In this document: piece by piece, positions 1 to 64,000 of the stretch
How positions within the stretch are numbered: position 1 is the first letter of the stretch
How the letters are laid out: each line of letters opens with the position of its first letter
Virus record (IMG/VR): IMGVR_UViG_3300007539_000018
Span: 2,180 to 66,179 of that record
Reading direction: 5' to 3' (one strand)
From: a virus
Lineage: Duplodnaviria > Caudoviricetes
Length of the DNA: 64,000 nucleotides
The notes under the pieces: generated by a model
What the model saw: the letters and a program-made list of their open reading frames with translations, nothing else
Database searches by the model: none
What the model was told of the DNA's origin: nothing
Made by a program: the position numbers and the translations under genes

Positions 1-345
1 ACAAGTCAATTTGTTACTTTACAAAACAAACGGCCTAGTGTTGGGTCGGGAATTGCAGGGGTTCTGTATGCTAAACAGAAGCATAATATGAGTTTTGACG
101 ATTCATATTTGTTTATGAAGGTCAAACATAACGACACCTTCATAAACCCATTAACTAAGGAAGAAAAAGCCGTAGAGTATATGTCCGGTACAACCTATGA
201 AGACTTTAATGATTATGAGCCGGATTGGGAACACTACGCACAACAAGTCTTGAAAAAGGCCGAGCCAATTTATCGAGCGATGGATTGGGATTTATCAAGC
301 ATAAGAACAGGAAAATTACAAACAAAATTAGAGGATTGGTTTTAA
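1..345 (+). CDS. polB: Family B DNA polymerase, C-terminal part (truncated by window start)
   Basis: Frame is open from base 1 (TSQFVTLQNKRPSVGSGIAGVLYAKQ...). It contains the PolB-like end 'PDWEHYAQQVLKKAEPIY' and finishes in an archaeal PIP box QTKLEDWF. Sits upstream of Cas4-like nuclease and primase. Confidence 0.8.
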   Translation, partial: TSQFVTLQNKRPSVGSGIAGVLYAKQKHNMSFDDSYLFMKVKHNDTFINPLTKEEKAVEYMSGTTYEDFNDYEPDWEHYAQQVLKKAEPIYRAMDWDLSSIRTGKLQTKLEDWF

Positions 346-346
346 A

Positions 347-1276
347 ATGGAACAAGAAGAAAAATATAATGCGGTGATTTCCGCTATGAGCGAATATACC
401 TATGATTGGAAGCCGGAGAATTATGATGACCCGTCAATGCCGATACTGAAAATAACCAAGTCTTCTCTTGGTTCTTTTGGTTGGTGCAATAAAAAGTATG
501 ACTTTTCATACATTCAAAGGTTGCCTCAAGACCAAAGCGAGGCTATGCGTAAAGGAACGGTGCTTCACAATCATAGAGAAGACTTTTTTAATGAGTTTGA
601 TATTAAGAAAGTAGATTCAATGACGGCTGATGAAGTGGGAGAATACATAACGGGAATAACACCCATTGATGAATACTATGATATTTCCTTGAACATAGCA
701 TCGTTTGAAACAAACCGCTACTTGCAAGCAAGAACAGAAAATAAGACCGATGAATACCTGCCGGTGTGTAACGAAGGAAAGTTTGATGCCGAAATTGTTA
801 TACCTAAAGGCCCATACAAGGGTGATGCTTCTCTTAATTACCAACCATTTACATTACAGCGTGATTATAAGATTCATATTCAAGGAATCATTGACAGGAT
901 TTTTATGGAAAACGGAGGATATGTTCCGTTTGAGTTCAAAACTGGGCCTTGGAAAGACTACAAGGCCGGTGATATGAGAAAAGAAATGGCGTTTTATCAA
1001 TTGCTAATTGAGAATGCTGATGATGAAGTATTGATTAAGAATGGTTTACAACCAAATGTACCCGTTACTCATTGGGGTTGGTATTATCCGGTTTCAAACT
1101 ATGTCTTTGCTCAACCTGTTAAGACTCGTTCTATGACTTCGGTTATGTATGGTATTGCTAAACTTCTTAGAGCATATGAAATGAAGCAGTTTCCGACTAA
1201 GTTTTATTATAAGACTTGTTCTTTTTGTAGTTTCTTTGGAATATGCGATGCGGCACAAGAAGATACATGGGTGTGA
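347..1276 (+). CDS. Cas4-like PD-(D/E)XK exonuclease (Fe-S cluster type)
   Basis: N-terminal 'KSSLGSFGWC', 'GIIDRI', 'EFKTG', and C-terminal CSFCSFFGIC completing a four-Cys set. Confidence 0.85.
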   Translation: MEQEEKYNAVISAMSEYTYDWKPENYDDPSMPILKITKSSLGSFGWCNKKYDFSYIQRLPQDQSEAMRKGTVLHNHREDFFNEFDIKKVDSMTADEVGEYITGITPIDEYYDISLNIASFETNRYLQARTENKTDEYLPVCNEGKFDAEIVIPKGPYKGDASLNYQPFTLQRDYKIHIQGIIDRIFMENGGYVPFEFKTGPWKDYKAGDMRKEMAFYQLLIENADDEVLIKNGLQPNVPVTHWGWYYPVSNYVFAQPVKTRSMTSVMYGIAKLLRAYEMKQFPTKFYYKTCSFCSFFGICDAAQEDTWV

Positions 1277-1280
1277 TATT

Positions 1281-1421
1281 ATGGATGATATGCAAAAAAT
1301 AGCCTTTGATGCAATAACTATTCTATCTCACTTGGGTAAATACGATGAAGATACAATGGGATATGCGAGAGCATTACTAAACAGATATGAAGGTGTGATA
1401 AATGAACGACGAGATGATTAA
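1281..1421 (+). CDS. small hypothetical protein (46 aa)
   Basis: ATG at 1281 after GGGTGTGA RBS-like sequence; fills the operon gap. Confidence 0.5.
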   Translation: MDDMQKIAFDAITILSHLGKYDEDTMGYARALLNRYEGVINERRDD

Positions 1422-1776
1422 AGTAAAAGTTTTAGCAAGGTCTTGGACATTCTCGGAAATATCTAATCTCAAAAAGACAATAGATATTCTTTGTAGCGAG
1501 ATATATAACGAGTCTAAACTAAGTGAAAGATTTAACTTAGTTAGAGAAGTTAAAATAAATGAAGGGTTTGTTGGACACACATTTGAAGATGTAATGAGAC
1601 AGGCTATAAAAATAAAACTATCCGGTGAAATAGCCGGAGTAATTAGAGAAATGCTAGATACAGCAACCGTAGATTTTGGAGGGAATAAAAATGAAATATC
1701 CGAGGGAAGTATGGGCGGGAAGCCACATAAAGAACGCACCGCAAATGAAAAGAAGAGTAGTCTCATCGAAGAATGA
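1402..1776 (+). CDS. hypothetical protein (124 aa)
   Basis: ORF in the co-directional replication operon with GGTGTGA upstream. Confidence 0.6.
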   Translation: MNDEMIKVKVLARSWTFSEISNLKKTIDILCSEIYNESKLSERFNLVREVKINEGFVGHTFEDVMRQAIKIKLSGEIAGVIREMLDTATVDFGGNKNEISEGSMGGKPHKERTANEKKSSLIEE

Positions 1777-2749
1777 GTATATTGATTTTGTAAATGCCCA
1801 AAACAATAGGACTAATGTATATACAACAGTATATGATTTTGAGCATTTTTCAGAAACTGCGAAGATAGATTCTTCTGTAATATTAGATAGAATTTTTCTT
1901 GACTTTGACGCACATGGCGAAAGAATCGAAAAAGCATTTAGAGATGTTAAAATAATAATGGAACTAGTATTAGAACAAGAATTTGAATACACTTTATTTT
2001 TCTCAGGGCGTGGATTTCATATGTTTATTTTTGGTGAGATTGTTGAAAGTAAAGATATGAGAAGTATTCAATATTTCTTTAGGGAGATTAAAAAGTATTT
2101 AATTTCAAAGGTTGGTGATGACATTACTCTTGATGATAGGGTGGGGCAAAAGACCCGCCTAAGAAGAGTTCCTAATACTGTAAATATGGCTTCTGCTGAT
2201 AGTAACGGTAATCCTTACTATTGCATCCCTTTGCTAGAAGAAGACCTTTCTAAAGACATAAGCGAAATACTTTCTTTAGCATCAAACATGCGCCTTATCC
2301 CCTTCCGTAAGGGTGGTAAAAACAAGGCCAAGTTTCCCGATGCACCCCCCATTGAAGAGGTTGGAGGCGAGGTTTCTGTACCTAAACATACAGGTAAATT
2401 ACCAATGTTGCCATGTTTGCACAATGCTATTATGGTGGAGAATCCTTCACATATGGCGAGAGCATACCTCGTTTCATGGTATAGAGATTTATTGACACAA
2501 AGAAGAAAATTAACAACGACAGAACAAAAGCAACAAGTTTTAGAAATTATAGTAGAAGAAATAAAAACCCTAGTAGAAACTAATGAAGGAATATGGTTAG
2601 ATTGGAATGAATACGAAACAAGAAAACACGCACGATTTACAGTGTTTGGTAATTATAAGACACCATTCTGTAAGACTGTGCTAATCCCCGATGGGTATTG
2701 CGTGGGGAAGTGTTGGCGATACCCAACCTTTTTAGATAAGGAGGACTAA
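1691..2749 (+). CDS. priS: Archaeo-eukaryotic primase; PriS catalytic domain fused to PriL-like C-terminal domain
   Basis: Motif I 'FLDFD', motif II 'FSGRGFH', 'RLRRVPNT'; C-terminal 'LPCL...H..R...C...C..KC' resembles the PriL Fe-S domain. ATG at 1691 preferred. Confidence 0.85.
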   Translation: MKYPREVWAGSHIKNAPQMKRRVVSSKNEYIDFVNAQNNRTNVYTTVYDFEHFSETAKIDSSVILDRIFLDFDAHGERIEKAFRDVKIIMELVLEQEFEYTLFFSGRGFHMFIFGEIVESKDMRSIQYFFREIKKYLISKVGDDITLDDRVGQKTRLRRVPNTVNMASADSNGNPYYCIPLLEEDLSKDISEILSLASNMRLIPFRKGGKNKAKFPDAPPIEEVGGEVSVPKHTGKLPMLPCLHNAIMVENPSHMARAYLVSWYRDLLTQRRKLTTTEQKQQVLEIIVEEIKTLVETNEGIWLDWNEYETRKHARFTVFGNYKTPFCKTVLIPDGYCVGKCWRYPTFLDKED

Positions 2750-2750
2750 T

Positions 2751-3446
2751 ATGTTAATTATAGATAGTAGAGAAAAAGAAGGCTCGAAACTAGTAAAATT
2801 AGTTGAGAGTAAGGCGAAAGCACTTAATATCCAAACGGAAAAAAAGTGGCTTGAGATAGGAGATTATGTTTTTGATGATGTTTGTTTTGAAGCGAAATCA
2901 ACTACTGATTTTTTAGGTTCGGTAATAAATAAAAGACTTTGGACACAAATAGATAATATGGATAGGCACTACAAAACAAATGTAGTTATCATCTATGGCA
3001 CAATCGAGGAAGCCATATTTAATGTGAAGAAATACTCAAAGGCAAACATACAAGAACCTGCTAGAAGTATTATGTTAAATAATAAATTTCTAGGTGCAAT
3101 AGGTAGAATTACATTAGACACTGATGTAAAGGCTTTTTGGACTCCAACCGAAGAAGAGGCCTCCTTGATAATTACAGCAATTTGTAAAATGAAACCAATA
3201 AAAAGAGATGTTATACGCCCAGAAGTATTCAAGCGTGTAACTACTGATGATTTAAGACTTGATGTTCTCACAAGTATTAAAGGAGTATCTATCAAAAAAG
3301 CCAAACTTCTTATTAAAGAGTTTGGTTCAGTGATGGAAATAGGAGAACAAACAGAAGAGGAATTACAGTACCTTGAAGGCATTGGCTTAGTATTAGCCTC
3401 TCGCATTCTAAATACTTTAAATTCAGAAAAGAAGGTGAAAATATGA
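2751..3446 (+). CDS. ERCC4/XPF (Hef-like) structure-specific nuclease with HhH2 domain
   Basis: 'IIDSRE', 'GDYV', 'EAKSTTDF' and two C-terminal HhH motifs (IKGVS, LEGIG). Confidence 0.9.
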   Translation: MLIIDSREKEGSKLVKLVESKAKALNIQTEKKWLEIGDYVFDDVCFEAKSTTDFLGSVINKRLWTQIDNMDRHYKTNVVIIYGTIEEAIFNVKKYSKANIQEPARSIMLNNKFLGAIGRITLDTDVKAFWTPTEEEASLIITAICKMKPIKRDVIRPEVFKRVTTDDLRLDVLTSIKGVSIKKAKLLIKEFGSVMEIGEQTEEELQYLEGIGLVLASRILNTLNSEKKVKI

Positions 3447-5017
3447 ATGATGAATATGATGAAGAATATGAAAATGAAATCTTTGAAGACTATAAACAAG
3501 TGAGTGCTGTTTTTAAACAAAGCCTTCCGGCTATTGTTCAACAGTTTCAAATGTCAGCGTCAAATATATCGCACTATAATGAAACACCTGCGGTTATGAG
3601 TTTCTTTACAATACTTGGGCAGATATGTAAAGATTTTATCGCAATTCCGTTTGAAGAGGAATATGAAGATACTAGAATACACATGTTACAAATACAAACA
3701 TCTGGAACAGGTAAAACAGTATTGTCTAATTTTGTTCAGCCTATTGCAAGAAGTGTTTTTGAGAAGATAAATGCGAAGCAAAAACACCCTTTCAACTTGA
3801 ATGTTGAAGTGCCATTGAAAGACGCAAACGGCAATATTGAAAAAGACGCTGATGGTAATGCTATTATGCACTATGCAAGAAAGCACTTTGATGTATTTTC
3901 TGTTCAAGTAGCAACATCAGCCGCACTTGTTGGGCATTATGCACTACAAGACGAAATGGAAACAGACGATAATGGAAACTCTCGATTAACTGGAAAGAAG
4001 ATTCAAGTTAAAATGAATGGTGCTTTAGAAGGAAGTGGTTTAGCACATTGGGATGAGTTTGAAAGGTCAGGTATTTTTAGTCCTAATTCTCATCAAGTGG
4101 ATATGGTTGTATTCTTGAATACAATGCTAAACACATTACATGGCGATTCTTGGGTAATGAAAAAGCAATTGAAAGAAGGAGATATTGTTGAGACATTTGG
4201 AGAGCGTTCTGTATTGGCTATGACTTACCCACCTACTGAATTAAGTAGAATTATGACAGAAACCGGACTACTACAAAGAATGCTTTGTTATATTCGAGAA
4301 GTTCCCGAAGCAATTCAACATAACATACGAAAGAAAAAGATTGCTAAGTTTGGTAAGTTTAAAGACAGGCAAGGCCCAATGGACAAGTTTTCAGATGAGT
4401 TTATGAAAATGTATGATTTGGTATTAGAACGATACGAAGAACAGTTGAAAGAAGGCAAATCAGAAATAGAAACTAAATGTAATATGATGACTTATACTGA
4501 TTCAGCAAACGATGTATTAGATTTAGAATATGAGAACATGGTTGGTTATATTAACGACTGTGGGTTATTCGTAAGAGAGGTAGCAAACTTGTTTATTAAC
4601 CGATTGTATATCACTACTTCTAAACTAGCAGTATTGTGTTCAATTGCTCAAGCACCTTATATTAAGGATAAATCAAAGATGTTTCATGTTACGGGGCAAA
4701 ATGTTAGACAGGCAGGGGCCATCACCCGACAATGTTATATGTCATTGGTAGAATGGCTTGAACGAAGCCTAAAGGAGAAGCGGGTAGCCTCTCCGGTCTT
4801 CAATTCAAAACCATTCAAAGAAAAATACGAAGAGTTGGCTAAAAAGACAGAAGACGGGTGGGTTAATCGAAAGTTGTATATCTCTCAAATGTGCAAGGTT
4901 GTTAAGAAATCTAATGCTCAGGTAAATAGAGATTTTAAAGATAAAGTCCAAATGAATTTTGAACTCAAAAAACAAGGTAGGCAAAACTACATTAAACTAA
5001 AGGAAGTGAAAATATGA
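3443..5017 (+). CDS. MCM-like AAA+ replicative helicase
   Basis: Walker A 'QTSGTGKT', 'ATSAALVG' (MCM-like), Walker B 'HWDEFE', Arg finger 'GLLQRM', probable C-terminal winged helix. Confidence 0.7.
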   Translation: MNDEYDEEYENEIFEDYKQVSAVFKQSLPAIVQQFQMSASNISHYNETPAVMSFFTILGQICKDFIAIPFEEEYEDTRIHMLQIQTSGTGKTVLSNFVQPIARSVFEKINAKQKHPFNLNVEVPLKDANGNIEKDADGNAIMHYARKHFDVFSVQVATSAALVGHYALQDEMETDDNGNSRLTGKKIQVKMNGALEGSGLAHWDEFERSGIFSPNSHQVDMVVFLNTMLNTLHGDSWVMKKQLKEGDIVETFGERSVLAMTYPPTELSRIMTETGLLQRMLCYIREVPEAIQHNIRKKKIAKFGKFKDRQGPMDKFSDEFMKMYDLVLERYEEQLKEGKSEIETKCNMMTYTDSANDVLDLEYENMVGYINDCGLFVREVANLFINRLYITTSKLAVLCSIAQAPYIKDKSKMFHVTGQNVRQAGAITRQCYMSLVEWLERSLKEKRVASPVFNSKPFKEKYEELAKKTEDGWVNRKLYISQMCKVVKKSNAQVNRDFKDKVQMNFELKKQGRQNYIKLKEVKI

Positions 5018-5235
5018 AATACGAAAATACATATGTCGTCTTTGACATAACAAAAGGGCCTAAAGTAATAATTGAAACCTTAGATACTTATGGTGATGAA
5101 GGGTGGGCTTGTGTTGCCATGCTATCAGTAGCAAATACAAACATTGTCGCCTTTTTAAGCCGAAGAATTGGCGGAGAAGAACCCGTTGATGAAGAAAGTG
5201 CAAAGATTTCTAAACTTTGGTCTAATGGTTCGTGA
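5014..5235 (+). CDS. DUF4177-like small protein
   Basis: 'LDTYGDEGWACVA' matches the DUF4177 'LN.lG.eGWElV' pattern. Confidence 0.55.
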   Translation: MKYENTYVVFDITKGPKVIIETLDTYGDEGWACVAMLSVANTNIVAFLSRRIGGEEPVDEESAKISKLWSNGS

Positions 5236-5239
5236 TGCT

Positions 5240-5833
5240 ATGTCTGTATTAGCATTAGATATTGAGACTAAAAACATGTCTCACGAAATAGGCGGCTTTG
5301 GCAATACCCATATGTTTCAAGTATCAACCGTCGCAACTTGGGATGGTAATACAGGAACAGTTTATGTTGATGAACCAGTTGATACTTTTGCTAAAAGCGG
5401 TCATATTGTTAAATCATTACAAGAACTAAAATATGATTTAGACGACCACTTTCAAAAGGGCGGTAAATTACTTGGGCATAACATTGTAGCGTTTGATTTG
5501 CCTATACTTAGAGACTCTATGGACATTTACTGTATTCACAAGTATTTGAACAACGACCAATACATTGATACAAGTAAGGATTTGCTTAAGGGTCATGGTG
5601 AAAGGTTTCAACTTAAAAACTTAGTTAAATGTACTATGGATGACTCGAAGTTAATGGATAGCGCAGATGCACCTAAGTTATGGAAAATGGGTAAGTATGA
5701 CGAAGTAGTAGAATATTGTATGAAAGACACACAGTTAGTATATAACTTGTGGGGATATGGAAAAGAGAATGGTATTGTAAAAGCATTCTCTATTGAAAAA
5801 GAAGAATTTATAGATTTAGGAGTTGATTGGTAA
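5240..5833 (+). CDS. DEDD/RNase H-like 3'-5' exonuclease (YprB-like)
   Basis: 'LDIET', 'GHNIVAFDLP', 'EYCMKD'; likely start MSVLALDIET at 5240. Confidence 0.85.
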   Translation: MSVLALDIETKNMSHEIGGFGNTHMFQVSTVATWDGNTGTVYVDEPVDTFAKSGHIVKSLQELKYDLDDHFQKGGKLLGHNIVAFDLPILRDSMDIYCIHKYLNNDQYIDTSKDLLKGHGERFQLKNLVKCTMDDSKLMDSADAPKLWKMGKYDEVVEYCMKDTQLVYNLWGYGKENGIVKAFSIEKEEFIDLGVDW

Positions 5834-5988
5834 TGTCCACAGCAGAATGGTTTGGCCTATTTATTTTCTTGATAGTAGTTTCACTATTATTCTTCGCAGC
5901 ATTTGGTGGTTCTAATATCACTGAACATAGCGTAGATGAATATATTAAGCGACTGCTTGGAGATAATAACGAAGGCGAGAAAAAATGA
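5833..5988 (+). CDS. small single-pass membrane protein (51 aa)
   Basis: Hand-translated MSTAEWFGLFIFLIVVSLLFFAAFGG...; TAATG overlap with the upstream gene. Confidence 0.7.
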   Translation: MSTAEWFGLFIFLIVVSLLFFAAFGGSNITEHSVDEYIKRLLGDNNEGEKK

Positions 5989-6128
5989 GTTTAAAACAAA
6001 CTTGTAAGTATTGCGGAGAGAAAACTCTTGCGAAGCGTATATTGGGTTTCTATGTTGGGTCTAGCGACCAAAAGAAACTTTGGGAATGTAGAGAGTGTTT
6101 TGGTATTTGGAGTGTAACTACAAAGTAA
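5985..6128 (+). CDS. zinc-ribbon microprotein (47 aa)
   Basis: MSLKQTCKYCGEK...LWECRECFGIW; ATGA overlap; two CxxC pairs. Confidence 0.75.
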   Translation: MSLKQTCKYCGEKTLAKRILGFYVGSSDQKKLWECRECFGIWSVTTK

Positions 6129-6137
6129 AAAATATTA

Positions 6138-6176
6138 GGATAGGTTGGCCTTCGGGTCAGCCTGTCCTTTTTTTTT
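6138..6176 (+). terminator. hairpin + poly-T terminator ending the replication operon
   Basis: GGATAGGTTGGCC-TTCG-GGTCAGCCTGTCC followed by T9. Confidence 0.8.
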
Positions 6177-6225
6177 ATGGATTTTTTTTTCAAAAACTAA
6201 GTTAATAGTTTCTTCATTTTTAATT

Positions 6226-6300
6226 GAGCGTGTGGTGTAATGGATAGCATTTTGGCCTTCTAAGCCGAAGATACGGGTTCGATTCCTGTCACGCTCGCCA
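6226..6300 (+). tRNA. tRNA-Arg(UCU)
   Basis: Acceptor stem GAGCGTG/CACGCTC, anticodon arm TTGGC-CTTCTAA-GCCGA, T-loop GTTCGATTC, encoded CCA. Confidence 0.95.
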
Positions 6301-6301
6301 A

Positions 6302-6388
6302 TTAATTGAATAGGTCTTCGGATAAAAACCAAACCATCATAAATCCTACCATAAAACTAATAGCAAAAGCAAAAAATAAAGGAATCAT
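6302..6388 (-). CDS. hydrophobic micropeptide (28 aa)
   Basis: MIPLFFAFAISFMVGFMMVWFLSEDLFN; GAGGTG RBS; TAATG coupling. Confidence 0.55.
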   Translation of the reverse strand: MIPLFFAFAISFMVGFMMVWFLSEDLFN

Positions 6389-6495
6389 TAACCACACACC
6401 TCACACATTAAATAATGAATACTTGTCATAGCAACAGGAAAAGTAACTATTATTATTACTAATAGTGCCTTCGATAACATTTCATTAATATTCAT
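6388..6495 (-). CDS. hydrophobic micropeptide (35 aa)
   Basis: MNINEMLSKALLVIIIVTFPVAMTSIHYLMCEVCG; directly follows the 6505-7407 gene. Confidence 0.55.
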   Translation of the reverse strand: MNINEMLSKALLVIIIVTFPVAMTSIHYLMCEVCG

Positions 6496-6504
6496 AGTAT
6501 CACA

Positions 6505-7407
6505 TCAAAAAGTATATCTACAAACTATTGGGCCTGTACCGCTAAGAGCATCAGCATGAACCGGTGCAACAAATAATTTTGTTCCATCGGAGTTCCAATC
6601 AAAACCTCCAATAAAAGTAGATGCCGTTGTAGAAAGTTGCCCTATATCATCATTAACGCTCATTGAACGAGCAAATGAAGCAGTTGATACATTAAAACCA
6701 GTGCTAAGGTCAAACTCGGCTATTTTAGGATGATTTGCACTTGCCGAAGCAGGATTACCTGCCGAGTTTCTGTAAGAGATAAACATTTTAGTTCCGGCAG
6801 GATTGAATCGAATACCAGTATAGTTGGTTATATTGTCGCCGTCATCATCTGTTGTTGAACTCAAATTATTAGTTGTTTTACTACCGGCACTTAAATCCCA
6901 TGCGGTGTTTAGAGTAAGCGTAATTACTGAACTACCATCTGCTACAAACAATTTAGTTCCTGTGTCGTTAAACGCTAAACCCTGCGCCCCCGAACTATAC
7001 AAAGAAGAATTGACAGTTTGGGTTGAACCAGTAGTACCAATATCATATGCCGTTGAAAGAGCATAACGCACGATATTAGTAGAAGCATTTGTTCCACCAA
7101 TATAGATATAATTTCCGCTATCACCAAACACTAATGCTCTACTGCTATTGTTACCTATACTAAGTGTATCATCTGCTGATGAAAAACTAGGAACGGCACT
7201 ATCATCAAAACTATATGACTTAATAGATGATGCTGAATAAACCGCTAAAAGTAGTTCATCCGGCCCATTTACTAATTCAGTAAGGATAGTACCAGTTACC
7301 GAACCAGTGCTTGAAAGTGCAATACCATCTAAAGTATAAGCGGGTGCTGTTGTAGCATTAGCCTTTTGTTCAGCACAAGAACCTGCAATAGCATTATACA
7401 AACTCAT
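6505..7407 (-). CDS. beta-propeller tail/receptor-binding protein
   Basis: Repeats 'F.d.GtK.fv' with 'LSTAYDI/LNTAWDL/LSTGFNV'; downstream of the tail fibre. Confidence 0.65.
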   Translation of the reverse strand: MSLYNAIAGSCAEQKANATTAPAYTLDGIALSSTGSVTGTILTELVNGPDELLLAVYSASSIKSYSFDDSAVPSFSSADDTLSIGNNSSRALVFGDSGNYIYIGGTNASTNIVRYALSTAYDIGTTGSTQTVNSSLYSSGAQGLAFNDTGTKLFVADGSSVITLTLNTAWDLSAGSKTTNNLSSTTDDDGDNITNYTGIRFNPAGTKMFISYRNSAGNPASASANHPKIAEFDLSTGFNVSTASFARSMSVNDDIGQLSTTASTFIGGFDWNSDGTKLFVAPVHADALSGTGPIVCRYTF

Positions 7408-9329
7408 ACCCCCAAAACAACATAATCAGTTCCAGTTGAAATACAAGTAACACCATTACGAGCCGCTACTGCAATATCACTTGTTGCGCCATTCATGTTA
7501 TCAGTACTAGTTCGTAAAGTAAATCCATTACCATCATTATTAATAATAGTGAAATGAACACCTGCACCTTGATTATCCGGTAGAGTAATAACAATGCTAC
7601 TTCCTGTAACAAAAATGTATTTACCTGCGTGAGTGGCTTCGGATAAAGTAGTCGAAGCGGTTAAAGCAACAACAGGTAGTCTTCTTGCGAGAAGGGTTTT
7701 AGTTGTTGCTACTACTAAATTATCATCTAAAGTAGTAACTCCTGTTACATCTAATGTTCCTGCAATATCTATATTGTTTGCCAGTTTAGCACCTGTAACT
7801 GCATCATCCGCAATTTTTGCTGTGGCTATTCCACCGTCTTTAACCCGTATGGTATCGCTATTTGTTTCAATAGTAGAATCATCTACATTAACTGCTATTA
7901 CTGCACTTGAAGCAGTAAGGCCATCACCTGCGAATAAAGTCGCAATATCATCAATTGACTCTTTATGTATGCCATTATCTCCGCTGTCATTAAATGCTAT
8001 TGTATCTCCACTTGCTATTGCTTCTGCCGCTAAATTGTTTATATCTAAACTTAGGCTTGGTGTTCCAGTTGTAGCACCACCCGCCAAACCACTATTAGAA
8101 GCAGTTGTAATTCCTTCAATATCACCACCACCACCACCACTTGCGGCAATAGTAACAGCACCCGCATTTTCAGTTATTGTAACATTAGAACCGGCAGTAA
8201 AAGCCAATGTTTCAGTAGCACCTAAAGTATTTCCACCCGCAGTAATAGTTCTAAATGTATTATCATTTGCTGTCATATCATCTACAACAAAATTAATTCT
8301 ACCATTAGTGTCGTCATAAGTAACCCCTATTCTTGTTTCAGTTCCAACCAACATTCCACCTACAATGTCTTGTACTGCTTCGGTAGTTATTTGAGTATCA
8401 GTAGTATATCCTTTTCCTATAATATGGTCGTCAATTGCAGCAGAAGTCATAACAGAAGTATCATTGTCTGCAAATGAACCAGTGCTTTTTTGTACGCTAC
8501 CCCCGGCAAATTCAGCGATTGTAATATCTAAGACATTTAATGTAACATCACCAGTTGTTCCTCCACCACTTAATCCTGTTCCAGCAACTACTGATGTAAT
8601 ATCTCCCTGTGGGGCTAATGCGGCAATAGAAGAAGCAGTAACAGTTTTAATAACATCGGATGAGCCAGTATCTTGAATTAAAACTTTATCTGCACCTGCA
8701 ACAGTAGCCGTACCTATGCCGGAAATGAATAAACCATCGCTAGTTCCAGTAATTGCACCTGCTTCAGTATAGGCATTTGAGTTTTCATAAGCAATACTCA
8801 CACTGTTTTCTGTTTTACTTGTTGTAAAATATTGAACCATTCTAGTAGATGTTGAAGTAGCATCATCAGCAGAACCCCCTACTATTTTAATTATAGCAAT
8901 AGGAACATCTCCATCAACAAATGCAGGAATAGCGTTAGTGGTATTATTTGCGCCTCTTAATACCATAGTATCGTTACTTCCTCCACCGTCAATTGCTACA
9001 AGCATTAAATATACATCAGTAGTAACGGGGGTTATATCTACTGCCCCAGTTCCAGAATTATATGAAGTATTCATTTCAGTTGCAGATAACGCATTGACAG
9101 TGTGTAATTTATTATCTCTATATACTTTACCTGCGGTAACAGCAATAGTTGTAAAATTATTAGCAGTAGAAAAAGTAATATTAAAATCTGTTGCAGTTTT
9201 AACAGCGTAATTTCCTCTATTGGCTTGGCTAAGTATTTTTATTAATCCTGAATGGGGATAATCTGTTGAGTCGGTAATTTGAGTTGAAGGCGTTCCAGAA
9301 AGGGTACTATAAAAGTGTGGATTATTCAT
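7404..9329 (-). CDS. tail fibre protein
   Basis: Gly/Thr/Ala-rich with fibre motifs 'GDITSVVAGTGLSGGG', 'KIADDAVTGAKLA', 'VNVDDSTIE'. Confidence 0.8.
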   Translation of the reverse strand: MNNPHFYSTLSGTPSTQITDSTDYPHSGLIKILSQANRGNYAVKTATDFNITFSTANNFTTIAVTAGKVYRDNKLHTVNALSATEMNTSYNSGTGAVDITPVTTDVYLMLVAIDGGGSNDTMVLRGANNTTNAIPAFVDGDVPIAIIKIVGGSADDATSTSTRMVQYFTTSKTENSVSIAYENSNAYTEAGAITGTSDGLFISGIGTATVAGADKVLIQDTGSSDVIKTVTASSIAALAPQGDITSVVAGTGLSGGGTTGDVTLNVLDITIAEFAGGSVQKSTGSFADNDTSVMTSAAIDDHIIGKGYTTDTQITTEAVQDIVGGMLVGTETRIGVTYDDTNGRINFVVDDMTANDNTFRTITAGGNTLGATETLAFTAGSNVTITENAGAVTIAASGGGGGDIEGITTASNSGLAGGATTGTPSLSLDINNLAAEAIASGDTIAFNDSGDNGIHKESIDDIATLFAGDGLTASSAVIAVNVDDSTIETNSDTIRVKDGGIATAKIADDAVTGAKLANNIDIAGTLDVTGVTTLDDNLVVATTKTLLARRLPVVALTASTTLSEATHAGKYIFVTGSSIVITLPDNQGAGVHFTIINNDGNGFTLRTSTDNMNGATSDIAVAARNGVTCISTGTDYVVLGV

Positions 9330-9330
9330 A

Positions 9331-9678
9331 TTATTCTACCTCCATAATAAAAAAGAGTTCTAAATTTTCTGTTGTTGAAAAAGGCCCTAGTCCATCAAAA
9401 TTATGTCGGACTAATAAATTACCTGCTGAATCAAATATCCCTGCTTCTCTAATAACTGAATTTGACATCCCTGAAGCATTTCCAGAAATACTTAAGTGGA
9501 CTTCTATTACATTTTCATCTGATACAGTAGCCGAAAAAGAAACACTTGTTCCTAAATCTACATCTAATCCTGTTTGGGTAGAATATGTTGAGTTACCACC
9601 CAAGCCTATTTTACCATTATTGGCTAAACTACTTTGTATATGAGTTGCGATTAATTGTTTCATTTTGTCAGTTATCAA
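9331..9678 (-). CDS. small tail-tip/fibre-attachment protein
   Basis: 'IREAGIFDSAGNLL' resembles tail-fibre N-terminal (DUF3751-like) domains. Confidence 0.6.
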   Translation of the reverse strand: MITDKMKQLIATHIQSSLANNGKIGLGGNSTYSTQTGLDVDLGTSVSFSATVSDENVIEVHLSISGNASGMSNSVIREAGIFDSAGNLLVRHNFDGLGPFSTTENLELFFIMEVE

Positions 9679-12600
9679 AATTCTTCCTCCAATAGAGTTG
9701 TTGTTGTGCCGCCCGCCCCTACAAACCCAAGTGTGTAAGTACTTGTATTTAAAGGCCCGCCAAATCCTAATTTAGTGCCATCTATTGATGACCGCTTTTG
9801 AGCCACAAACTTAATTAATTTAAGATTAATGTCATCTAGGAAACTTAATTCTATGTTATCTGGAATTTCTTCGGAATTCTCTTCTTCTATCTGTTGTTGT
9901 TTAATTTGTATTTCAGCAAACCTATCTTCTAATTGCTTACTATATCTGCCTAATTCTAAAGTTATCATTCCTCTCATACTGTGAGTTATTTGAAGTACTA
10001 AAAATTCAGAAAATTCAATATTTTCTTTGGGAAAATCTAATGTAACAATATCTCCTGCCCTTAGTTGTCCTAATCCTTTGTGTCCAACCTGTACACTGAC
10101 TTTAAAGTTAAACTTGCCATGCAATTTTAATAATTCACTTGCTCTAGAATTAACTTCTTCTTGAGTAACAAGTTGCCTATCTGTTTCTCTCAATGATTTT
10201 ACTCCTACTTTCTTGACGCTTCTAAGGTCTTTTCTTGTTCCTTTGTGGCTTTTACCTACTACTGTAACTGTATTAGCAAAACTATACATAGTTTTTAATT
10301 TTTGAATTCTAAATATATCTATATTGGTGTTTCTTGTTCCTATAATAAGACTTGGGAAGTTTGAAACAGTATTCTTATCTACAATGGTTAAAGTACCATT
10401 GACCTCTAATAGTGATTTATTTTTCTTACTCATAATAAACTTAATTGCTTGGAATAAATTAACACCCTTAAAGTTTGGTGCTAAGAAGAAAGGATAATCT
10501 GCATTCTTACTTAGAGAAAAATCAATATTATTTTCTTGTAGCATTTCTTCTATTAAATCATCTGCTTCTCTACAAATAGTAACTTCCGAACCTATTATTG
10601 CTCTTTTAGCAGAAGAACTTACATCCCCTTCTACCTTTAGTTCAATTAGTTCAGAAAAAGAAGGTATGCCTAACATTGTTTCTTGTTCGGAAATAGACAT
10701 ATAATATCCAATGCTTGTACTGTCTTTGGTAAAAGTAACACCAGTAACATTAAAGTTTTCCCCATCAGCAATACATAAAGTTTCTTTAGATGATTTATCA
10801 TCCTTTATATTCCAAATAGCATCTAATTTATCAGGTGTTCTTATTACCACATGGTCGGAAGAAGAAACATCATTAGGGTCAGCAATAACATACATAGATA
10901 ATACTGCTTCTCCTTCACCCGCTAATGTTCTTTTACCCGAACCTCCATTAACAAAGTAACTGTTTGGACTATCATACATAGAATTAGAATAAGGTTTCTT
11001 AGTATATCGAGAAGACATTTCGTTAAGTTTAATATCGCTTGGGCTAAAATCATACAGGCAAGTATGGTTTGGTTGTAATATTCTATAAAAAGTATCTGCG
11101 GCTACTAATGTATCATCAAGCGTAAGTATGTGAGTTTTAGTATTATTAGAAATATCTAATTCATGGGAAATAACATATAATAGTTTGTCCGGTGTCATAC
11201 CGTTCAAACTTTCCCCATCTGAATGTGTACCTAAAGAAATAGTGTCGGAATCATTTTGTAAGTATTTTCCGTTTTCTGGGGCTAAATAACACCCAGTCAA
11301 ATCAACAAAATCTAAAAAGGGTTGGTTGTTTGTTTCTATTGATACTCTTACAATAGTAGTATTATTTGGCCCTTTATCAGTTCCCATCAAATCATTAGTA
11401 TTGTGTATTTTAAGTAGTGGCTTAAATCCAAAAATTACTCCATCAGCGTCAGTTGCTAAATTACTTCTAACCGTACCGGTATCTTTTAGACTAGCATATA
11501 CACCATTTAATGCAATTCCATATAATGAAAATTCGTCTTCTACTGTTCTATGGCTAATTCCGTTTATTCTTGGGCAACACATTCCAGTATCAGCATTGGC
11601 TGTTGTTCCATCTTCTATATTAAATCTATCGAAAATAACAGGCATAAAATTAGTATAAGTTAATTCTCCGGTTGTATAGCCACTTGCCCCAAAATTATTT
11701 CCTTCGTTTAATCCTCTTAAGAAACCAGCCCTTAATCTTTCTAAAACTAAAGACGGTTGCCCACCACCTGCCCCTTTTGCTGCCTTTGAGTCAGAGTCAA
11801 TATCAATAGGTAGCCATAGATTAGGTTGCCTCGAATTGTTGTTTATTGTTCCCGCTAATGTATTGTTACTATATTTGGTATAAAAATCACTACCTGATTT
11901 ACCGTATGTATTAGTGGTAACATCTGTCATTATTGCACTTTTTAATAGGTGAATATCTTCATCAAAATTAATAAATGTGTCTTGTTTTCCGTGTCCTTTT
12001 ATTGGCCCAACTCCACCATCGGCATTAGTTAATTGCTCAACAGGAATAAAATATAATTGCGTATCTGTTCCCGAAGAAGCAACATAATGTTGTGCTACAT
12101 TACTAGTATCTCTATATGTTTTAAATATTGCACTATCACAAGTAATGTCAGTGGTAGAGACACTAGAAACAATTCCCATAAACCTACCTGCTCCATCTAC
12201 TATGACATCATTTGCCGAAAGATTATCGGGAGAAATACTACATCGTATAACATTAGAGGAAGGTATAGAACGAGCATAAACTGGATTTGTATTATTCGTA
12301 ACGCTACTTTTTCCATGAACAGCATATTGAAAACTAGGCACTACTCTTTTTCTACTTGGTGGGTTTTCAGGGTCAAATTGATTAAATGCAAAATCATAGA
12401 CAACTTCAGTTAATCTCATTAAAGAAAAATTAGTAAAGGTAGTATTTTCCGAACCTACTGATTTACTAGATGATTTTATTTTAGCAAAAGTGTGAGAAGA
12501 ATCATTAGAAGATATTCTTGTAGTTTCACCTAAAACATTAGTTTTAGTATCAAATGAATCCGTTATGATAGGTTCATCAATTAACATTATGCTATACTCA

Positions 12601-15600
12601 CTTAAATCCCTAGTATTATTTGGATTAAATAGACTGTCTATTCTACTTCCAGAATAAGGTAACAAATCACAATTAGAAAATAAAAACATTCTAGATACTT
12701 TAGGGTCTTTATTGTCTAAAACATCTTCAGCGATATAAGGGCTTCTACCTAAAGAGGTATCTGAGTATAATGTTGGATTTGGGGGAATATAAATACTATC
12801 AGTAGCAGTACTTATACCTTTACTAAATCTGACTTCGTTTAAATATCTTGAGCCTAAAACCGAATCAAATCCCCTAGATTCGATTAAAGTATGCCCTTCT
12901 GAATTAGAGCCTGAATCAGTAAAGTTTGGCATTGTTGCCCCTACTCCAATAATATTATCATTTAATATTCCATCAACATAAAATCCCGGATTAAACCTAT
13001 ATGCAGTAGAATAGTATTTCACTTTACTTAATTTTTCACCATAAAAATTATATTCTTCCGACTCAGTAAATCCTGTAATGCTTGAATTCACTAAATTAAA
13101 ATTACCTTTTTCTATACTAATTAGCCTATAGTATGGACTACCAAACTTGTGAGCATAAGAAGACTTACCTAAATCACTATCATAACTCAATGGATAGTCA
13201 AAAACGCTTAATGTATTATCTGAAACTATGTTAGTATCAGGAGTATTAGCAGCACCGATTGTTGGGTGAAGTAATGCGACCATTTTTCCTGTATGTAAAT
13301 GACCTGCATTCAAAAAGTTCAATTCGTGAGTTTTTTTAGATGATTCCCTAGTAGTTTCATCAACATTTAATATTGTTACTTCTGAATCTGCCGCTACATT
13401 TTTTATTTTTCTATCTAAATATAATGTAGTATAAGTGCCGCTATTAGAAGCACCAACAAAAAATCCAGCAAATGTTCCATCTACATAAATTGGACTTCCA
13501 TAGTGCCTTCTTTGAGTATCTATTCCACCTAAAGCAACATGATAGCCACTTAAACTAGATGTTAATGAATTTTGAGGTGTTGAGCCAATAGCATTACAAG
13601 TCATTAAAATAGCAGTAGATATGTTAGTATCTAGTTGATTAGCGTAATTTATATCTACTCTACCTAAAGTCAAAGGAACATAAGGTGCTATTATAACGCT
13701 AGTATCAAATTTATTTCTTTTTATGCTAATTACAGTAAAATCAATAAGAGTATTGATTGTATCGAAGTCTGCATGGGTGGTGTGAGTAATGTTATCTAAT
13801 CTAGCCTGAAATGCTGAATCGCTTTTCATTTTAGTTGCAGAACTTAGGTAGTACCCTCTCGCTTCTAAATTAGTTGATAAAGAAGTAGAAACCAAAGAAG
13901 ATGATTCGCTACCATCTTGCGCTGCTCCTGTTCCTAATCCAGCAACTCTTATATCTTTACCACTATTAAAATATAATCCTTTATTTGAAACTCCGTCTAA
14001 ACTTGATGTAGACTCGACTAATGAATTTGAGGCTAACGCTTTATTCATTATATAGTTTTTACTGGATGACTTGTATAAAGTTACAGTTCCTTCTGTTCTT
14101 GGAAATTCTCCTATTACTACTGTGTTTGCAGAAGAAGTAGCAACTGTGGTTTTACCAATATAAGAAAGCATACCATTATCATATTTACCAAATAATATAG
14201 TACCTGCCGGTATAGTTGCAGTAGCAGCATTTGTTATATCCGCTGCTGTTTTTAGATTAATTGTTTTACTAGAAGCATCAAATGTTATTACCGCTTTTAT
14301 TTCGTTATCGGAAGTGTCTAAAAGAGTAGCCAAATTATTATATGGGCTATTGCTAGAATAAATAACATCTTTAGTAAATAAAGTATTTTTATCAACAATA
14401 TTAGAAACAAGAATTCTTGATTTGCTGTTGGCAACAATTTTCATAACATTAGTATTAGATTCTATATCGTTTTCTGTACTTTCTATTTCTCCATTTAATT
14501 TTTCTATTTCAATAGAATAAGCACCTATTGCTGAACGGAGAGCATTATTAAAACTATACGAAGAATTATTAAAATCAAGCGTCAAAAGTTTTTTATTAGC
14601 ATCCGAAGAAATAACCTTTGCTTCAAGAGATTCTAAATTAGCATTACCCAATGATACATATAGCACTGACTCTCTACCGTCTATGATTGGATAATCAGTA
14701 AGTAGTGTCTTATCAGTTTGATTATATGCCCTGCGGTAAATAATATCATTTACAGATAAACTGTATGAAGTTGTTGTAAATGCAGATTCTTTTTCTAATC
14801 TTGTAAAGTCTTCAAATGTTATATCTTGAGAAAATGCAGAATAAGAATCTATTGTTTTAACTATAAGTATTCTATCACCTACCTTTACTTCATCCCCCAC
14901 ATTTAAGAAAGAAGAAACATCAAATTCAGTTCTAAGAGTATATTCTGGGTGAGAAGTAATATCTGTAATTTTAAGAGGTAAAGGCATCCAACCGAAAAAG
15001 TCTGCCCTGTGTACTTGGTGTCTAATTTTTATTGGAGAAAAGTCTCCTATTTTTGTACTTAACATTCTTGAAGAATCAATTATAGTAAGTTCTGCATATC
15101 CTCCCCTTGCTCCTATGGATTCTTCAATAAAACAATCAATAGTATTTTCTGTGGAGTTTGAAATAGTGGGCGAATAATCATAATATAAATATCTTTTAGG
15201 GCCAGTATAGTCAGGTGTAGAAAAGTTTGCACTATCGGATTCTACATCTTCTCCTTCGGAATCTCTCCTAGCGTTAATAAAAGCAGAATCTCTAACAAAT
15301 GGATTAAATGTATCTGGAGTAACACCTTCATTACTTGTGTGGGTTAATGGGCTATCTTGGTCTTTTAATCTATCAATTAATTGAACCACCATAGAAAACC
15401 TACTATTGTCTATTACACTTGTACCAAATTCGGGAATTGTTGTAAAGTAACTATCTGAAGAAATAGTTGCAGAAGTAGTGCCAGTATTAAATTTAATTGC
15501 ATATTTTTCATTGTGATTTAGTTGATTTTTTTCAGTTAAATGTTCATTAAAGAAATAAAACAAAGGTCTAGCACAGATTAGAGAATCATTTAACGATGAT

Positions 15601-16517
15601 TTTATTCCTGCCGAAATAGCATGTGGGTAAATGTATGTATTTTTTGGGAAAGAATAAAGTTTAAATTTAACTCCAATTGGTATTTCATTACCTAATTTTG
15701 GCTCAAAGTCAAAAGAATCTCCCAATGAATCATCACTATGTACTTCTGTAATTCTAGCAAAATGATGTTTTAAATAATTGTCCGAGTGAATAAGTACAAA
15801 ATAATAATTATCAGTATTATTATTTACTTCATCTCTTTGAGTTGTACTAAAATTAAATCCAGTACTAGAATCATCACTATGGCATTTTATTCTAAATCCA
15901 CTTGTGGTTTCTAAGTTTGATAGTTGTTGCCCCAATATAAGAGTAGCATTAGTATTTGTTGACAATGCACCATTATTAGTATTTATTATAGTAGAAGAAA
16001 TTATTCTATTAATAATAGTATTATCTGGAAAATTGTTAGCAGTAGTCTGAATAGACTGACCTATGAACATTCCCGAACTAGAACTTACAGTAACAGTATG
16101 TCCACCATCCACAGTAGTTTGAAAACTAGCCCCACTTAATGTAGTAACATTTAATGCAGTAAAAGTAGGTTGGAGTTCAGTATTGAAAGAATTAGGATAA
16201 ATAGCAGTAAAGTTATCATTTAAAGTAGCGGCTTCAATTACTTTAAATTTAGGATTAGTTGGGCAATTATAGGCTACTTTCTCAAAAGTCCTAGTTGTGG
16301 TGCTTGAATCACTAGCACTAGCACTAAGCGTAACTGTTGTTGAAGTTGCTATTGCTGTAATTCTAGTTAATGCGGGGATTCCATCACCTGACACTATCAT
16401 ACCTACCCAAAGTTTACTAACATTATCGGAACTTAATGTTAATGTAGTGCTACCAGCAGTTGTACTAGAAAGAGTCAAAGTTGAAGGACTTCGAGAAATA
16501 GCCAGTATTTTTGTCAT
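9675..16517 (-). CDS. very large tail-tip/baseplate hub protein (2280 aa)
   Basis: S/T-rich beta-structured protein after the tape measure and distal tail genes; C-terminal hub-like segment 'ANTVTVVG...LRAGDIVTL...LELG'. Confidence 0.7.
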   Translation of the reverse strand: MTKILAISRSPSTLTLSSTTAGSTTLTLSSDNVSKLWVGMIVSGDGIPALTRITAIATSTTVTLSASASDSSTTTRTFEKVAYNCPTNPKFKVIEAATLNDNFTAIYPNSFNTELQPTFTALNVTTLSGASFQTTVDGGHTVTVSSSSGMFIGQSIQTTANNFPDNTIINRIISSTIINTNNGALSTNTNATLILGQQLSNLETTSGFRIKCHSDDSSTGFNFSTTQRDEVNNNTDNYYFVLIHSDNYLKHHFARITEVHSDDSLGDSFDFEPKLGNEIPIGVKFKLYSFPKNTYIYPHAISAGIKSSLNDSLICARPLFYFFNEHLTEKNQLNHNEKYAIKFNTGTTSATISSDSYFTTIPEFGTSVIDNSRFSMVVQLIDRLKDQDSPLTHTSNEGVTPDTFNPFVRDSAFINARRDSEGEDVESDSANFSTPDYTGPKRYLYYDYSPTISNSTENTIDCFIEESIGARGGYAELTIIDSSRMLSTKIGDFSPIKIRHQVHRADFFGWMPLPLKITDITSHPEYTLRTEFDVSSFLNVGDEVKVGDRILIVKTIDSYSAFSQDITFEDFTRLEKESAFTTTSYSLSVNDIIYRRAYNQTDKTLLTDYPIIDGRESVLYVSLGNANLESLEAKVISSDANKKLLTLDFNNSSYSFNNALRSAIGAYSIEIEKLNGEIESTENDIESNTNVMKIVANSKSRILVSNIVDKNTLFTKDVIYSSNSPYNNLATLLDTSDNEIKAVITFDASSKTINLKTAADITNAATATIPAGTILFGKYDNGMLSYIGKTTVATSSANTVVIGEFPRTEGTVTLYKSSSKNYIMNKALASNSLVESTSSLDGVSNKGLYFNSGKDIRVAGLGTGAAQDGSESSSLVSTSLSTNLEARGYYLSSATKMKSDSAFQARLDNITHTTHADFDTINTLIDFTVISIKRNKFDTSVIIAPYVPLTLGRVDINYANQLDTNISTAILMTCNAIGSTPQNSLTSSLSGYHVALGGIDTQRRHYGSPIYVDGTFAGFFVGASNSGTYTTLYLDRKIKNVAADSEVTILNVDETTRESSKKTHELNFLNAGHLHTGKMVALLHPTIGAANTPDTNIVSDNTLSVFDYPLSYDSDLGKSSYAHKFGSPYYRLISIEKGNFNLVNSSITGFTESEEYNFYGEKLSKVKYYSTAYRFNPGFYVDGILNDNIIGVGATMPNFTDSGSNSEGHTLIESRGFDSVLGSRYLNEVRFSKGISTATDSIYIPPNPTLYSDTSLGRSPYIAEDVLDNKDPKVSRMFLFSNCDLLPYSGSRIDSLFNPNNTRDLSEYSIMLIDEPIITDSFDTKTNVLGETTRISSNDSSHTFAKIKSSSKSVGSENTTFTNFSLMRLTEVVYDFAFNQFDPENPPSRKRVVPSFQYAVHGKSSVTNNTNPVYARSIPSSNVIRCSISPDNLSANDVIVDGAGRFMGIVSSVSTTDITCDSAIFKTYRDTSNVAQHYVASSGTDTQLYFIPVEQLTNADGGVGPIKGHGKQDTFINFDEDIHLLKSAIMTDVTTNTYGKSGSDFYTKYSNNTLAGTINNNSRQPNLWLPIDIDSDSKAAKGAGGGQPSLVLERLRAGFLRGLNEGNNFGASGYTTGELTYTNFMPVIFDRFNIEDGTTANADTGMCCPRINGISHRTVEDEFSLYGIALNGVYASLKDTGTVRSNLATDADGVIFGFKPLLKIHNTNDLMGTDKGPNNTTIVRVSIETNNQPFLDFVDLTGCYLAPENGKYLQNDSDTISLGTHSDGESLNGMTPDKLLYVISHELDISNNTKTHILTLDDTLVAADTFYRILQPNHTCLYDFSPSDIKLNEMSSRYTKKPYSNSMYDSPNSYFVNGGSGKRTLAGEGEAVLSMYVIADPNDVSSSDHVVIRTPDKLDAIWNIKDDKSSKETLCIADGENFNVTGVTFTKDSTSIGYYMSISEQETMLGIPSFSELIELKVEGDVSSSAKRAIIGSEVTICREADDLIEEMLQENNIDFSLSKNADYPFFLAPNFKGVNLFQAIKFIMSKKNKSLLEVNGTLTIVDKNTVSNFPSLIIGTRNTNIDIFRIQKLKTMYSFANTVTVVGKSHKGTRKDLRSVKKVGVKSLRETDRQLVTQEEVNSRASELLKLHGKFNFKVSVQVGHKGLGQLRAGDIVTLDFPKENIEFSEFLVLQITHSMRGMITLELGRYSKQLEDRFAEIQIKQQQIEEENSEEIPDNIELSFLDDINLKLIKFVAQKRSSIDGTKLGFGGPLNTSTYTLGFVGAGGTTTTLLEEEF

Positions 16518-17893
16518 ATGTCTATCTCCTCAAATCTTAAAAATAGTAAAGTATCATCATAACTAGGTAATAAATTTCTAATATTAAAAGTTTTTCTAGT
16601 TATATTAGTAATACTTAATTCGTGAAGCACTCCCATAAATTGTTTATTTGTAGTTGTACTGCCTTCCCCAACAGCACCACCAGTTGCTCCAATATAAATA
16701 TCGCTATCACCAAAAGAAAAAGAACCTGTTCCAGAAATAGAATTAGAAGCACTTTCACTACTATCATATAGTATTAGTTTGTTTCCATTCAAATACACAT
16801 TTAGTGTTTTATTTGAAGAGTTGAAAGAACAACCTATGTGAAATTGTTGGTTTATGTAAGACGCATCACGCTCAACGGGGAGGTATAGGTCAGTTGTCGT
16901 ACTGCTAATTGTTGAACCATACGACCCACCAGTTACCGTTAAAGTGCTTGAGCCGGTAGCGGTCACTCGACCCAAAAGAACAAAAGCATCCCCACTTTTG
17001 ATATATACTAATTCACCAATTGCTATTTTTTTAGTACCATTAGTTGCCACAGTAGATATTGTACTGCCACTAAAATTACTAAAGGTAGTAATTTTCTTAT
17101 ATTGCACCATTCCGTTTGTGTCAAATCCAGTCTTGTTATCAACGCTTGTATAAAAAAATTGGTTTCCGCTATTTGATTTAATTATATGTCCAGATGTCAA
17201 TGTGGTAGTAGTGCCACCTATTGTTATTGCTGCTTTAATTTTATATTCAGCAGGTTGATTTACATTTGTGAATGTGCTATTTAACAAAGATAGGCTTATA
17301 CCACTACTGTTAAAAATCATCATTTCGTGACTAATTCTATCAGCGTTTGTTAAATACTTAGACGATTGATAATTTGATTGCGTAACAGAAGTTCCCGCTA
17401 CATCTACTGTTGGCGGAGATGGCATTACTTTTTTAGAATAGGGCTTAACAAAAAATACTCTTTGGTTTGTTTGAGTTGAACTAACTAAGTTTACTCTAGA
17501 AATAGTTATTCTTGTACTGCTTGTTATTTCAGTAATTAAAGTTTCATCAGAAAAATCTCCAGAATGTACTACTCTCATACCAACAGAAAGTCCCGAAGTA
17601 GAAGTCATATCCAATATATTTCGATTGCTTGTTCCGTAAGTGCATTCTTTAATTATTTCGCTAGGTCTATCTTTACCATCAAACAGTTCACTTCTAGTTG
17701 TCCTACCATCTCCATTAATGTCAAAGGGTGTTATTATAGTTTCTAATGTGAAAGAATTCTCATGTGAAAATATACCATAACCTATATCATATGTAGAGTT
17801 TGGAACATTGTCACTATAATCAATTTTAAGATGACCGTTGCACATAACAGGGAATACTAGCCCTCTTTGTTTTCCGGTCAATATTTTATACAT
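16514..17893 (-). CDS. LamG/ConA-like tail protein
   Basis: 'FTLETIITP', 'FHIGCSFN...VYLNG', 'IYIGA', 'FMGVLHEL' form a split LamG pattern. Confidence 0.65.
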   Translation of the reverse strand: MYKILTGKQRGLVFPVMCNGHLKIDYSDNVPNSTYDIGYGIFSHENSFTLETIITPFDINGDGRTTRSELFDGKDRPSEIIKECTYGTSNRNILDMTSTSGLSVGMRVVHSGDFSDETLITEITSSTRITISRVNLVSSTQTNQRVFFVKPYSKKVMPSPPTVDVAGTSVTQSNYQSSKYLTNADRISHEMMIFNSSGISLSLLNSTFTNVNQPAEYKIKAAITIGGTTTTLTSGHIIKSNSGNQFFYTSVDNKTGFDTNGMVQYKKITTFSNFSGSTISTVATNGTKKIAIGELVYIKSGDAFVLLGRVTATGSSTLTVTGGSYGSTISSTTTDLYLPVERDASYINQQFHIGCSFNSSNKTLNVYLNGNKLILYDSSESASNSISGTGSFSFGDSDIYIGATGGAVGEGSTTTNKQFMGVLHELSITNITRKTFNIRNLLPSYDDTLLFLRFEEIDI

Positions 17894-17902
17894 ATTATCA
17901 AC

Positions 17903-18535
17903 TCAAGGGAATACTCTAGCAATATCAAAATCCATAGTAAAGGTTAAATCGAAAGACTCCGCTTCAAAATTACAAGTAAAACTTCTAATAAATCCGACCA
18001 AGCCTTCATCAGTGGAACTATCAGGGAATTGATTTAATGGTAGTGGCACTAATTCATTTTCAAGTAAATTAGCACCACCTCTCGAATGAAAAGTTAATGG
18101 AACTAAAACTCCCGTATCTCTATTATTTACATCTACTCCACTTCTAGTTTCATAGTCATTACCTACAAATGAAGGCATTAGAATAACTAATTCTGCAACT
18201 GCTTGATTTCTTGCAAGACTAGTAGAATCTACCGAAGAAGCAATCATTTGTGCGACTTCATGGGCTGTAAATGTTCTAGAAGTTGCTACACCGGCAATAG
18301 TTTTTTTAATAACTGTGTCGGTTATTGTTCCTCCTAAATTAATACTTTTAGTACCCAATGCTAAATCCAACGCTACTCTTTCTGATTCACCTGTAATAAA
18401 AGTAGTAAAAGGTACAGGTAATGAAGGTATGTCTTTTGACACACTTATTCCTACGGTATTCACCTTTAGCGGTATAGTATCTAAAGATAAGTCAGTACCG
18501 GAAAAGTTTTGTGTTTTAAGATATACATATGTCAC
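17903..18535 (-). CDS. distal tail (Dit-like) protein
   Basis: Position immediately after the tape measure gene; size and beta-rich pattern. Confidence 0.5.
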   Translation of the reverse strand: MTYVYLKTQNFSGTDLSLDTIPLKVNTVGISVSKDIPSLPVPFTTFITGESERVALDLALGTKSINLGGTITDTVIKKTIAGVATSRTFTAHEVAQMIASSVDSTSLARNQAVAELVILMPSFVGNDYETRSGVDVNNRDTGVLVPLTFHSRGGANLLENELVPLPLNQFPDSSTDEGLVGFIRSFTCNFEAESFDLTFTMDFDIARVFP

Positions 18536-18544
18536 TCTATCACC

Positions 18545-20839
18545 TCAAATTAAATTACCAAATGGCATTTGCCGATTAAGTTTATTACCAATCATCTTTC
18601 CTAATTGTTGTGCTACTCTTCTCATTTCGGCATCGGAAGTGTCTTTAGCGTTAATAGTAATATTAAAAATGTTGGTGCTTCCACCCATCATTCTCTTAGA
18701 TTGTGAATTAGAATAGATTTTAGAACCTGCATTTAATTGTAGTAATTCCGGCCCTTGTTCTCCAACGAGAGACAATCCACCATGAGAAGTTCCTCCTTTG
18801 GCAAATCTTCCTTTAATTCCTAGTGTTCCGAATACTCCTTCATTTTCTAAAGAATCTCTAAATTTGTTATACCTATCTCTTGTTTTCTTTGAAGGGCTTA
18901 AGAAGTCTCTTATCGAAGTAGCCAAAGTAATTAACTTTCCACCTGCGGCTTCTATTCCGGCCAAGAGTTTTTCTTTATTCATTTCTATACTTAATGATTG
19001 CCGGACTGCATCAAGCATTTCTCTAAAACCAAATATTATATCATCTTTAGTTTTTATCAAAAAGTTAATGGAATCATTATATATTGTTTCAGCATAATGT
19101 TGTAGTCCGTAAAAGAAATTATTTATGTAGTCTTCTACATTTTGGAATTTTTCATCAAAATTATCATTTAACCAATAACCTACTGTAAATAAGGCCGCTA
19201 ATACTGCAACACCAATTAGTATAGGTAATGCTGCGGCAGCAGCGAGAGATAGTGCTAAACCAATTAAAAATTGTATTACTATCAAAGCAACTACAACAAG
19301 AGCAACCTTCATAAGAATATCAGTTACTCTTCTTCTAAATTCGGGGTCTTTATAGAACTTATATGCGGCATCCATCAATAAATCAAATCCTGCAACCATC
19401 GCTAAGAATCCTGCTTCTAATAAAATCTTTCCGGTTTTAATAAGAACAGCAATTCCTTTATCTACAAATTTTCCGGCATAATCTAATGCTTTTTCATAGT
19501 CTCCATTTAGGAAAGCAGAAACCATTTTCCAACCAACTTTAAGCCAATCGAACACCATAATACCTAATACTTTAATGTCATCAATTACACCAAACTCTTC
19601 CAAAATCTCATAGTATCTTTTCAAGTAGATTAATATAACAAAGAATGCTGCTATTGCCAACATTGACATAACTAAGTATTTAAATACCATAGACATGATA
19701 GGTTGAAGGCTCATTGTAAACTTTCGCATTTTTGCTCTAAACTTAATTGCACCAGTAGAAAAAGGATTGAAGGCAGTATAGATTAATTTAGTGGATTTAG
19801 TAACTAGTAGTAGCGGTGCTAAAAGCATCTTTGCGCTTTTTAAGTTATCAGTTACTCCTTTTGCATTTGCTCTTGCCGCATCTTTTCTTACTGCTCTACC
19901 TACTTTCAACTGGTCTTTCTTTTGAGAAAATCTTTCACTAAGACCGCCAGTAATTGAAGCCATTCTTTTACCAAAAAAACCTTTACCTTTTTCTTCGGCT
20001 TTTACTCTCGCTAGTTTTTTTGCTTCTTTTACTCTATTACTATCAAAAGCATACGCCATTTTTGCATTCTTTTTAAGTGCTAATCTTTCTTCATCTAAGA
20101 GTTTATTTCTTTCATGGAAAAATTTTATAGAACGCTGCATGGCTCTTTCTTCATCACCAGTTGCTAATAAAACCTTTTGATAAGCAGCCGTATTAGTTAA
20201 TGCTTCTTTTGTTTCCTCACTAACTTCACTTGTTAATTTAGCAATATCAGCAAGTCTTTTACTACGGTTTGCTATAATTTTATTATTGGCTTCTGTTTCT
20301 TTATTTAATTTTTTTATGAGTTTAGCATGCATTTTTGTAGAAATGGTACTTTTACCCGTAGCAGCATTTACTCTAAGTAAATCATCATTATATGAATTTG
20401 CCAATGTTAAATTTTTTAAATTTTGGGCTTCTGCTTTTTTCTTTTCTGCTGTCAATTGTGCTGTCAATTTCTTGTCTTCAACACCATACTTAATTAAATT
20501 TTTAGAATTAGCATATATAGATTTCATTTGTTTATCTACTTTATCATAGCCTTTTATTTTTTTTAATAACGCTGCGGATTCTTCCTCATGTGCCTTAGCA
20601 TTTGCGTTTGAGCGATTTTCAAAACCAGCCAAAATAGAAAGATATGCTCTTATTTTGTTTTGTGTACTCCATAAAGGAGTACCTGAAACTAAACGACTAA
20701 ATGTAGTCCAAGCCTTACCTGCGCCTTCTGTACTTGCAGCAGCAGAAGTAAGAGTTTTAGTTAATCCCTTAAACTCAATACCTGCTTTAATTGTTCCAGT
20801 CCTTAGAGTATCTAGGGAATCAATAACATCTTGAGCCAT
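18545..20839 (-). CDS. tail tape measure protein
   Basis: Long helical/coiled-coil protein with hydrophobic segments and C-terminal 'FAKGG...LVGEQGPEL'; follows the chaperone pair. Confidence 0.85.
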   Translation of the reverse strand: MAQDVIDSLDTLRTGTIKAGIEFKGLTKTLTSAAASTEGAGKAWTTFSRLVSGTPLWSTQNKIRAYLSILAGFENRSNANAKAHEEESAALLKKIKGYDKVDKQMKSIYANSKNLIKYGVEDKKLTAQLTAEKKKAEAQNLKNLTLANSYNDDLLRVNAATGKSTISTKMHAKLIKKLNKETEANNKIIANRSKRLADIAKLTSEVSEETKEALTNTAAYQKVLLATGDEERAMQRSIKFFHERNKLLDEERLALKKNAKMAYAFDSNRVKEAKKLARVKAEEKGKGFFGKRMASITGGLSERFSQKKDQLKVGRAVRKDAARANAKGVTDNLKSAKMLLAPLLLVTKSTKLIYTAFNPFSTGAIKFRAKMRKFTMSLQPIMSMVFKYLVMSMLAIAAFFVILIYLKRYYEILEEFGVIDDIKVLGIMVFDWLKVGWKMVSAFLNGDYEKALDYAGKFVDKGIAVLIKTGKILLEAGFLAMVAGFDLLMDAAYKFYKDPEFRRRVTDILMKVALVVVALIVIQFLIGLALSLAAAAALPILIGVAVLAALFTVGYWLNDNFDEKFQNVEDYINNFFYGLQHYAETIYNDSINFLIKTKDDIIFGFREMLDAVRQSLSIEMNKEKLLAGIEAAGGKLITLATSIRDFLSPSKKTRDRYNKFRDSLENEGVFGTLGIKGRFAKGGTSHGGLSLVGEQGPELLQLNAGSKIYSNSQSKRMMGGSTNIFNITINAKDTSDAEMRRVAQQLGKMIGNKLNRQMPFGNLI

Positions 20840-20840
20840 A

Positions 20841-21053
20841 CTATCTACTCCTACTTTTTCTCTCCATGTCTTTTTGCATTTTTTCCATTTCTTCGGATTT
20901 TAGCGTTTCAAAGGTCATATGAACTTGTAGTAAATCTTTAACTAGATATACTGGCATTTTGTATATTTCTAATGGGCTTATTGCTAATGCTTTAGATAAA
21001 GTATAAACAGTAATTAGAGACATTATATCAGGGGTAGTTTCTTTACCCTTCAT
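20841..21053 (-). CDS. tail assembly chaperone, frameshift (GT-like) extension
   Basis: Lies in the -1 frame of the upstream chaperone, reached via A AAA AAC at 21077-21071. Confidence 0.75.
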   Translation of the reverse strand: MKGKETTPDIMSLITVYTLSKALAISPLEIYKMPVYLVKDLLQVHMTFETLKSEEMEKMQKDMERKSRSR

Positions 21054-21061
21054 GCAATCTC

Positions 21062-21433
21062 TTATTCTTCGTTTTTTTCTTCATCCTCCTGCATCATCGC
21101 CATTGGATTAGGCAGGATTTCTTTTAGTTGATTCCCGACATATGGGCTTATTCTAAGCATATCGAGAGTTGAAAGTGATGGTTCAGTCTTTTCAATAAAG
21201 TTTTCAATCATGTATCTATACATGGCTTGTAAGTCAATATCAAAAGACTGGGTTCTTTGGTCTATCTTCATTACTGAATTAAGTGCTTTCTCGGCTTCAA
21301 GCCAAGTCGGTTCTTTAATCCAGACTTTTAAATATTCATCTGATTCGGGAGACACTCTAATAAAATGTTCCTTCGCTGCTACAAGTGCAAATAAAGCACT
21401 CTTATCTGTTACAATTTTCTTATTATTTAACAT
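21062..21433 (-). CDS. tail assembly chaperone (G-like)
   Basis: Between tail tube and tape measure; start MLNNKK at 21433 after GAAGGTGGA. Confidence 0.75.
   Translation of the reverse strand: MLNNKKIVTDKSALFALVAAKEHFIRVSPESDEYLKVWIKEPTWLEAEKALNSVMKIDQRTQSFDIDLQAMYRYMIENFIEKTEPSLSTLDMLRISPYVGNQLKEILPNPMAMMQEDEEKNEE
21071..21077 (-). other. -1 programmed ribosomal frameshift heptamer A AAA AAC
   Basis: ...GAA AAA AAC GAA GAA TAA; the -1 frame reads KKRRIRDC-MKGK into ORF 20841-21053. Confidence 0.75.
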
Positions 21434-21488
21434 ATTATCCACCTTCAAAAACCAACAAACAAACAAACGGTGTGTTGGTGGAATATGA

Positions 21489-21614
21489 TTACTCTAATTT
21501 AGAATCCTTTTTTGGAGTCTCCTTTGGAGTATCTTTCTTAACTGGCTTCTTTTTCTTAGAAGCCTTTTCTATTTTCGCTCTTTCAGCCAAATACTTATCT
21601 CGATAAGAAGCCAT
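21489..21614 (-). CDS. small Lys-rich protein (41 aa)
   Basis: MASYRDKYLAERAKIEKASKKKKPVKKDTPKETPKKDSKLE; GGGGTGA RBS. Confidence 0.6.
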   Translation of the reverse strand: MASYRDKYLAERAKIEKASKKKKPVKKDTPKETPKKDSKLE

Positions 21615-21620
21615 CTGAAA

Positions 21621-23210
21621 TCACCCCTGTAATACCCAATGGGTAGTTGTAGTGCAATTGGTTAATGTTCTTGGCATAAGAGTTGCTTCTACCGTAACTG
21701 CACCCTTATCTTCGGGAACAGTCCATGTATTAGCACTTGTAAAGTAATCATCAAAAGCAAGTGTAAATGATTCTCCACTATCCTTAGTAAAGACTAAATC
21801 AATAGATTGGGAAGTATCATTATTTTCATCTTGGCTTAATAATTCAGTAAATAGTGTATCATCTGTAACTAAAGCAGTAATAGCAATCTCATAGGTTCGC
21901 TGTGCAGGAATACCGTCTTTGATACTTTTATTACCAACACCTAAGAATCGCTTATCCTGTAAATTGTTGTTAATAGTTAAAGTAAAGTTTGTAATCTTTA
22001 AAAACTGTTGTCCATAAACACTCATTGTTCCATCCGAGAAAAAGAATGGTTCTAAATGAGTTGGTTCAGCAGTAAAATTAAATAGGCTAGAATTAGCACT
22101 TTGTCCACCTCTTGATTCATAGCCGGTGCTTGGACTCGCTAATGCTTGAGGAATTGGGGTAACTGCTCTAGTATTCAAATCTAAAGTCATTTTAATTTCT
22201 TCATTTTCATTAGCCGTCATTGTTAATGTATTAACTCTATTTCCTCTTGCTACACGAACAAAGTTAATATCTTCGGAAGCAGCATCATTATCAGATAAAA
22301 AGTTATTTGTTACATCTTTTGTTAATGAATATTCTAAAGCAAAAGATGGCAAATGTGCGCCATTTGTTTCTTCAAACTTATATGTAATATATTGTCCAGT
22401 TGCAGCAACCGGATAAGAAGCAGAATCGAAGTTTGTTTCCGGTGCAGATTCAACAAGTGGGTTGATAGGAGGAACAATATGAACAGAAGGTGTGCTACCA
22501 TCACCAACAGGATTTACTCTATGAATGAATGGGCCTTCATCAATATGGGAAGTATTGCTTGTTCCGTGAAAATATAATTTATGTGCGGCTGTTCCGGTGT
22601 GGTAATTAGTTGGGTGTTCAGAATCCGAAGTGCCTCCACCAAAACTCAATTGAGTACATTTACCTAAAGCGTAATAAAGCCAAGTTACCTGATTACATAC
22701 TAATGCAAGGTTTCCTCCCGAAGCAGTTTCAATGCCCTTATATTGATGAGTAAAGTTTCTTGTTCCTCCAAGAGAAAGATTTAATTGTTTCATTTCAACT
22801 TCAATGTTTGGGAAAGAAGCAGTTTCGACTAAACCTAACCAATTATCAGCATGTAGTCTTGTTTTTCCTGTTCCGTCGTCATCGGAATCGGGTGCAGGAC
22901 AAGGTGCGCCATATGCTCGCAATACGAAAGAATCATCTGCAATAACCACAGCACTACCAGTAGCAGGTGTAATAGTGAAAGTATCATGGTCGTTTGTAGT
23001 AATAATGTGAGAAGAAGTATATACTCCGTTATCATACCAATCTAAAGAACAACCAACATACATATCAGGCACTAATTGAAATTGTGCTAATGTTGATTGT
23101 AAAAATTGAATTGCTGTCGTGCTTGTAGTGGCGGGTTGAAAATAAAAGTCCACTTCTGGAACTAAAGTCATTGATGCGCCGCTTCCTAAAAATATACTGT
23201 TATCTACCAT
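21621..23210 (-). CDS. major tail tube protein
   Basis: Siphovirus-like tube motifs 'ITNFTLTINNNL', 'RTYEIAIT'; upstream of chaperone and tape measure. Confidence 0.75.
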   Translation of the reverse strand: MVDNSIFLGSGASMTLVPEVDFYFQPATTSTTAIQFLQSTLAQFQLVPDMYVGCSLDWYDNGVYTSSHIITTNDHDTFTITPATGSAVVIADDSFVLRAYGAPCPAPDSDDDGTGKTRLHADNWLGLVETASFPNIEVEMKQLNLSLGGTRNFTHQYKGIETASGGNLALVCNQVTWLYYALGKCTQLSFGGGTSDSEHPTNYHTGTAAHKLYFHGTSNTSHIDEGPFIHRVNPVGDGSTPSVHIVPPINPLVESAPETNFDSASYPVAATGQYITYKFEETNGAHLPSFALEYSLTKDVTNNFLSDNDAASEDINFVRVARGNRVNTLTMTANENEEIKMTLDLNTRAVTPIPQALASPSTGYESRGGQSANSSLFNFTAEPTHLEPFFFSDGTMSVYGQQFLKITNFTLTINNNLQDKRFLGVGNKSIKDGIPAQRTYEIAITALVTDDTLFTELLSQDENNDTSQSIDLVFTKDSGESFTLAFDDYFTSANTWTVPEDKGAVTVEATLMPRTLTNCTTTTHWVLQG

Positions 23211-23239
23211 GTTATCCTCTCCTTTCCTTTACAAACTTA

Positions 23240-23749
23240 CTAAGGGAGTGTTAATGCGAATCTTTTTGCTTCTATTGTTAATTTATAGCCGAATAAACGC
23301 TTACTACGGTCATTACTTTCACTTCTTGAACCTACGAATAATTGGTTAAACTTTGACCCATCACTCGCTGTATATCCGGTTCGGCTACGCTCAAGTGCAT
23401 GACGGGCGACCAAGTATAAAGCCCTTAGCCTATCTCTCCCGAAATTGGCATCTGTTCCTGCTCTTTCATCGTGAATTGTCCGTATGTGCATAGTAAATGA
23501 GTATGTTTCATTTCTAACATCAAAATTAATAGTAGGATATTCAAGGTTTTGAGAGTCTTCAAAAAAGATAATGACATCTTTTGCAGTTAAATCGTAACGA
23601 ACACCTTTATTCTTTTGTAAGGTTCTTACATCAACAAAGTTAGGAATAGCCACATGGTCGGCTGTAATCGTTCCTGCTTGCTGTAAAGTAGTAGCGGAAG
23701 AAGCCCAATTACTACTTACTAAATCTATAAGAAGGCTGACTTCATCCAT
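23240..23749 (-). CDS. tail terminator/completion protein
   Basis: Position between neck and tail tube genes; size. Confidence 0.55.
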   Translation of the reverse strand: MDEVSLLIDLVSSNWASSATTLQQAGTITADHVAIPNFVDVRTLQKNKGVRYDLTAKDVIIFFEDSQNLEYPTINFDVRNETYSFTMHIRTIHDERAGTDANFGRDRLRALYLVARHALERSRTGYTASDGSKFNQLFVGSRSESNDRSKRLFGYKLTIEAKRFALTLP

Positions 23750-23949
23750 TCATCCACCTCGTTTTTAAGTGTTTTATTATATGCTTTAATGAAATTTTCT
23801 TCTGCATATTGCATTACTTCTTCATCACTTAAAGATATATCAATGCCTAAAATTTCAGATAGTTCTTGAGTTGCTTTTTGTCTTTCTTGTTGGATTTTTA
23901 AATACTTTTTAAACTCGCTTATTTGAAGTAAGGCTAAGGTATTGTCCAT
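23725..23949 (-). CDS. hypothetical protein (74 aa)
   Basis: ORF in the neck operon. Confidence 0.55.
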   Translation of the reverse strand: MDNTLALLQISEFKKYLKIQQERQKATQELSEILGIDISLSDEEVMQYAEENFIKAYNKTLKNEVDEWMKSAFL

Positions 23950-23953
23950 ATTA

Positions 23954-24547
23954 TCATCCTTGAGTAACTGGTTTATTTGGATTTTTTCGGGCTTCCTCTA
24001 ATTGATATTCTCTTTTTTGTTCCGGTGTCATCATTCTCATCATTTCTTGTCTTGTTCTATCAACTATTGCTTGATTTTTGCCCTGTCGTTTAATGTTTTT
24101 TGCTTCTTTTCTTCTTTGAAGTGTAGCCTTAACTCTATCACTAAGTTTTTTCTTTTGTTGGGCATTTGCCGGTTGTTGTGGTTTTTTGTAACCTTGTAGT
24201 GTTCGTCGTTGTGGTGGTGGTGGTGTTTGTTGTTGTTGTTGAATATTAGCAGGTAATGGAGTTGATTGAGTAGTAGCAACATTATTTACACCTGCTGGTA
24301 ATTTTGGAGGCTGTTGAGAAGGTAATTTCTTTTTAGGTGGTGGCGGTGGTGGTGGTGATTGTTCTGGTAGTGGTACTTGATTTGGTTTTTGTTTGGCAGC
24401 AGCAATAGCAGCATTTAATTTATCTTCAGTTAATTGTCCTGTTATCTTCATGTGTGCATTTGGGTCAGCAGTTACTTTGTAAAGTTCCCTAATCAAACCT
24501 TCCATGTTTTTTACTCTTGTTTGTTTTATTAAATCAAACCAATCCAT
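23954..24547 (-). CDS. Pro/Gln/Lys-rich protein with W-x-x-L-I-K leader
   Basis: Start MDWFDLIKQ at 24547 after GAAGGTGA; poly-P and poly-Q tracts. Confidence 0.7.
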   Translation of the reverse strand: MDWFDLIKQTRVKNMEGLIRELYKVTADPNAHMKITGQLTEDKLNAAIAAAKQKPNQVPLPEQSPPPPPPPKKKLPSQQPPKLPAGVNNVATTQSTPLPANIQQQQQTPPPPQRRTLQGYKKPQQPANAQQKKKLSDRVKATLQRRKEAKNIKRQGKNQAIVDRTRQEMMRMMTPEQKREYQLEEARKNPNKPVTQG

Positions 24548-24558
24548 TTCATTCACCT

Positions 24559-25677
24559 TCAATCAATTAAGAAAACCAAGTCGGCCTTGCCCTTGAGTAT
24601 ATCATCTGCTTCCTTCTTGAGTATATCATACTTTTCCTTCGTTGAAATATTACTACCCGTTTCAGCGATTAGAATTGTTTGGTCGTCATGTCTAAGCAAT
24701 TCTGCCGCTACTAACATTGTTGCGGCTTTGTGTATTGCAGACGGAACACGATTACTACCTGCAATATAAGTACAAATGATTGAATTTTGTGTATGGTAAG
24801 GATAGTCTCTTAAAAAGAAAATACGCCCTTCATCCCCTATTGCCCAAAAAGAACCAAGTCTCTTCATATCCTGCATATCTGTGAACGCAACCGACTGGGT
24901 GCTTGAGGTTTCACCCGCCTTATCAGCAAGTGTGATAGTACAATATGAGCCATCCTCGCCCGCTAAAAGGCTAGAAATGTTCACTTTGTTGCCATTATCG
25001 GGGTCTGTGCTAGCATAAAAGAAATCACTTATGTTTAACCCATTAGGTGAAGAAGTCAATACTTTGTCCCTTGTTGCACCTGTAAACTGTGCGGTCTTTG
25101 ATGGGTATTCTTCATTGATTAAATGACATATTTCTTGAGCCGTTGTTTTAGAACCAAACCCATTATGGAAAGTATTGTGTGCTGATAATGAACCTTCAGC
25201 ATGGTGATACAATACCCAAGAATCTCCACTATTAGGTAATTGTAATGTAATACTTCTTAAGTCTTTATATCCTGTTGTATCTAAAGTTAAACTGGCTTGA
25301 GCAGAAGCAAGTTCTTGATAACTATTTCCTTGCCAAACTTGTAATGAAATTACCTTCTTTAATTTTAAAGTATCTAATTGAACAAAACCTACATATCCAC
25401 CATAGTATGATTGCATAGGGTGTCTAATAAATTCAAAGTTATGAAATTCATTTCTGTAAATAATTGGCCGATAAGAACGCTTTACCTTGTCATCAATAAT
25501 ACCTTCAATGTTCTTTATGATTGCGCCAATTTGCGCTTGAGTTGGATAAGTAGAAGTTGAAAATGCAGGTATTTGTAACATGTTTGAAACTGCATCTTTA
25601 TCAGTATAATATCCACTACCTGTTGAATAATCAACATTGATTGCTGTATAGTCGCTTGGGGAGGATGCAATTGCCAT
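24559..25677 (-). CDS. head-tail adaptor/neck protein
   Basis: C-terminal 'YIAG..RVPSAIHKAATMLVAAELL' typical of gp6/gp15-like adaptors, with a large insertion. Confidence 0.7.
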   Translation of the reverse strand: MAIASSPSDYTAINVDYSTGSGYYTDKDAVSNMLQIPAFSTSTYPTQAQIGAIIKNIEGIIDDKVKRSYRPIIYRNEFHNFEFIRHPMQSYYGGYVGFVQLDTLKLKKVISLQVWQGNSYQELASAQASLTLDTTGYKDLRSITLQLPNSGDSWVLYHHAEGSLSAHNTFHNGFGSKTTAQEICHLINEEYPSKTAQFTGATRDKVLTSSPNGLNISDFFYASTDPDNGNKVNISSLLAGEDGSYCTITLADKAGETSSTQSVAFTDMQDMKRLGSFWAIGDEGRIFFLRDYPYHTQNSIICTYIAGSNRVPSAIHKAATMLVAAELLRHDDQTILIAETGSNISTKEKYDILKKEADDILKGKADLVFLID

Positions 25678-25688
25678 TTTTAATCACC

Positions 25689-27626
25689 TTATGCTAATGA
25701 GTTCTCTAAAGTCTTAAATGCTCTTTTAGTTGAGTCTATAAATGATTTTACGGATTTAATATCCCCGCTATTGTATTTTTGCCCATAAACAGACCTTTGT
25801 TTATCTTTAGTGTCAAGCCCAATATTTGCGGCTTTTGTTTCTATTCTATGAGTAGCATTGACTAAGGAAGGAGATTGAAAAGTGTAAGTAGTGGTCGCCT
25901 TTTTTTTCTGCTTATCCATTATTTCGTTTCCCTTTTTGTCTTTCTTTCCAGTTTTATATTCCACATATTTAGTTATAATTTTCTCTATTTTTATTTCTAT
26001 TTCGTATAAAGCCCCATAGTCTCTAAGGGCTTCTGAAAAAGTAGATTTTATATACGGTTTCAACTTCCTTTTAAATGCTTCTTTTGCATCTTTATTGCTA
26101 AAAGCAGTCGAAGTAACAGTAACATTAGTTTTTTCTTTTAAATCTTCTAGTTTTGATTGTACATATTCATCCATTGGGTCAGTAACACTTTCTTTTCGCC
26201 ATTGTTTAAGTTTTTCTATTTCTGACTTCATCCATGATTTGAGATTTTTTACCTCACCAATATATGTTTTATAAAAGGCTTTACCTTCTTTCCTAGAATC
26301 GCTTAACGCTTTAATTCTTTTTACTACTTTTAACATTTCGGTATTAGCAACCATATTAAGAAGAGTTACTTTTTTTCCATCTACTATCCCTAAATCATTA
26401 ATACGATTAAAGTTAGGAAGAATGTATTCTCCCCTAGAGACTATTTTTTTTCTTGTGCCTTTTGGTTTTTCAATTGTCTTTTTTTCACCAGTTTTAGTTT
26501 TATAAGTAACTTTATTTTCTCTCCATTTTGGATTTTGAGGTTTTCCGAATGGAGAGAAAAATTGATTTATTATTTTTTGTTCTTCTTTATTGTATTGAGT
26601 TTCAAATTTATCTGCTGTTTGTATTTTTCCAACCGTTAATTCGGCATCTATCACTTTTAGTTTATTAGAATACAGCATAATATATGAAGATATTGTATCA
26701 TTTAATTTGGAATTGGTTAATCCTGTCATTTTTGTAGCATCTAGAGATAATCCACCACTAAACTTAGCACTTAATACTTCTTTATTTGGGGTTTTGTTTA
26801 AAAATTGAGTTTCAAATATATTGGAGGTTTGATTTCCAGAATTATAATTTTCAGCAGTTAAAGAACCCCCCGATATTTCCTGCCCTCTATAACTATCTTG
26901 TTTTTTGTCTTTGATAGAAGTAGTTTCAATTCCACCTCTTCCTTTTCTTTTGACAGAACGAGATTCCATCAAAGAAATAGGGGCATATCCTAATTCTTTA
27001 AGGTAAGCAATCTTGCTATTAGGCATAGGGTTTTCAGGATTATTAAAATCTAGTTCTTTAAATCGTATAGAGCGTAACTCAACAATAGTTACTTTTCCTT
27101 TTTTCCCTTGTATTTTGTCTGGGCCTAAAACATTTACTTCGGTACTACTACCCTTTTTTTTACCGATATATTTACTGTATTCTTGGAATTTTTTATCGGG
27201 CATCCCTTTTCTTTTTTCATCTTTTGCTTCTTTAGAAGTATCAGGATTGTTTAAGGTAAGAGAAAGATTACTATTTAAATCTTTAACAGTGAAGTTACCC
27301 TTAGTGTTTTTTAGTCGCTCTAATGCTTTTTTCCCAGAACTACTCAATTCTATATTATGGGTAGCAATTATTTCTTCAAGGGGAGTGGTTTCTATTGAAG
27401 TTATTGCTGAATTATATATTTTAATGTATTGGTTTTTGTTTTTACCTTCCCAATTTAATATATTAACTTGTTCCATTTCATCTAAAGATAACAATTGTGC
27501 TATCTTCCTATGTGATTTATCTTTATTTACTAAATACCCACGAAGTAAAAACAGAACCATTTCTTTTTCAATAGTATTTTTATCTAAAGAAATTTCTTGG
27601 CCCGTTCTTGAGTATTTGATTTGCAA
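25689..27626 (-). CDS. Lys-rich hypothetical protein (645 aa)
   Basis: Long ORF with TTG start; no recognised motif. Confidence 0.7.
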   Translation of the reverse strand: MQIKYSRTGQEISLDKNTIEKEMVLFLLRGYLVNKDKSHRKIAQLLSLDEMEQVNILNWEGKNKNQYIKIYNSAITSIETTPLEEIIATHNIELSSSGKKALERLKNTKGNFTVKDLNSNLSLTLNNPDTSKEAKDEKRKGMPDKKFQEYSKYIGKKKGSSTEVNVLGPDKIQGKKGKVTIVELRSIRFKELDFNNPENPMPNSKIAYLKELGYAPISLMESRSVKRKGRGGIETTSIKDKKQDSYRGQEISGGSLTAENYNSGNQTSNIFETQFLNKTPNKEVLSAKFSGGLSLDATKMTGLTNSKLNDTISSYIMLYSNKLKVIDAELTVGKIQTADKFETQYNKEEQKIINQFFSPFGKPQNPKWRENKVTYKTKTGEKKTIEKPKGTRKKIVSRGEYILPNFNRINDLGIVDGKKVTLLNMVANTEMLKVVKRIKALSDSRKEGKAFYKTYIGEVKNLKSWMKSEIEKLKQWRKESVTDPMDEYVQSKLEDLKEKTNVTVTSTAFSNKDAKEAFKRKLKPYIKSTFSEALRDYGALYEIEIKIEKIITKYVEYKTGKKDKKGNEIMDKQKKKATTTYTFQSPSLVNATHRIETKAANIGLDTKDKQRSVYGQKYNSGDIKSVKSFIDSTKRAFKTLENSLA

Positions 27627-27637
27627 GGCTAATCAAC

Positions 27638-28303
27638 TCACATTAACCATTTAGCCCAAGCCGCACCTTTTTGAATGGCTGAACCTAAATGTAATCCGCT
27701 TGAAGGTGGCTCATAACTCATTTGATTTTGAGCATCAATCCAATATGGCCTTCCATATCCGTCTGTTCCCGATGGGGGAATAGGATAACCCGAACCATTA
27801 TTTACAGCCCCTTGCATTTGTTGGTATTGTTGTGTTTGTCCGGTTAATCCGGCCATAGCCATACCTGCTGTTGGCCCTGCGGGGTTCATTCCTCCCATGT
27901 TTCCACCTCCGCCAAATCCTTGAGATTCGAGATATTGTTGCTTCGCAAGTTTGCGTTGATTTACTACTTCTGAGTTAATGGCTGATTGAAGAATCCTTTG
28001 AATATCTAAATCAATGTTCTCTTGAGTGATTCTTTCGTACTCCCTCATAGCATCTGCATCAATGGTTATTTTTGAACCAGTAGTGCTAAAAGATAATTTT
28101 GCTAGCATTTGGCTAACTACTCTCTCTACTACATCTTCCATTAATTTCTCAAATGTAGTTAAAAATTGCTCGCCGTGATATTGAAAAAATTCTTCAACAT
28201 GATTATCCTGTAAAGATAATAAGTTATTCACATTTTTAAACTGTTGGTCGTTTTGTGCCTGTACTGCACCCATAACTGCTTTATTGCTTGTTCCAAATAC
28301 CAT
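27638..28303 (-). CDS. helical protein with Gly/Gln-rich linker and C-terminal amphipathic helix
   Basis: Ends 'AIQKGAAWAKWLM'; last gene of the GTPase block. Confidence 0.7.
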   Translation of the reverse strand: MVFGTSNKAVMGAVQAQNDQQFKNVNNLLSLQDNHVEEFFQYHGEQFLTTFEKLMEDVVERVVSQMLAKLSFSTTGSKITIDADAMREYERITQENIDLDIQRILQSAINSEVVNQRKLAKQQYLESQGFGGGGNMGGMNPAGPTAGMAMAGLTGQTQQYQQMQGAVNNGSGYPIPPSGTDGYGRPYWIDAQNQMSYEPPSSGLHLGSAIQKGAAWAKWLM

Positions 28304-28305
28304 GA

Positions 28306-28935
28306 TTATTCCTCTCCTTTACTATTAGTTACCATTGATTGTAGTCTCTTGGTATTAGTCTCTATCTCGGCTATTAGGCGAATTACTTCCGCCATCTCGC
28401 TCTCATTATCCTTGACAACGGGGGGCGTTATAATCCATCCGGTTGATGTCAGCGACAAAACATCTTCTCTCGATAATGTTTGTAATGGGCCACTCTTTAG
28501 CATTTGTGGCACTTTAGGTCTAGGAATGAATGCTTTGAAATCTAATCCATGTTCGTCTGCTAATATCTGTTGTTGTAACATCTCCATTTGTTTATGAAGA
28601 CTAGCATGTTTAGGACAATAAGTTCCTCTCATCGGTCTTCCTTTAGTAACATTATCTAATGGAATAGGTGGGCGCAAATAGTCTCCTGCTTCCCAAATAT
28701 GGTGCATTCCACAAACGACGCATCTATCCTTTAGGTTAAACTTATATCCATACTTTACAATAAATTTTTTCTTCTCAGGTAGTAATACTTTTTTAATCTC
28801 TTTTAATTGCTTCTTAGGTTTTAATGCAGTAAAAGAGTATTCTGCGATAGAACCTGCGGCCCTAAACTGTTGTAGTTTAGGTAAAAATATATTCTTTGCT
28901 TGTGGGCTATTTATTAAATTCGGTTGTTGATACAT
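28306..28935 (-). CDS. zinc-finger + coiled-coil protein
   Basis: CVVC...YCPKH; C-terminal heptad helix. Confidence 0.7.
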   Translation of the reverse strand: MYQQPNLINSPQAKNIFLPKLQQFRAAGSIAEYSFTALKPKKQLKEIKKVLLPEKKKFIVKYGYKFNLKDRCVVCGMHHIWEAGDYLRPPIPLDNVTKGRPMRGTYCPKHASLHKQMEMLQQQILADEHGLDFKAFIPRPKVPQMLKSGPLQTLSREDVLSLTSTGWIITPPVVKDNESEMAEVIRLIAEIETNTKRLQSMVTNSKGEE

Positions 28936-28944
28936 AGTTATTCC

Positions 28945-29613
28945 TCAGTAATCTTTTATTAGAGTTGTAATTCCTTTGTAAACCATTTCGGGGTCTGACT
29001 TTGCCGAAACAATATATTTGAATGTGGGTATTCCTTTATCATTTAATTGTCTCATTCCATACTTAAATGGTTCGTAAATATCATGCTTATCAATTGATTG
29101 TCCTTCTCTTAGTGGGTATTTTTCTCCCCATATATCATATTTATTTGCCCAAATACTTACTGCCATAGGATAATCTACTTCTTTTTTTCTTTTACCATTA
29201 GGCCAAACATTAGATGTAATTGTATCTACTAAAAATTTCCATGCTAATTGGTGGTCTAAGTTGGATGGTGAGTCTAAATGCCTGTGGTCTATCATAAAAA
29301 TAACATATTTTACTTTACGAGTTCTCATATCTTTAACCCATTCTTTCCAATACATCGCTTCTCCGCCAATGTCTGCACTTTTTAATGTGTGAGAATCTCC
29401 ATCAAACTTAACTACTTTTCTACTCGCTCTTTCCAAACCAACTGTTCTTTTATTAATTTGTTGGACTTCTCCTCTTGTTCTTAATTGGTAACTTAATGTT
29501 GTTTTACCAACCATAGTAGCCCCATAAACTCCAAAATTAATAGCATGTACTCTTTTATAAAAGGCTACTACTGCTTCTGTAATCAAGATGGCAAATCCTG
29601 CCATTACTGACAT
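28945..29613 (-). CDS. Ras-superfamily small GTPase (Arf/Sar-like)
   Basis: G1 GATMVGKTT, G2 RTVG, G3 DIGGE, G4 ANKYD, G5 SAK; hydrophobic N-terminal helix. Confidence 0.9.
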   Translation of the reverse strand: MSVMAGFAILITEAVVAFYKRVHAINFGVYGATMVGKTTLSYQLRTRGEVQQINKRTVGLERASRKVVKFDGDSHTLKSADIGGEAMYWKEWVKDMRTRKVKYVIFMIDHRHLDSPSNLDHQLAWKFLVDTITSNVWPNGKRKKEVDYPMAVSIWANKYDIWGEKYPLREGQSIDKHDIYEPFKYGMRQLNDKGIPTFKYIVSAKSDPEMVYKGITTLIKDY

Positions 29614-29835
29614 TTAATGACCTCCAAATATAGACTTAAAAAAGGAAATCAAAGAACCCATAATATTGACATCGAAGACACCCATTATGTTTCCTATAAG
29701 TAATGCTGATAATGTGGCACAACTGCCCCAAAACCATGCTCTCATTCTCATAAAAAAAATATCAGCAGAATGCGCCCTTGATTGATTGTATGCGTAATCC
29801 GAGTCGGAGAATCCCATTATGTCTCCAAGAACCAA
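29614..29835 (-). CDS. small membrane protein (73 aa)
   Basis: Hydrophobic 'AWFWGSCATLSALLIGNIMGVF'; GAGGTGA RBS with TTG start. Confidence 0.7.
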   Translation of the reverse strand: MVLGDIMGFSDSDYAYNQSRAHSADIFFMRMRAWFWGSCATLSALLIGNIMGVFDVNIMGSLISFFKSIFGGH

Positions 29836-29845
29836 TTAAATCACC

Positions 29846-30259
29846 TCATTGTTGAATAGTAGCCAAAAACTCGTTTGGTATTTGACTCTCTTCAAATGAA
29901 GCGGTTGAATTTTCGGGATAAACATTGTTCCATGAATCCCGCTTATTTACTCCGTATTGTTTCATGCTTTCACGAAGTTTTTGTTTAATTTGTTGTTCTC
30001 TAGCAACCCTTTGAAAATGTGCTTCAATTTGCCTATCTAGTAATTTAATTTCAATTCTATCGTTAAGAGATAAGTCGAATAGTGCTTTCATAACCATAAT
30101 GCCACCAACTGTAATCAGCCCAAATAAGACCGAGTGTGCTAATGGGCCATAAGGAAAATTAAGACCATATGCTGAATAGAAATAAACATTTGCCCCACTG
30201 ACTGTTCCGACAAATAAAATTGTCATAACTAATCGAGTATCGTTATTTAATGCCGCCAT
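29846..30259 (-). CDS. two-TM membrane protein with coiled-coil tail
   Basis: Two hydrophobic segments followed by a charged helix; GAGGTGA RBS. Confidence 0.75.
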   Translation of the reverse strand: MAALNNDTRLVMTILFVGTVSGANVYFYSAYGLNFPYGPLAHSVLFGLITVGGIMVMKALFDLSLNDRIEIKLLDRQIEAHFQRVAREQQIKQKLRESMKQYGVNKRDSWNNVYPENSTASFEESQIPNEFLATIQQ

Positions 30260-30268
30260 TAAATCACC

Positions 30269-30547
30269 TCAAGCAAACTCAATAGACACGGCTACTGCAC
30301 CACTGACTTCTTCAAAGTATAAGCCATTAGTGCATAATACACCATGCATGTCAAATTCAACCGTTTGATTAGCAGATAAAGTCATTCTTGCGATTTCTTT
30401 ACCACTAGCGGCTGTATTGTCATATACTTTAATTACTGCCGCTGAACCACCGACTTCTGTTGCATGAATGCTAATTAGTTTAACTTGGCCTGTTACAACC
30501 AATTTATTTTCTGTTAAAACACCGCTACTTCTACAACCTGCCGCCAT
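30269..30547 (-). CDS. small beta-rich virion protein (92 aa)
   Basis: 'IKVYDNTAASG...GVLCTNGLY' pattern seen in small phage structural proteins. Confidence 0.55.
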   Translation of the reverse strand: MAAGCRSSGVLTENKLVVTGQVKLISIHATEVGGSAAVIKVYDNTAASGKEIARMTLSANQTVEFDMHGVLCTNGLYFEEVSGAVAVSIEFA

Positions 30548-30604
30548 AATACCACTTCGCTAATTGGAGGAAGTCGCCCCCTCCTATTTAATGTGTCGGT
30601 CTAT

Positions 30605-30952
30605 TCACTTCTTTGAAGAAGACTTAGGCTTGGTTTCAGCCTTTGTTTTCTTAAGAGAAGTCTTTGGTAGAATTGTTCTCTTAGGAGCAGGAAGTAATTC
30701 TTCAAGCAATTGCTTACTTGATGAAATTTCTTTACCCATTTCCGTAGAAAATACCTGTAAAAACCTTTCGTTTAATTCTAACAATTCGTCTTTATCTTCT
30801 TCACCAAAAACAAAGAAATAATTTGGGTCAGAAAGACGGATAGCCGCCCATTTTACCGGAACGGCTACCCCTTCTTCCCTCGTAATTTCTTGTTTTGGGT
30901 TGATGTAAAGCCGACGAATTGATGAATTATCACTCAATCGAACTGTTACCAT
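30605..30952 (-). CDS. hypothetical protein with basic tail (115 aa)
   Basis: GAGGTGA RBS; downstream of the capsid genes. Confidence 0.65.
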   Translation of the reverse strand: MVTVRLSDNSSIRRLYINPKQEITREEGVAVPVKWAAIRLSDPNYFFVFGEEDKDELLELNERFLQVFSTEMGKEISSSKQLLEELLPAPKRTILPKTSLKKTKAETKPKSSSKK

Positions 30953-30962
30953 TCAATTCACC

Positions 30963-31304
30963 TCAAAGGTTTCCGTATGCTCGGATTCTAATTGTAGTAT
31001 CGGTAATATCTCCCGAAGCCTGTGCATTAGTGCCATCCATAGCAACCATGAATAAGTGAAATCCACCTTCATAAGCCCCTGCCGCTGTGCATTCGGCTAC
31101 TGCTGAAAAAGTTGCAGGTAAAGAATTACCCGTAACAGATACAGAAGTAATGCTAGATAACCCTAAAGAACTTGCTGAAATTACTTCTCCACCGGCTGTA
31201 TAAGCAGTTACGATAATAGAAGCATCAACGACATATTCATCGCCAACTACCTTTGGTCTAGCAATTCCTTTATGGTCGCCTAATAATGTCAATGTATGTG
31301 CCAA
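30963..31304 (-). CDS. putative capsid decoration protein
   Basis: Small beta-rich protein after MCP; 'YTAGGEVISASSLGLSSI'. Confidence 0.55.
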   Translation of the reverse strand: MAHTLTLLGDHKGIARPKVVGDEYVVDASIIVTAYTAGGEVISASSLGLSSITSVSVTGNSLPATFSAVAECTAAGAYEGGFHLFMVAMDGTNAQASGDITDTTIRIRAYGNL

Positions 31305-31314
31305 TTAAATCACC

Positions 31315-31581
31315 TTACTGCCCAATTGCGAGCCAATATAATACATCGCCCGATGTCGGGATTACATTTACAGAACCACTTGCGCTTAATGGTAATGTGC
31401 TTTTAATTACCGCTGCTGCCGCTTCTACTGCACTACCCGAATGAGTCAATAACATAGCATCAACCGAAGAAAGTCCGGTTACTATGTCGTCATCTGCCGA
31501 GTCTGTCGTTGTCTTTCCAAAAACCATTTTACGGTTTCCTTCAATCGCCATTTCAAATAATGTTGTTGTTGTCCATGCCAT
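31315..31581 (-). CDS. putative capsid decoration protein
   Basis: Small beta-rich protein immediately after MCP; AAGGTGA RBS. Confidence 0.55.
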   Translation of the reverse strand: MAWTTTTLFEMAIEGNRKMVFGKTTTDSADDDIVTGLSSVDAMLLTHSGSAVEAAAAVIKSTLPLSASGSVNVIPTSGDVLYWLAIGQ

Positions 31582-31593
31582 TCTTAATCACCT

Positions 31594-32931
31594 TCACTGT
31601 ATGTTTGTTATTTTTCCTTGTCCTTTGAAGAATGAACAACCAACTTCACCAATTGTTCGGTAAAGCGCACGATTGCCCAATGTCCCTACACCAAATGGAT
31701 TTCCGTTTGCGATACCATCCTCAAAGTATTGAGTTGGTTTCATAACGGACAACCAAAGGTGGTCTGTATCAAGGAAAAGCATATCACTTAGTTTGGATGA
31801 AGCCGCACCAGTAGCGGTCATATCCTTAACAGGAATCAAAGGAATATCGTAGTATGTTGCTACTCTAAATCCAACTTCTTGACCCTTTGTTCCTCTTACA
31901 CCATTAACGGTAGGAACAATCTCTTTTCTATCCATAAAGCGTTCTTGGCTTTGTAATAGGTCAGCAAGGGCTTGAATAGTGTCATATCCAGTAAGAATAA
32001 CCTTTGGAGAGCCACCTGCAAGTCGCAAGTTGCGAATCATGTTGTTTAGAAGAGTTAAAGTCAAAGAACGAACATTACCTGCGGTATAGTCTGTTCCGAA
32101 ATCAACCTCTGCATCAAGGAAAGAAGCGGCAGTAAATCGCTCACTACCGTAAATTTTTCCTAATGCGTTTGAAGCAGTAGTAGTATCAGTAGCAAGAACC
32201 CCACCATCAATTAAGAGTAATTCTGCTCTTGATGTAATAACCTTCAACAATGATGAATAGTTGTTACCAATGTTAGGCATAGCGGAAGATTCACCGTAAT
32301 GTTCTAATGGCATAACTAGCATCTTGTTTTGGACTTCAGCGTGGTGCTTACCCATGTCTTCACGCATTTGCGCTCGAATATCTCCGATTCCATCGTCAAT
32401 TTGAGCCATTTCCATAGCCAATTCACTGAAATCGAATTGATGTGCAACAACTTTTGGACTCATGTTTAATTGAGCATAAGTTGGAGCAATTGGGCCTAAT
32501 CCATCTGCGGCAGTTGAAAGACCGGCATTTTCAGGAACACCACCAATCATATCTGCTCTTGGTGAATCCGAACCTAATTCAGCAAGGTTCTCTGTTCCGC
32601 TTGCATCAACGGTAAATAGATTTCCACTTCCACCCGCAGGTCGGCTCTTTAATACTCTCCAACCACTTGAAGAATAAGGTCGCTTTGCAATCATTGAAAG
32701 TGCATTGACTTCTCGGTTTAGCATAGACCAAACCTTTTGTCCGTAAACGATGTTGTATAATGCTGAAACATCGGAAACTCCACTACCGGACAATGATGGA
32801 GAACCATCGTGTCCTGTGTGAATACCACCAACCATACCGGCTTGCTTCAATAAAGCATTACCGGCAGGTAGATTGTTAATTCCGTATGTTTGCGCTTCTA
32901 AGTCTCTAATTGTGTTAATATATCCTGTCAT
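31594..32931 (-). CDS. major capsid protein (HK97 fold)
   Basis: Follows the protease-scaffold; 445 aa; 'VATYYDIPLIP', 'LFLDTDHL' C-terminal pattern. Confidence 0.85.
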   Translation of the reverse strand: MTGYINTIRDLEAQTYGINNLPAGNALLKQAGMVGGIHTGHDGSPSLSGSGVSDVSALYNIVYGQKVWSMLNREVNALSMIAKRPYSSSGWRVLKSRPAGGSGNLFTVDASGTENLAELGSDSPRADMIGGVPENAGLSTAADGLGPIAPTYAQLNMSPKVVAHQFDFSELAMEMAQIDDGIGDIRAQMREDMGKHHAEVQNKMLVMPLEHYGESSAMPNIGNNYSSLLKVITSRAELLLIDGGVLATDTTTASNALGKIYGSERFTAASFLDAEVDFGTDYTAGNVRSLTLTLLNNMIRNLRLAGGSPKVILTGYDTIQALADLLQSQERFMDRKEIVPTVNGVRGTKGQEVGFRVATYYDIPLIPVKDMTATGAASSKLSDMLFLDTDHLWLSVMKPTQYFEDGIANGNPFGVGTLGNRALYRTIGEVGCSFFKGQGKITNIQ

Positions 32932-32943
32932 TTTAAATCACCT

Positions 32944-34167
32944 TCAAATGTTGTTCACCATCTTATGAATATCCGACCACTCCATTTCTGAAATGTCTTC
33001 TAATGATGGGAGTGTAACTGTTGCTTCTTTTTGAGCCTTAATGATTGAATCCTTCTCAGCGGTCAAAGACTTTCGCAATTGCGTAAATTCTTCCTTTAGA
33101 GAAGAAATTTCACTTGCAGCGTCATATTGAGACTTTGCGAGAATGTTTTCACGGTTTGCTCTTTCGGAGTTAAATCGTGTTTCAAAAGACTTTCGTAGAT
33201 TGTCGTAAGCAAGTGCTTCGAGTTGTTCTTCACGGAAAGCGGCGTAAGCCTTTTCAATGTTTGAATTACTCAAATCAAGAGAATCAAATTCATTGTTACT
33301 GAATGCTTTAACAACAGGCATATCCGAAGAAGTCGGCTTACCATTGTTAATTACGATTCGGTCAGCAGGTTCACCAATTTGGTTTCCTGCGCCATCAAGA
33401 GTACGAAGGTATGCTTTGTCTGCTTCTTCATAAGAAGAGTATTCTGCATTTTCTTCTTGTTCTTCCATCTTTTCATCATCCATATCCATGTCTTCTTCAT
33501 CAGCCATTTCTGCGGTTTCTGACATAGAAGCCCTTTCCATCATGTTTTCATCCTCTTCTTCCTCTTTGCGAAGCATATTAACTTCTTCCAAAAGGGTGTC
33601 CAATTCGCTCAGTGCCTTTTCTAGTTTTTCACTCATTTTTTCACTTCCTATATCTTGTTTTAAAATATCGAATTTCGCTTCGGGATTTATGCCTTTTTCA
33701 CATATTGTTACTTCATGGAGTTCTAACTTACTTATTTCGTTATATTCCCCTAATTCATTGTGGCTTTTCTTTACTTTTTGTAATGCTTGTCCACCAATAC
33801 TAAATGACCTTAATGACCCTTTGCGAATGTTTCTTCCTACTTCCTTTGCTTTTTCAATGTCATCTCTTAGTTTAATCACTACAAAGAATCCCACATCATC
33901 TACTTCGGATTTCCATAATTTTCCAGTTTTATCTCTATATGAATCTACGACTTCTCCAACTTGAACATTTGAATGATTAGTCATTACATTTCTAAACTTT
34001 GAATCTCCCATGAATTTTTTAACTGATTCTTGTAATGCTTTTAATGTAATCAAATCGTTTTGTTTATCTACAATTTCAATGCTCGCATATCCACCAATCA
34101 TTAAATCGTCGTTGCTTTTGAGAATGTTGAACTCATCATTCCTTGTAGCCATGACGCTTATACTCAT
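32944..34167 (-). CDS. prohead protease (HK97/S78-like) fused to acidic coiled-coil scaffold
   Basis: 'GYASIEIVDKQND', His in 'MTNHS', Ser in 'SFSIGG', 'LHEVTICEKGINPEA'; acidic helical C-terminal half. Confidence 0.9.
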   Translation of the reverse strand: MSISVMATRNDEFNILKSNDDLMIGGYASIEIVDKQNDLITLKALQESVKKFMGDSKFRNVMTNHSNVQVGEVVDSYRDKTGKLWKSEVDDVGFFVVIKLRDDIEKAKEVGRNIRKGSLRSFSIGGQALQKVKKSHNELGEYNEISKLELHEVTICEKGINPEAKFDILKQDIGSEKMSEKLEKALSELDTLLEEVNMLRKEEEEDENMMERASMSETAEMADEEDMDMDDEKMEEQEENAEYSSYEEADKAYLRTLDGAGNQIGEPADRIVINNGKPTSSDMPVVKAFSNNEFDSLDLSNSNIEKAYAAFREEQLEALAYDNLRKSFETRFNSERANRENILAKSQYDAASEISSLKEEFTQLRKSLTAEKDSIIKAQKEATVTLPSLEDISEMEWSDIHKMVNNI

Positions 34168-34192
34168 GTTGCTCAAACCTTCCTATTGTCTT

Positions 34193-34212
34193 TGAGTATA
34201 TAATAGACACGG
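34193..34212 (-). promoter_or_regulatory. putative TATA-box promoter for the protease-capsid operon
   Basis: Minus-strand CTATTATATACTC about 30 nt upstream of the ATG, in a short intergenic gap. Confidence 0.4.
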
Positions 34213-34214
34213 CT

Positions 34215-36737
34215 CTATTTAGTAGGGAGGGTCAATTCTTTATACCTATCCTCATAGATATTCCACACTCCCCCATCCGATTCATCATCAGCAGGAGTTT
34301 GTTTATATCCCGACCATGCTAGCCACATTTCCTTGTTATCTACTTTAAGCCTTCTAATATTAAACTTAGTTTCAAACTTATTCCCTTCTAAGAAATATTC
34401 GTGATAACCATGCTTTTGTATTCCTAATCTTATGCTACCTTCATCTAGAAGTTTTCTCTTAGAAATGTTATTAGCAATCATAGCAGGGAATTTTCCGGCT
34501 TTACCAAACAACTCAAATATATCGCCATCATCTTCTAAATCAATAAGCCAATTCAATGTTTCGTCTTTAAGTTTAATAACTAAGTTTAAATTATCATCAT
34601 CTCTAAGATATAACTTAAACTTACCATCTCTGTATTCCTTTGGGGTTTTATATTCCTTAAGAATATTTTCTTCTTGTAGTATTTTATCATCTTCCGAATA
34701 AAGTTTATTGGTCTTTTCATCATATGAAATGCCATCTCTTTGCTTCATCCAGTCTTTAAGTTTATCTAATTTACTTTCTAGAATATCTTCGTATAAATCC
34801 TTGTGGTTCTTAACTAAGAAGTTATGTAGTGCTTTGATAGTTTGTGGGCCTTTCGTTTTCATAAACTGAAAACCTGCCACTGTTAAACGAGATTGCTTGG
34901 TTTTCATAATTTCTTCCGCTTGGTGTTTCCATAAATCCAAATCTACTAAAGCGTTTTTAGCCATCAAATTGTCTTCCTCGAAACCATAGATAGTAAACCC
35001 ATCCATGTCTCCTTTAATTAGAATAGAGGCTTCTCCGTGAATATGGTCGGTTATTGTAATCCCTTTTTTAAGGGCTTCAACATTATAATTTAATGATTTT
35101 TCTCCGTCATTGGATAGCATCTCAAGAGTAATCAATTTGTCGGGGTGTCTTGCTTCGGGTAATTCTATAACCTTAGCGGAGTGAACGCTGTATATGTCGC
35201 CCTTCTTCTTAACATGGTCTATTTTTACTCTCACTATGCTTCCTAAGTCAGCACTGATTTTAGTGTTAAGAGCCTTACCAACAAGCATATAGGTTTTACC
35301 TTCTATTTCTTGATAGTGTTTTCCTTCTCCTTCTGTTGGCCCTGCACCCAAAGAATAAGCGTAATTACCACCAGATGATTTCTTATCAAGAACAATCAAA
35401 TCTAAATCAACAAAACTCTTCCATTTAATCCATTTAGGGTTTTTCTTAGTCCCAACATAGTAAGTAGATGTAGAGTCTTTAATGACCACTCCCTCTGCTG
35501 TCGGCATTTCCATTATTGCCCTAGAGTATTCTTCAATATCTTTAATAGAATCTGCTAAACGAGTATCTTTCTTAGAAGGGAAAGTTAAATCTTCACTTGA
35601 ATGAATAGAGTAATTATTAAACATTAATTGCATTCGCTGAGTTAAAGTATCTTCTAGTAGCGATTTTTCATTATGTCTTAGTAAATCAAACATGTGCATT
35701 CTCAATCTACCGTCTGGATTTTTATCATTAAAAACATGAGAAATAGTTTCTGCTCTATCAAGTGCTTCATCCCCCTTAAACAATAACAAAGAACCATCTA
35801 AAATACAATCACCGAAGTGTTTCTTTTCTAATTCTTCTACTTGTTTTTTACACTTAGAAGTAATGTCTTTACCATCAAAAGAGAACACTTTAACCTTCTT
35901 ATCTATTTTTTGCATTTGAATACGAAGCCCGTCATATTTTTCTTGAACATAATATTCGCCACTAAAACCTTTAAGTTCTTTAATATCATCTATTTCAAAA
36001 ATACGATACATTGGTTTATTAGGAACGATAAAATCAGACTGAGATTTCTCTTCACTAGATTTCTTTTCTTCGGCTTTCTTAACAGGCAAGCCCTCAATTT
36101 CTTCTAATTCACTCCATTCACCCTTATCATTCTTAGATAAGAATATTAACTCTAATAGATTCATCGCTGCCTTCACTTTAGATTTGACTTTGTTTGAGTC
36201 TTTTCCATCCCCATAATGTTCTATAATATACAGGTCTATGTCATCCGATTCTAGGTCAAGACCCTTAAGACCCTCCGTAATATCGTCGGGTTCGATGTCT
36301 TTAACAGCGTAAATGTCTGGAGATAGTGCTTTACTGTCTTCTCTAATAGCATAGTGAACGAATTTAACCATGTTACCCGTTGAAGATAACAATGCTTCTA
36401 AGACTTCACCTTTGAATCTTTTAGCGAAAGGGTCATCTATGGATTCGGAAGAATAGCGAAGTTTCTTTATTCCTTCAAATACCTTTTCAGCATTTTGTGA
36501 TTGTGGGTCTTTAACATCGTCTGCTTCTAAATCAGAAATCTCAATAAAGTTCTTTAACTCATTTGAAAGTTGATTATTGTTTTCATAGGCTTCTGTAATA
36601 CCATCTATTGCACTACGCCACTTTGCCCCGTATTCTTTAGGGTCTGTGCGAGCAGATAGATAAGCCACTCTTACTTTTTCAAATAAGCGAACAATTTCAT
36701 CCGATGTGGACTTATCCTTTTCAAGAAGATAAGCCAT
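34215..36737 (-). CDS. lig: ATP-dependent DNA ligase with extra N- and C-terminal domains
   Basis: Motif I QEKYDGLR, III ILDGSL, IIIa MFDLL, IV EGVVIK, V WIKWK, then an OB domain. Confidence 0.9.
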   Translation of the reverse strand: MAYLLEKDKSTSDEIVRLFEKVRVAYLSARTDPKEYGAKWRSAIDGITEAYENNNQLSNELKNFIEISDLEADDVKDPQSQNAEKVFEGIKKLRYSSESIDDPFAKRFKGEVLEALLSSTGNMVKFVHYAIREDSKALSPDIYAVKDIEPDDITEGLKGLDLESDDIDLYIIEHYGDGKDSNKVKSKVKAAMNLLELIFLSKNDKGEWSELEEIEGLPVKKAEEKKSSEEKSQSDFIVPNKPMYRIFEIDDIKELKGFSGEYYVQEKYDGLRIQMQKIDKKVKVFSFDGKDITSKCKKQVEELEKKHFGDCILDGSLLLFKGDEALDRAETISHVFNDKNPDGRLRMHMFDLLRHNEKSLLEDTLTQRMQLMFNNYSIHSSEDLTFPSKKDTRLADSIKDIEEYSRAIMEMPTAEGVVIKDSTSTYYVGTKKNPKWIKWKSFVDLDLIVLDKKSSGGNYAYSLGAGPTEGEGKHYQEIEGKTYMLVGKALNTKISADLGSIVRVKIDHVKKKGDIYSVHSAKVIELPEARHPDKLITLEMLSNDGEKSLNYNVEALKKGITITDHIHGEASILIKGDMDGFTIYGFEEDNLMAKNALVDLDLWKHQAEEIMKTKQSRLTVAGFQFMKTKGPQTIKALHNFLVKNHKDLYEDILESKLDKLKDWMKQRDGISYDEKTNKLYSEDDKILQEENILKEYKTPKEYRDGKFKLYLRDDDNLNLVIKLKDETLNWLIDLEDDGDIFELFGKAGKFPAMIANNISKRKLLDEGSIRLGIQKHGYHEYFLEGNKFETKFNIRRLKVDNKEMWLAWSGYKQTPADDESDGGVWNIYEDRYKELTLPTK

Positions 36738-36746
36738 TTATTTCAC

Positions 36747-37382
36747 CTATGAACTTCTACCGAAATACATGGTTAATTCTTTTAAATCATCCACTATTTC
36801 TTTCATATCGCTTTCCATTTTACCTTGTTTGCTCAAAGGAGAAGTTAAATACTCTGAAGTAATTTTCTTCATAGCGGCTTCTAATGCAGTAAAAGTTTCA
36901 TTTGCCATTTGTTGCTGCTCTTCTGTAAATTCGACATCTCTATCATCTTTCTTAAAGTCACCAAATCCACCTTTGCTTTTAGCAAGCATATTCATTTGTT
37001 TGGTTAATTCTCTATAAGCAACCTTTACTTGAAGTTGTGTTTGTTTTAGTTCTTTTGTTTCTTCTTCGTTTAAAACGCCCTTAGCGAGTTGTTTTTCAAT
37101 TTCTCTATCTTTTTGAAGAACGAATGCTCTTGCCATACGAATAGATTTTACCGATTCTGTCTTTCCTTTCTTAATTTTACCACTTGTAAACTCTTCTCCA
37201 CCGGCATTAGCATGAACCTTGTCTTGCTTAATACCATGCTTAGATGCTTTAGCCTTTGGTCGTTTAACCTTTTCAATAATAGGCTTAGTGTCTTCACCAT
37301 CTCGTAGTGCTTCTAATGTTTCTCTTGCTTTAAGAATTGCTAATTCGATTATTTTTTCTTCTCTTGTTACTTTTTCCGGCAT
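36747..37382 (-). CDS. hypothetical helical protein (211 aa), putative head core
   Basis: In the portal-protease interval; 'LAILKA' near the N-terminus. Confidence 0.65.
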   Translation of the reverse strand: MPEKVTREEKIIELAILKARETLEALRDGEDTKPIIEKVKRPKAKASKHGIKQDKVHANAGGEEFTSGKIKKGKTESVKSIRMARAFVLQKDREIEKQLAKGVLNEEETKELKQTQLQVKVAYRELTKQMNMLAKSKGGFGDFKKDDRDVEFTEEQQQMANETFTALEAAMKKITSEYLTSPLSKQGKMESDMKEIVDDLKELTMYFGRSS

Positions 37383-37621
37383 TATTGTCCACCTACCTTT
37401 TCGACCATTTTATGAATGTCAGACCAGTCCATACTTCCAACATCTCCCATAGGAGAAGAAATACCGCTACCATTATTCATGTTTGGGCTTGGACTTTGAG
37501 AAACAACTAAACCGGACTTCATCAATAGATTATCCTGATGATATACTGTTTTTTCTAGATTTTCAATCTTTTCTGTTAAAGCCTTAAGAATGGCTAATAA
37601 CTCTTCATTTTGTTCTGTCAT
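37382..37621 (-). CDS. small coiled-coil protein sharing its C-terminal motif with the scaffold
   Basis: Ends MDWSDIHKMVEKVGGQ versus scaffold MEWSDIHKMVNNI. Confidence 0.75.
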   Translation of the reverse strand: MTEQNEELLAILKALTEKIENLEKTVYHQDNLLMKSGLVVSQSPSPNMNNGSGISSPMGDVGSMDWSDIHKMVEKVGGQ

Positions 37622-37992
37622 TTTTCATCACCTTTTTTCTTTGGATAAACTAAATCTCTTAATTGCCGATACAGCAACTCGTAGTCCTTACGAAGTTCAG
37701 TAGCGGAAGCCACTATGTCAATGTTCCTATCATCCATTGACTTCATTTTTTTCTTGAGTTTATTATCGGACTTAACTAGGTCTAAGTCCTTAAGAACATC
37801 AATTAACTCACCCATTTGAGTAAAGTCCTTTCCGAAAAATTCTGTCGGTTGTGCCGATTGTAGAACCTTTTTAAGACGCTTTCTTTGTTTAGCATCTAAT
37901 CCGTCAAGCAGTTTTTTTGGCGTGTCTTTCTTATCCTCTTTGAGAATAATTTCTTTTCCTTCTTCGTAAAAATCCCATGTCATTGTGTTCAA
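37618..37992 (-). CDS. hypothetical protein (124 aa)
   Basis: ORF coupled to both neighbours in the head module. Confidence 0.65.
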   Translation of the reverse strand: MNTMTWDFYEEGKEIILKEDKKDTPKKLLDGLDAKQRKRLKKVLQSAQPTEFFGKDFTQMGELIDVLKDLDLVKSDNKLKKKMKSMDDRNIDIVASATELRKDYELLYRQLRDLVYPKKKGDEK

Positions 37993-40883
37993 CCCTTTAT
38001 TTTTTCATTCAAATCTTTTAGTCTCTTCCCTTCTTCTTTTGAATGCTCTTTCCAAGAAGTAATAAAGTCTTCTAAGTCATCATCATCTAAGTCTATTACT
38101 TTTTCATATTTCTTTTCCAAATACTTAGCAATATCAGCAATTGAAGATATTTTTTTCCCTTCATCATCAAAAATAGGATTGGCTCTAAAACTTTGAGTCA
38201 AAACATCTAGCATCTTTGGCTTTTCTTTAATTTTTTCGCCTGTCATTTTTGCTCTTTTAATCTCAAAGAATTGTTGTAGCAAAGAAACTTCTTCTCTTTC
38301 TTGAGTAGCAGTTTTTAGGAATTCTTCTATTTGTTTACTCTTCGCATATAGTCTTCTACCTTTAGTTTCAAGGGCTTTAATATCGGCATATAAATCCTCA
38401 ACAGCGATAACTTTATTGTCATCAAATGCGTCAAACAATACATCAAACTCAAATTCCCTCATTCTGCCAATAAATTCTTCTCCTAACGATTCAAAATCTA
38501 AGTCTATTTCTTTAATAAACTCATTATAGTCTTTATTTTTTTCCGTTCTAATATTATATTTACTTAACATTTCTTCTTCTTTAAATTTCTGTAACAATTC
38601 TATTACCGCATTTTCTAAATCTCGTTTAGCAAGTAAAGCCTTTTTGACTCTTTTTATAAGACCGCCATATGGCCGTATAGGTTCATTTGAAATCACTCTA
38701 CCTGAACGGTCAGTTTTTCTACCCCCCATAAAGTCTTTTCTTTTTTGTGGTGGTCTAAGAGATATAGGAACAGTTTTATCCCCTTTGTATGGTTCAAAAC
38801 TTTCTGGTATTACTTGTTTAATTTTTTGTTTAGCAGATTGATATTTTTTCTTCATAATATTCATTTCATAAATAAATTCTGAGATTCTTTCAAACTCAGT
38901 AACATATTCTTTATTTTTCCCGAAACCACCTACTATTTTATCTAATAACTTATTTGTTTCAGATAGCATTTCTTTATTTTCAGAATACTCCTTTAGTTCT
39001 TCTTCTGTAATAGCAATCATTCTTTTTTCATCTGCCGCCCAAGCAGAATCAATTGCTTCTTGTAACAATTTACCATGAGACTTACCAAACACTGTAAAAT
39101 CCACATTCTTGCCGATAACTGTTTGAAACATGTTATTTAGATTTAGTCTTTTAGATGGTTTAGTGTCCATAGTGAAAGCATAATACTTTTCTAAATCCTC
39201 CACAATCTCTTCAATTAATTCATCATACTCTTTAAGTAAAACCTTTGGAATCTTCTTAACTCTCTTTTTAAGTTTAAGACCCTGCATAATTTCCTTTCTT
39301 CTATTAGCCATGTAACTTTGAATTTCTTTTTTATCTGATTTTAATTTTGCTCTTGGAGTAATACCATCTCCCCTTTCAGCAAACTGTTTAATAACATCTA
39401 ATAAATCAACATCTTTGAATTTTTTCAATCTGAATGTTCTAGATATAGAATTAGCACTACTAAGAATTTCGGAATAGCCTTCAGATTGTGAACTATAAGG
39501 TTGATTTCTAATTATGATTTTATAATCTCCTTTACCTTTTGAAATGTCAATCATTCTAAGAGTCCTAATGTATTCACTCGCTTTTTTAAGTTCTGATTTT
39601 TCTTCTTCCCTTGCTTCTTCTTCCCTTTTTTTGTCTTTTATGTCTTTTATACTAGCATAATTTGGTTTTACATATTTGGGGTCGAGAGTTGAGCCTCGGT
39701 CTAATACCTGAACCTTAGTATCTTTTTCATTTCTAAATCTCATCCATTCGGGAGTTGTTCTAGTTGGAGTTGTTCCCCTCGGTTGTTTTTCTTTAGTTGG
39801 TTTCTCCATAAGAACCATACTTTCTGGTATTCCTAAAGTCTTTGGAGTAACTCCACCAACTTTTCTCTTTTCACCTACTAAACTTAAAATGGCAACAATG
39901 AAATCTCCACCGTATGAAAGTAGTCCACTAAGAACCTTTGCATTATGTTCTTCATTTCCTTTTAATGGAAGTCTTATAAGAGAAACATTATCTTTAAACT
40001 CTTTTTGTAATTTAGACCAGAAAGCCTTAGTAACTCTATTAACTTTACTACTATCGTCAGTTGAGCCGTATAATTTATTCCTTGCCCTTTCTGCTTCTTT
40101 AGTTTGTTCCATCATTTCTTCATTTCTATTATTAATTAATCTAATAATGTTAGTTGCATTTCTCTTAACCTTAACATCTTTGCTGTCATCCTTTAATTTA
40201 TTAAGTGCCTCTAGTAAATAAGTATTAACTTCTCTAGTTGCGCCCATTCCCTTAGCACCAGCACCGCCCTTTTGTCTAGTATTTCTACCAGAAGTTTTCA
40301 AAAAATCTGTTAATTTCTTTTTGTATTCTGTGCTATTTTTATCTACCTTACCACCTTTTATTGGTAAGCCATCATAAGGAAACTTTACAGCCACTTGTTT
40401 TAATCTACTTAAGTATTTTTTTGTCTCAGGTTTGTTTAAAATAGTTTTAAGTTCTCTTAGTGCAGTTTTATTATTCAAGGTAAGAAAGACTTCTTCTCCG
40501 GTAATATCAATACTTTTAGTATTTTTATCTCGGCTAAAATCACTAAGTCTAGAATCCATTTCTTTTCGACTTTGACGAAATTGTTCCTTATAATTAGAAT
40601 CCTGTCTTGTTTCTTCTTCCTTCTTATATTGTTTGATTTTTGCCATAGATTCCCTTACTTTAAGTTCAAAACTCTTATAAGGTTTGTTATTTTTCTTTCT
40701 TTGCGCTATAATTTTTTTGTTCTTTTTAACTTCCTTTAAATACCTGTCTAATTCGGCTTGGTCTGTTTTAGAAGATGTTGCATATTCTTTTCTAATATCA
40801 CTTTCAATATACTCAATAAGACACTTAATTAAAAATTCGGGGTCGTTCATACGACCTGCTATTTGCGCCTTGAGGAAGACCAT
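37989..40883 (-). CDS. large charged helical protein (964 aa), putative internal/core protein
   Basis: K/E-rich; between portal and protease. Confidence 0.7.
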   Translation of the reverse strand: MVFLKAQIAGRMNDPEFLIKCLIEYIESDIRKEYATSSKTDQAELDRYLKEVKKNKKIIAQRKKNNKPYKSFELKVRESMAKIKQYKKEEETRQDSNYKEQFRQSRKEMDSRLSDFSRDKNTKSIDITGEEVFLTLNNKTALRELKTILNKPETKKYLSRLKQVAVKFPYDGLPIKGGKVDKNSTEYKKKLTDFLKTSGRNTRQKGGAGAKGMGATREVNTYLLEALNKLKDDSKDVKVKRNATNIIRLINNRNEEMMEQTKEAERARNKLYGSTDDSSKVNRVTKAFWSKLQKEFKDNVSLIRLPLKGNEEHNAKVLSGLLSYGGDFIVAILSLVGEKRKVGGVTPKTLGIPESMVLMEKPTKEKQPRGTTPTRTTPEWMRFRNEKDTKVQVLDRGSTLDPKYVKPNYASIKDIKDKKREEEAREEEKSELKKASEYIRTLRMIDISKGKGDYKIIIRNQPYSSQSEGYSEILSSANSISRTFRLKKFKDVDLLDVIKQFAERGDGITPRAKLKSDKKEIQSYMANRRKEIMQGLKLKKRVKKIPKVLLKEYDELIEEIVEDLEKYYAFTMDTKPSKRLNLNNMFQTVIGKNVDFTVFGKSHGKLLQEAIDSAWAADEKRMIAITEEELKEYSENKEMLSETNKLLDKIVGGFGKNKEYVTEFERISEFIYEMNIMKKKYQSAKQKIKQVIPESFEPYKGDKTVPISLRPPQKRKDFMGGRKTDRSGRVISNEPIRPYGGLIKRVKKALLAKRDLENAVIELLQKFKEEEMLSKYNIRTEKNKDYNEFIKEIDLDFESLGEEFIGRMREFEFDVLFDAFDDNKVIAVEDLYADIKALETKGRRLYAKSKQIEEFLKTATQEREEVSLLQQFFEIKRAKMTGEKIKEKPKMLDVLTQSFRANPIFDDEGKKISSIADIAKYLEKKYEKVIDLDDDDLEDFITSWKEHSKEEGKRLKDLNEKIKG

Positions 40884-40894
40884 ATTAAATCAAC

Positions 40895-41122
40895 TCAAAA
40901 AGGAATGTTCTCTTTCTTTCCACGACGCTTTGAAGGTGGTAAAATAACATCGGGAACATCATTAGAGGTTCTCATGCTTTTATGTGAAGTATCAGGAGGT
41001 AATCCACCAACTGAAAAATCTCGGTTCTTTCTAAGTGTTCTTCCATCGGCTGAGTTTTGAGACTTAACCTTAGCCAATTCTTTCTTCAATCGTATTTCTT
41101 TTTGCTTTAAATCTTCTGTCAT
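40895..41122 (-). CDS. small basic protein (75 aa)
   Basis: Start MTEDLKQK at 41122, just after the portal stop. Confidence 0.6.
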   Translation of the reverse strand: MTEDLKQKEIRLKKELAKVKSQNSADGRTLRKNRDFSVGGLPPDTSHKSMRTSNDVPDVILPPSKRRGKKENIPF

Positions 41123-41123
41123 A

Positions 41124-42764
41124 TTAACCAACTCTTCGTTCTGTTCTTGAATCAACATTTTGATTTCCTGCTTCGGCAGGTAATCCAGTCATGCGCTTAT
41201 CCGGCCCTACTTCGTTCCTCGCTTTATTCCTTGTGGCAGGTGGGTTTTCTTGGGGTTTAGAATTACCGCCTTGTAACTGTTGTTCTTGCATTTGTCCCAT
41301 TTGTGAAGCATCTATGTTTGTTCCGGCATAAGGGTCTTGTTGTGATTCTTCACCTTCAGCCGGTTGTTCCGGTTGTTCCGGTTCGGGCTTCTTAAAAGTA
41401 AATTGTCCGTCTTCATCCATATCAACTTCAAATCCTAGATTTTTAATTGAAGCAGCAATATTAACTTCTATCTCTCTTTTACGAAGACCCGCAATTTCAT
41501 CTTCTTCTTCCGATGGAGGAAGTTTTAATTCCCAATCTGTAATACCAAATTGCTTTGTTAAGTAAGGGAAAACATAATTATTATAAACATTTTGTGCCAT
41601 TTGAACTGCACGATTTGTAACAAGTATTTGCATACCTTCATTATTTAATCCACCACTGGTAGTATTGTCAGCCATGAATACTTTACTTACTCCATAGAAT
41701 GCTGATATTCTATCTCTTAAGTCGTCTTTAACTGAAATGTAATCCATTTCTTTAAGAGAGTCCATAAACTTAATCCACTCAACTGCACCTTTACCGCCTT
41801 CGGCTTCAATTCCCATAACAGGAATAAAGTGAGGGTCGGCTTCCATCTTTTCTTTTACACCTCTCCAAAAGGCTCTCATCGAATCCATGTTTCGAGTTTG
41901 AACAGCCAAAAGACCTCTTGGCATTCTACTCTTAGTATATGCTGAATTAACATAATTTTCCATAGCAATAAGAGTCATAATGTGATTATATAGAGTAATA
42001 ACAGGAGAGAACCCATAAAGACGACTTGGGCTGTATTTACTAAAGTGTAATACTTCTCCTTCTAAGAAGTATTGGTCTTCGCCATTTGCTCTATTAACAA
42101 AGTGAACTGGTTTCATATTAGAACCACAGGCTTCACAGGTAGCATAAGGTTCAGTAGATAGCATATTTCTATGGTTAATACAAGTAAATCCTTTTGTTCC
42201 TTTTACTCCGTTCTCATCTGCATAAATAAACATAGTTACTGGGTCGCCTCGATAAATCTCTTTAATGCGGTGCATTCTAATTTTACCATTACCGTCTAAG
42301 AAATACTCCTTAACTAAAACAATATAAGCATCATCCATAGTATTCAAATCATCTTCCAATTCTTTCAATACATCAATGAATAATTGTTCCGAAGGATTAA
42401 CATATCCTTCCAAAAACTTTTCAGCAAATTCCAACTGTTTAACATCAGGTATTCTCAAATCAGTAGATTCACAACGAGAACACTGTTGAACAGGTCTTTT
42501 GTGTTTTTTTCCACAATTGTTACAGATAGCCTCGAATGCTTTTTCCCAAACATAGCCTCTACGGTAAACTTCTTGTTTTAATTGAGTAATACAAGTTCTT
42601 ACAATTACTGACTGTTGCACCATAGAATAAATGATTGGTGCGGTCATCATGTAATTGTTTTGCCTTTCTTGAATACCCATATTGTATATCTGTCTATCAG
42701 CAGGTTTAGGAGTAGAACGCCTAAACAAGTTAGTAAAGGAAAATCTTCTTCTTTCTTCAGCCAT
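41124..42764 (-). CDS. portal protein with zinc-ribbon insertions
   Basis: 'EVLHF..YSPSRLYGFSP', 'RDRISAFYGVS'; position after TerL; CNNC/CSRC and CINH/CEAC insertions. Confidence 0.85.
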   Translation of the reverse strand: MAEERRRFSFTNLFRRSTPKPADRQIYNMGIQERQNNYMMTAPIIYSMVQQSVIVRTCITQLKQEVYRRGYVWEKAFEAICNNCGKKHKRPVQQCSRCESTDLRIPDVKQLEFAEKFLEGYVNPSEQLFIDVLKELEDDLNTMDDAYIVLVKEYFLDGNGKIRMHRIKEIYRGDPVTMFIYADENGVKGTKGFTCINHRNMLSTEPYATCEACGSNMKPVHFVNRANGEDQYFLEGEVLHFSKYSPSRLYGFSPVITLYNHIMTLIAMENYVNSAYTKSRMPRGLLAVQTRNMDSMRAFWRGVKEKMEADPHFIPVMGIEAEGGKGAVEWIKFMDSLKEMDYISVKDDLRDRISAFYGVSKVFMADNTTSGGLNNEGMQILVTNRAVQMAQNVYNNYVFPYLTKQFGITDWELKLPPSEEEDEIAGLRKREIEVNIAASIKNLGFEVDMDEDGQFTFKKPEPEQPEQPAEGEESQQDPYAGTNIDASQMGQMQEQQLQGGNSKPQENPPATRNKARNEVGPDKRMTGLPAEAGNQNVDSRTERRVG

Positions 42765-42775
42765 CCCTTACACCC

Positions 42776-42928
42776 CTACTTGTTTGCAGGTTTCCCATCC
42801 TCTATATACTCTTCGACTTTCACTATTGAAGGTTTGCCTTGTTTTTCCCAACAATCCTTACAAAAGCCAAAAGGTATGACTTTTCTATGTGATTGAGTGT
42901 AACAACGAGTACAATAAGTAAATGCCAT
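42776..42928 (-). CDS. zinc-finger microprotein (50 aa)
   Basis: Hand-translated MAFTYCTRCYTQSHRKVIPFGFCKDCWEKQG... Confidence 0.7.
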   Translation of the reverse strand: MAFTYCTRCYTQSHRKVIPFGFCKDCWEKQGKPSIVKVEEYIEDGKPANK

Positions 42929-44290
42929 CTATTCCACTCCACCAATCTGTTCCATCGAATCCATCAAGGACATTTTACTATTGCCTTGAAGTTTAGCAAT
43001 ATCATCTAAATATATCCCTTCTTTAAGCCAATCAAAACCTACATGGTCTTTGTGATTTTCCCACTTCATAAGTTTGAATATTTCATCACAGCGGCCTTTA
43101 TACCAGTCTTGTTTCTTATATGATTTTTTCATTCTTATTAACTCAAGGAGTAACTCTGCATTACCTTTCTTTAATCTAAAATGAGGCAAACATTTTGTTA
43201 ATAAATCTGTAACATGGTCTTGCGAATAAAAATTAAGTCTTTGAACAGGCCGTGTATCTTGCGGTGATTTTTGATTTAAATGTAATTTACCAAACCCAAT
43301 TGATTTGTGCATTTCTTCCATAAATGCACGACCCCTATCTCCGGTAGCAATTAAACCGACTCTTGGGTTATGGTTTCTATCCATTGTAATATATCCATCG
43401 GAGTCAATAAATGCAGCAGTATAAGCCCAAATGTTCTTTTTGATTTCATTTGGCATTTTATAATATCCACCATTAACAACAGCGACATCTAATTTTTTAA
43501 CCATTTTAGAAATCATATTAGAAGTAGTGTTCTTATGTAATACAGAAGGCATTTTATCATGGAGTTGTTTTGCTCCAATTCCGGGCTGTTTTCTTATTTC
43601 ACTCTCTATGAAAGAAAGTACTCTTTCTTTCTTTGATTTAACAAGAGACTGGTCGGAAATGTTTTTAATTTCTGCTCTAAAATCTTTCTTTGCTAAACGG
43701 CAAGTCTTTTCGAGAGAAGAGTAATCTTTACCATAAACCATATCTGCTTTCTTTAAGTCATGTTCCCAAAACTTACACAAAGCATCTACTACTTTTCTTC
43801 TTGATTTAACATCTCCCATTTTATTTAGTTTCATCAAATCCTTTTCGTTAAATCTCATTTTGAGTAATGGTTCTTTATATGGACTTAACCAGTAAATAGA
43901 ATCAATACACTTTGAGATATGGTCGGAGTAGCCATCAATAACAGTATCAATTGCTTTAGCCATTCTTACTCTATCTTCTCCTTTTAGTTTTCTTCTTGCT
44001 TTACGCATCTTTCTTACTAAATCTGGAATATTTTCTCCATCAACAACATACTCATTAGGAAAAGAAGAAAGTTGTTTTCTTGCTTCACTAGCATTAATGT
44101 TTAGATTTTTAGATAGAGTATTAACTGCTTCATAATCCGACATAACATAATCAGTAATGCCTTTATTTAGTTCAATGCCGACATCGCTAAGGGCTTGAAC
44201 AACAGGTTTCTTTTCTTCCTGTAACTCTTCTAATTCTTCAATTTCATCTTTTGATTCAATTAAATCTTGTTCTGTAACCATCATAACCAC
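42929..44290 (-). CDS. LAGLIDADG endonuclease-domain protein with long N-terminal helical region
   Basis: 'WAYTAAFIDSDGYI' and 'LPHFRLKK' in the C-terminal third. Confidence 0.8.
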   Translation of the reverse strand: MVMMVTEQDLIESKDEIEELEELQEEKKPVVQALSDVGIELNKGITDYVMSDYEAVNTLSKNLNINASEARKQLSSFPNEYVVDGENIPDLVRKMRKARRKLKGEDRVRMAKAIDTVIDGYSDHISKCIDSIYWLSPYKEPLLKMRFNEKDLMKLNKMGDVKSRRKVVDALCKFWEHDLKKADMVYGKDYSSLEKTCRLAKKDFRAEIKNISDQSLVKSKKERVLSFIESEIRKQPGIGAKQLHDKMPSVLHKNTTSNMISKMVKKLDVAVVNGGYYKMPNEIKKNIWAYTAAFIDSDGYITMDRNHNPRVGLIATGDRGRAFMEEMHKSIGFGKLHLNQKSPQDTRPVQRLNFYSQDHVTDLLTKCLPHFRLKKGNAELLLELIRMKKSYKKQDWYKGRCDEIFKLMKWENHKDHVGFDWLKEGIYLDDIAKLQGNSKMSLMDSMEQIGGVE

Positions 44291-44291
44291 C

Positions 44292-45725
44292 TCAAAAGTT
44301 CACACCTATGACTCCATTACTATGCCGCTTGTACTTGTTGGTAGTGGGCGGTTCAAATATGCCTAAGTCGTCAAGGAGTATGAATGTTTCACTCATTGTA
44401 TGTGTTGCCGCATTCGCCAAGGCAAGGCTCATCACCATATCGTCATGCGCCCCAATGCCCTCAAACTTACCTTTTTCAGTGATAGCAAACATTGATAATT
44501 CTTCAAGTAAAGTCATTGAGACTCTTCTACTTTCTTCGTTACCATAAGGCAAGTTAATCTTTTGATTTTCAAAATTCATTTGGAGGCTCAAAATAATCTC
44601 TTCCTTTTTCTTTCGAGTAGTATTGAAGTCGTGAACATTCAAGTCGCTCACATTTCTTAATTCTTGAGTAAAAGATTTAGCGAAAGTATTTGTTTCAAAT
44701 AGAACAACTTCAGGATGAAACATCTTTCCAATCAATCTAACCTTTTCTATGTTTTCTCTAAACTCTACATTCTTAGAACGGTCAATGAATACAATTGTTT
44801 TATTGTCGTGTTCATCCACTTCTAATACAGTAATAACATTGTAGTCACCATCAGTAGAAATAGCAGGGTCTACTCCAACATAATACTTAAATCCTTCACG
44901 ACGATGTGGCTTAAGAATATGTTCTTTACTCTTTGCTTTTTCTAAATACTCAGGATTAAACAAAGAAGTTCCAGTAGAGATAGGAACGCACAAGTATTCT
45001 CTTGTGAACATTAAAGAACCAACTTCAGCCTTTCTTGCCATTAGTGCATCATAATCCCATCTCTCCGGCCATAGTGGTTCATTGAGAGCATTGAAACAAG
45101 GATATGTTCGGACAGTATAAGCAGGATTTTCCTCAAGTTGTTGGTAAATATCTGTATAACTGAAAGGAGTTCCAATAACTCTCAATGAAGCGGTGTGGTG
45201 AAGTGTTGGTATCATGTCTCCGTAAAACCAATCTGTAACCTTTTGAATACCAGTCATACTAAACTCTTTCAAAGGGTCGTCAATAATAATTTCTTGAGGG
45301 TGTAATCCACGAATCTGTGAACCAACGGAACGCTCTAAGATTTGGTTTCCGTTTGTTAATGTAATATTACCAATAGCCCAACCCCTTGCAGGTTTAAATT
45401 GTTTAAGCATTGGGTGAGTAAACATCTTATCAATGTCTCTCATGTGAACCATTGTCTGTTTTTGGTTCGATGAAATGTAAAGCATTTGATATGGAGGTTC
45501 TTGAAATATTAAATTCCAAACAACCCAACTGTGCATAAATACTGATTTTCCGTGGTCTCTTGAACAAACAATAACAGTTCTTTGTGTATCATTCATTAAT
45601 TCAAGCCACTCTTGTTGGTATTTAGGAAACATAAAACCTAGAACATTTTGAAAGAAATAGGGGAAGGAGTTTTTGGATAACTCCATATCCATTTGATGTT
45701 CAAAGTTAAAGGCTTCTATTTCCAT
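44292..45725 (-). CDS. terL: terminase large subunit
   Basis: Walker A 'SRDHGKS', Walker B 'IIIDDP', 'IGTP', nuclease 'GVDPA' and 'HDDMVMS'. Confidence 0.92.
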   Translation of the reverse strand: MEIEAFNFEHQMDMELSKNSFPYFFQNVLGFMFPKYQQEWLELMNDTQRTVIVCSRDHGKSVFMHSWVVWNLIFQEPPYQMLYISSNQKQTMVHMRDIDKMFTHPMLKQFKPARGWAIGNITLTNGNQILERSVGSQIRGLHPQEIIIDDPLKEFSMTGIQKVTDWFYGDMIPTLHHTASLRVIGTPFSYTDIYQQLEENPAYTVRTYPCFNALNEPLWPERWDYDALMARKAEVGSLMFTREYLCVPISTGTSLFNPEYLEKAKSKEHILKPHRREGFKYYVGVDPAISTDGDYNVITVLEVDEHDNKTIVFIDRSKNVEFRENIEKVRLIGKMFHPEVVLFETNTFAKSFTQELRNVSDLNVHDFNTTRKKKEEIILSLQMNFENQKINLPYGNEESRRVSMTLLEELSMFAITEKGKFEGIGAHDDMVMSLALANAATHTMSETFILLDDLGIFEPPTTNKYKRHSNGVIGVNF

Positions 45726-45734
45726 AATATCACC

Positions 45735-46259
45735 TTATTCTGTAATTCCCCAGTCATCCACATTGTCTAAGTGTTCTATTCTTTCATTCATGTATGCTAA
45801 TACATCATCAGGAATAGTTTTATGAGTTTTAGGTTTATTTAAGTCAAGTCCTAATTTTTTACGCATTCCAGTAAATCCTGCAATTCTTGGCATTCCTTTT
45901 ATTGGAGTTAATGCTTTTTCTCTTACTTCTCTCATTAATCCTTTACCTCGATAATCGGGGTGTGTTTTAGCACCACCAAAATAAGCATAGGGGCGGCCTT
46001 CTTTTCCTGTTTCAATTGCATTACCAACTACTGTAACTAATCTATTTTTTCCACCTTCTGTAACAATCATACCAAACCAATTATCAATAGGATATTTCCA
46101 TTTATTCTCGGAACGAAGTGTATGTGGCATATCGGGATTGCTTGCATCCCAAAGTTCTTTCATAGACTCTTCATCACCAAGTTGAATAACTTTGATTTTT
46201 TCATCCCCTGCCAACCTTCTAAGGTCGGGATGAAACTTAATGATGTGCCACCAACTCAT
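45735..46259 (-). CDS. GNAT-family acetyltransferase with leader MSWWHIIK
   Basis: Acetyl-CoA motif 'THPDYRGKGLMR'. Confidence 0.75.
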   Translation of the reverse strand: MSWWHIIKFHPDLRRLAGDEKIKVIQLGDEESMKELWDASNPDMPHTLRSENKWKYPIDNWFGMIVTEGGKNRLVTVVGNAIETGKEGRPYAYFGGAKTHPDYRGKGLMREVREKALTPIKGMPRIAGFTGMRKKLGLDLNKPKTHKTIPDDVLAYMNERIEHLDNVDDWGITE

Positions 46260-46263
46260 AATA

Positions 46264-46713
46264 TCACCATTTTACTTTGTTTGCCCAATAAGCGGCACTT
46301 GTCGGGCCTCTCTTAATGTTCTTTTGATGTCGGCTCTTAAATGATTTGCGCTTTGCTTTCATTCTTTTGCTTTCACCTTTCTTTGGTTTTCCGGCTACAC
46401 TTGCGCCTTGTTCACCAAATCGAATTGTTTTTGTTTTCTTGCCGTCTTTAACAACAACAACATGAGATTTCTTAGGATGCTTTGGTGTTCTCTTTGGCTT
46501 ACTAAAACCGGAAACTCCTGCTCTCTTTAATGCAGGGTGTTTCTTTCTAAGTAGTTTAAAGTCCTCGGCATCCAACTTTCCGTTCTTATTTTTATCAAGT
46601 TTCTTTTGCTTAGGACTTAAAGCCTTATTTGTTTTCTCTCTACAAGTTGCACAATCGCAACCCATTTTTTCTGTGCCACAATGGGCTTTTAAAACTTCTT
46701 TCCATTTACTCAT
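46264..46713 (-). CDS. basic modular protein with EF-hand-like motif; leader MSKWKEVLK
   Basis: 'LDKNKNGKLDAEDFKLL'; C-terminal 'IRFGEQG...SFKSRH...SAAYWANKVKW' recalled from marine phage proteins. Confidence 0.7.
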   Translation of the reverse strand: MSKWKEVLKAHCGTEKMGCDCATCREKTNKALSPKQKKLDKNKNGKLDAEDFKLLRKKHPALKRAGVSGFSKPKRTPKHPKKSHVVVVKDGKKTKTIRFGEQGASVAGKPKKGESKRMKAKRKSFKSRHQKNIKRGPTSAAYWANKVKW

Positions 46714-47111
46714 TTTTCTCGCCTCATTTGATTCTCTTTAGATTTTACATCATCATCAATTGGGCCACCTTTGGCCCAAGTATAACAAGTCCTTGCCGAA
46801 TGGCATTTAAAATCGTGCATCCAACAATAACCTAAACGACCGTCTTTATCAGTAGATAGTGGCATACATTCATCCATTCTAGGAGATATGTCAAATGCAA
46901 CGCAGTTACTACAATTAGATTTCTTAGCAACCTTGGCAGTAGTATTCCATCTTTTAGCGTATTCTTCCCAATACTTTTCATCATTTAGATTAAGAGGCCC
47001 ATATTGAATATGTTTTTCTTTAACGGCCCTATCTCGATTTTTAGTATTTAATTTTAAGTTCTGTGTTGGCATAGGGCAAGAGAGTTCTTTTATAATTATT
47101 TCCCAACTCAT
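46710..47111 (-). CDS. Cys-rich protein; leader MSWEIIIK
   Basis: CSNC...GYCWMHDFKCHSARTCYTW. Confidence 0.7.
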   Translation of the reverse strand: MSWEIIIKELSCPMPTQNLKLNTKNRDRAVKEKHIQYGPLNLNDEKYWEEYAKRWNTTAKVAKKSNCSNCVAFDISPRMDECMPLSTDKDGRLGYCWMHDFKCHSARTCYTWAKGGPIDDDVKSKENQMRREK

Positions 47112-47332
47112 CTTGTAAACGCCCCTCTTCTTTTAGGTTTGTGAGTATAAATGTCTCCATCTCGGTGCATAAATATTTTTCTTTTCTTTTGTAAATTAGA
47201 TAGTGCGGCTTTAATTTCAGATTCTTCTCCAAACTGTTTTAGATTCTTCATACCTAAAGCACCGCCTTCTTTTTTAATTTCAGCAAGAATCTTTGCTTCT
47301 ATGTCCATTTTTAATATATCTTGCCAATTCAT
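47108..47332 (-). CDS. small winged-helix-like protein; leader MNWQDILK
   Basis: Helix-turn-helix/wing-like spacing; coupled start and stop. Confidence 0.65.
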   Translation of the reverse strand: MNWQDILKMDIEAKILAEIKKEGGALGMKNLKQFGEESEIKAALSNLQKKRKIFMHRDGDIYTHKPKRRGAFTR

Positions 47333-47736
47333 GATTTTCCCTTCCTTTTTGGATAAGTTTTACAAGCGGCACAAGTTGGCCTACATCTTCTTTTAGTTCC
47401 CTTAGAAGCATCTGTTCTTCCGCAAGGTTTTTCTCCTTTTTTATCATCTTCACATGATTGACAAGAAACCCAACCTTTTTGACCATCTCCGCCTCTTCTT
47501 GAGAACCAACCGTGTAATCCCGATTCTTTTTCTCTTTTGAAATTATCTCCGCCTTTCTTTAGTTTTCCTTGACGGCAACGGGTCATATATCCTGATTTAT
47601 ATGCTGAACCTTTTAATCCATATGATTCATCAGCATTTAAAGCACAAGTATCTTTTTCCTCGCCCTTGCTGTTGTGAGTAGCAGTAGCCTTACCTGCCTT
47701 TTTCTTCTTTAATACTTCAAACCAAAGTTCAGTCAT
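47329..47736 (-). CDS. Cys-rich basic modular protein; leader MTELWFEVLK
   Basis: 'SAYKSGYMTRCRQGK' and 'GLHGWF...GWV...KPCGR...CRP' modules recalled from marine phage proteins. Confidence 0.7.
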   Translation of the reverse strand: MTELWFEVLKKKKAGKATATHNSKGEEKDTCALNADESYGLKGSAYKSGYMTRCRQGKLKKGGDNFKREKESGLHGWFSRRGGDGQKGWVSCQSCEDDKKGEKPCGRTDASKGTKRRCRPTCAACKTYPKRKGKS

Positions 47737-49010
47737 TACTTTTCACCTCGGCTTTGGTCTTCAACATCATACCTTTCAGTGCTTGAGCGAAGCATTTCAT
47801 CTTGAATACCTAATAAACAATTATATCTTCGTTCTGGAAACTTAAGACCAATATTCAAATACATATCCACCATGTTTTTATTAATCTTCCCTAAATTAGA
47901 ATACCTAACAAACTTTTGTTTATTTCCCATTAAATACTTGTCATCTCGAATAACTTTAATTAGACCTTTCCACATACCTTTAGTGATTTTTTTATTAGAC
48001 ATTTTAATTTTATTTTTTCGGGCCTTAACCAAATCAAACCAACTCCCTGTATTAGACTTAATCCACTTTTGTACTTGGTCTGCGTATTTGGTATCTTTTA
48101 GTTCTTCTCGGATTTCTTCGGGAAGTTCTTCAACTTTCATATCCGTAAATCCTCTTTTTCTAAATGAACCCCGTTCTGCTAATTCTTCATTAGCAACATT
48201 GATATACAAGGTTTTCCTTCCTTTCTCAGATAGAACCTTTTGAACACATAAACCAAATAGGCCCTTTCCTTTGTAGCCTTCTCTTGTATGAATACCTGCG
48301 CCAAGTAAGACACTCTTATACTTTGCTATTCCACAAACTGCTACGGGAGTTTCACCATCAAATGCTACAAACATTGTTGCCGGTGCATTTGCCCAAATAG
48401 AATCCCTTGAAAGGTTTGGGCCATAGCGCATACTTCTTTTCACATAATCAAAGTAGCCATCATCATTAAATGCTTTAACTGCGGCATCTTCGGACATCTC
48501 CTTGAAAGTAATATCACTTTCAGTATAGGTTTGCTTCTTGAAAGTAAGCCTTTGTCCTGTCGGGAAATCAGTAGAATATTCAGCATTTGCATCAAACACC
48601 ATTGTTCTATATTTATCCTCTATTTTTCCTTCGGGCGTAACAAAACTTGCACCTGTTTCATTTTTATTAGAAACTGCTATGGATTGTTGTTTATATTTAG
48701 CAGACAATTTATGAATTTTTTTCATTAAGTCTTCGGGAACATTAGTAAGCATAAAAGAAGGTTCTAATTCCCATTCAGCATTACCGGTAGCACTTGTAAT
48801 GGTAAACTGTGGCCTTTTCTTTTTTCTTAACTGTATATTTAACTCCTTTAAATCTTTAAGGAGAGCATCACTTAATCGGGATAATTCTTTACTTGGAGTC
48901 GGTTTGTTTGCTTCTTTAGCAGCAATAAAAACATTACTGTTTTTCTTGCGAAGGTTTCTTCTTATCTGCTTCTTATTATAGGCAGGAAGAGTAGTCTGTC
49001 GCTTCTTCAT
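47736..49010 (-). CDS. multidomain protein: T3 SAM-lyase-like domain + GNAT + C-terminal module
   Basis: 'TG..E.ELEPSF...KLSAKYKQQSIAV' (SAMase/DUF3293-like); GNAT 'HTREGYKGKGLF'; internal SWFDLVK. Confidence 0.6.
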   Translation of the reverse strand: MKKRQTTLPAYNKKQIRRNLRKKNSNVFIAAKEANKPTPSKELSRLSDALLKDLKELNIQLRKKKRPQFTITSATGNAEWELEPSFMLTNVPEDLMKKIHKLSAKYKQQSIAVSNKNETGASFVTPEGKIEDKYRTMVFDANAEYSTDFPTGQRLTFKKQTYTESDITFKEMSEDAAVKAFNDDGYFDYVKRSMRYGPNLSRDSIWANAPATMFVAFDGETPVAVCGIAKYKSVLLGAGIHTREGYKGKGLFGLCVQKVLSEKGRKTLYINVANEELAERGSFRKRGFTDMKVEELPEEIREELKDTKYADQVQKWIKSNTGSWFDLVKARKNKIKMSNKKITKGMWKGLIKVIRDDKYLMGNKQKFVRYSNLGKINKNMVDMYLNIGLKFPERRYNCLLGIQDEMLRSSTERYDVEDQSRGEK

Positions 49011-49014
49011 AACA

Positions 49015-51600
49015 TCACCTAAAGTTCGCTTTCAAAACATATACATGTTCTGCATCAATTCCGTATTCCTTAGCAATACCTTCAAAAGAATCTACTGCTT
49101 TAACTACTCCGATAATCTCACTGGCACTCATATCAATGTTGAAATCTGTTTCCATCTTAGTAATCATGTTTTCCATATCATCATAACTATTTTCACTTTT
49201 CATTGAATGAATAACGGGTTTCGATTTTAATATTCGTAAAGTATCATGTGCCTCAAGTAACTTTCGTTGTACTACGCTCTTAGTAACTTTATCCAACAAC
49301 GCCAATAGTTGTTTAGCCTTATCACTAGAAAAAGTTTCTGTATCTCCTTTTTCAGTTCTAATTTGTAAATTAGTTCCTCTCGTTTTAATAACATCAACTA
49401 GGGCTTGAATTGGATATATGTCAGTTGGGTCATTAGCATTCCTATCATCGTATAAATCACTCACCAATTCTTTATTTTTTGGGAATCTATTTTCTTTTTT
49501 ACTATCTATTTCCCTTTGTCCATCTTTGGGTATTAATCGGTAAATAGAACCCAATATTGAACCGATGTCCTTACTTAAGTTTTTAGTAACCTCATCATCA
49601 TCAAAAACATTCTTTAAGGTAAATAATAAAGTTCTAGAATCTTCATATAGGTCAGAATAATTAGTGATATTATTTGAACCTGCTAAAGTCTGCAAATATT
49701 TAATAATATCCTCAATGTCTTCTTCTTGCAAGAATGCAGTATCTCTTTCTAGTAATACTTTATTTATAGCAGTAATCGCTTTGTACTTTTCACCTATTGG
49801 CCTTGTTGCTGAAATTAACCTAATAGTAAAATCTCCCTCGAAGGGTAAACGAATACCTGCCCTGTATGGAGAAAATTGAGGGGCTAAGAAACAATTAGCC
49901 ATAGTTTTTGAAATGAGATTAATTGATATGCTTATTTCTTCATCTAAATCTTTTGCTTCTTTCATATCAGTTTTATCACTATCATATCTTTGAGAACCTT
50001 TTGAACCGGCTGCGTATTGCCCATAACTAAACCATATGAACGGTTTACCTGAACCTCTACTTACCATTCTATCTTCGGGGTCTTTTGATATTGGTGTTGT
50101 TCCTGCACCTGCCATATTTACATTCACTTGGCTAGAAAGAGTAGTTTTATCTTTTTCTATGAATTCTTTAAATAACTTTAGGAATTCATTTATTGAATCT
50201 TCTGTGTTTCTCGCTTTTCCAGATAAAGCCCGATATTCATTTGCTAAAGCAGAATCATTAGCCATAAATATAGGCAAGTACAATTCATCTCCAATGTCTT
50301 CCACAGATTCTAAACTTTCTAAAAAGTTTTCAAATGTTATATCAACATCTTTTTCTTGCAGGGTAGGGTAATTTGCATTATTGTCAGAAAGGTCATCAAA
50401 ATATTCTTTCAACTCTTCTTTTAATTCTTGTAAGTTGGTATTTACCATTCCGATTTCTTTTAATTGATTCCTGAAGTATATTAAACCTAATGGGTCTAAT
50501 GGGTGCTTTTCATCAAGAGTTTCAGAAAAACCTTCTATTTGAGCAGGTAAAGAATCTTCTTCTATCTTTTCATCTATATCGCTCGACTGTTGCATTTGTC
50601 CTTCTTGGTTATAATACTTACTATAATCAATATTTTCATATAACCCTACATCTTGAACTTCCATAATACCTCCGATATAATTTAAGAAACTTTCAAATGC
50701 TTCATAGGCAACTATATCTATATCTTTCACTGGTACTTCTGTTCTATCAAACTCATGTATATAGTTTAGTTTCTTTCTATTTTCTTCAAGTGAAATGAAC
50801 TTATATAGGGCTTGCATTTCCTTATCCTTTTCTGGTATTTTATCCAACAGTTTAGACAATTGTAGTAATTCTTCATCTAATTGTTGAAAAGAATTATTTC
50901 CCTTACCTATGCCTATATTCTTCCAATATTCATAGGTATCTTCTCTTTTTTCGAAGTTTTTCATGCTTTTTGCGTTAAAAACACTCTTAACATCGAAGCC
51001 AACAACCATTCTAGCACTGACTTGTTGGCTTTCTTTAGACTCTCTACGCCTACTATAAGAGTCCTGTATGCTCTCAAATAGACTACGCATGTTCCGTTTA
51101 ATGACATTTGTTGCTTGTGTGTCAGCAACAAATTCGCTTTTTTTGAGAATATTCTGCCATTTTCGCTTAATTTCATCCAAATCTATGGCTTTTTTACGCT
51201 TATCTCGCTTCATTCCACCATTAACTAACTCTATCTCATCCGGCTCAAAGTCATCCCGTATCATATCAGTAGCCTGTAATTTTCTGCCCATATACCTAAT
51301 TGCAGGTATGCTTCTAATTAAACCATTAAGTAGATTTTCATAAAGGGTAGCAGGAGTAGAAGCCCTACCAACGCCTCCCTTTGCTTTAAAGTAATCTTTT
51401 ATGTCTGCTATAATTTTATTTCTTGCTTTAATTTTGTCATCTCTATCTAAATCAATATATTTTTGGTTGAACATTGGCTCATATTTATTTCTTAACCTTC
51501 TAATTAGTCCAGCCTTAACTTTAGTTAATTCTCTATATTCATCATAATCTAGAACAGATTCATAATTATCTATATAGTTGGGCAAATACTCATATTGCAT
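49015..51600 (-). CDS. large acidic helical protein (861 aa)
   Basis: Long ORF; internal KWQNILKK. Confidence 0.7.
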   Translation of the reverse strand: MQYEYLPNYIDNYESVLDYDEYRELTKVKAGLIRRLRNKYEPMFNQKYIDLDRDDKIKARNKIIADIKDYFKAKGGVGRASTPATLYENLLNGLIRSIPAIRYMGRKLQATDMIRDDFEPDEIELVNGGMKRDKRKKAIDLDEIKRKWQNILKKSEFVADTQATNVIKRNMRSLFESIQDSYSRRRESKESQQVSARMVVGFDVKSVFNAKSMKNFEKREDTYEYWKNIGIGKGNNSFQQLDEELLQLSKLLDKIPEKDKEMQALYKFISLEENRKKLNYIHEFDRTEVPVKDIDIVAYEAFESFLNYIGGIMEVQDVGLYENIDYSKYYNQEGQMQQSSDIDEKIEEDSLPAQIEGFSETLDEKHPLDPLGLIYFRNQLKEIGMVNTNLQELKEELKEYFDDLSDNNANYPTLQEKDVDITFENFLESLESVEDIGDELYLPIFMANDSALANEYRALSGKARNTEDSINEFLKLFKEFIEKDKTTLSSQVNVNMAGAGTTPISKDPEDRMVSRGSGKPFIWFSYGQYAAGSKGSQRYDSDKTDMKEAKDLDEEISISINLISKTMANCFLAPQFSPYRAGIRLPFEGDFTIRLISATRPIGEKYKAITAINKVLLERDTAFLQEEDIEDIIKYLQTLAGSNNITNYSDLYEDSRTLLFTLKNVFDDDEVTKNLSKDIGSILGSIYRLIPKDGQREIDSKKENRFPKNKELVSDLYDDRNANDPTDIYPIQALVDVIKTRGTNLQIRTEKGDTETFSSDKAKQLLALLDKVTKSVVQRKLLEAHDTLRILKSKPVIHSMKSENSYDDMENMITKMETDFNIDMSASEIIGVVKAVDSFEGIAKEYGIDAEHVYVLKANFR

Positions 51601-51602
51601 AA

Positions 51603-53576
51603 CTATTCACTTTCCTGTTTTTTTTCCTTAAATATACGAGCATCTTTTAATAATTTAAAAGTTTCTCCTGAGAAAATGCCTGAATAAGATTCTTTATTTT
51701 TAATTAAGTAGTTTAAATGTAGTTTCAGTTCTTTCTTAAATAGAGTATTGACCTTTTTAAGCCCTATTAAGAGTTTTTTCGACAAGTCGCTTACTGCCTG
51801 TTCCAAGGTTGGGTCTGTAAGTGATAAGGCTTCTCCCTGCTCTTCTAAAATAGAGTCAATTTTTTCAACCTCACTATCTAAATTAGACTGGGCCACTTTA
51901 ACTACTAGATAATAAGCCATAATAAAACAATCAATAATATCATATTGTCTAGAGAGTCTACTGTAATATCTATCTAGATTACCGGAATCGAAAACCAAAT
52001 CAGAAAGGGAGTTTTTTGTCAATATTGCCCTTTCAATTGCAAATTTAATAGAATTTGGTTTAATTTCTGCTTTTTCTGCCGAACCTAAGTCTTCTGGTTG
52101 TAATTCTTCTGGATTTTCTTTAATAAACTGCTTAAAGTTTCGTTCTATGCGCCTAATTGTATTTATTCCTTTTTCATCAACGGCATGGTAAGCATCTCCA
52201 ACTTTAGAAAGGTCTTTTAAATCCTTTGATTCTGCAATTTCTTCGTAGTCGAGATAAATGTCCATCATTTTTTCAGATATTCTCCTGTTATTCAAATATC
52301 TTTCGTAATCTCTATCCAATGCTTCTTTAGCCCCTTCTTTATCTACATCAAAGTCTTTCCTTCTTTGAGAATACGCCACCGTAAATTGTTTTTTACCCAT
52401 AGCAGGTGTTACTTGGACTCCTTCAGTAGCATTCTTAAAAATAGAATCATTGTTTGGTGAAATTAGAATCCCTTTTACGAATCTAATAGATGCGATTTTC
52501 TTTCCACCCGCAGGAAAGTGTATGACTCTTGAAATTCTTTGGTTATTTAAGGTTCTCATATACAAATCTTTACTACCTTTGTTATTTACATTCCCTGCAA
52601 GCATTAAAACATTAAAATATTCTTCGATTTGCTTACCTGTTAATGACCCAATCACATCAACATTTTGTGAAGAGGCAGTTTCCATTTCATCTAATTTTAA
52701 TCTAGCAGTAAATGGTTCTTTACCAAGTAATAATGTTGGCAAAAATGGAGGAATACGGCTACTTATAGTTTCATCATCAGAAATATTACCTATTTTTTCT
52801 GCTAATTGTATAAATTCGCTACTTTCGGTCTTGCTTGAGCCACTTGGAGCATATTTTTCACTATCACTACTAGGAAAAACCTTTCTCCAAGTCTCGAAAC
52901 TTCTGCCGGATATGTTTTTTTCTCCTTTTTCCCAGCCTTCTATCATTTCTTTACCGGAAGGTTCTGCTAAAGAAAGTTCCGCCAAGCCAAAATTATAAAT
53001 TGGTCTTGCATTATCTAAAAACTCATCAACAGTAGGGGCATTTCCTTCTGGAATATTATTAACATATAACCTATAAAGCGGTTTTCTTTTTTCTTTAGGT
53101 ATATCTCTAATAAGGTTATACATATATGTGTTGTTTTTAAACCTATTTGTTAAGTATTTAAATAATTTATCTAAGTTGGACTTAACATCCTTATTAGAAA
53201 AAATATTTTTTAGAGTAGAATCTAATGTTGAAACAGAAGAAGAATATATTTTAGATATATGTTCCCTAATTTTAACAAAGTTATTAAAAATAGTATTGTT
53301 AATTTCTTCTCTACCTTTACCTTCATTATTTTCTCTATCTTTTTTGAGTTGAGTTACCCAATCATCATACAATTTCCTATATTTGTTTGATTTTTTGAAT
53401 GCTCTTTTTAATGACTGATAGGAATTAATATCGCTAAACTCTTGAACCAATTCCATGACTGGTTCAATGTTTTTACTCCTGCCCTTTCTACCAGTAGTTA
53501 ATGCTATTTGAGCATCAGTAGAAGCATCTGAAACTAAAACTAATTTAGTCAAGTCAGAAATCGGGGGAAAACTCAT
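51603..53576 (-). CDS. large hypothetical protein (657 aa)
   Basis: Long ORF, translationally coupled. Confidence 0.7.
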   Translation of the reverse strand: MSFPPISDLTKLVLVSDASTDAQIALTTGRKGRSKNIEPVMELVQEFSDINSYQSLKRAFKKSNKYRKLYDDWVTQLKKDRENNEGKGREEINNTIFNNFVKIREHISKIYSSSVSTLDSTLKNIFSNKDVKSNLDKLFKYLTNRFKNNTYMYNLIRDIPKEKRKPLYRLYVNNIPEGNAPTVDEFLDNARPIYNFGLAELSLAEPSGKEMIEGWEKGEKNISGRSFETWRKVFPSSDSEKYAPSGSSKTESSEFIQLAEKIGNISDDETISSRIPPFLPTLLLGKEPFTARLKLDEMETASSQNVDVIGSLTGKQIEEYFNVLMLAGNVNNKGSKDLYMRTLNNQRISRVIHFPAGGKKIASIRFVKGILISPNNDSIFKNATEGVQVTPAMGKKQFTVAYSQRRKDFDVDKEGAKEALDRDYERYLNNRRISEKMMDIYLDYEEIAESKDLKDLSKVGDAYHAVDEKGINTIRRIERNFKQFIKENPEELQPEDLGSAEKAEIKPNSIKFAIERAILTKNSLSDLVFDSGNLDRYYSRLSRQYDIIDCFIMAYYLVVKVAQSNLDSEVEKIDSILEEQGEALSLTDPTLEQAVSDLSKKLLIGLKKVNTLFKKELKLHLNYLIKNKESYSGIFSGETFKLLKDARIFKEKKQESE

Positions 53577-54025
53577 TGTAATCTTTCCTTAATATAGTTT
53601 CTAATTTCTTGCATCTTGTCATTAGGTAATTTAAGGTTATGTTTGAAAGGCCAATAAAAATTTGACAATACTTTCCAAGCAGGTGCAAAATAATAGTCAA
53701 AATCTTCCATATCCATCACCCGATTTTTTGCCTTTACAAAATCAACTACTTTCTCTCTTTGTTTTTTCCATTTATCTTCATTACTAATTTGCATGTCTGG
53801 TCTTCTATCTTTAACGGCATCTTCGGGATTATTATTTAACCATTCTTCAAGTATATTAAATATTTTTAGGCTATTGGGTTTAAATTTTTCCCATCTAAGA
53901 GTTTCAACCCTTTCCAATTCCTCTTGGTTAAGTCTTTCTCCTTCTTCTACCACTTTAGGGGCAAATCTCATTGTATCTCTAATAGCATCTTCTGTTGATA
54001 TTTTTAATATACTTTTCCAACTCAT
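53573..54025 (-). CDS. hypothetical protein; leader MSWKSILK
   Basis: GGAG RBS; ATGA overlap. Confidence 0.7.
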   Translation of the reverse strand: MSWKSILKISTEDAIRDTMRFAPKVVEEGERLNQEELERVETLRWEKFKPNSLKIFNILEEWLNNNPEDAVKDRRPDMQISNEDKWKKQREKVVDFVKAKNRVMDMEDFDYYFAPAWKVLSNFYWPFKHNLKLPNDKMQEIRNYIKERLQ

Positions 54026-54678
54026 TGTAATCTCTCCTGCATTTTCTTTTTAATATCAAGCCAAATCTCAGGATTGTTCTGTGCTAACACTTCTTGAACA
54101 ACCTGCATTTGTGCGACAATAATTGTATCTTGTCTCTTGTGAACAAGTTTGCCTTTGAACTCAAGTAGATACTTTAATGACTCTCGAACTTCTTTTGCGA
54201 GTTTAGTAAGACTATCAATCTCTCTTGGTTCTAAATCTGTATTAAGGAACAAGTCATTCAATTTATCATCTAAGCGTTGAACATTCGCACTCAGCAAATC
54301 AATCTCATTAACTTCCTTTTTCGCTATGATAGCGGCTGCGGATTGCTGCACCAAAGGTGCTAAGTGGTGCTTCATGTGTCGTTGCACCTGTGTTTTTGTG
54401 ATGTCTAAGGCTTGAGAAATACCCTCACTTGTTATATTACCATTAGAAAGGGCTTCCTCGTAGTGTTTCCGCATAGGGTCAATACATAACTTGCATTTGG
54501 GGTTACTGCTGTTTGTATATTCACCCATGTGATTTCTTTGATGTTGGGCCGCAGTACCACTTCTCCAATCATTTCTTGAATCTAAATCATCGCAACTTGT
54601 CATACCTTGTTCAATTGCGGCTTCCATACTTTCTCTATCACCATGCTGACAAAAGGCACATCTCTTTCTTGTTATCAT
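54022..54678 (-). CDS. putative terminase small subunit (two CxxC...H..H zinc/HTH repeats + coiled coil)
   Basis: CAFCQH...HQRNH and CKLC...RHMKHH, then a helical oligomerisation region; start ATG 54678 after GGGTGA. Confidence 0.5.
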   Translation of the reverse strand: MITRKRCAFCQHGDRESMEAAIEQGMTSCDDLDSRNDWRSGTAAQHQRNHMGEYTNSSNPKCKLCIDPMRKHYEEALSNGNITSEGISQALDITKTQVQRHMKHHLAPLVQQSAAAIIAKKEVNEIDLLSANVQRLDDKLNDLFLNTDLEPREIDSLTKLAKEVRESLKYLLEFKGKLVHKRQDTIIVAQMQVVQEVLAQNNPEIWLDIKKKMQERLQ

Positions 54679-54992
54679 TCTTTCACCCACATCGTTGTTT
54701 TTAAATCACTAGTGTTTCCGCTTAGTTCTTTTGTAGTATATCCGTAGTTTCTTAGTAATTTAGAATACGCTCTTAAACTTTCTTGCTTACCTTTTAGTCT
54801 ATTAAGCCCTGCTTTTTCTTCTCTAGTTCCTAATTCATTAACTACTTCAGTATAAGTTGATATTAGTTTTTCATCCAAATCTTTAGTGTTGATTCCTTTA
54901 CCGTCTAATTCTTCTACAATTCTTCTAATTGTTTCTTTAACTAATTGAAAATTAAATTTCTTTCTTTTTAAGATACTGAACCAAACATCAAT
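54675..54992 (-). CDS. hypothetical protein; leader (M)DVWFSILK, apparent ATT start
   Basis: Frame is open upstream of the track's TTG and carries WFSILK; no ATG/GTG/TTG between it and the preceding in-frame TAA. Confidence 0.55.
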   Translation of the reverse strand: MDVWFSILKRKKFNFQLVKETIRRIVEELDGKGINTKDLDEKLISTYTEVVNELGTREEKAGLNRLKGKQESLRAYSKLLRNYGYTTKELSGNTSDLKTTMWVKE

Positions 54993-56103
54993 CCCTCCAA
55001 AGTTGTTCCATCCAAGATTTCTTTACTGGTTCGGGAACTTTAGTTTTACCCCTGATATCTAAGTAATTACCATTCTTAAGTTTATAAGTTTCTTTACCAA
55101 TCACCTTCATAATTAAGGAAACCATAGCGGCCTTTCCAAATGGCTGTAATTGAAATGTTTCTATGGGACTAGCCAAATTAGGCAACTTACCCACATATTG
55201 AACAATCAACTGTGGTTTTGCAGACCTAGAACCAAAAGACTTTGTTCCGACAGCAAACTGCATACCCTGTAATATAGCAGCCATTTGTTGCAATTTAGGT
55301 TTACCTCCAGAAAATAAATCACTTCTCTTTAACAAAGAAAAAACTTGTTTTCTTACAGAAGGTATAAGAGCCAAAGAACCCGCACTTCTTTGCACCTTGA
55401 GTTGGATATTAGGAATAGGTTTTTTTCGTATTTCTTGTATCGCTTCTGATATTATATCATATAGGCCTACTTTCACCAAGTCGCCCTTCCCATAAATAGC
55501 CTGTGCTAATGGGGGATTAGCAGTATTAGGAGTCTTACTCCACCAACCTTTCTTTTCAGCAAGACCGTATTTATCTTCAAAGTAATTATCTCGATAATGA
55601 CCGTAAATTGTTTGTTTTTTATCATCTAATATATCTATTTTATTTTTAGCACGACTACCTTTTCTTGGTTTCCCTTTACCTACTTTCCATCTTGTCGGTC
55701 TAGTAAAAATAGTATTTCTAGGATTAAGAGTGGGGCTTTTGGTAATACCATCAAGTTTTTCTTTCAATTCCAAAAAGTCTTCTAAGTCATCCACATCAAA
55801 TACGCTTTTATTTGCTATTAATTCATAAATATCATCTAAGGTTTCAAATATACCATCGCTACCAGTATTCTTAGAATTATCTCTAAGGTACTTTCTTACA
55901 TGTTGTTGCAATTGTAAGTACAATGTTTTGGGGTAAGTTTGTCTACCAACTTTGGCGTAAGGACTTCCTGTACTTGCTATATCTTCGGAACTATGCCCAT
56001 TACAAATTTTTTTCCAATCCAAAAACTTTTTCTTAAAATCATAAGAAGGGGCTTGTATTTTATTACCGTTAATATCAACTGTTGATTTCTTCGTCTTCGT
56101 CAT
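54988..56103 (-). CDS. basic hypothetical protein (~371 aa)
   Basis: Start MTKTKK after GGAGGTGA; ends 'VKKSWMEQLWRD'. Confidence 0.7.
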   Translation of the reverse strand: MTKTKKSTVDINGNKIQAPSYDFKKKFLDWKKICNGHSSEDIASTGSPYAKVGRQTYPKTLYLQLQQHVRKYLRDNSKNTGSDGIFETLDDIYELIANKSVFDVDDLEDFLELKEKLDGITKSPTLNPRNTIFTRPTRWKVGKGKPRKGSRAKNKIDILDDKKQTIYGHYRDNYFEDKYGLAEKKGWWSKTPNTANPPLAQAIYGKGDLVKVGLYDIISEAIQEIRKKPIPNIQLKVQRSAGSLALIPSVRKQVFSLLKRSDLFSGGKPKLQQMAAILQGMQFAVGTKSFGSRSAKPQLIVQYVGKLPNLASPIETFQLQPFGKAAMVSLIMKVIGKETYKLKNGNYLDIRGKTKVPEPVKKSWMEQLWRD

Positions 56104-56242
56104 CTTCATCACCTCCGTATTTGATATTGAACTTTGAAGGGTCGCTACCATGACCCCCAAACGCTACACCTCCGGCTTCCTTATTCAAGTTGCCGCAGGA
56201 TTCGCAACAAGAGCCTTTGATTATATCCCACCAAGTTACCAT
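56075..56242 (-). CDS. 55-aa protein with leader MVTWWDIIK (absent from the ORF track)
   Basis: Hand-translated MVTWWDIIKGSCCESCGNLNKEAGGVAFGGHGSDPSKFNIKYGGDEDDEDEEINS; fills the gap between genes. Confidence 0.75.
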   Translation of the reverse strand: MVTWWDIIKGSCCESCGNLNKEAGGVAFGGHGSDPSKFNIKYGGDEDDEDEEINS

Positions 56243-56796
56243 TTGAACATCAACTTCCTCAAAATCGTACCTATTTTGTCTTTACTGAAATCTTTTCTTT
56301 CAATCGTAACTATTCTTCTAACTGGGGAGCGGGAACTACCGTTATCATTCATAAATATCAAATGTAAAACAATATCTACATCTTCCTCTTTACTAGCAAT
56401 AAGTTCGATTTTAATATTACCCTTTGAACTTTCAAAAGGAGTGTACTGGTAATGACTATCACCATAACCTTTCAATTCATGGTCGATTGCCATAACTAAA
56501 CCAGAAACTAAAACATCTGCAAAACCTTCCTTCAAATAATCTAGTAATTCACAATATTCTTTTTCCGTCGCCTTGCGCTTATCGTTCAGGCTATACTTGT
56601 GCTTTATTAATAAAGATGGAAAATCAAATTCTTTTGGGTTTGTTTCATGTTCATGTTTTTGTTCCGAATACCAAGCATTGAAGTCCCTTTCGCAAGAATT
56701 ATCCTCAACATTAACTTTAAGTCGAGAAGTATCTAGTTTACCACCAGTTTTTCCCTTGCCTCTAATTTTGGCATTTTTAAGAATATCCCACCACAT
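56236..56796 (-). CDS. paralog family member 3; leader MWWDILK
   Basis: Shares 'KGK...LDTSRLKVN.....C' with the two upstream genes. Confidence 0.75.
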   Translation of the reverse strand: MWWDILKNAKIRGKGKTGGKLDTSRLKVNVEDNSCERDFNAWYSEQKHEHETNPKEFDFPSLLIKHKYSLNDKRKATEKEYCELLDYLKEGFADVLVSGLVMAIDHELKGYGDSHYQYTPFESSKGNIKIELIASKEEDVDIVLHLIFMNDNGSSRSPVRRIVTIERKDFSKDKIGTILRKLMFKW

Positions 56797-57446
56797 TATT
56801 CCCACCAACTATAACCAAATTTTCTTGCGTCATAAAATCCAGAAACTTGATAAACATTATTAGGCGTTCCTCTCTCAAAATCCTCATAATAAGAATCAGT
56901 TCCTGCGCTTAAATCTTCTCCATTAGACCAACCAATCACAACTAATTGCATTTTATCTTTTGAAATAACCAATGAAGTGGTATTGGATTGAAATTCATAA
57001 AAACTATCAATAACTATACTATATCCGTCAATCTCTTCTTTGTCTTCACTACCATAATCACCAGTTGTAGATTTTTTAAGCATATCAATTGCTTTACATG
57101 CTACATTTTCGGGAACAGGTTCATATTTATAATAAGTCTCTTCATATAAATAAGCATGACTACCCGAATCAAAGTCTTTAGAAGTTGGTTTTTGAAGAAT
57201 AGTAAAATTTTTTGCCCTATCATTCTGTTCTTCTTTGAAGACTGCAAAGTGCTTTTTTAGCAATTCATTACCATTATAGCGTTCTCTCAAAAGCAAACTA
57301 TAATTCTTTAATTTTCTTGCCCACGCTTGTAATTGTTTATTACAATTATCATCTTGGATATTAACCTTTAATCTAGAAGTATCGAGAGTAGAACCTTTAC
57401 CTTTGGCTTTGCCTTTGAGATTTTTTAGAATATCGAACCAACTCAT
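56796..57446 (-). CDS. paralog family member 2; leader MSWFDILK
   Basis: 'KGKGSTLDTSRLKVNIQDDNC', 'PENVACKAI'. Confidence 0.75.
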   Translation of the reverse strand: MSWFDILKNLKGKAKGKGSTLDTSRLKVNIQDDNCNKQLQAWARKLKNYSLLLRERYNGNELLKKHFAVFKEEQNDRAKNFTILQKPTSKDFDSGSHAYLYEETYYKYEPVPENVACKAIDMLKKSTTGDYGSEDKEEIDGYSIVIDSFYEFQSNTTSLVISKDKMQLVVIGWSNGEDLSAGTDSYYEDFERGTPNNVYQVSGFYDARKFGYSWWE

Positions 57447-57883
57447 AGAAGTTTCCTCCATTCTTCCCAATCCTTAGAGAACACATATAATTCAAAAACC
57501 ATTTTGTCCTCTAAGGTTATCTTTTTATTAACAACACATTTTACCAATAAACCACCAGTGAGGCCAAATTCTTCATTAATAACATGATTCAATCTATTCC
57601 AATAACTAACTTCATACCCCATATAATTTTCAACTTTCCGATTTTCAGAATCAAGTGTTATATTTTGAAGGTCTTTTATAATTAAACATGCTACCTCTTC
57701 AGGCATTTGTTCCCAGTTCTCATAGATGTGTGTGACAGAACTCAGCCGACTTTCCATTATTAGTTTTCTAAGTTTCTCTTTACATTCATCGTATTGAATA
57801 TTAACCTTTAATCTAGAAGTATCTAAAGTTTTACCTTTGCCTTTTGCAGACAACTTGGCATTCTTCAAAATATTCCACCACAT
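57443..57883 (-). CDS. paralog family member 1; leader MWWNILK
   Basis: 'KGKGKTLDTSRLKVNIQYDEC', 'PEEVACLII'. Confidence 0.75.
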   Translation of the reverse strand: MWWNILKNAKLSAKGKGKTLDTSRLKVNIQYDECKEKLRKLIMESRLSSVTHIYENWEQMPEEVACLIIKDLQNITLDSENRKVENYMGYEVSYWNRLNHVINEEFGLTGGLLVKCVVNKKITLEDKMVFELYVFSKDWEEWRKLL

Positions 57884-57888
57884 TATAA

Positions 57889-58653
57889 TTACTTCCTTTT
57901 GCCTTCAAACATCTTATCTTTGTTTTTGGGTTCAATCATCTTAATTGACTTAGGAACAGAAGCACCACGCATATTACAGCGTCTAAGAATAACTTCTCCT
58001 TTAACATTACACTTAGTAAAATCAACGCCTCTTAAGTCGCAATCTTCAAATGTAACATTTCCAAGAGTAGCATTCTTAAAATCTGCTCTACTAAAGTTAC
58101 ACAGTTTAATTACACCGGCAGGGTCTTGCTTTCGATAAAAAGCAAAAAGAGCGTTCTTAAAACTACAACGCTTAAATGATATTTTCTTGAGTCGAATAGG
58201 AGTGGTTTTCTTTCCTGTCTTTCTTGTAAACTTACCTTCGCCACTTGGTTTCGGTTCGGGTTTGGATAAATCCAATTCATACTTACCTTTCTTCTTTTGT
58301 CCGGTTTGAGCAATTCCTTCAAACTTAGAACGACCAGTGCGACCTGTTCTATTACTTTCTTTTGCTTCCTTTCGGCTGACTCTTTCTTCTACCAAGCGAC
58401 CTCTTTCATCTCGCTTAGGTGGATATTTCATTTCAGTATATTTAACAGACTTTCTTCGGTCTATCAGTTTACCATTGAATTTTTCACCATCAAAGGATTT
58501 ACCATCCATAATCAAGTATTGTCCGGCAGGTAGTGTACTACTGAACTTTTCTTTTCTATCAACGAATCCCTCAACATGGCCTTCGTCAGTAACCTTTCTT
58601 TTCTTGGCTTCTATTTTATCCCACTTTCGCTTTAGAATACTTTGCCAACTCAT
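57889..58653 (-). CDS. basic protein with C-terminal pentapeptide repeats; leader MSWQSILK
   Basis: 'CSFKN ALF..CNFSR ADFKN ATLGN VTFED CDLRG VDFTK' pentapeptide pattern. Confidence 0.75.
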   Translation of the reverse strand: MSWQSILKRKWDKIEAKKRKVTDEGHVEGFVDRKEKFSSTLPAGQYLIMDGKSFDGEKFNGKLIDRRKSVKYTEMKYPPKRDERGRLVEERVSRKEAKESNRTGRTGRSKFEGIAQTGQKKKGKYELDLSKPEPKPSGEGKFTRKTGKKTTPIRLKKISFKRCSFKNALFAFYRKQDPAGVIKLCNFSRADFKNATLGNVTFEDCDLRGVDFTKCNVKGEVILRRCNMRGASVPKSIKMIEPKNKDKMFEGKRK

Positions 58654-58662
58654 ATAATCAAC

Positions 58663-59349
58663 TCACTCTTTAATAATACCTTTCCAATCCATTTTATTTG
58701 CCTGTTGAAAGGTTTCTGAAAACTTATCGCCAGTAATGTCAATATCTGGTTCTGTTTCCTGTGAAAGTTTTTTAGAGTCATCTACTACTTTACGAACAAG
58801 CGCACTTGTTAAAATAGCAATATAATCAACAAATGCACCGCTTCTCATAACTGGAATAATTGCTTGGGTAAGTTCATGTCTTTTCATACTAGGGCTATCC
58901 GACATTTTTCTATCAACAATTTTAGTTATTTCTTTTCTAGACTCAACCATGACCTTTTCCGAAACATCGTTAATTACCTCTTGTAGTGATTGCATCAATT
59001 CCTCGGAATCTGGCTTTTCATCATCATTTGGCTTTTTTTCTTCTATGTTTGATACTGTATCTCTTTCTATAATATCTAACCTTTCTTCCATTTCTGGGTC
59101 GTTTAGCATATCTAATCCAACAAGCATCGGTTCTAATAGAAGAACTTCTGCCATTTTTCTTTTATCAGTAACAGTAAGACCTTCTTCATTTTCAAGTGCT
59201 TTAAGAGCATCACCTAAAAGATTTCCACCTAATTCAGTCAATTGACTGGTAAGTTGAATTTTTCCGAGAACCTTAGCATAAATACCTCTAGAGTTTTTAA
59301 TTACATCTCTAAACGAGAAGTCTGCTTTAATGATGTTTTCCCAATTCAT
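58663..59349 (-). CDS. helical protein with the motif at both ends (MNWENIIK ... MDWKGIIKE)
   Basis: Direct reading of the translation. Confidence 0.7.
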   Translation of the reverse strand: MNWENIIKADFSFRDVIKNSRGIYAKVLGKIQLTSQLTELGGNLLGDALKALENEEGLTVTDKRKMAEVLLLEPMLVGLDMLNDPEMEERLDIIERDTVSNIEEKKPNDDEKPDSEELMQSLQEVINDVSEKVMVESRKEITKIVDRKMSDSPSMKRHELTQAIIPVMRSGAFVDYIAILTSALVRKVVDDSKKLSQETEPDIDITGDKFSETFQQANKMDWKGIIKE

Positions 59350-59353
59350 TCTA

Positions 59354-59581
59354 TTATCCCTTCTGTTTCAGTAATTTTCTCATTTCGTCGAGCATACTCT
59401 CTAATTGTTTTATTACCGTAGTTGAGGGAGTATTACCGTAAGCACCTTTATAATCATCATTAGCATCTTCCGTAAAGTTATTCAATTTTTTCAAAAAATC
59501 ACTCATCGCTTGTGCATTTTTATCCATATAAAGTCTAAACTCTTTATCATCTTCTTCTTTTATTATTTCTTCCCAAGTCAT
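59354..59581 (-). CDS. small protein; leader MTWEEIIK
   Basis: ORF with GGGGA RBS. Confidence 0.7.
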   Translation of the reverse strand: MTWEEIIKEEDDKEFRLYMDKNAQAMSDFLKKLNNFTEDANDDYKGAYGNTPSTTVIKQLESMLDEMRKLLKQKG

Positions 59582-59593
59582 GTTATTATCCCC

Positions 59594-59977
59594 TTAATCT
59601 TCTGAATCTAGTCGCTTGCTTTGTGCTAGTTCAATTGAATCTATTCTAAACAATTTCTCATCATCTTTAAAATTAGTTGCTATAACAACTATTGTATCTT
59701 CATCGTATTTCCTGAGTTTGCCAGTTATTTTTAATTTAGTCTCCATAAAGGTTTTATCTCTAAGACCTTTAAAAAATCTAGTGTTCGTAACTTTTACAGG
59801 ATGCTTCTTTTCCATTGACCTAATCAATTTACCGAGTGCTTCCTTAGTTCCTTTATGCCCTCTAAGGTCATCTTCAACAGCATCAATTAATATTTGGTTA
59901 GCACTAAATAGCCTTTTATTTGTCCTACGGTTTCTTTCACCCATAACTTCTTTTCTAATTGTATCTTCCCAACTCAT
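59594..59977 (-). CDS. small protein; leader variant MSWEDTIRK
   Basis: ORF with GGAG RBS. Confidence 0.7.
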   Translation of the reverse strand: MSWEDTIRKEVMGERNRRTNKRLFSANQILIDAVEDDLRGHKGTKEALGKLIRSMEKKHPVKVTNTRFFKGLRDKTFMETKLKITGKLRKYDEDTIVVIATNFKDDEKLFRIDSIELAQSKRLDSED

Positions 59978-59981
59978 GTTA

Positions 59982-60293
59982 TTATCTCCTCTTTTTTTTG
60001 CTAAATAATTTATGTGTGTAATAGGCGTTCATTGGTTCTCCCATTCCAGTTACTCTTACACCCACATTATATTTTCCATCTCGAAGGTGAAATTCAACCT
60101 CAATTTCAGCATTAGGTAAAAAACCATCAAGTTCTTTTTGTAAGAATGTCTCTAATTTATCTGCTTCTTCTTTACTAGGTTCAACATGCCTTTTTAAATT
60201 ACGATTAAGTAAATAGTCTATTTTACCCTTTACCTTTTTCATAGCCTTTTCCCTATCTTGATAAGGGCCTTTGACTATTTCTTTCCAATTCAT
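59982..60293 (-). CDS. small protein; leader MNWKEIVK; first gene of the array
   Basis: ORF with GGGGA RBS. Confidence 0.7.
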   Translation of the reverse strand: MNWKEIVKGPYQDREKAMKKVKGKIDYLLNRNLKRHVEPSKEEADKLETFLQKELDGFLPNAEIEVEFHLRDGKYNVGVRVTGMGEPMNAYYTHKLFSKKKRR

Positions 60294-60427
60294 GCTATAT
60301 CCCCTATTAAAATTAATGAAAAGTCGTTTTTGAAAAAATGTGGCGGAATTTTTGTGGCACTAGCAAAATTTTTTAATTGATTTATTATGTATTCCCAGTT
60401 TAAAAATAGTTATTTTAATAATAATAT

Positions 60428-60649
60428 TTAGAATAGTTTTGTTTGTTTAGTTTTATTAGGATGCATTAGTGTTATAATATCTTCTTTTAATAGTTTTAGT
60501 TTTAATGCTATTTGCTGTAATTGCTTCTTATTAACGCTATTAGTCTGTATATTACGCTTTGATGTAGATTGCCTTATATCTATTAGTATAGGAGTAATGA
60601 TTTCAATGATGCGGTTTAATTCGTTTAATACCTCATTATCGTCAGTCAT
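60428..60649 (-). CDS. small coiled-coil protein ending in QTKLF
   Basis: GGGGAG RBS; clamp-binding-like C-terminus. Confidence 0.55.
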   Translation of the reverse strand: MTDDNEVLNELNRIIEIITPILIDIRQSTSKRNIQTNSVNKKQLQQIALKLKLLKEDIITLMHPNKTKQTKLF

Positions 60650-60825
60650 ATGACTCCCCTGCTAATGCCTATCCGTATTGGGTATTAAGCGTATCGTTTT
60701 TAGGGGCAATAAGTTGAACTATGCGGCGTTTATATTAATAATAACATGTTTAATAGAGTTATATTCATTAAAATAGCCTTATAATATGTTATTTTAATAA
60801 TAAATCAATAAATAAAAAATTTAGA

Positions 60826-60842
60826 CAAAGCCATATGGTTGT
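60826..60842 (-). promoter_or_regulatory. CCATATGG palindrome, copy 1 (leftward orientation)
   Basis: Minus strand ACAACCATATGGCTTTG. Confidence 0.6.
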
Positions 60843-61044
60843 ATAACTTGAGGTAATTGCTGATAATGGTAGTCTATATAGACATATTTAGAAAGTATGT
60901 TATAACTAAATATAAATAGCAATAGACTAAATATAAGCCAAATCTATACCAACGAAGGCCATAAAGCGCAATACATTCTATGGATAATAATGAAATCAAA
61001 TGCCAATGACTACCATATCATAGACCTATATAGAACCTAATAGA

Positions 61045-61090
61045 CACAACCATATGGTTGCTTTGCTTCCTCAGACTTTATACCTATTGA
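61045..61090 (+). promoter_or_regulatory. palindrome + TATA promoter, copy 2
   Basis: CACAACCATATGGTTGCTTTG then TTTATACCTATT upstream of ATG 61118. Confidence 0.7.
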
Positions 61091-61117
61091 CAACATAATA
61101 ATACAGGAGAGAGAAAT

Positions 61118-61327
61118 ATGATAGAAGCACTACAACGACACCTAATTGGAGCAATTACCCAACTGCATGTAATGAAAGCAGTCCAAGACGAACAATACGA
61201 GATAGCCGAGGAATACCCAGTTTGGGAAGAAGAAGGAACGCTTGATTTTCTGATAATGGCTTGGGATTTCGTACAATTTGAAGAATGGCGAGATTGGGCT
61301 AACCAATTCTACGGAGGCGGTCTTTGA
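61118..61327 (+). CDS. small acidic hypothetical protein
   Basis: AGGAG RBS; first gene after the promoter. Confidence 0.65.
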   Translation: MIEALQRHLIGAITQLHVMKAVQDEQYEIAEEYPVWEEEGTLDFLIMAWDFVQFEEWRDWANQFYGGGL

Positions 61328-61533
61328 TGTATTTGAGGAGTAGAATGCAATTACATGATGTGCCTTTGTCTTTGTTTGAAATGTGGACTTCATTACCGAA
61401 TACAACAATTCACATTTCCAAGAATTACATATGGGCTACATGGTCGGACAACGGACAATTACTCGACCTTTGGCTAATTGATGAAGATGTTGCCGAATAT
61501 AAGGAAAAATACCAATTGGAGGAAGAAGAATGA
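61324..61533 (+). CDS. small hypothetical protein
   Basis: Coupled ORF. Confidence 0.6.
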   Translation: MMYLRSRMQLHDVPLSLFEMWTSLPNTTIHISKNYIWATWSDNGQLLDLWLIDEDVAEYKEKYQLEEEE

Positions 61534-62018
61534 AAACAGAACAAATGAAGAAAGAAGTGAGAATATATCCATATGAACATATTATGATGGATGACGACTT
61601 GGGCGGTGTAGTTATTTTTACTAATCCCGAACATCACCCCGACGACCATTATCGAGGAAGAGGAATGTATCATAATTGGAGTATGGAGTCTTGGTCGCAT
61701 GAAAAGTTTGCTATGCAAATGCTATTCGACTTAATCCAAGTCACAGATATTCCTCAACAGATTTATGTCACTGAAATACAGAAAATGGTGAAATGGCAAA
61801 AAGTAGAGGCATTGTATGAAACATATGGTAAACGAGGTAATATCACCGTCGAAAAATGTCCTTATTGTGATTCAAAGAACATTGAGTATGATGGTGACAT
61901 GGAGACTGATGGTTGTTCTGCTGATTGGGCTACTTGGGCCTATTGGAGTATCAATTGCAACGATTGTGATTTCGGCATCAATGGAAAATATGTGGAGTCA
62001 TCCGGTGGTAATTGGTAA
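61530..62018 (+). CDS. protein with C-terminal zinc ribbon
   Basis: CPYCDS...CNDC; GGAGG RBS. Confidence 0.7.
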   Translation: MKTEQMKKEVRIYPYEHIMMDDDLGGVVIFTNPEHHPDDHYRGRGMYHNWSMESWSHEKFAMQMLFDLIQVTDIPQQIYVTEIQKMVKWQKVEALYETYGKRGNITVEKCPYCDSKNIEYDGDMETDGCSADWATWAYWSINCNDCDFGINGKYVESSGGNW

Positions 62019-62045
62019 TCAATACCTGCATCAATTCGTGAATTA

Positions 62046-62088
62046 GGGGAGAATCGGCCGTAATTGGTCGGTTCTCTCCATTTTTTTT
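62046..62088 (+). terminator. hairpin + poly-T terminator
   Basis: GGGGAGAATCGGCCG-TAAT-TGGTCGGTTCTCTCC-A-T8. Confidence 0.8.
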
Positions 62089-62110
62089 GTTTTCGGGGTT
62101 TGCTACGCTA

Positions 62111-62160
62111 CAAAGCACAACCATATGGTGTGCTTTGACGGCCTGATTATATACTATTCG
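62111..62160 (+). promoter_or_regulatory. palindrome + TATA promoter, copy 3
   Basis: CAAAGCACA-A-CCATATGG-TGTGCTTTG then TTATATACTATT. Confidence 0.7.
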
Positions 62161-62231
62161 CACCAATAGTATTGCTTCGTGGCGAAGTGGCTTAATTATT
62201 CGGTTGTAACTGAATAGGAAAGGTGAAAAAT

Positions 62232-62744
62232 ATGGACAAACAAAAATATGATATGAAAGCAAACGAGATTTTAGTATGGTTGAATGTGAATGATGCAGGT
62301 GCTTTAGGCCCAGTTATCGAAGCGACATTGAAGGCCGGATTGACAGCAGACAGCGATGAAGACCGAGATAAGTTTTGGTCGTCGGTTCGGTCATTGTGCG
62401 GTACTCTCCCAAACTCCCCGATTCGCAGAGGTATTCAATCCAGCCTCACAGCGGAACAGAGTGCAAATGTGGATTCTGTAATCAATCGTATCGAGAGTGC
62501 ATTTGCTTCAATTGGTGAAGCAGACCTCATTCTTGATGTAATGCACCCACGACAGCGTGGCGATTCAATCGGTCATTATGGCTCAATTGAAGATTGGGCT
62601 TCAAACATGGCTCAATCTGTCGAGCGACAGTTGAAACTTGCAATTAAGGAAAACCGTTGGTCAGGCGAATTGACTGACGGACTAACAAACATGGCCCTCA
62701 AAGAGCCAAAGGCAACAGATACGGAGGATTCCTCCGAGGAATGA
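62232..62744 (+). CDS. hypothetical protein in a monocistronic cassette
   Basis: AAGGTGA RBS before ATG 62232; own promoter and terminator. Confidence 0.75.
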   Translation: MDKQKYDMKANEILVWLNVNDAGALGPVIEATLKAGLTADSDEDRDKFWSSVRSLCGTLPNSPIRRGIQSSLTAEQSANVDSVINRIESAFASIGEADLILDVMHPRQRGDSIGHYGSIEDWASNMAQSVERQLKLAIKENRWSGELTDGLTNMALKEPKATDTEDSSEE

Positions 62745-62775
62745 TTGAGTAATTGAGACACTTCGCCATGTCGCA

Positions 62776-62815
62776 CCCCTTCCTGCCCAAATCGGGCGGG
62801 GAGGGGCTTTTTTTT
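62776..62815 (+). terminator. hairpin + poly-T terminator
   Basis: CCCCTTCCTGCCC-AAATC-GGGCGGGGAGGGG-C-T8. Confidence 0.8.
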
Positions 62816-62845
62816 GGATTTCAAAAAAGGTTGGTCTAAAGACCA

Positions 62846-62896
62846 CAAAGCACAACCATATGGTTGCTTTGTTTCCCTGCATAATATACCTATTGC
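62846..62896 (+). promoter_or_regulatory. palindrome + TATA promoter, copy 4
   Basis: CAAAGCACAACCATATGGTTGCTTTG then TAATATACCTATT. Confidence 0.7.
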
Positions 62897-62923
62897 ATAC
62901 TAAGTATCATGCGAAAGGAGATT

Positions 62924-63034
62924 ATGTGCGAATGCAACGAAACAACATGGTATGACGATAATGGCGGAACGGTGGCATTTGTTGATGCCATGCGTTATGT
63001 TTTGAGTATCTGTAAATGTGAGGTGAAAGAATGA
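62924..63034 (+). CDS. Cys-containing microprotein (36 aa)
   Basis: MCECNETTWYDDNGGTVAFVDAMRYVLSICKCEVKE; AGGAG RBS (alternative in-frame ATG at 62909). Confidence 0.55.
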   Translation: MCECNETTWYDDNGGTVAFVDAMRYVLSICKCEVKE

Positions 63035-63159
63035 GTGTGCATAACGGAAACTGCGAAGTATTTGTTGATTGTGCTAAGTGTAATGCTTTCATCAGTAATT
63101 GGACTTATCACAACAAAGCGTATTTTTGTATAAATTGTATTGATGAGGTGACTGAATGA
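63031..63159 (+). CDS. zinc-finger microprotein (42 aa)
   Basis: CAKC...CINC; GAGGTGA RBS; ATGA overlap. Confidence 0.65.
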   Translation: MSVHNGNCEVFVDCAKCNAFISNWTYHNKAYFCINCIDEVTE

Positions 63160-63371
63160 AATGTAAAAAACCAATGAAACACCGCCCTGCTATGGAGGGC
63201 GTGAATAACTGCAAGGAATGTGAACGGGAAAAATCGGAAGAACACATGCAATTATTGACTGCTTTTGGTTGGAGTCGAGAGAAATTAGAAAACTTGGCCG
63301 ATACAGAAAAGAAAGAGAGAGATAGATGCGGATATTTGTATTTTCCTTGGTTGTATCAATGGAGTGAATGA
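63156..63371 (+). CDS. small Cys-containing protein
   Basis: GAGGTGA RBS; ATGA overlap; CKEC. Confidence 0.65.
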   Translation: MKCKKPMKHRPAMEGVNNCKECEREKSEEHMQLLTAFGWSREKLENLADTEKKERDRCGYLYFPWLYQWSE

Positions 63372-63612
63372 TATGGATGATATGAAAACAGTAATTGAGC
63401 ATTTAGATGAAAGGTATTCAAATTGGGAGGTGGTGATTATGGCACTTGTCGAGGATATACTACCGGATGAGGTTTATGAGCAAATCACTGAGATGTTGGC
63501 CCAAATGGTATGTGATGAAGAACACCCGCTTCAATTAACTCATTTGAGGGAATTGTGCGATTCAAAGAACATGAACGATGTTATCATGTGCATGATTCAA
63601 GGATTCAGTTAA
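63364..63612 (+). CDS. small acidic protein
   Basis: Coupled ORF ending before a terminator. Confidence 0.6.
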   Translation: MNDMDDMKTVIEHLDERYSNWEVVIMALVEDILPDEVYEQITEMLAQMVCDEEHPLQLTHLRELCDSKNMNDVIMCMIQGFS

Positions 63613-63639
63613 TCTGCAATTGTTCAAAGTGGTGGATTT

Positions 63640-63680
63640 GAGGGGAATGGGGCGAAATGCCCCGTTCCTCTCTTTTTTTT
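63640..63680 (+). terminator. hairpin + poly-T terminator
   Basis: GAGGGGAATGGGGC-GAAAT-GCCCCGTTCCTCTC-T8. Confidence 0.8.
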
Positions 63681-63852
63681 GATTCGAGGTGGCTTTCAAC
63701 AAAGAGAGCCACCAAGTTACCTTGTCTTTCGTATGTAACAAATGGGTAGAAAATATTACCCTGCAAATTAACACTCTTTTGATAGTATCATTTTCAATTG
63801 CCCTTATACTGTATATCGTATAACTATACTATACTATAACTGATGAAAAAAT

Positions 63853-63990
63853 GTATCTCATAATCCATCTCATTTGGTGAGATACTTAACTTGAAGGTGA
63901 GTTACTACTTGTGTTCATAAGTATGAATTATTAATATATATTTATTATCTATCTCATCTATCTCATCATCTCACTACCCCCTTACTCTCA
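63853..63990. repeat. cluster of ATCTCA hexamers flanking an AT-rich stretch
   Basis: ATCTCA at 63855, 63867, 63951, 63960, 63968; inverted copy in TGAGATAC at 63878-63885. Confidence 0.5.
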
Positions 63991-64000
63991 TACAGCACAT

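What the first reader, a model, noticed from the sequence alone, without database searches (positions are those of the whole stretch)
27638..30259. Five-gene block with an Arf/Sar-like small GTPase and membrane proteins inside the virion module
Seen: a complete G1-G5 small GTPase (GATMVGKTT, RTVG, DIGGE..YW, ANKYD, SAK) with a hydrophobic N-terminal helix. It is tightly coupled to a 2-TM coiled-coil protein, a small TM protein, a Zn-finger/coiled-coil protein and a protein ending in an amphipathic helix (AIQKGAAWAKWLM). Established: DxGGQ..W plus an N-terminal amphipathic helix characterises membrane-remodelling Arf/Sar1 GTPases, and small GTPases are rare in tailed viruses. No endolysin or holin is recognisable in the window. 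Inference: a GTPase-timed membrane-remodelling module for lysis/egress, or for a membrane-bound assembly site, in a host without peptidoglycan.
Basis: partly seen in the sequence, partly recalled or inferred. Interest (0 to 1): 0.85.

Follow-up and report, generated by a model that had tools for sequence, protein, structure and literature searches.

The report
Arf-like GTPase membrane module in magroviruses
A very abundant group of marine archaeal viruses carries a conserved five-gene set built around a membrane-anchored switch protein of the Arf type, which may be how these viruses reshape or break the host membrane, a step nobody has yet explained for tailed archaeal viruses.

The parts
29846..30259 (-). 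Gene 1: 137-aa membrane protein with two hydrophobic segments (10-28 weak, 38-65), then a charged, Q/R/K/E-rich helical tail
   Evidence: ORF; hydropathy. A positional family of the same architecture occurs in all magrovirus groups examined (alignment A5; HMM hits).
29614..29835 (-). Gene 2: 73-aa protein with one hydrophobic segment (about 38-63). Its stop codon directly abuts the GTPase start.
   Evidence: family alignment A6; always immediately upstream of the GTPase or separated only by an inserted ORF.
28945..29613 (-). Gene 3: 222-aa Arf-like small GTPase
29548..29613 (-). GTPase residues 1-22: hydrophobic N-terminal helix followed by basic residues (YKR); putative membrane anchor
   Evidence: KD 1.86 over residues 1-20; Eisenberg mean H 0.71 and muH 0.19; modelled as a helix at 4-22 with pLDDT 66-74.
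29500..29523 (-). G1 / P-loop GATMVGKT (res 31-38)
   Evidence: G31, G36, K37, T38, T39 at least 90% conserved.
29338..29373 (-). G3 / switch II DIGGEAMYWKEW (res 81-92), with the family-wide Trp seven residues after the catalytic position
   Evidence: D81 and G84 invariant, W92 at least 90% conserved; W at +7 in 153 of 153 copies where the motif was matched.
29134..29145 (-). G4 NKYD (res 157-160)
   Evidence: N157, K158 and D160 at least 90% conserved in A1.
28999..29007 (-). G5 SAK (res 203-205)
29182..29193 (-). Polybasic insert KRKK (res 141-144) in a loop before strand beta5. A basic cluster is present at this place in 15 of the 17 members of A1 that span it.
   Evidence: Read from alignment A1, columns about 196-210. 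A role in lipid binding is inference.
28306..28935 (-). Gene 4: 209-aa Cys/His (Zn-type) protein with a C-terminal long helix
   Evidence: C72, G76, G99, T105, C107, P150 invariant; H110 at least 90%. It lies directly downstream of the GTPase in distant groups (68 of 84 by tblastn; all by HMM). The AF2 model is poor (pLDDT 60.5).
28606..28722 (-). Putative Zn-binding residues C72, C75 ... C107, H110 of gene 4
   Evidence: Alignment A3. Metal binding itself is inferred.
27638..28303 (-). Gene 5: 221-aa protein with a conserved core of about 110 aa flanked by Q/G/M-rich low-complexity regions. Its C-terminus AIQKGAAWAKWLM occurs only in the window's group.
   Evidence: 72-97% identical within the group; homologue two genes downstream of the GTPase in all groups.

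Best explanation
The block is a conserved, virus-specific membrane module of magroviruses, built around a divergent Arf-like small GTPase. SHOWN: the GTPase has an intact nucleotide-binding site and an Arf/Arl-like fold. It carries a hydrophobic N-terminal helix. It is always flanked upstream by two small membrane proteins and downstream by a Cys/His protein and a Q/G/M-rich protein, and the five genes travel together. INFERRED: the N-terminal helix, perhaps helped by the polybasic loop, holds the GTPase at the cytoplasmic face of the host membrane next to the two membrane proteins. GTP binding and hydrolysis switch the assembly. The Zn-type protein may act as regulator or effector, as ArfGAP zinc fingers and ArvC do, and the low-complexity protein may act as an effector or scaffold. 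The module is transcribed with the late structural genes. Its output is probably local remodelling or rupture of the host membrane at the end of infection. That would make it an egress device for a host with only a membrane and an S-layer, with the holin-shaped 137-aa protein as the likely membrane-active component.
Against: There is no experimental or direct computational evidence of membrane binding, GTP hydrolysis or protein contacts. The four partner families have no recognisable domain (Pfam, PHROGs, NCBIfam, Atlas). The Zn-protein model is poor (pLDDT 60.5). The catalytic position is variable (E/Q/D/H), so intrinsic hydrolysis may be weak or partner-dependent. The N-terminal segment is only moderately hydrophobic in distant members (mean H 0.29-0.58 in most of them). 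Position inside the structural module fits a morphogenetic or virion role equally well. The contig is only about 72% complete, so another egress system could lie in the missing part. Holin-like architecture is generic. No fused forms were found (weak evidence).
Confidence: 0.4

Rival explanations
1. Non-lytic membrane remodelling. The module buds vesicles or builds a membrane-bound platform or compartment for replication or virion assembly. It would work like the cellular ArvA-ArvB-ArvC vesiculation system or an Arf/Sar1-coat system rather than rupturing the cell.
For: Arf/Arl-like fold and motifs. GTPase followed by a Zn-type protein, as in arvA...arvC. Membrane proteins adjacent. ArvA overexpression increases vesiculation (PMC10927574).
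Against: No Pfam OapC match in the genome. No OapB, OapC or SepF-type hit in 27 gene-4 or 26 gene-5 family members at E<=1. Tailed virions need no envelope. The single-sequence search of 1.84 billion representatives gave only 64 relatives and no large archaeal cellular family such as the 1,666 ArvA homologues described in the paper (the paper).
Confidence: 0.2
2. Virion morphogenesis or entry. The five proteins are assembly factors or virion-carried ejection proteins that form a channel through the host envelope at infection, as the P22 or T7 ejection proteins do. They would be encoded where head-completion and ejection genes usually sit.
For: In the window's group the block lies between the MCP/small head genes and the tail genes. 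Gene 5 has a very weak PHROG hit to a 'virion structural protein' (E 0.026). Hydrophobic segments also occur in ejection and tape-measure proteins (for example window 18545-20839).
Against: In other magrovirus groups the block is not between head and tail genes. A nucleotide-switch protein with an N-terminal anchor is an odd capsid cargo.
Confidence: 0.15
3. Host takeover or exclusion. A membrane-anchored GTPase complex blocks superinfection, modifies transport or the cell envelope, or counters a host defence, without any role in egress.
For: Membrane location is inferred. Variable genes are inserted between module genes in some genomes, as in accessory regions. The neighbouring gene 25689-27626 is hypervariable (27-86% identity).
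Against: Conservation is extreme (GTPase 78-96% identical, at or above the MCP in the more diverged loci). All five genes are present in every group examined. This fits a core function better than an accessory one.
Confidence: 0.1

Closest known systems
Eukaryotic Arf/Arl/Sar1 GTPases and Asgard archaeal ArfR proteins (e.g. PDB 8oum GerdArfR1, 8ouk HodArfR1)
   Different: Below the Pfam Arf gathering score (16.8 vs 22.3 bits); only 12 of 50 family members reach E<=0.01. Rab33B scores equally by profile (2.7e-9) and Rab1 leads Foldseek's E-value ranking. The catalytic Gln is Glu in the window's group. The N-terminal helix is hydrophobic rather than amphipathic. About 40 extra residues include a polybasic insert. 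No phylogeny was made because no reference sequences could be obtained.
ArvA-ArvB-ArvC (OapA/B/C) vesiculation operon of Haloferax volcanii and other Euryarchaeota/DPANN (PMC10927574)
   Same: An Arf-like small GTPase with an N-terminal helix, in an operon with conserved small partners including a Zn-ribbon protein, acting on the cytoplasmic membrane of an archaeon (paper passages; window genes).
   Different: No sequence link was found. PF09845 (OapC) has no match in the genome. No OapB or OapC hit in any member of the gene-4 or gene-5 families. The GTPase search gave no large archaeal cellular family. The viral module has two or three extra membrane proteins. ArvA itself could not be compared directly.
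SR-beta (signal recognition particle receptor beta subunit)
   Same: An Arf-related GTPase held in the membrane by an N-terminal hydrophobic anchor (architecture recalled). Weak Pfam SRPRB hits: E 0.086 for the window protein and 8 of 50 members at E<=0.01.
   Different: Hits are far below threshold (12.7 vs 25 bits). There is no SR-alpha-like partner. SR-beta is eukaryotic.
Phage holin/antiholin lysis cassettes embedded in late operons
   Same: Small late-strand membrane proteins, one with two hydrophobic segments and a highly charged C-terminal tail, as the egress review describes for holins. The position between head and tail genes recalls the P2 lysis cassette (recalled, not tested).
   Different: No holin family hit. 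No endolysin partner. No known holin system includes a GTPase.

Membership tests
Ras-superfamily (TRAFAC) small GTPase | G1 GxxxxGK[ST], G2 Thr, G3 DxxG, G4 NKxD, G5 SAx motifs | tested here: met
   All five are present in the window protein. D81 and G84 are invariant and the P-loop is at least 90% conserved in 50 sequences. NKxD is at least 90% conserved in A1. P-loop plus NKxD found in 160 of 163 locus copies.
Ras-superfamily (TRAFAC) small GTPase | Six-stranded alpha/beta G-domain fold | tested here: met
Ras-superfamily (TRAFAC) small GTPase | Curated family model above its cut-off | tested here: not met
   Pfam Arf 16.8 bits (cut-off 22.3), MMR_HSR1 16.7 (21.9), Ras 16.2 (21.6). NCBIfam small_GTP 21.6 (42.5).
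Arf/Arl/Sar family | GKTT P-loop and DxGGQ/H followed by Trp at +7 (switch II) | tested here: inconclusive
   GKTT is at least 90% conserved. Trp at +7 in 153 of 153 matched copies. The catalytic position is E in 79 of 79 close copies. In distant copies it is Q 52, E 12, D 6, H 4, with 10 unmatched. That these motifs define Arf is recalled knowledge.
Arf/Arl/Sar family | N-terminal amphipathic helix coupled to the nucleotide switch | tested here: inconclusive
   A helix is present, but it is hydrophobic with a low moment: mean H 0.71 and muH 0.19 in the window; mean H 0.29-0.79 and muH 0.05-0.48 across all 19 members scored. Coupling to the switch is not testable here.
Arf/Arl/Sar family | Closest structures are Arf-family members | tested here: met
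   VIA rows 1-36 are all Arf/Arl. No Ras or Rab appears in the 50 rows shown. Foldseek's E-value order puts Rab1 first, but the highest TM-scores are to Arf6 (0.78-0.79). Rows within 1 Z unit are ties.
Arf/Arl/Sar family | Phylogenetic placement inside the Arf clade | not tested
   No reference GTPase sequences could be obtained.
ArvA-ArvB-ArvC vesiculation system | ArvC: DUF2072/OapC Zn-ribbon domain (PF09845) | tested here: not met
   No PF09845 match in the six-frame genome. No hit in the 27 gene-4 family members at E<=1.
ArvA-ArvB-ArvC vesiculation system | ArvB: DUF2073 / SepF-like protein directly downstream of the GTPase | tested here: not met
   No such Pfam hit in the 27 (A3) or 26 (A4) family members at E<=1.
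ArvA-ArvB-ArvC vesiculation system | GTPase orthologous to ArvA | not testable with these tools
   No ArvA sequence was available. Indirectly, phmmer over 1.84 billion representatives gave only 64 hits, all unnamed metagenomic proteins.
Holin (class II-like) | Small protein with one or more TM segments and a charged hydrophilic C-terminus, next to an endolysin | tested here: inconclusive
   The architecture is met for the 137-aa protein. There is no holin family hit and no endolysin in the window.

The most novel reading that the evidence does not exclude
Magroviruses, and perhaps other tailed archaeal viruses, leave their S-layer-only hosts by a GTP-switched device. A membrane-anchored viral Arf-like GTPase would control when two small viral membrane proteins and two soluble partners open or vesiculate the host membrane. 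That would be a lysis or egress system with no counterpart among phage holin-endolysin systems. It would also be a virus-borne relative of the Arf/ArvA membrane-deforming machinery outside eukaryotes and Asgard archaea.
Probability: 0.3. Interest if true: 0.9.

Novelty: new variant of a known kind. Interest (0 to 1): 0.72.

Why it matters
[quoted passage not shown] The review of archaeal virus egress (PMC10791045) states that the players of tailed-virus egress are completely uncharacterized. This block is a core, strongly conserved five-gene membrane module with a nucleotide switch, which makes it a concrete and testable candidate for that missing step. It also extends Arf-like membrane GTPases to viruses of Thermoplasmatota-type archaea, alongside the recently found ArvA vesiculation GTPase. 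The module is small (2.6 kb) and can be tested by heterologous expression even though neither the virus nor its host is cultured.

Tried and rejected
Single-sequence phmmer of the GTPase against PDB gave only non-significant KRas hits (E 0.16). The profile search was needed.

PHROGs gave nothing meaningful for any of the five proteins (best E 0.018). NCBIfam gave only sub-threshold small_GTP.

The ESM Atlas look-ups for genes 4 and 5 returned unnamed viral clusters at scores of 0.82-0.86, within the chance range the tool states.

The AF2 model of gene 4 was too poor (pLDDT 60.5) to search with, so no fold search was run on it.

The co-fold of GTPase and gene 4 (collected) gave 'no answer' (score 0.00, mark 0.32). 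It is neither support nor evidence against binding.

An idea that gene 5 resembles ESCRT-III came from the MG[LIF]FG N-terminus in most groups, a resemblance I recalled. It was dropped: no Snf7 or other ESCRT hit at E<=1 in 26 members.

A search for fused forms ('longer') found none, which is weak evidence.

blastn and tblastn against the 'phages' collection found nothing. The tool warns that records near the window's genome may be left out.

Context of the most distant GTPase relatives (P0160, P0143, P0184, P0134) could not be obtained. Scans of viral contigs and metagenome contigs found no locus. A profile of five distant members found only 6 proteins and no bridge to a cellular family.

The genome-contig scan gave one 12.2-kb contig in a MAG labelled Maricaulis. 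Its contig length and range are those of IMG/VR locus L074. I take it to be a mis-binned viral contig, not a bacterial homologue.

RNA evidence: contigs from four metatranscriptome runs of one study cover pieces of the block and of its neighbours at 90-100% likeness. The tool notes that DNA can be present in such libraries and that contigs show neither strand nor level. I count this only as 'present in RNA libraries', not as shown transcription. Parts without cover mean nothing.

Literature: 'magrovirus'+'GTPase' returned 0 papers. 'Poseidoniales'+'virus'+'GTPase' returned 3 unrelated papers (listing only). 'GTP' occurs 0 times in the main texts of PMC5434244, PMC11706807, PMC10160649, PMC10768690 and PMC5332604 (find mode). 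Zhou et al. 2023 (Environ Microbiol), which describes YSH_150918, is not held. Supplementary tables are closed and may contain an annotation of this gene. Some JGI records already carry the automatic name 'GTPase SAR1 family protein'.
Full report
WHAT THE WINDOW IS

The minus strand carries a tailed-virus late region. It includes terminase (Terminase_6C, weak), portal (Phage_portal, 1.1e-10), an ATP-dependent DNA ligase, a prohead protease (Peptidase_S78, 6.6e-10), an MCP (SU10_MCP 1.2e-6; phrog_24667 4.7e-22) and a tail tube (Phage_tube_2, 1.9e-11). The plus strand carries a PD-(D/E)XK nuclease and an ERCC4/HhH nuclease.

The GTPase's relatives come from marine metagenomes. One of them is 'hypothetical protein QKV95_gp088 [Poseidoniales virus YSH_150918]' at 77% identity. 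That virus is the exemplar of the Aoguangviridae, order Magrovirales (PMC10768690, passages read). A ligase embedded in the structural module is a published hallmark of magroviruses (PMC5434244).

The contig is 66,179 bp and the window is 2180-66179 of it. CheckV completeness is given as 72.

THE OBSERVATION

Five ORFs lie head to tail on the minus strand with gaps of 10, 0, 9 and 2 nt. The late operon continues on both sides without larger gaps: gene 30269-30547 lies 9 nt upstream and gene 25689-27626 lies 11 nt downstream. So the block is not a separate transcription unit by spacing alone.

Hydropathy gives these segments:
- residues 1-20 of the GTPase;
- residues 10-28 (weak) and 38-65 of the 137-aa protein;
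- one segment in the 73-aa protein.

These three neighbours are the only adjacent set of hydrophobic-segment proteins among 77 non-overlapping ORFs.

THE GTPASE

Curated models only graze it: Pfam Arf E 0.005, MMR_HSR1 0.0079 and Ras 0.008, all below cut-off, and NCBIfam small_GTP 1.5e-4.

It has many close relatives. There are 388 proteins at E<=0.01, and the 120 listed are 70-93% identical. In IMG/VR, 339 of 343 pattern-matching stretches encode a relative. The family is nevertheless narrow. HMMER over 1.84 billion 50%-identity representatives found 64 at E<=1e-3 (35 at <=1e-10), many of them fragments. All ten clusters looked up are unnamed metagenomic proteins on contigs of up to about 100 kb.

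Alignments of 20 and 50 members keep these positions:
- D81 and G84 invariant;
- G31, G36, K37, T38, T39, W92 and D109 at 90% or more;
- N157, K158 and D160 at 90% or more in the 20-member set.

Over the locus copies, a P-loop plus NKxD was found in 160 of 163. The residue after DxGG is E in 79 of 79 close copies. In distant copies it is Q in 52, E in 12, D in 6 and H in 4, and 10 were not matched by my pattern. A Trp sits seven residues further on in all 153 matched copies.

GKTT and this Trp are, from my knowledge of the families, typical of Arf/Sar/Arl (and G-alpha) rather than Ras/Rab. The G5 region (SAK.G.NV in several distant members) looks more Ras/Rab-like to me. Both of these statements are recalled, not tested.

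A profile of the 50 sequences hits PDB sequences of several families at similar levels: a 'GTP-binding protein' 8oun (2.6e-9), Rab33B (2.7e-9), Arl8A (8.7e-8), Arl3, KRas, Sar1 and Arf1 (1e-6 to 1e-5). The related entry 8oum is named 'Arf GTPase from the asgard Gerdarchaea: GerdArfR1'.

Of the 50 members scanned singly, the numbers reaching E<=0.01 were 28 for MMR_HSR1, 23 for Roc, 12 for Arf (best 1.9e-15), 10 for Ras and 8 for SRPRB. One distant member, P0174, carries precomputed Pfam hits that begin with PF00025.

I conclude that this is a divergent, virus-specific family of the Ras superfamily, nearest to the Arf/Arl/Sar branch. Formal membership is left open.

THE N-TERMINAL HELIX

On the Eisenberg scale the best 18-residue window has mean hydrophobicity 0.71 with moment 0.19 in the window protein. 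Across the other full-length members the values are 0.29-0.79 and 0.05-0.48. Basic residues follow (YKR, YWKPRR, YRKYKRH). This looks more like an anchor, or a helix that packs against partner membrane proteins, than the amphipathic helices of Arf/Sar1. The architecture is reminiscent of SR-beta (recalled).

A basic cluster (KRKK 141-144 in the window) sits in an insert before beta5 in 15 of the 17 A1 members that span it. A lipid-binding role for it is my inference.

THE BLOCK AS A UNIT

In 80 IMG/VR loci with GTPase identity of 78-96%, the order is the same wherever the contig reaches: protease, MCP, small genes, 137-aa, 73-aa, GTPase, 209-aa, 221-aa, and so on through to the tail tube.

Using distant GTPases as queries gave 84 further loci with about 26-35% GTPase identity to the window. 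In every one of the 83 rows in which the GTPase ORF was located, wherever the contig reaches, the neighbours have this architecture:
- a 143-272-aa protein with 1-2 hydrophobic segments and a charged/Q-rich tail;
- a 72-99-aa protein;
- the GTPase (230-274 aa);
- a 256-357-aa protein;
- a 190-272-aa protein;
- mostly a sixth, 77-108-aa protein, most copies with two TM segments.

tblastn with the window's 209-aa protein finds the downstream gene in 68 of 84 of these loci. Profile HMMs built from my alignments of the five families found all five, in order, in 57 of 57 close and 79 of 79 distant loci that have at least 1 kb upstream and 2.1 kb downstream of the GTPase. A further 27 loci lacked room and 2 lacked a GTPase ORF hit. 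The HMMs include some of these same loci, so the test is partly circular for those rows.

The surroundings differ between groups. In many distant loci the block directly follows a gene of 2200-2360 aa and lies about 2 kb before the homologue of window gene 54022-54690 (29-38% identity). In the window that gene is about 25 kb away. The sixth small 2-TM gene has no homologue in the window's contig.

DEGREE OF CONSERVATION

In loci L021-L080 the median identities to the window are as follows:

| Gene | Median identity |
|---|---|
| GTPase | 80% |
| 221-aa | 79% |
| 73-aa | 74% |
| protease | 69% |
| MCP | 66% |
| 209-aa | 60% |
| 137-aa | 58% |

The loci were ranked by GTPase similarity, which favours the GTPase. 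Even so, a non-structural protein that keeps pace with or exceeds the capsid protein points to a core function.

THE PARTNERS

None of the four partners has a recognisable domain (Atlas).
- The 209-aa family keeps C72, G76, G99, T105, C107 and P150 invariant and H110 near-invariant. The second Cys shifts between CxxC and CxxxGC forms. That fits a small Zn-binding knuckle followed by long helices. The AF2 model is poor (pLDDT 60.5).
- The 221-aa family has a short N-terminal MG[LIF]FG-type motif in most groups (MVFG in the window). A core of about 110 residues is flanked by Q/G/M-rich low-complexity regions. The AIQKGAAWAKWLM ending exists only in the window's group, and other groups end in G/A/M-rich hydrophobic tails.
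- The two membrane-protein families keep their architecture but only 11-20% identity between groups.

WHAT IT LIKELY DOES

Nothing here was measured, so this section is inference. The facts to be explained are:
- a nucleotide switch with an anchor-like helix;
- two or three small membrane proteins always beside it;
- two soluble partners always behind it;
- late-strand location;
- core-gene conservation;
- a host without murein;
- no recognisable lysis genes among 50 window proteins scanned with Pfam.

The egress review states that tailed archaeal viruses lyse their hosts by a system whose 'main players ... are still completely uncharacterized'. It describes holins as small membrane proteins with a charged C-terminal domain (PMC10791045), and the 137-aa protein has that shape.

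Mills et al. show that in Haloferax an Arf-like GTPase (ArvA) is needed for vesicle budding. Its operon partners are ArvB (DUF2073, SepF-like) and ArvC (DUF2072 Zn-ribbon), which raise or lower vesiculation, and the authors liken ArvC to ArfGAP zinc fingers (PMC10927574).

I therefore favour a GTP-switched membrane-remodelling or membrane-disrupting module used at the end of infection (0.4). A non-lytic vesiculation or platform role comes second (0.2), a virion or entry role third (0.15) and an exclusion or takeover role fourth (0.1).

The parallel with ArvABC is functional and architectural only. PF09845 (OapC) finds nothing in the contig. No OapB or OapC hits appear in any member of the partner families. 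ArvA itself could not be compared.

EXPRESSION

Contigs from four metatranscriptome runs of one study match pieces of all five genes and of the flanking late genes. Examples are 27630-27792, 28459-28880, 28945-29111, 29686-29907 and 30086-30470. DNA carry-over cannot be excluded, and contigs give neither strand nor level.

NOVELTY

The main texts of five magrovirus papers do not contain 'GTP'. Two full-text searches found nothing on a magrovirus GTPase. The paper describing YSH_150918 is not held, and supplements are closed. JGI's pipeline already names some copies 'GTPase SAR1 family protein', so the bare annotation exists in databases. The conserved five-gene module, its mobility as a unit and its possible role appear not to be in print as far as these searches reach.

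TOOLS THAT WERE UNAVAILABLE

Noticed in passing
L030:5445-5996, L046:5479-5988, L066:5459-5995 and 6660-7235, L041:6666-7235, L054:6675-7139, L069:3814-4317 and 4994-5533, L015:4843-5373, L003:4226-4432: In some related genomes an extra ORF of 68-191 aa is inserted between the 73-aa gene and the GTPase, or between the GTPase and the 209-aa gene. The inserted proteins are unrelated to each other in their bodies, but all begin with MW(K/F/W/E/Q)(N/D/K)ILK. This is the same 'W..ILK leader' that another first-stage note describes on other genes of this window. None of the five module proteins has it.
   Followed up: partly
L081-L160, about 10.3-10.6 kb in loci where the GTPase starts at 8001 (e.g. 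L083:10378-10635): Other magrovirus groups carry a sixth conserved gene directly after the 221-aa homologue. It encodes a 77-108-aa protein, most copies with two TM segments, many ending in ...RQYASFRY. An HMM of 59 copies finds no homologue in the window's contig.
   Followed up: partly
window 9675-16517 (-) and L113-L153 upstream of the module: A giant ORF (2280 aa in the window; 1962-2364 aa in other groups) has no Pfam hit. In other magrovirus groups it lies directly upstream of the GTPase module, whereas in the window it is about 13 kb away.
   Followed up: no
window 25689-27626 (-): The K-rich 645-aa gene directly downstream of the block is hypervariable among otherwise near-identical relatives: 27-86% identity where the neighbours are 84-98%. 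It was not detected in the more distant loci.
   Followed up: no
window 57889-58653 (-): A 254-aa protein has a pentapeptide-repeat domain (Pfam Pentapeptide 3.3e-11). In phages such proteins are often DNA mimics or anti-defence factors (recalled).
   Followed up: no
L165 (NZMJ01000024.1, 12.2 kb): A contig binned into a MAG labelled Maricaulis sp. carries the module at 79% GTPase identity.
   Followed up: partly
window 18545-20839 (-): A 764-aa protein downstream of the tail tube gene has three central hydrophobic segments (380-409, 471-490, 503-558) and no Pfam hit. It is a likely tape-measure protein, by position only.
   Followed up: no

What the first reader, a model, noticed from the sequence alone, without database searches (positions are those of the whole stretch)
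45735..60293. Shared N-terminal W-x-x-[ILV]-[ILV]-K leader on ~17 unrelated proteins: candidate capsid-loading tag for a variable virion cargo
Seen in sequence: otherwise unrelated proteins start MSWWHIIK (46259), MSKWKEVLK (46713), MSWEIIIK (47111), MNWQDILK (47332), MTELWFEVLK (47736), MSWKSILK (54025), xDVWFSILK (54992), MVTWWDIIK (56242), MWWDILK (56796), MSWFDILK (57446), MWWNILK (57883), MSWQSILK (58653), MNWENIIK (59349), MTWEEIIK (59581), MSWEDTIRK (59977), MNWKEIVK (60293), plus MDWFDLIK (24547) in the neck region. Codons vary between copies, so conservation looks protein-level. No replication, tail or early gene starts this way. Established: T4 internal proteins use a ~10-residue N-terminal capsid-targeting sequence that gp21 cleaves. 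Inference: this is an analogous archaeal-virus sorting tag that loads many accessory effectors into the prohead for delivery at infection; I am not aware of a description of it.
Basis: partly seen in the sequence, partly recalled or inferred. Interest (0 to 1): 0.92.

Follow-up and report, generated by a model that had tools for sequence, protein, structure and literature searches.

The report
Shared address tag on magrovirus proteins
In this uncultured ocean archaeal virus, most small genes beside the head-assembly genes start with the same eight amino acids, most likely a removable label that loads a fast-changing set of proteins into the young capsid, though neither loading nor cutting has been shown.

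Summary
In the window, 16 of 21 minus-strand genes between 45735 and 60293, plus one at 24547, begin M-x-W-x-x-[ILV]-[ILV]-K. Protein shuffles expect 0.09. Conservation is at protein level, because synonymous codons vary.

In 80 related IMG/VR loci plus the window there are 555 distinct tagged proteins in 213 BLAST-unrelated families. In five complete ~96-kb relatives, 70 hits lie on the terminase strand, 69 of them within about 17 kb of the terminase gene. Two sister lineages with the same head module lack the tag.

The first half of the tag resembles the C-terminal tail of the virus's own protease-scaffold. The second half (I-L-K) resembles conserved sites that flank the HK97-type protease domain and sit in the capsid protein N-terminus. 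HK97 protease cuts after a lysine (PMC10275583).

Best reading (about 0.5): a portable prohead-addressing and processing tag, working like the T4 capsid-targeting sequence. Nothing shows packaging or cleavage.

The scan had noted the same tag in at least eight related genomes. I found no published description.

The parts
45735..46259 (-). Tagged gene, 174 aa, starts MSWWHIIK; weak GNAT hit
46264..46713 (-). Tagged gene, 149 aa, starts MSKWKEVLK. It has an EF-hand-like module followed by a phrog_7595 module (residues 57-149). The phage homologues of that module carry no tag.
46710..47111 (-). Tagged gene, 133 aa, starts MSWEIIIK. Cys-rich module. Phage homologues are annotated as high-potential iron-sulfur protein, and their matches begin after the tag.
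47108..47332 (-). Tagged gene, 74 aa, starts MNWQDILK. In relatives this small module is either stand-alone behind the tag or fused behind other modules.
47329..47736 (-). Tagged gene, 135 aa, starts MTELWFEVLK. Its internal junction ...GKLKK|GGDNF corresponds to a tagged stand-alone gene in locus L022.
47736..49010 (-). 424-aa ORF with no N-terminal tag but two internal copies: SWFDLVK (W at 48041) and MWKGLIK (W at 47972). Weak SAM-lyase and GNAT hits.
49015..51600 (-). 861-aa conserved ORF with no N-terminal tag and one internal copy, KWQNILK (W at 51159)
53573..54025 (-). Tagged gene, 150 aa, starts MSWKSILK
54675..54992 (-). Tag copy WFSILK (W at 54983) in an open frame with no in-frame ATG, GTG or TTG before it. 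The start is unresolved; relatives use TTG.
56075..56242 (-). Tagged gene, 55 aa, starts MVTWWDIIK
56236..57883 (-). Three tandem paralogous tagged genes (MWWDILK at 56796, MSWFDILK at 57446, MWWNILK at 57883)
57889..58653 (-). Tagged gene, 254 aa, starts MSWQSILK; pentapeptide-repeat domain
58663..59349 (-). Tagged gene, 228 aa, starts MNWENIIK and also ends with a tag copy, MDWKGIIKE-stop (W at 58686)
59354..59581 (-). Tagged gene, 75 aa, starts MTWEEIIK
59594..59977 (-). Tagged gene, 127 aa, with the variant tag MSWEDTIRK
59982..60293 (-). Tagged gene, 103 aa, starts MNWKEIVK
23954..24547 (-). The only tagged gene outside the cluster: 197 aa, pI 10.4, starts MDWFDLIK
32944..34176 (-). Prohead serine protease (Pfam S78) fused to a scaffold. 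Tag-like features:
- F-x-I-L-K|S at 34117-34140
- FDILK|Q at 33658-33681
- C-terminal tail MEWSDIHK at 32962-32985
37382..37621 (-). 79-aa head-module protein with N-proximal LAILK and a C-terminal MDWSDIHK (37409-37432), the same motif as the scaffold tail
31594..32931 (-). Major capsid protein. An invariant L-L-K lies at residues 27-29 (within 32845-32859), behind a loop of variable length.
44292..45725 (-). Large terminase subunit. The tagged genes lie upstream of it in the window. In relatives they also lie between it and the portal gene.

Best explanation
The eight-residue start M-[SNT]-W-x-[DEN]-I-L-K is a portable peptide tag specific to one magrovirus lineage, and it belongs to head assembly.

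Proposed mechanism (inferred):
- The first half (M-S-W-x-D-I) copies the C-terminal tail of the virus's own protease-scaffold protein. It docks the tagged protein where that tail docks inside the assembling prohead, on the capsid protein or another prohead component.
- The second half (I-L-K) is a site for the HK97-type (S78) prohead protease, which cuts after the Lys. This removes the tag and separates the modules of fused proteins.
- A hypervariable set of mostly small, often basic accessory proteins is thereby enclosed in the capsid and enters the host with the DNA.

Shown: the tag's existence, its protein-level conservation, its portability, its restriction by genome region and by lineage, and its resemblance to the scaffold tail and to conserved h-h-K sites.

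Inferred: binding, cleavage, packaging and delivery.
For: 1. Reality and scale.
- 17 copies in the window.
- 591 ATG-started copies on the terminase strand in 80 related loci (1.35 Mb), none at an ORF start of 40 aa or more on the other strand.
- 555 distinct tagged proteins in 213 BLAST-unrelated families, counted over the 80 loci plus the window.
- Nothing is conserved after the Lys.

2. Protein level. All synonymous codons are used.

3. Place. In five complete 96-kb relatives the strict DNA pattern hits 16, 16, 17, 12 and 9 times on the terminase strand. It hits once on the other strand, and that hit contains a stop. The reversed control gives 0. All but one of the 70 hits lie from about 17 kb upstream to 4 kb downstream of the terminase gene. 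Relatives also carry tagged genes between terminase and portal.

4. Add-on character. Homologues in cultured bacteriophages lack the tag: Roseobacter phage CRP-1 gp66, Synechococcus phage S-CBS2 gp046, and the Actinomycetia phage DSL-LC01 protein annotated as an iron-sulfur protein. One module occurs directly behind the tag, or behind other modules, in different relatives.

5. Link to the head.
- I built a PSSM from 203 family representatives taken from other loci and scanned it over 19,786 window 8-mers. After the tags and their internal copies, the best hits are the tail of the 79-aa head protein (10.3 bits) and the scaffold tail (8.8 bits). The two protease-domain flanks rank 22 and 23.
- The scaffold-tail W is invariant in 26 sequences.
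- In the second tag-bearing lineage the tail reads [ML]-[ST]-W-[GD]-[DE]-[ILV]-H.
- In a tag-less sister lineage the tail reads W-R-A-[AL]-E.

6. Protease site.
- [FY]-x-[IL]-L-K flanks the S78 domain on both sides, in all 67 close sequences at the N-flank, in the P0123-like lineage and in the 35%-identical sister lineage.
- F16, K20, L172 and K173 are invariant.
- The C-flank lies in a stretch with pLDDT below 50, between the protease core and the scaffold helix.
- L-L-K in the capsid protein N-terminus is kept in all 61 sequences examined.
- h-h-K occurs in the first 32 residues of 6 of 9 head-module proteins, against 3 of 39 other proteins. The count drops ORFs under 60 aa, the terminase-upstream cluster and the tagged gene at 24547 (Fisher p=4.7e-4).
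- HK97 protease, of the same Pfam family, cuts at K103/S104 (PMC10275583, passage).

7. Internal tag copies at module junctions are conserved across orthologues.

8. Tagged proteins are small and often basic: median 117 aa, median pI 9.2.

9. Precedent. T4 internal proteins are diverse and share only a capsid targeting sequence (PMC3012670, passages).
Against: - There are no data on virion content, N-termini or timing.
- The resemblances are short. The protease flanks score only 2.8-3.3 bits and lack the W. The scaffold tail has I-H-K or I-H-N rather than I-L-K, so 'tail half plus site half' is a reading of similarity, not a demonstration.
- h-h-K tripeptides are common, at 0.2-2.4 per 100 residues.
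- The cluster begins right after the strand-switch region, where early or middle genes would also be expected.
- Some tagged proteins in relatives are large (591-811 aa), and about 16 cargo species per genome is a lot.
- Not all module junctions carry h-h-K.
- An internal copy sits in a conserved 861-aa core protein.
- The W is almost always at residue 2-4. That fits recognition of a free N-terminus and is not explained by a protease site alone.
- Host genomes were not scanned.
Confidence: 0.5

Rival explanations
1. Processing signal only. The h-h-K end of the motif is where the prohead protease, or another Lys-specific protease, trims pro-proteins and separates the modules of fused proteins. 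The products are transient head-internal helpers, or act in the cytoplasm, and are not delivered cargo.
For: - Internal copies at junctions of multi-module proteins, and junction remnants that keep I-L-K without the W.
- Conserved h-h-K at the protease-domain borders and in the capsid protein.
- The HK97 precedent for cutting after Lys.
Against: - An 8-residue propeptide on more than 200 unrelated stand-alone families needs a reason beyond cutting.
- The invariant W, and its fixed distance from the N-terminus, are not features of the protease's own flanks.
- Sister lineages keep the same predicted sites without having the tag.
Confidence: 0.2
2. Short docking motif for a partner outside the capsid. 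Examples would be a host hub protein or a viral chaperone or regulator that all these accessory proteins must contact. There would be no packaging.
For: W, I and L would lie on one face of a short helix, as in many linear docking motifs (inference). The function of nearly all bodies is unknown.
Against: - The motif's best non-tag matches in the whole window are the tails of two head-module proteins and the protease flanks.
- The genes lie on the structural strand around terminase and portal.
- No candidate partner was identified.
Confidence: 0.15
3. Inherited start with little function of its own. The genes descend from one ancestor by duplication and fast divergence. Alternatively, new genes are captured behind an existing start by recombination at the tag, so the tag marks a cassette boundary.
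For: - Tandem paralogues (56236-57883 here; a triplet in L059).
- Frequent fusion, fission and module exchange at the tag.
- A truncated tag copy at the end of the 228-aa ORF, 9 nt before the next tagged start.
Against: - With synonymous sites free, W, I/V, L and K are still kept across 213 unrelated families and two sub-lineages. That needs selection on the peptide.
- Acquired phage modules gained the tag.
Confidence: 0.08
4. Nucleic-acid signal. The conserved bases serve translation initiation, mRNA structure or recombination rather than the peptide.
For: Codon preference at the Ile, Leu and Val positions differs somewhat from body usage (p<1e-3). Genes are tightly coupled, with overlapping stop and start codons.
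Against: - All synonymous codons occur, and Lys codons match body usage.
- The tag works with ATG, GTG, TTG and possibly ATT starts.
- It is also kept in-frame inside long proteins.
Confidence: 0.03

Closest known systems
Capsid targeting sequence (CTS) of phage T4 internal proteins (IPI-III, Alt)
   Same: A very short N-terminal peptide is the only thing shared by a diverse, fast-evolving set of proteins (PMC3012670, passages read). By my recollection, the T4 tag ends at the prohead protease's cleavage consensus and is removed.
   Different: - No sequence similarity.
- The protease here is HK97-type (Pfam S78), with a putative cut after Lys rather than Glu (the T4 specificity is recalled).
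- The host is an archaeon.
- The number of tagged families is far larger (213 in 81 genomic pieces).
- The tag also occurs internally at module junctions.
- The tag resembles the scaffold's own tail.
- Nothing has been tested experimentally.
HK97 maturation protease: cleavage at K103/S104 and capsid targeting through the protease's own C-terminal part
   Same: Same protease family. Cleavage after Lys (PMC10275583, passage). A terminal segment of an internal protein is used as the encapsidation signal (Duda, Oh and Hendrix 2013; I saw only the title, in a reference list, and the content is recalled).
   Different: In HK97 the signal is on the protease itself and at the C-terminus. No family of unrelated cargo proteins carries it. 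Here the protease is fused to a separate scaffold domain.
Encapsulin cargo-loading peptides
   Same: Short terminal peptides address unrelated cargo to the inner face of an HK97-fold shell (recalled).
   Different: Encapsulins have no portal, terminase, genome or protease step. Their peptides are mostly C-terminal. Here the shell is a tailed-virus capsid.
Ejection or inner-body proteins of giant phages (SPN3US, phiKZ), processed by the prohead protease
   Same: Many head-internal proteins carry propeptides removed by the prohead protease and enter the host (abstracts of PMC5694885 and PMC7411985, seen in the listing).
   Different: Those propeptides are long and not a uniform 8-mer. The proteins are conserved core components rather than a hypervariable accessory pool.

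Membership tests
T4-type capsid targeting sequence | Short N-terminal peptide shared by otherwise unrelated proteins of one virus | tested here: met
   17 copies in the window. 555 proteins in 213 unrelated families in relatives plus the window.
T4-type capsid targeting sequence | Peptide ends at the cleavage consensus of the virus's prohead protease and is removed | tested here: inconclusive
   I-L-K matches the conserved [FY]-x-[IL]-L-K flanks of the S78 domain and the L-L-K of the capsid protein. There are no cleavage data.
T4-type capsid targeting sequence | Tag is sufficient to enclose a protein in the prohead; tagged proteins are in virions | not testable with these tools
   Needs proteomics or a reporter assay.
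T4-type capsid targeting sequence | Common descent with the T4 system (T4-type protease and core) | tested here: not met
   The protease matches Pfam PF04586 Peptidase_S78 and PHROG head maturation protease families of HK97 type. The capsid protein matches SU10_MCP. So this works like a CTS but is not a member.
Substrates of HK97-type (S78) prohead proteases | Virus encodes an S78 protease | tested here: met
   PF04586, E=6.6e-10, residues 22-176 of the 410-aa protein.
Substrates of HK97-type (S78) prohead proteases | Candidate site recurs, positionally conserved, in accepted substrates (protease itself, capsid protein) | tested here: met
   Both domain flanks and the capsid protein site are conserved in three lineages, down to 35% identity. 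The C-flank lies in a low-confidence linker.
Substrates of HK97-type (S78) prohead proteases | Actual cleavage after the Lys | not testable with these tools
   Only a precedent exists: HK97 K103/S104.
Encapsulin cargo-loading system | HK97-fold shell without portal, terminase or genome packaging | tested here: not met
   Terminase, portal, protease and tail genes are present.
MuF-type polymorphic head cargo (portal-associated N-terminal domain fused to variable C-termini) | N-terminal MuF/SPP1 gp7-like domain | tested here: not met
   No such Pfam hit in 20 proteins scanned. The shared part is only 8 residues.
Magroviruses (tailed viruses of Poseidoniales) | ~100-kb genome; halovirus-like head module with an ATP-dependent ligase and a homing-endonuclease gene embedded in it (PMC5434244, passages) | tested here: inconclusive
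   A ligase lies between portal and protease. Complete relatives are 93-99 kb. The 453-aa ORF between terminase and portal has no Pfam hit; it looks LAGLIDADG-like by eye only. No named reference genome was compared.

The most novel reading that the evidence does not exclude
One lineage of abundant ocean archaeal viruses has evolved a general-purpose cargo-loading system. Any protein given the 8-residue start, which combines a copy of the scaffold tail with a protease site, is enclosed in the capsid, trimmed and delivered with the DNA. The capsid then carries a rapidly exchanged cocktail drawn from more than 200 protein families, many captured from bacteriophages. This would be the first protein-delivery tag known in an archaeal virus, and a natural, minimal handle for loading foreign proteins into an HK97-type capsid.
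Probability: 0.4. Interest if true: 0.85.

Novelty: new variant of a known kind. Interest (0 to 1): 0.68.

Why it matters
Magroviruses are reported to dominate the archaeal virome of surface oceans (PMC5434244, passage). Most of their genes are unannotated.

If the tag is an address label, it would assign a place (inside the capsid) and a time (first minutes of infection) to about a fifth of the genes of these viruses at once. It would point to the accessory genes most likely to fight host defences. It would also show that the T4 solution, a tiny removable tag on a changing set of internal proteins, arose independently with an HK97-type protease in the archaeal domain.

The tag is only eight residues long and the head genes are few. 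The idea can therefore be tested by heterologous expression, without cultivating the host.

Tried and rejected
- Complex prediction. I submitted the protease domain (residues 21-168, 24-row alignment) with the 74-aa tagged protein (7-row alignment). The result was 'no answer': scores 0.09 and 0.01 against a mark of 0.32, and the controls were not run. This counts neither for nor against binding. I had only one job, so capsid protein with tag and capsid protein with scaffold tail were not tried.

- RNA evidence. Four metatranscriptome runs from one study hold short contigs at 90% likeness or more across 19-28 of 30 bins of 42000-61500. Contigs cannot show transcription, strand, level or timing, and DNA may be present in such libraries. 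No conclusion is drawn.

- GenBank phage collection. Searching with the terminase found only distant phage terminases at 28% identity or less, so no annotated close relative was available.

- Pfam and PHROGs on the tagged proteins gave almost nothing.

- Search for a different shared N-terminal tag in the two tag-less sister lineages. A crude k-mer enrichment found only single orthologous families.

- Host proteomes were not scanned. The controls I have are the rest of the viral genomes and the sister lineages.

- 'Unrelated' rests on BLASTP at 1e-4 with single linkage. Remote homology among families is not excluded, and the largest cluster (91 members) may be joined through Lys-rich low-complexity segments.

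- Loci sets. Only the best 80 loci per search were returned: 80 of 240, 80 of 568, 80 of 93, 80 of 176 and 80 of 188 confirmed stretches. For the P0123-like lineage I counted only its 56 new loci.

- Supplements of the magrovirus papers are closed. Their gene tables might mention these genes. The statement that the tag is not in print rests only. One search was too permissive to be informative.

Full report
**What is there.** The window is almost all of a 66,179-bp virus record. On the minus strand, one tightly packed gene array runs from about 60.6 kb down to 6.5 kb. It contains:
- large terminase, 44292-45725 (phrog_38, E=5e-56)
- portal, 41124-42764
- an ATP-dependent ligase, 34215-36737
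- an S78 prohead protease fused to a scaffold, 32944-34176
- the major capsid protein, 31594-32931

The plus-strand genes include an ERCC4 nuclease and a PD-(D/E)XK nuclease. A ligase embedded in the head module, and complete relatives of 93-99 kb, fit the published description of magroviruses (PMC5434244, passages). I did not compare a named reference genome.

- A six-frame scan finds 17 ORF-start copies of W-x-x-[ILV]-[ILV]-K on the minus strand: 16 of the 21 genes between 45735 and 60293, and one at 24547.
- Fifteen have an ATG 0-3 codons before the W. 59977 is a one-residue-longer variant. The 54983 copy has no in-frame start.
- Within-protein shuffles give 0.094 such starts, against 14 found with my crude gene caller.
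- Ribosome-binding-like GGAGG or GGGGA precedes the starts.
- Four further copies are internal or C-terminal.

**Protein level, not DNA level.** In the window the Ile, Leu and Lys codons of the tag differ from gene to gene. I took one representative of each of 213 families. Lys AAA/AAG matches body usage (p=0.30). All Ile, Leu and Val codons occur, though with a shifted preference (p<1e-3). In relatives the tag also follows GTG (21), TTG (20) and perhaps ATT (21) starts.

**Scale and place.**
- Eighty IMG/VR loci with a terminase 81-99% identical (the best 80 of 240 confirmed) hold 591 ATG-started copies on the terminase strand. None heads an ORF of 40 aa or more on the other strand.
- The copies lie upstream of the terminase gene and 3-5 kb downstream, between terminase and portal.
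- The consensus is M-[SNT]-W-[KEQF]-[DNE]-I-L-K, with nothing conserved behind the Lys.
- With the tag removed, the 555 distinct proteins (80 loci plus the window) fall into 213 BLAST-unrelated groups.
- They are small (median 117 aa) and often basic (median pI 9.2; 52% above pI 9).
- In five complete relatives a strict DNA pattern hits 70 times on the terminase strand. It hits once on the other strand, with a stop inside, and never in the reversed control. All but one hit lie within about -17 to +4 kb of the terminase gene. Replication and tail modules are free of the tag.

**Lineage-specific.**
- A representative search with the terminase gave lineages at 74%, 41% and 38% identity.
- The 74% lineage has the tag: 344 copies in 56 new loci, 3.36 per 10 kb.
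- The 41% and 38% lineages do not: 0.05 and 0.09 per 10 kb, against 4.37. They nevertheless share the same head-gene order.
- A crude search found no other shared tag in those two lineages.

**An add-on to mobile modules.**
- The C-terminal module of the 149-aa protein is phrog_7595. It is 52-73% identical to stand-alone proteins of roseophages, cyanophages and others, and these begin without the tag.
- The Cys-rich body of the 133-aa protein matches phage proteins annotated as high-potential iron-sulfur protein, from residue 11-24 onward. In Actinomycetia phage DSL-LC01 it is the C-terminal domain of a 244-aa protein whose gene lies next to genes annotated as capsid maturation protease.
- Within the lineage, the module of the 74-aa protein stands directly behind the tag in some genomes. 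In others it stands behind one or two other modules, or in front of others.
- Of the 146 copies not preceded by ATG, 54 lie more than 40 residues inside ORFs. Several sit at junctions where the downstream module is a tagged stand-alone gene elsewhere. Some junctions keep only I-L-K, and others keep nothing.

**Link to head assembly.** I built a PSSM from 203 family representatives taken from other loci and ran it over all 19,786 8-mers of the window's ORFs.
- Ranks 1-13, 15, 16, 18 and 19 are the tags and their internal copies.
- Rank 14 is MDWSDIHK, near the C-terminus of a 79-aa head-module protein.
- Rank 17 is MEWSDIHK, the C-terminal tail of the protease-scaffold.
- Ranks 22 and 23 are the two flanks of the protease domain, NDEFNILK and EAKFDILK.

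Supporting detail on the scaffold tail:
- The tail W is invariant in 26 aligned protease-scaffolds.
- AlphaFold2 puts a short helix there (residues 400-408; mean pLDDT 63).
- In the second tag-bearing lineage the tail reads [ML]-[ST]-W-[GD]-[DE]-[ILV]-H.
- In a tag-less lineage it reads W-R-A-[AL]-E. The tag therefore resembles the tail form of exactly the lineages that have the tag. This is one phylogenetic contrast, not several.

**Link to the protease.**
- [FY]-x-[IL]-L-K followed by S, and [FY]-[DT]-[IL]-L-K, bracket the S78 domain in all three lineages examined, down to 35% identity.
- The second site lies in residues 162-182, where pLDDT is below 50, between the folded core (17-160) and the scaffold helix.
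- The capsid protein keeps L-L-K behind a variable loop in all 61 sequences.
- h-h-K occurs in the first 32 residues of 6 of 9 head-module proteins, against 3 of 39 others. The count is over ORFs of 60 aa or more and leaves out the terminase-upstream cluster and the tagged gene at 24547 (p=4.7e-4).
- HK97, of the same protease family, cuts its capsid protein at K103/S104 (PMC10275583, passage).
- These are resemblances. The tripeptide is common, and no cut has been observed.

**Reading.** The tag looks like a fusion of two head-assembly signals: a copy of the scaffold tail and a protease site. That is how the T4 capsid targeting sequence works. The T4 head review describes the internal proteins as diverse defence proteins sharing only that sequence (PMC3012670). 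I put about 0.5 on this reading, with packaging and delivery as its least secure part. The rivals are a processing site without delivery, a docking motif for another partner, an inherited cassette boundary, and a nucleic-acid signal. Each is listed with its evidence.

**Status.** The scan had already noted the same tag in at least eight related genomes, and six of those notes had follow-up reports with the same reading. Those are not independent evidence.
- the lineage contrast
- the family count
- the PSSM ranking
- the conserved protease flanks in three lineages
- the enrichment of N-proximal h-h-K in head proteins
- the untagged phage homologues
- the module-junction copies

I found no description in print. 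'magrovirus' occurs in 22 held papers. Two key papers have no hit for N-terminal, leader or related terms on this topic. Only three papers hold both 'magrovirus' and 'N-terminal', and none is on this subject. Supplements could not be read.

Noticed in passing
window 54675-55022 (-): The tag copy WFSILK has no in-frame ATG, GTG or TTG before it. An out-of-frame ATG lies two codons upstream, just behind a GGAGG. Homologues in relatives start with TTG two codons before the W. Possible explanations are a 1-nt indel, a decayed start or an unusual start.
   Followed up: partly
loci L007, L008, L014, L038, L047, L057, L059, L065, L078 and others: In one family (W-R-x-I-L-K-AKSKRQ...) the tag is preceded by ATT-AAT, with a GGTGG about 9 nt upstream and no ATG in the frame (20 cases). 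Either ATT serves as the start codon, or the tag is internal to a short upstream extension.
   Followed up: partly
window 37382-37621 (-): A 79-aa head-module protein has an N-proximal LAILK and ends with nearly the same MDWSDIHKMV motif as the protease-scaffold. It may be a second protein that uses the scaffold's docking site.
   Followed up: partly
window 58663-59349 (-): The 228-aa tagged ORF also ends in a tag copy (MDWKGIIKE-stop), 9 nt before the next tagged start. This looks like the stump of a deleted gene read through from upstream.
   Followed up: no
window 46557-47207: In three of four RNA-library runs, the summed contig depth over the Cys-rich iron-sulfur-like gene is 62-585, against single digits in nearly every other bin. 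A contig joint skips 46834-47035 at depth 274-632. The contigs may come from other abundant viruses that carry this module.
   Followed up: no
L388 (Actinomycetia phage DSL-LC01, OQ999401.1 63051-68722): The phage homologue of the Cys-rich module lies directly upstream of three genes annotated as capsid maturation protease and behind a very large ORF. In a Manatee Spring phage it lies a few genes upstream of a virion structural protein and the terminase genes.
   Followed up: partly
window 42929-44290 (-): A 453-aa ORF between terminase and portal has no Pfam hit at E<=0.001. By eye it has a LAGLIDADG-like segment, matching the homing-endonuclease gene reported in magrovirus head modules (PMC5434244).
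   Followed up: partly
loci L066, L069, L070, L075 (629-694-aa ORFs): Long proteins carry two internal tag copies about 187 residues apart, each followed by a similar segment. They look like tandem repeated modules that each begin with the tag, fused into one ORF.
   Followed up: no
window 2751-3446 (+) and 347-1276 (+): The plus-strand arm encodes an ERCC4/XPF-type nuclease with helix-hairpin-helix motifs and a PD-(D/E)XK nuclease.
   Followed up: no
window 37618-37992 (-) and sister-lineage protease N-termini (L321, L322): A W lies 9-13 residues before an h-h-K site in the 124-aa head protein (MNTMTWDFYEEGKEIILK) and in the sister-lineage proteases (for example MNTATWSAVGQDFILK). This may be a longer ancestral form of the W-plus-site arrangement.
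   Followed up: no

Follow-up and report, generated by a model that had tools for sequence, protein, structure and literature searches.

A predicted T3-type SAM-lyase-like domain fused to a GNAT module in the late head operon of a virus presumed to infect archaea

Introduction

Lyases that consume S-adenosylmethionine (SAM) are known from T3-like bacteriophages, which use them early against restriction and BREX, and SAM-AMP lyases have recently been recognised around type III CRISPR. According to its description, the T3 enzyme (SAMase) forms a monomeric barrel of nine strands, together with two long helices (10.1101/2023.02.27.530186). According to the available text of PMC7877911, only a Gly, a Glu and a Gln are strictly conserved in active SAMases: the T-loop ends in the catalytic Glu (Svi3-3 E69, T3 E68; PMC7877911, 10.1101/2023.02.27.530186), the conserved Gln belongs to the B-loop (Svi3-3 Q104, T3 Q94), and the Gly packs against the ribose (Svi3-3 G56, T3 G55) and is followed two positions on by an aromatic residue (Y58 and Y57, respectively). 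The T3 E68Q/Q94A mutant is described as inactive (10.1101/2023.02.27.530186). T4 IPI* and the Dar proteins of P1, as presented in the accessible parts of their descriptions, enter the prohead as cargo, undergo processing and are then injected against restriction (PMC3012670, PMC9024508). Here we describe a gene that brings these themes together in a setting that is new for a T3-type SAM lyase, i.e. a late operon, a fusion protein and a presumed archaeal virus.

Results

The window analysed is a stretch of 64,000 nucleotides from an IMG/VR virus record (IMGVR_UViG_3300007539_000018). The gene occupies 47736..49010 on the minus strand and encodes 424 aa plus stop from an ATG start, exactly where a sequence-only reading of the DNA had placed a three-module ORF. 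It begins 4 nt past the stop of an upstream 861-aa ORF and overlaps by 1 base the start of a downstream 135-aa ORF. On the same strand, the N-module (residues 1-160; 48531..49010) was recognised as a T3-type SAM-lyase-like domain by AlphaFold2 modelling, Foldseek and family-level Pfam matches; the GNAT acetyltransferase module (residues ~166-322; 48045..48515) by Pfam, its homologues and weak Foldseek rows; and these are followed by an internal leader-like junction, S323-W-F-D-L-V-K329 (48024..48044), which is a putative prohead-protease site, and by a helical C-module of ~95 aa (residues 330-424; 47739..48023). The query used by the scripts for relatives and modules (P0001) is one residue away from the window protein: at position 349, which lies in the C-module, P0001 has D and the window protein G.

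The SAM-lyase-like gene is tightly spaced and on the same strand as the head genes. The large terminase (TerL; 44292..45725, minus strand) lies ~2 kb downstream of it and has the same relative position in distant relatives, a polyprotein with the N-module being encoded 3-4 kb upstream of TerL-nuclease-portal in the loci L005 and L007-L009 (TerL 35-38% identity). A nuclease-like ORF with an IDSDGY motif (42929-44290) separates TerL from the portal gene, an ATP-dependent DNA ligase (34215-36737) stands between the portal and the protease genes, and the prohead serine protease (Peptidase_S78), with a scaffold-like tail, is encoded at 32944..34176 on the minus strand. At least 16 leader-bearing ORFs are found in the window, around the SAM-lyase-like gene together with the head genes. 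Magroviruses rank with the most abundant viruses of archaea in surface ocean waters. In the part of the description available, their published head module has, in groups A/B, an ATP-dependent DNA ligase embedded in it and a LAGLIDADG-type nuclease as an insertion (Philosof et al. 2017). The window matches this layout in the positions of both ligase and nuclease, in agreement with the earlier proposal of an archaeal virus, the archaeal host being presumed.

The whole protein had no tblastn match in 50,697 phage records, and TerL matched only bacterial phages in the same set, at 28% identity or less, so that this phage collection gives no host evidence. A search of the 66-kb record for DNA methyltransferase families came up empty, a point in favour of the SAM-lyase reading, but the record is by estimate only 72% complete, so that their absence proves little; a literature search on restriction-modification in Poseidoniales brought up a single unrelated paper. 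The sequence is contained in 16 DNA sequencing runs, which are its possible sources and thus not independent. Two runs are recorded as RNA (shares of 0.27 and 0.16), and the metatranscriptome runs X17 and X19 hold short contigs, with 0-2 differences, over parts of the N-module; since RNA libraries may contain DNA and the contigs lack strand and level, this cover is not evidence of transcription.

Comparison of predicted and known structures upheld the claim, first made by eye, of a T3 SAMase-like domain at the start of the protein. The AlphaFold2 model of residues 1-160, built without templates (pLDDT 93.3, pTM 0.89), has nine strands and two long helices. Its residues 21-160 align with residues 8-152 of the T3 SAM lyase chain 7ock_L with a Z of 13.2 and an rmsd of 2.4 A over 129 residues (VIA-align), and among 48,161 PDB chains only the T3 SAM lyase reached Z>=8; the runner-up chain had a Z of 6.6, Svi3-3 one of 6.3 and the SAM-AMP lyase one of 5.4. 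Foldseek ranked phage SAM lyases (Svi3-3 and T3) in the first six positions out of 350,542 PDB chains, and the SAM-AMP lyase ninth. In BFVD, 32 matches had E<=0.001, some of them Vibrio and Pectobacterium phage proteins annotated as S-adenosyl-L-methionine hydrolases; rank 37 was a DUF3293 protein from an uncultured phage, and at ranks 20, 32 and 45 the same fold was embedded in polyvalent/structural proteins of bacterial phages (1,047 to 1,477 aa). The resemblance of the N-module to T3 SAMase exceeds chance, and its predicted fold places it in the phage SAM-lyase superfamily, as a very divergent representative with the monomeric barrel of T3.

The N-module and the T3 SAM lyase are 9-14% identical. 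The motifs that the sequence-only reading had listed for the T3 enzyme (VLVSAFR, LTGCYRE, EEKTVRV, RLACNEWEQDCVLV, TAGLVYAKG and FTIDEFGRRWQV) are all present in T3 gene 0.3 (NC_003298). The likeness to SAM lyases and DUF3293 is seen across the family, whereas the window protein itself stays below the Pfam cut-offs: S-AdoMet_lyase (PF23780) matches residues 76-133 of the whole protein with E 0.0016 (20.6 bits against a gathering threshold of 28; 18.8 to 21.3 over the window protein and its parts), and DUF3293 (PF11697) matches residues 55-111 with E 0.011, the N-module scoring 19.1 bits for this family against a gathering threshold of 25. In the alignment used for counting (A1, n=28, i.e. 30 non-redundant N-modules minus the fragment P0090 and P0109, divergent in its C-terminal half), 20 of the 28 members match S-AdoMet_lyase (best E 6.6e-6) and 24 match DUF3293 at E<=0.01 (best E 3.7e-7), and a precomputed PF23780 match is present on three orthologues. 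P0096, a repeat protein of 1,954 aa with 27 matched stretches judged spurious, was left out of all counts. Profile comparisons were negative: searching PDB sequences with the N-module family profile gave nothing at E<=10, the hhalign probability for the family was non-significant, below 1%, both with T3 SAMase alone and with 16 T3-family proteins, and a forced global hhalign aligned just six end residues.

Five columns of the 28-member alignment are invariant, corresponding to G76, E83, Q108, G128 and T147. E83 (codon 48762..48764, minus strand) and Q108 (codon 48687..48689, minus strand) are kept in 28/28 sequences, down to ~30% identity, and fall on PF23780 HMM columns 52 and 78, as do T3 E68 and Q94, respectively. 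Fragments of the N-module starting at residues 76 and 83 both put E83 on column 52, the column at which a T3 fragment starting at E68 begins, and hhalign paired Q108 with Q94, in its non-significant alignments (probability <1%). Given the lack of a significant profile-profile alignment, the equivalence of these residues rests on the Pfam HMM coordinates. G76, at the end of strand 2, falls on column 45 and not 39 because the G76-E83 loop is six residues shorter than that of T3; the position two residues after G76 is A, S or G, versus Tyr in Svi3-3 and T3, and W80, four residues after G76, is nearly invariant. The absent Tyr, the shorter loop, the sub-threshold Pfam scores, the lack of a PDB match to the family profile and the non-significant hhalign results speak against the SAM-lyase reading, as does the place of the gene among the late head genes, T3 SAMase being encoded by the first early gene of its phage.

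These residues bear on what the domain would act upon. We regard it as quite improbable that fold and Glu/Gln pair have been kept for a substrate other than SAM, such as SAM-AMP (an activity against type III CRISPR, cf. the candidate AcrIIIB4) or some other sulfonium or nucleoside. Glu and Gln are all that SAM lyases have in common with SAM-AMP lyases, the N-module family has not retained the Tyr position, the SAM-AMP lyase is itself among the fold matches, and a fused phage SAM-AMP lyase cleaves SAM-AMP and not SAM (PMC12255297); however, the T3 barrel (Z 13.2) is far nearer to the model than either the trimeric PII-type SAM-AMP lyase (5.4) or Svi3-3 (6.3). A non-catalytic binder, acting as an inhibitor of SAM synthetase in the manner of T3 SAMase on MetK or serving as an inert structural, scaffold-like capsid filler, seems to us very improbable. 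Two catalytic columns invariant down to ~30% identity are not expected of a mere binder, and the SAM synthetase of archaea is very different from bacterial MetK. In favour of such a binder, the N-terminal tail ahead of strand 1, QTTL..(F/Y)D, is strongly conserved across the N-module family, and T3 E68Q/Q94A is reported, in the available text of 10.1101/2023.02.27.530186, to be partly anti-BREX through MetK binding by its own N-terminal tail.

The GNAT domain that had been proposed to follow the SAM-lyase-like one was recovered by several means. Acetyltransf_1 (PF00583) matches residues 205-288 with E 0.0043 (17.8 bits against a cut-off of 20.7), homologues ~50% identical over this module carry PF00583, PF13508 and PF13673, and the full-length AlphaFold2 model has a strand-strand-strand-helix pattern at residues 211-263 and weak Foldseek rows that are nearly all GNATs. 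The acetyl-CoA pyrophosphate loop of these enzymes has the consensus (R/Q)-x-x-G-x-(G/A). A CoA-loop-like stretch (HTREGYKGKGLFG, residues 241-253) contains K247-G-K-G250-L-F252 in the window protein and (K/R)-(G/K)-(K/R)-G-L-(F/A/S/T/V) in its relatives. The full-length model is poor (pLDDT 62.1, pTM 0.40) and uninformative on domain packing and on the fold of the C-module, and it gave no Foldseek match in the PDB at E<=0.001.

Residues 330-424 match no Pfam or PHROGs family, and an Atlas search with the C-module returned no usable match. In relatives the C-module occurs N-terminally, or alone with other modules, and the three modules shuffle freely. Distant relatives carry the N-module within long polyproteins of up to 1,205 aa and about ten junctions, whose parts are split by a repeated ...LLK junction; a hydrophobic-hydrophobic-Lys junction lies directly before the N-module in 43 of the 68 cases with an intact start (71 N-modules minus three truncated N-terminally). 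These junctions resemble the sites flanking the prohead protease domain of the window virus itself, where FNILK precedes S and FDILK precedes Q; GNALLK likewise precedes QA at MCP residue 29. Pfam scanning of the polyproteins (n=9) revealed nothing beyond the DUF3293/S-AdoMet_lyase stretch, and an HMGL-like protein was the sole match among ten neighbours scanned at the locus L014.

Within the window protein, the leader SWFDLVK anticipated before the third module is indeed present at residues 323-329, and among all columns of the full-length alignment only its W324 and K329 are nearly invariant. The idea of a cargo polyprotein is supported by the modular, polyprotein-like nature of the family; against it, for this copy, stand the leaderless N-terminus of the window protein and the lack of a junction between the lyase-like and GNAT modules, so that only the C-module would be cut off. 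The protein starts with MKKRQTTL and has no W..ILK leader, whereas orthologues at ~66% identity do, with MDNILAILK running directly into RQTTL; P0008 and P0014-P0020 have ...ILAILK before RQTTL. It is therefore worth considering that the same chemistry operates unpackaged, late in the producing cell, for instance by stopping methylation by the host or by superinfecting elements, by feeding methylthioadenosine (MTA) into polyamine or methionine salvage, or by keeping progeny DNA unmethylated. We judge this unlikely, though a serious contender: the window copy and the GNAT-only relatives both begin without a leader, and gene position tells timing and not location; on the other hand, the internal WFDLVK, the leader on the orthologues and the surrounding leader-bearing ORFs and head genes argue for packaging, and the placement of the module between polyprotein junctions elsewhere is easiest to explain if these polyproteins are processed by a capsid protease.

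Discussion

The reading that we prefer, although we rate it somewhat short of an even chance, is that of a three-module late magrovirus protein in which a SAM lyase and a GNAT are packaged, cut and delivered against SAM-dependent defences. In this scheme the protein would be synthesised alongside the head proteins and then taken up by the procapsid, where the HK97-type prohead protease would cleave after K329, and in the following round of infection the pieces would exit the capsid along with the DNA. The first module would most likely bind SAM and convert it to methylthioadenosine and homoserine lactone via E83 and Q108, whereas the second, a GNAT acyltransferase still covalently attached to it, would probably acetylate a host protein or a small amine. 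The lyase would thereby lower SAM ahead of any viral gene expression, so that SAM-dependent defences would be blunted. What the analysis shows is the predicted fold, the conserved residues, the order and shuffling of the domains and the position of the gene; catalysis, packaging, cleavage, delivery, target and anti-defence role are our inference.

If this proves true, T3-type counter-defence would extend to the archaeal virosphere, with a delivery mode that would be pre-made and injected versus expressed first. Some of the many magrovirus genes without annotation would thereby gain a concrete function open to assay, and the defences used by the uncultured hosts would become easier to approach. 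A broader view, possible but doubtful in our estimation, is that magroviruses and related marine viruses share a general tag-and-cut cargo system in which an injected SAM lyase is a recurrent cargo: a ...W..ILK/...LLK peptide would load strings of unrelated enzymes into the capsid, the prohead protease would separate them, and the SAM lyase, ejected with the genome, would destroy the SAM pool of a tiny host at the very start of infection. On this view it would be the first metabolite-depleting enzyme known among virion cargoes and the first SAM lyase known from an archaeal virus, and in the clade of the window virus the lyase welded to a GNAT would constitute one injected effector, conceivably with coupled substrates (homoserine lactone or a SAM-using host protein). 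In their main texts, the magrovirus papers examined contain no adenosylmethionine or GNAT annotation, which their supplements may list, and in the portions covered they mention no restriction, leader, lyase or anti-defence role, apart from an unrelated HMG-CoA lyase and an acetyltransferase named in a reference list.

Among described systems, the polyvalent proteins (Iyer et al. 2017, PMC5512222) offer a close parallel in architecture, since in the available text they unite several unrelated enzyme modules, among them GNATs, within a single chain, their genes accompany structural genes, and they are proposed to enter the host with the DNA. The window protein likewise joins lyase-like, GNAT and C-modules in a single polypeptide beside terminase and head genes; unlike polyvalent proteins, it belongs to a family with modules split by the short, repeated ...LLK junction, and the search revealed no peptidase domain built into it. 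As far as its main text is available, that study mentions no SAMase, SAM hydrolase, DUF3293 or adenosylmethionine and notes a paucity of polyvalent proteins in archaea. T4 IPI* (PMC3012670) and P1 Dar (PMC9024508) resemble the present family in the short N-terminal tags borne by otherwise unrelated proteins. The T4 and P1 cargoes are, in these descriptions, inhibitors or DNA-modifying proteins and not metabolite-destroying enzymes. In contrast to both, the tag is here also an internal junction, and, unlike the T4 type with its capsid targeting sequence (CTS), the window protein has no N-terminal leader.

As regards the enzyme itself, DUF3293 is a family without known function whose match covers the stretch with E83 and Q108, and T3 SAMase does not match it at E<=1. 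Svi3-3 (6ZM9) and the Clostridium botulinum SAM-AMP lyase (9GAB)/candidate AcrIIIB4 share with the N-module a ferredoxin-like core and the Glu/Gln pair, and the candidate AcrIIIB4 is also a fusion protein, but they are trimeric PII-type enzymes with inter-subunit sites and their likeness is much weaker (TM 0.31-0.39). The T3 SAM lyase (gp0.3; 7OCK, 8BB1; PF23780) is likewise viral and has in common with the predicted domain the nine-stranded barrel with two outer helices (129/152 residues) and a Glu and a Gln on the same HMM columns, whereas the N-module has a conserved extra N-terminal tail and shares its polypeptide with a GNAT and a third module. The T3 enzyme is encoded by the first early gene of a bacterial podovirus, and its counterpart in the window by a gene in the late head operon of a virus that presumably infects archaea.

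A late gene in a magrovirus-like head operon

The ORF lies where the sequence-only reading had placed it (window 47736-49010, minus strand) and encodes 424 aa from an ATG start. The stop of an 861-aa upstream ORF precedes this start by 4 nt, the ORF overlaps the start of the next one by a single base, and the long minus-strand gene run containing it extends into the head genes: the large terminase TerL (44292-45725 (-), PHROG terminase E 5e-56), a nuclease-like ORF, the portal (41124-42764 (-)), an ATP-dependent DNA ligase, a Peptidase_S78 prohead protease (32944-34176 (-)) and an SU10-type major capsid protein (31594-32931 (-)). The embedded ligase and homing-type nuclease match the signature described for the head module of magrovirus groups A and B (Philosof et al. 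2017, PMC5434244, accessible text); therefore, the earlier label of archaeal virus is accepted at that level, the archaeal host being itself a deduction in the same text. Searches found no DNA methyltransferase family in the 66-kb record (estimated completeness, 72%), so that SAM depletion would do the virus no obvious harm, as far as an incomplete record can tell. A tRNA-Arg gene (anticodon TCT; 6226-6300 (+)) sits where plus-strand genes give way to minus-strand ones.

An N-terminal SAM-lyase-like module

On the window protein, the Pfam families PF23780 (S-AdoMet_lyase; E 0.0016) and DUF3293 (E 0.011) both fall below the Pfam cut-offs, and this sequence evidence would by itself be weak, consistent though faint. 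When 28 of 30 non-redundant N-modules (alignment A1) were each scanned alone, 24 matched DUF3293 (best E 3.7e-7) and 20 S-AdoMet_lyase (best E 6.6e-6), no other Pfam family being matched by more than one of the 28. AlphaFold2 run on A1 without templates (pLDDT 93.3, pTM 0.89) predicted nine strands and two long helices, the same make-up as T3 SAMase, a monomeric barrel of nine strands with two helices on its outside according to the accessible text of bioRxiv 10.1101/2023.02.27.530186. Foldseek ranked Svi3-3 (6zm9, 6znb) and T3 SAM lyase (8bb1_E; 7ock_K, J, L) first to sixth among 350,542 PDB chains, with TM up to 0.63/0.68. In a Foldseek-independent search of 48,161 chains, T3 SAMase 7ock_L was the sole chain with Z>=8 (Z 13.2; rmsd 2.4 A over 129 aligned residues, model 21-160 on chain 8-152), the runner-up reaching Z 6.6. 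The T3-like domain first aligned by eye is thus borne out by the predicted structure, and there is little doubt of homology between the N-module and T3-type SAM lyases.

Among predicted viral structures (BFVD), 32 models match the N-module at E<=0.001. Some are annotated as SAM hydrolases from T7-like phages and one is a DUF3293 protein; in others the match is a domain within a bacterial-phage protein of 1,047 to 1,477 aa, either 'polyvalent' or structural. SAM-lyase-like domains may therefore be a wider, so far overlooked part of injected polyvalent proteins. In A0A6J5P8Z9, A0A6J5NIF3, A0A7D7K093 and A0A0C5AMW7 the fold forms a single domain of large ART-PolyVal-like, 'large polyvalent protein associated' or structural proteins from bacterial phages and a cyanophage.

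Candidate catalytic residues

Gly56, Glu69 and Gln104 are given as the only strictly conserved residues across active SAMases, and mutants of E69, the counterpart of T3 E68, lose activity 1,500- to 4,500-fold (Guo et al. 2021, PMC7877911, accessible text); the T3 E68Q/Q94A double mutant yielded no detectable MTA (bioRxiv 10.1101/2023.02.27.530186, same portion). The invariant A1 columns are G76, E83, Q108, G128 and T147. Profile-profile alignment of the family to T3 did pair Q108 with Q94 but lacked significance; the curated Pfam HMM (PF23780) therefore served as a ruler, scanned against fragments trimmed at selected residues. The fragments of T3 beginning at G55, E68 and Q94 start on HMM columns 39, 52 and 78. 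E83 fell on column 52 in two window fragments (beginning at residues 76 and 83) and Q108 on column 78, the fragment from residue 103 giving a gapless alignment of its residues 3-31 with columns 75-103; hence the two most important residues are in register with T3. The placing of the Gly is less clear, since a hairpin shorter by six residues puts it on column 45 rather than 39. T3 and Svi3-3 have a Tyr at Gly+2 that is not kept, and the nearly invariant W80 (Gly+4) might stand in its place.

The N-module probably has lyase activity on SAM or on a very close analogue. Another substrate, for instance SAM-AMP, is improbable. A SAM-AMP lyase appears at Foldseek rank 9, and between SAM and SAM-AMP lyases structural conservation is limited to this Glu and Gln (Chi et al. 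2025, PMC12255297, accessible text). A binder devoid of catalysis is slightly less probable still.

GNAT and C-terminal modules

The GNAT assignment holds, with a sub-threshold Acetyltransf_1 match on the target, three GNAT families on homologues at ~50% identity to its G module, a strand-strand-strand-helix core in that region of an otherwise poor full-length model, and weak Foldseek rows for this model that are nearly all GNATs, protein and polyamine acetyltransferases included. The target carries no junction between N and G (…GQRLTFKKQTYTESDITFKEMSED…), and thus both modules would remain joined. The helical C-module found no match in Pfam, PHROGs or Atlas searches.

An unrelated second GNAT-like ORF (45735-46259 (-); Acetyltransf_9 E 0.0056; leader MSWWHIIK) lies directly upstream of the terminase gene. 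One RNA-library contig (run X17, depth 2.6) skips 537 bases at 45723-46261, roughly this ORF, and may derive from a strain without it.

Cassette-like architecture

A word-indexed search retrieved 83 relatives, and an exhaustive search of residues 1-170 against 1.84 billion representatives gave only 40 matches at E<=0.001, from which a single spurious repeat protein was then removed. Local alignments and a module census of 109 proteins defined three independent units: N (1-160), G (~166-322, GNAT) and C (330-424). The census comprised 22 G-C, 20 x-N-x, 19 N-G-C, 13 G-x, 8 N-x, 6 x-N, 6 N alone, 5 C-N-x, 4 N-C, 2 x-N-G-C and 1 N-x-C; therefore, the lyase-GNAT fusion is a trait of one clade (>=65% identity to the window protein) and not a fixed pairing. 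P0028 (416 aa, from a 27-member cluster) keeps the N- and C-modules of the target but has another middle unit, about equally long, in place of the GNAT, evidence for cassette exchange inside one gene.

In distant IMG/VR relatives (19 loci) the N-module is part of polyproteins that reach 1,205 aa and have a recurring junction, for example GEPMDIAFQLLK, on both sides of each unit. Hydrophobic-hydrophobic-Lys directly precedes 43 of 68 N-modules with intact start; 14, the window's clade, open their protein (MKKR, MKINKK or MTIQKK), and the remainder follow Lys-ending variants. The 1,191- to 1,205-aa polyprotein L016:43-3615 (+), on a contig of 108,650 bases, has ~10 EPMD(I/L)A(M/F)RLLK junction repeats, the N-module being one unit and the others lacking Pfam matches at E<=0.01. 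Many polyproteins (L004, L012-L014, L017-L020, proteins P0057-P0083) end in a recurrent unit without Pfam match (…SPEA..HKLEYD..YES.P.RVKYRE.LNRERRRRG…DVSHT.GGKLTLE..H.NRARHFK..GTL). An HMGL-like (HMG-CoA lyase family) gene, an auxiliary type known from magroviruses (PMC10160649, accessible text), lies ~2 kb upstream of the L014 polyprotein (L014:3620-4465 (+)).

Is the protein virion cargo?

The motif M-x-W-x-x-[IL]-[ILV]-K opens at least 16 of the window's minus-strand ORFs. Sites resembling the cargo leader and junction, and close to the target's WFDLVK/A, occur in the protease-scaffold protein (32944-34176 (-)), where FNILK/S (residues ~15-20) and FDILK/Q (~175-180) flank the protease domain, and in the capsid protein (31594-32931 (-); GNALLK/QA at residue 29), so that these motifs may reasonably be read as sites where the S78 prohead protease cuts after Lys. 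The position of the gene is conserved: at L005 and L007-L009, where TerL is 35-38% and portal 49% identical to those of the window, an N-module polyprotein lies 3-4 kb upstream of TerL-nuclease-portal. A leader-bearing 149-aa ORF (46264-46713 (-)) matches PHROG 7595, of unknown function, over its C-terminal 93 residues (E 2.3e-37), a module that bacteriophages also have, and its residues 37-57 weakly resemble an EF-hand.

The proposed cargo polyprotein thus keeps its internal junction, head-protein-like sites and leader-bearing neighbours, but its own N-terminus (MKKRQTTL) is leaderless, as are GNAT-only relatives, whereas orthologues at ~66% identity begin MDNILAILK/RQTTL. Loading into capsids and delivery is rated a little short of an even chance. 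The leaderless start would suit the same enzyme acting inside the producing cell, the main rival, which the junction and surrounding leaders leave rather unlikely. The best single account, held tentatively, is that a SAM lyase-GNAT effector would be loaded into the capsid, injected, and would then blunt SAM-dependent defences; we place it above the plain product of its three steps because these are judged positively linked.

Relation to known systems

A search of 50,697 deposited phage genomes gave no match to the target. The magrovirus papers searched mention in their main texts neither adenosylmethionine nor GNAT in this sense, the sole related words being an unrelated HMG-CoA lyase and 'acetyltransferase' in one reference list. 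The accessible main text of the polyvalent-protein paper (PMC5512222), which describes such proteins as scarce in archaea, lacks SAMase, SAM hydrolase, DUF3293 and adenosylmethionine. What is new is a putative SAM-lyase subfamily divergent enough to stay below Pfam thresholds, the presence of such a module in magroviruses, its location both in the late head operon and inside polyproteins divided by junctions, and its fusion to a GNAT. Three kinds of protein were each already known separately: SAM lyases, polyvalent proteins bearing a GNAT and anti-restriction proteins targeted to the capsid. The tag design of the target recalls both the P1 Dar proteins (PMC9024508, accessible text) and the T4 capsid targeting sequence, which sits on diverse anti-restriction internal proteins (PMC3012670, accessible text).
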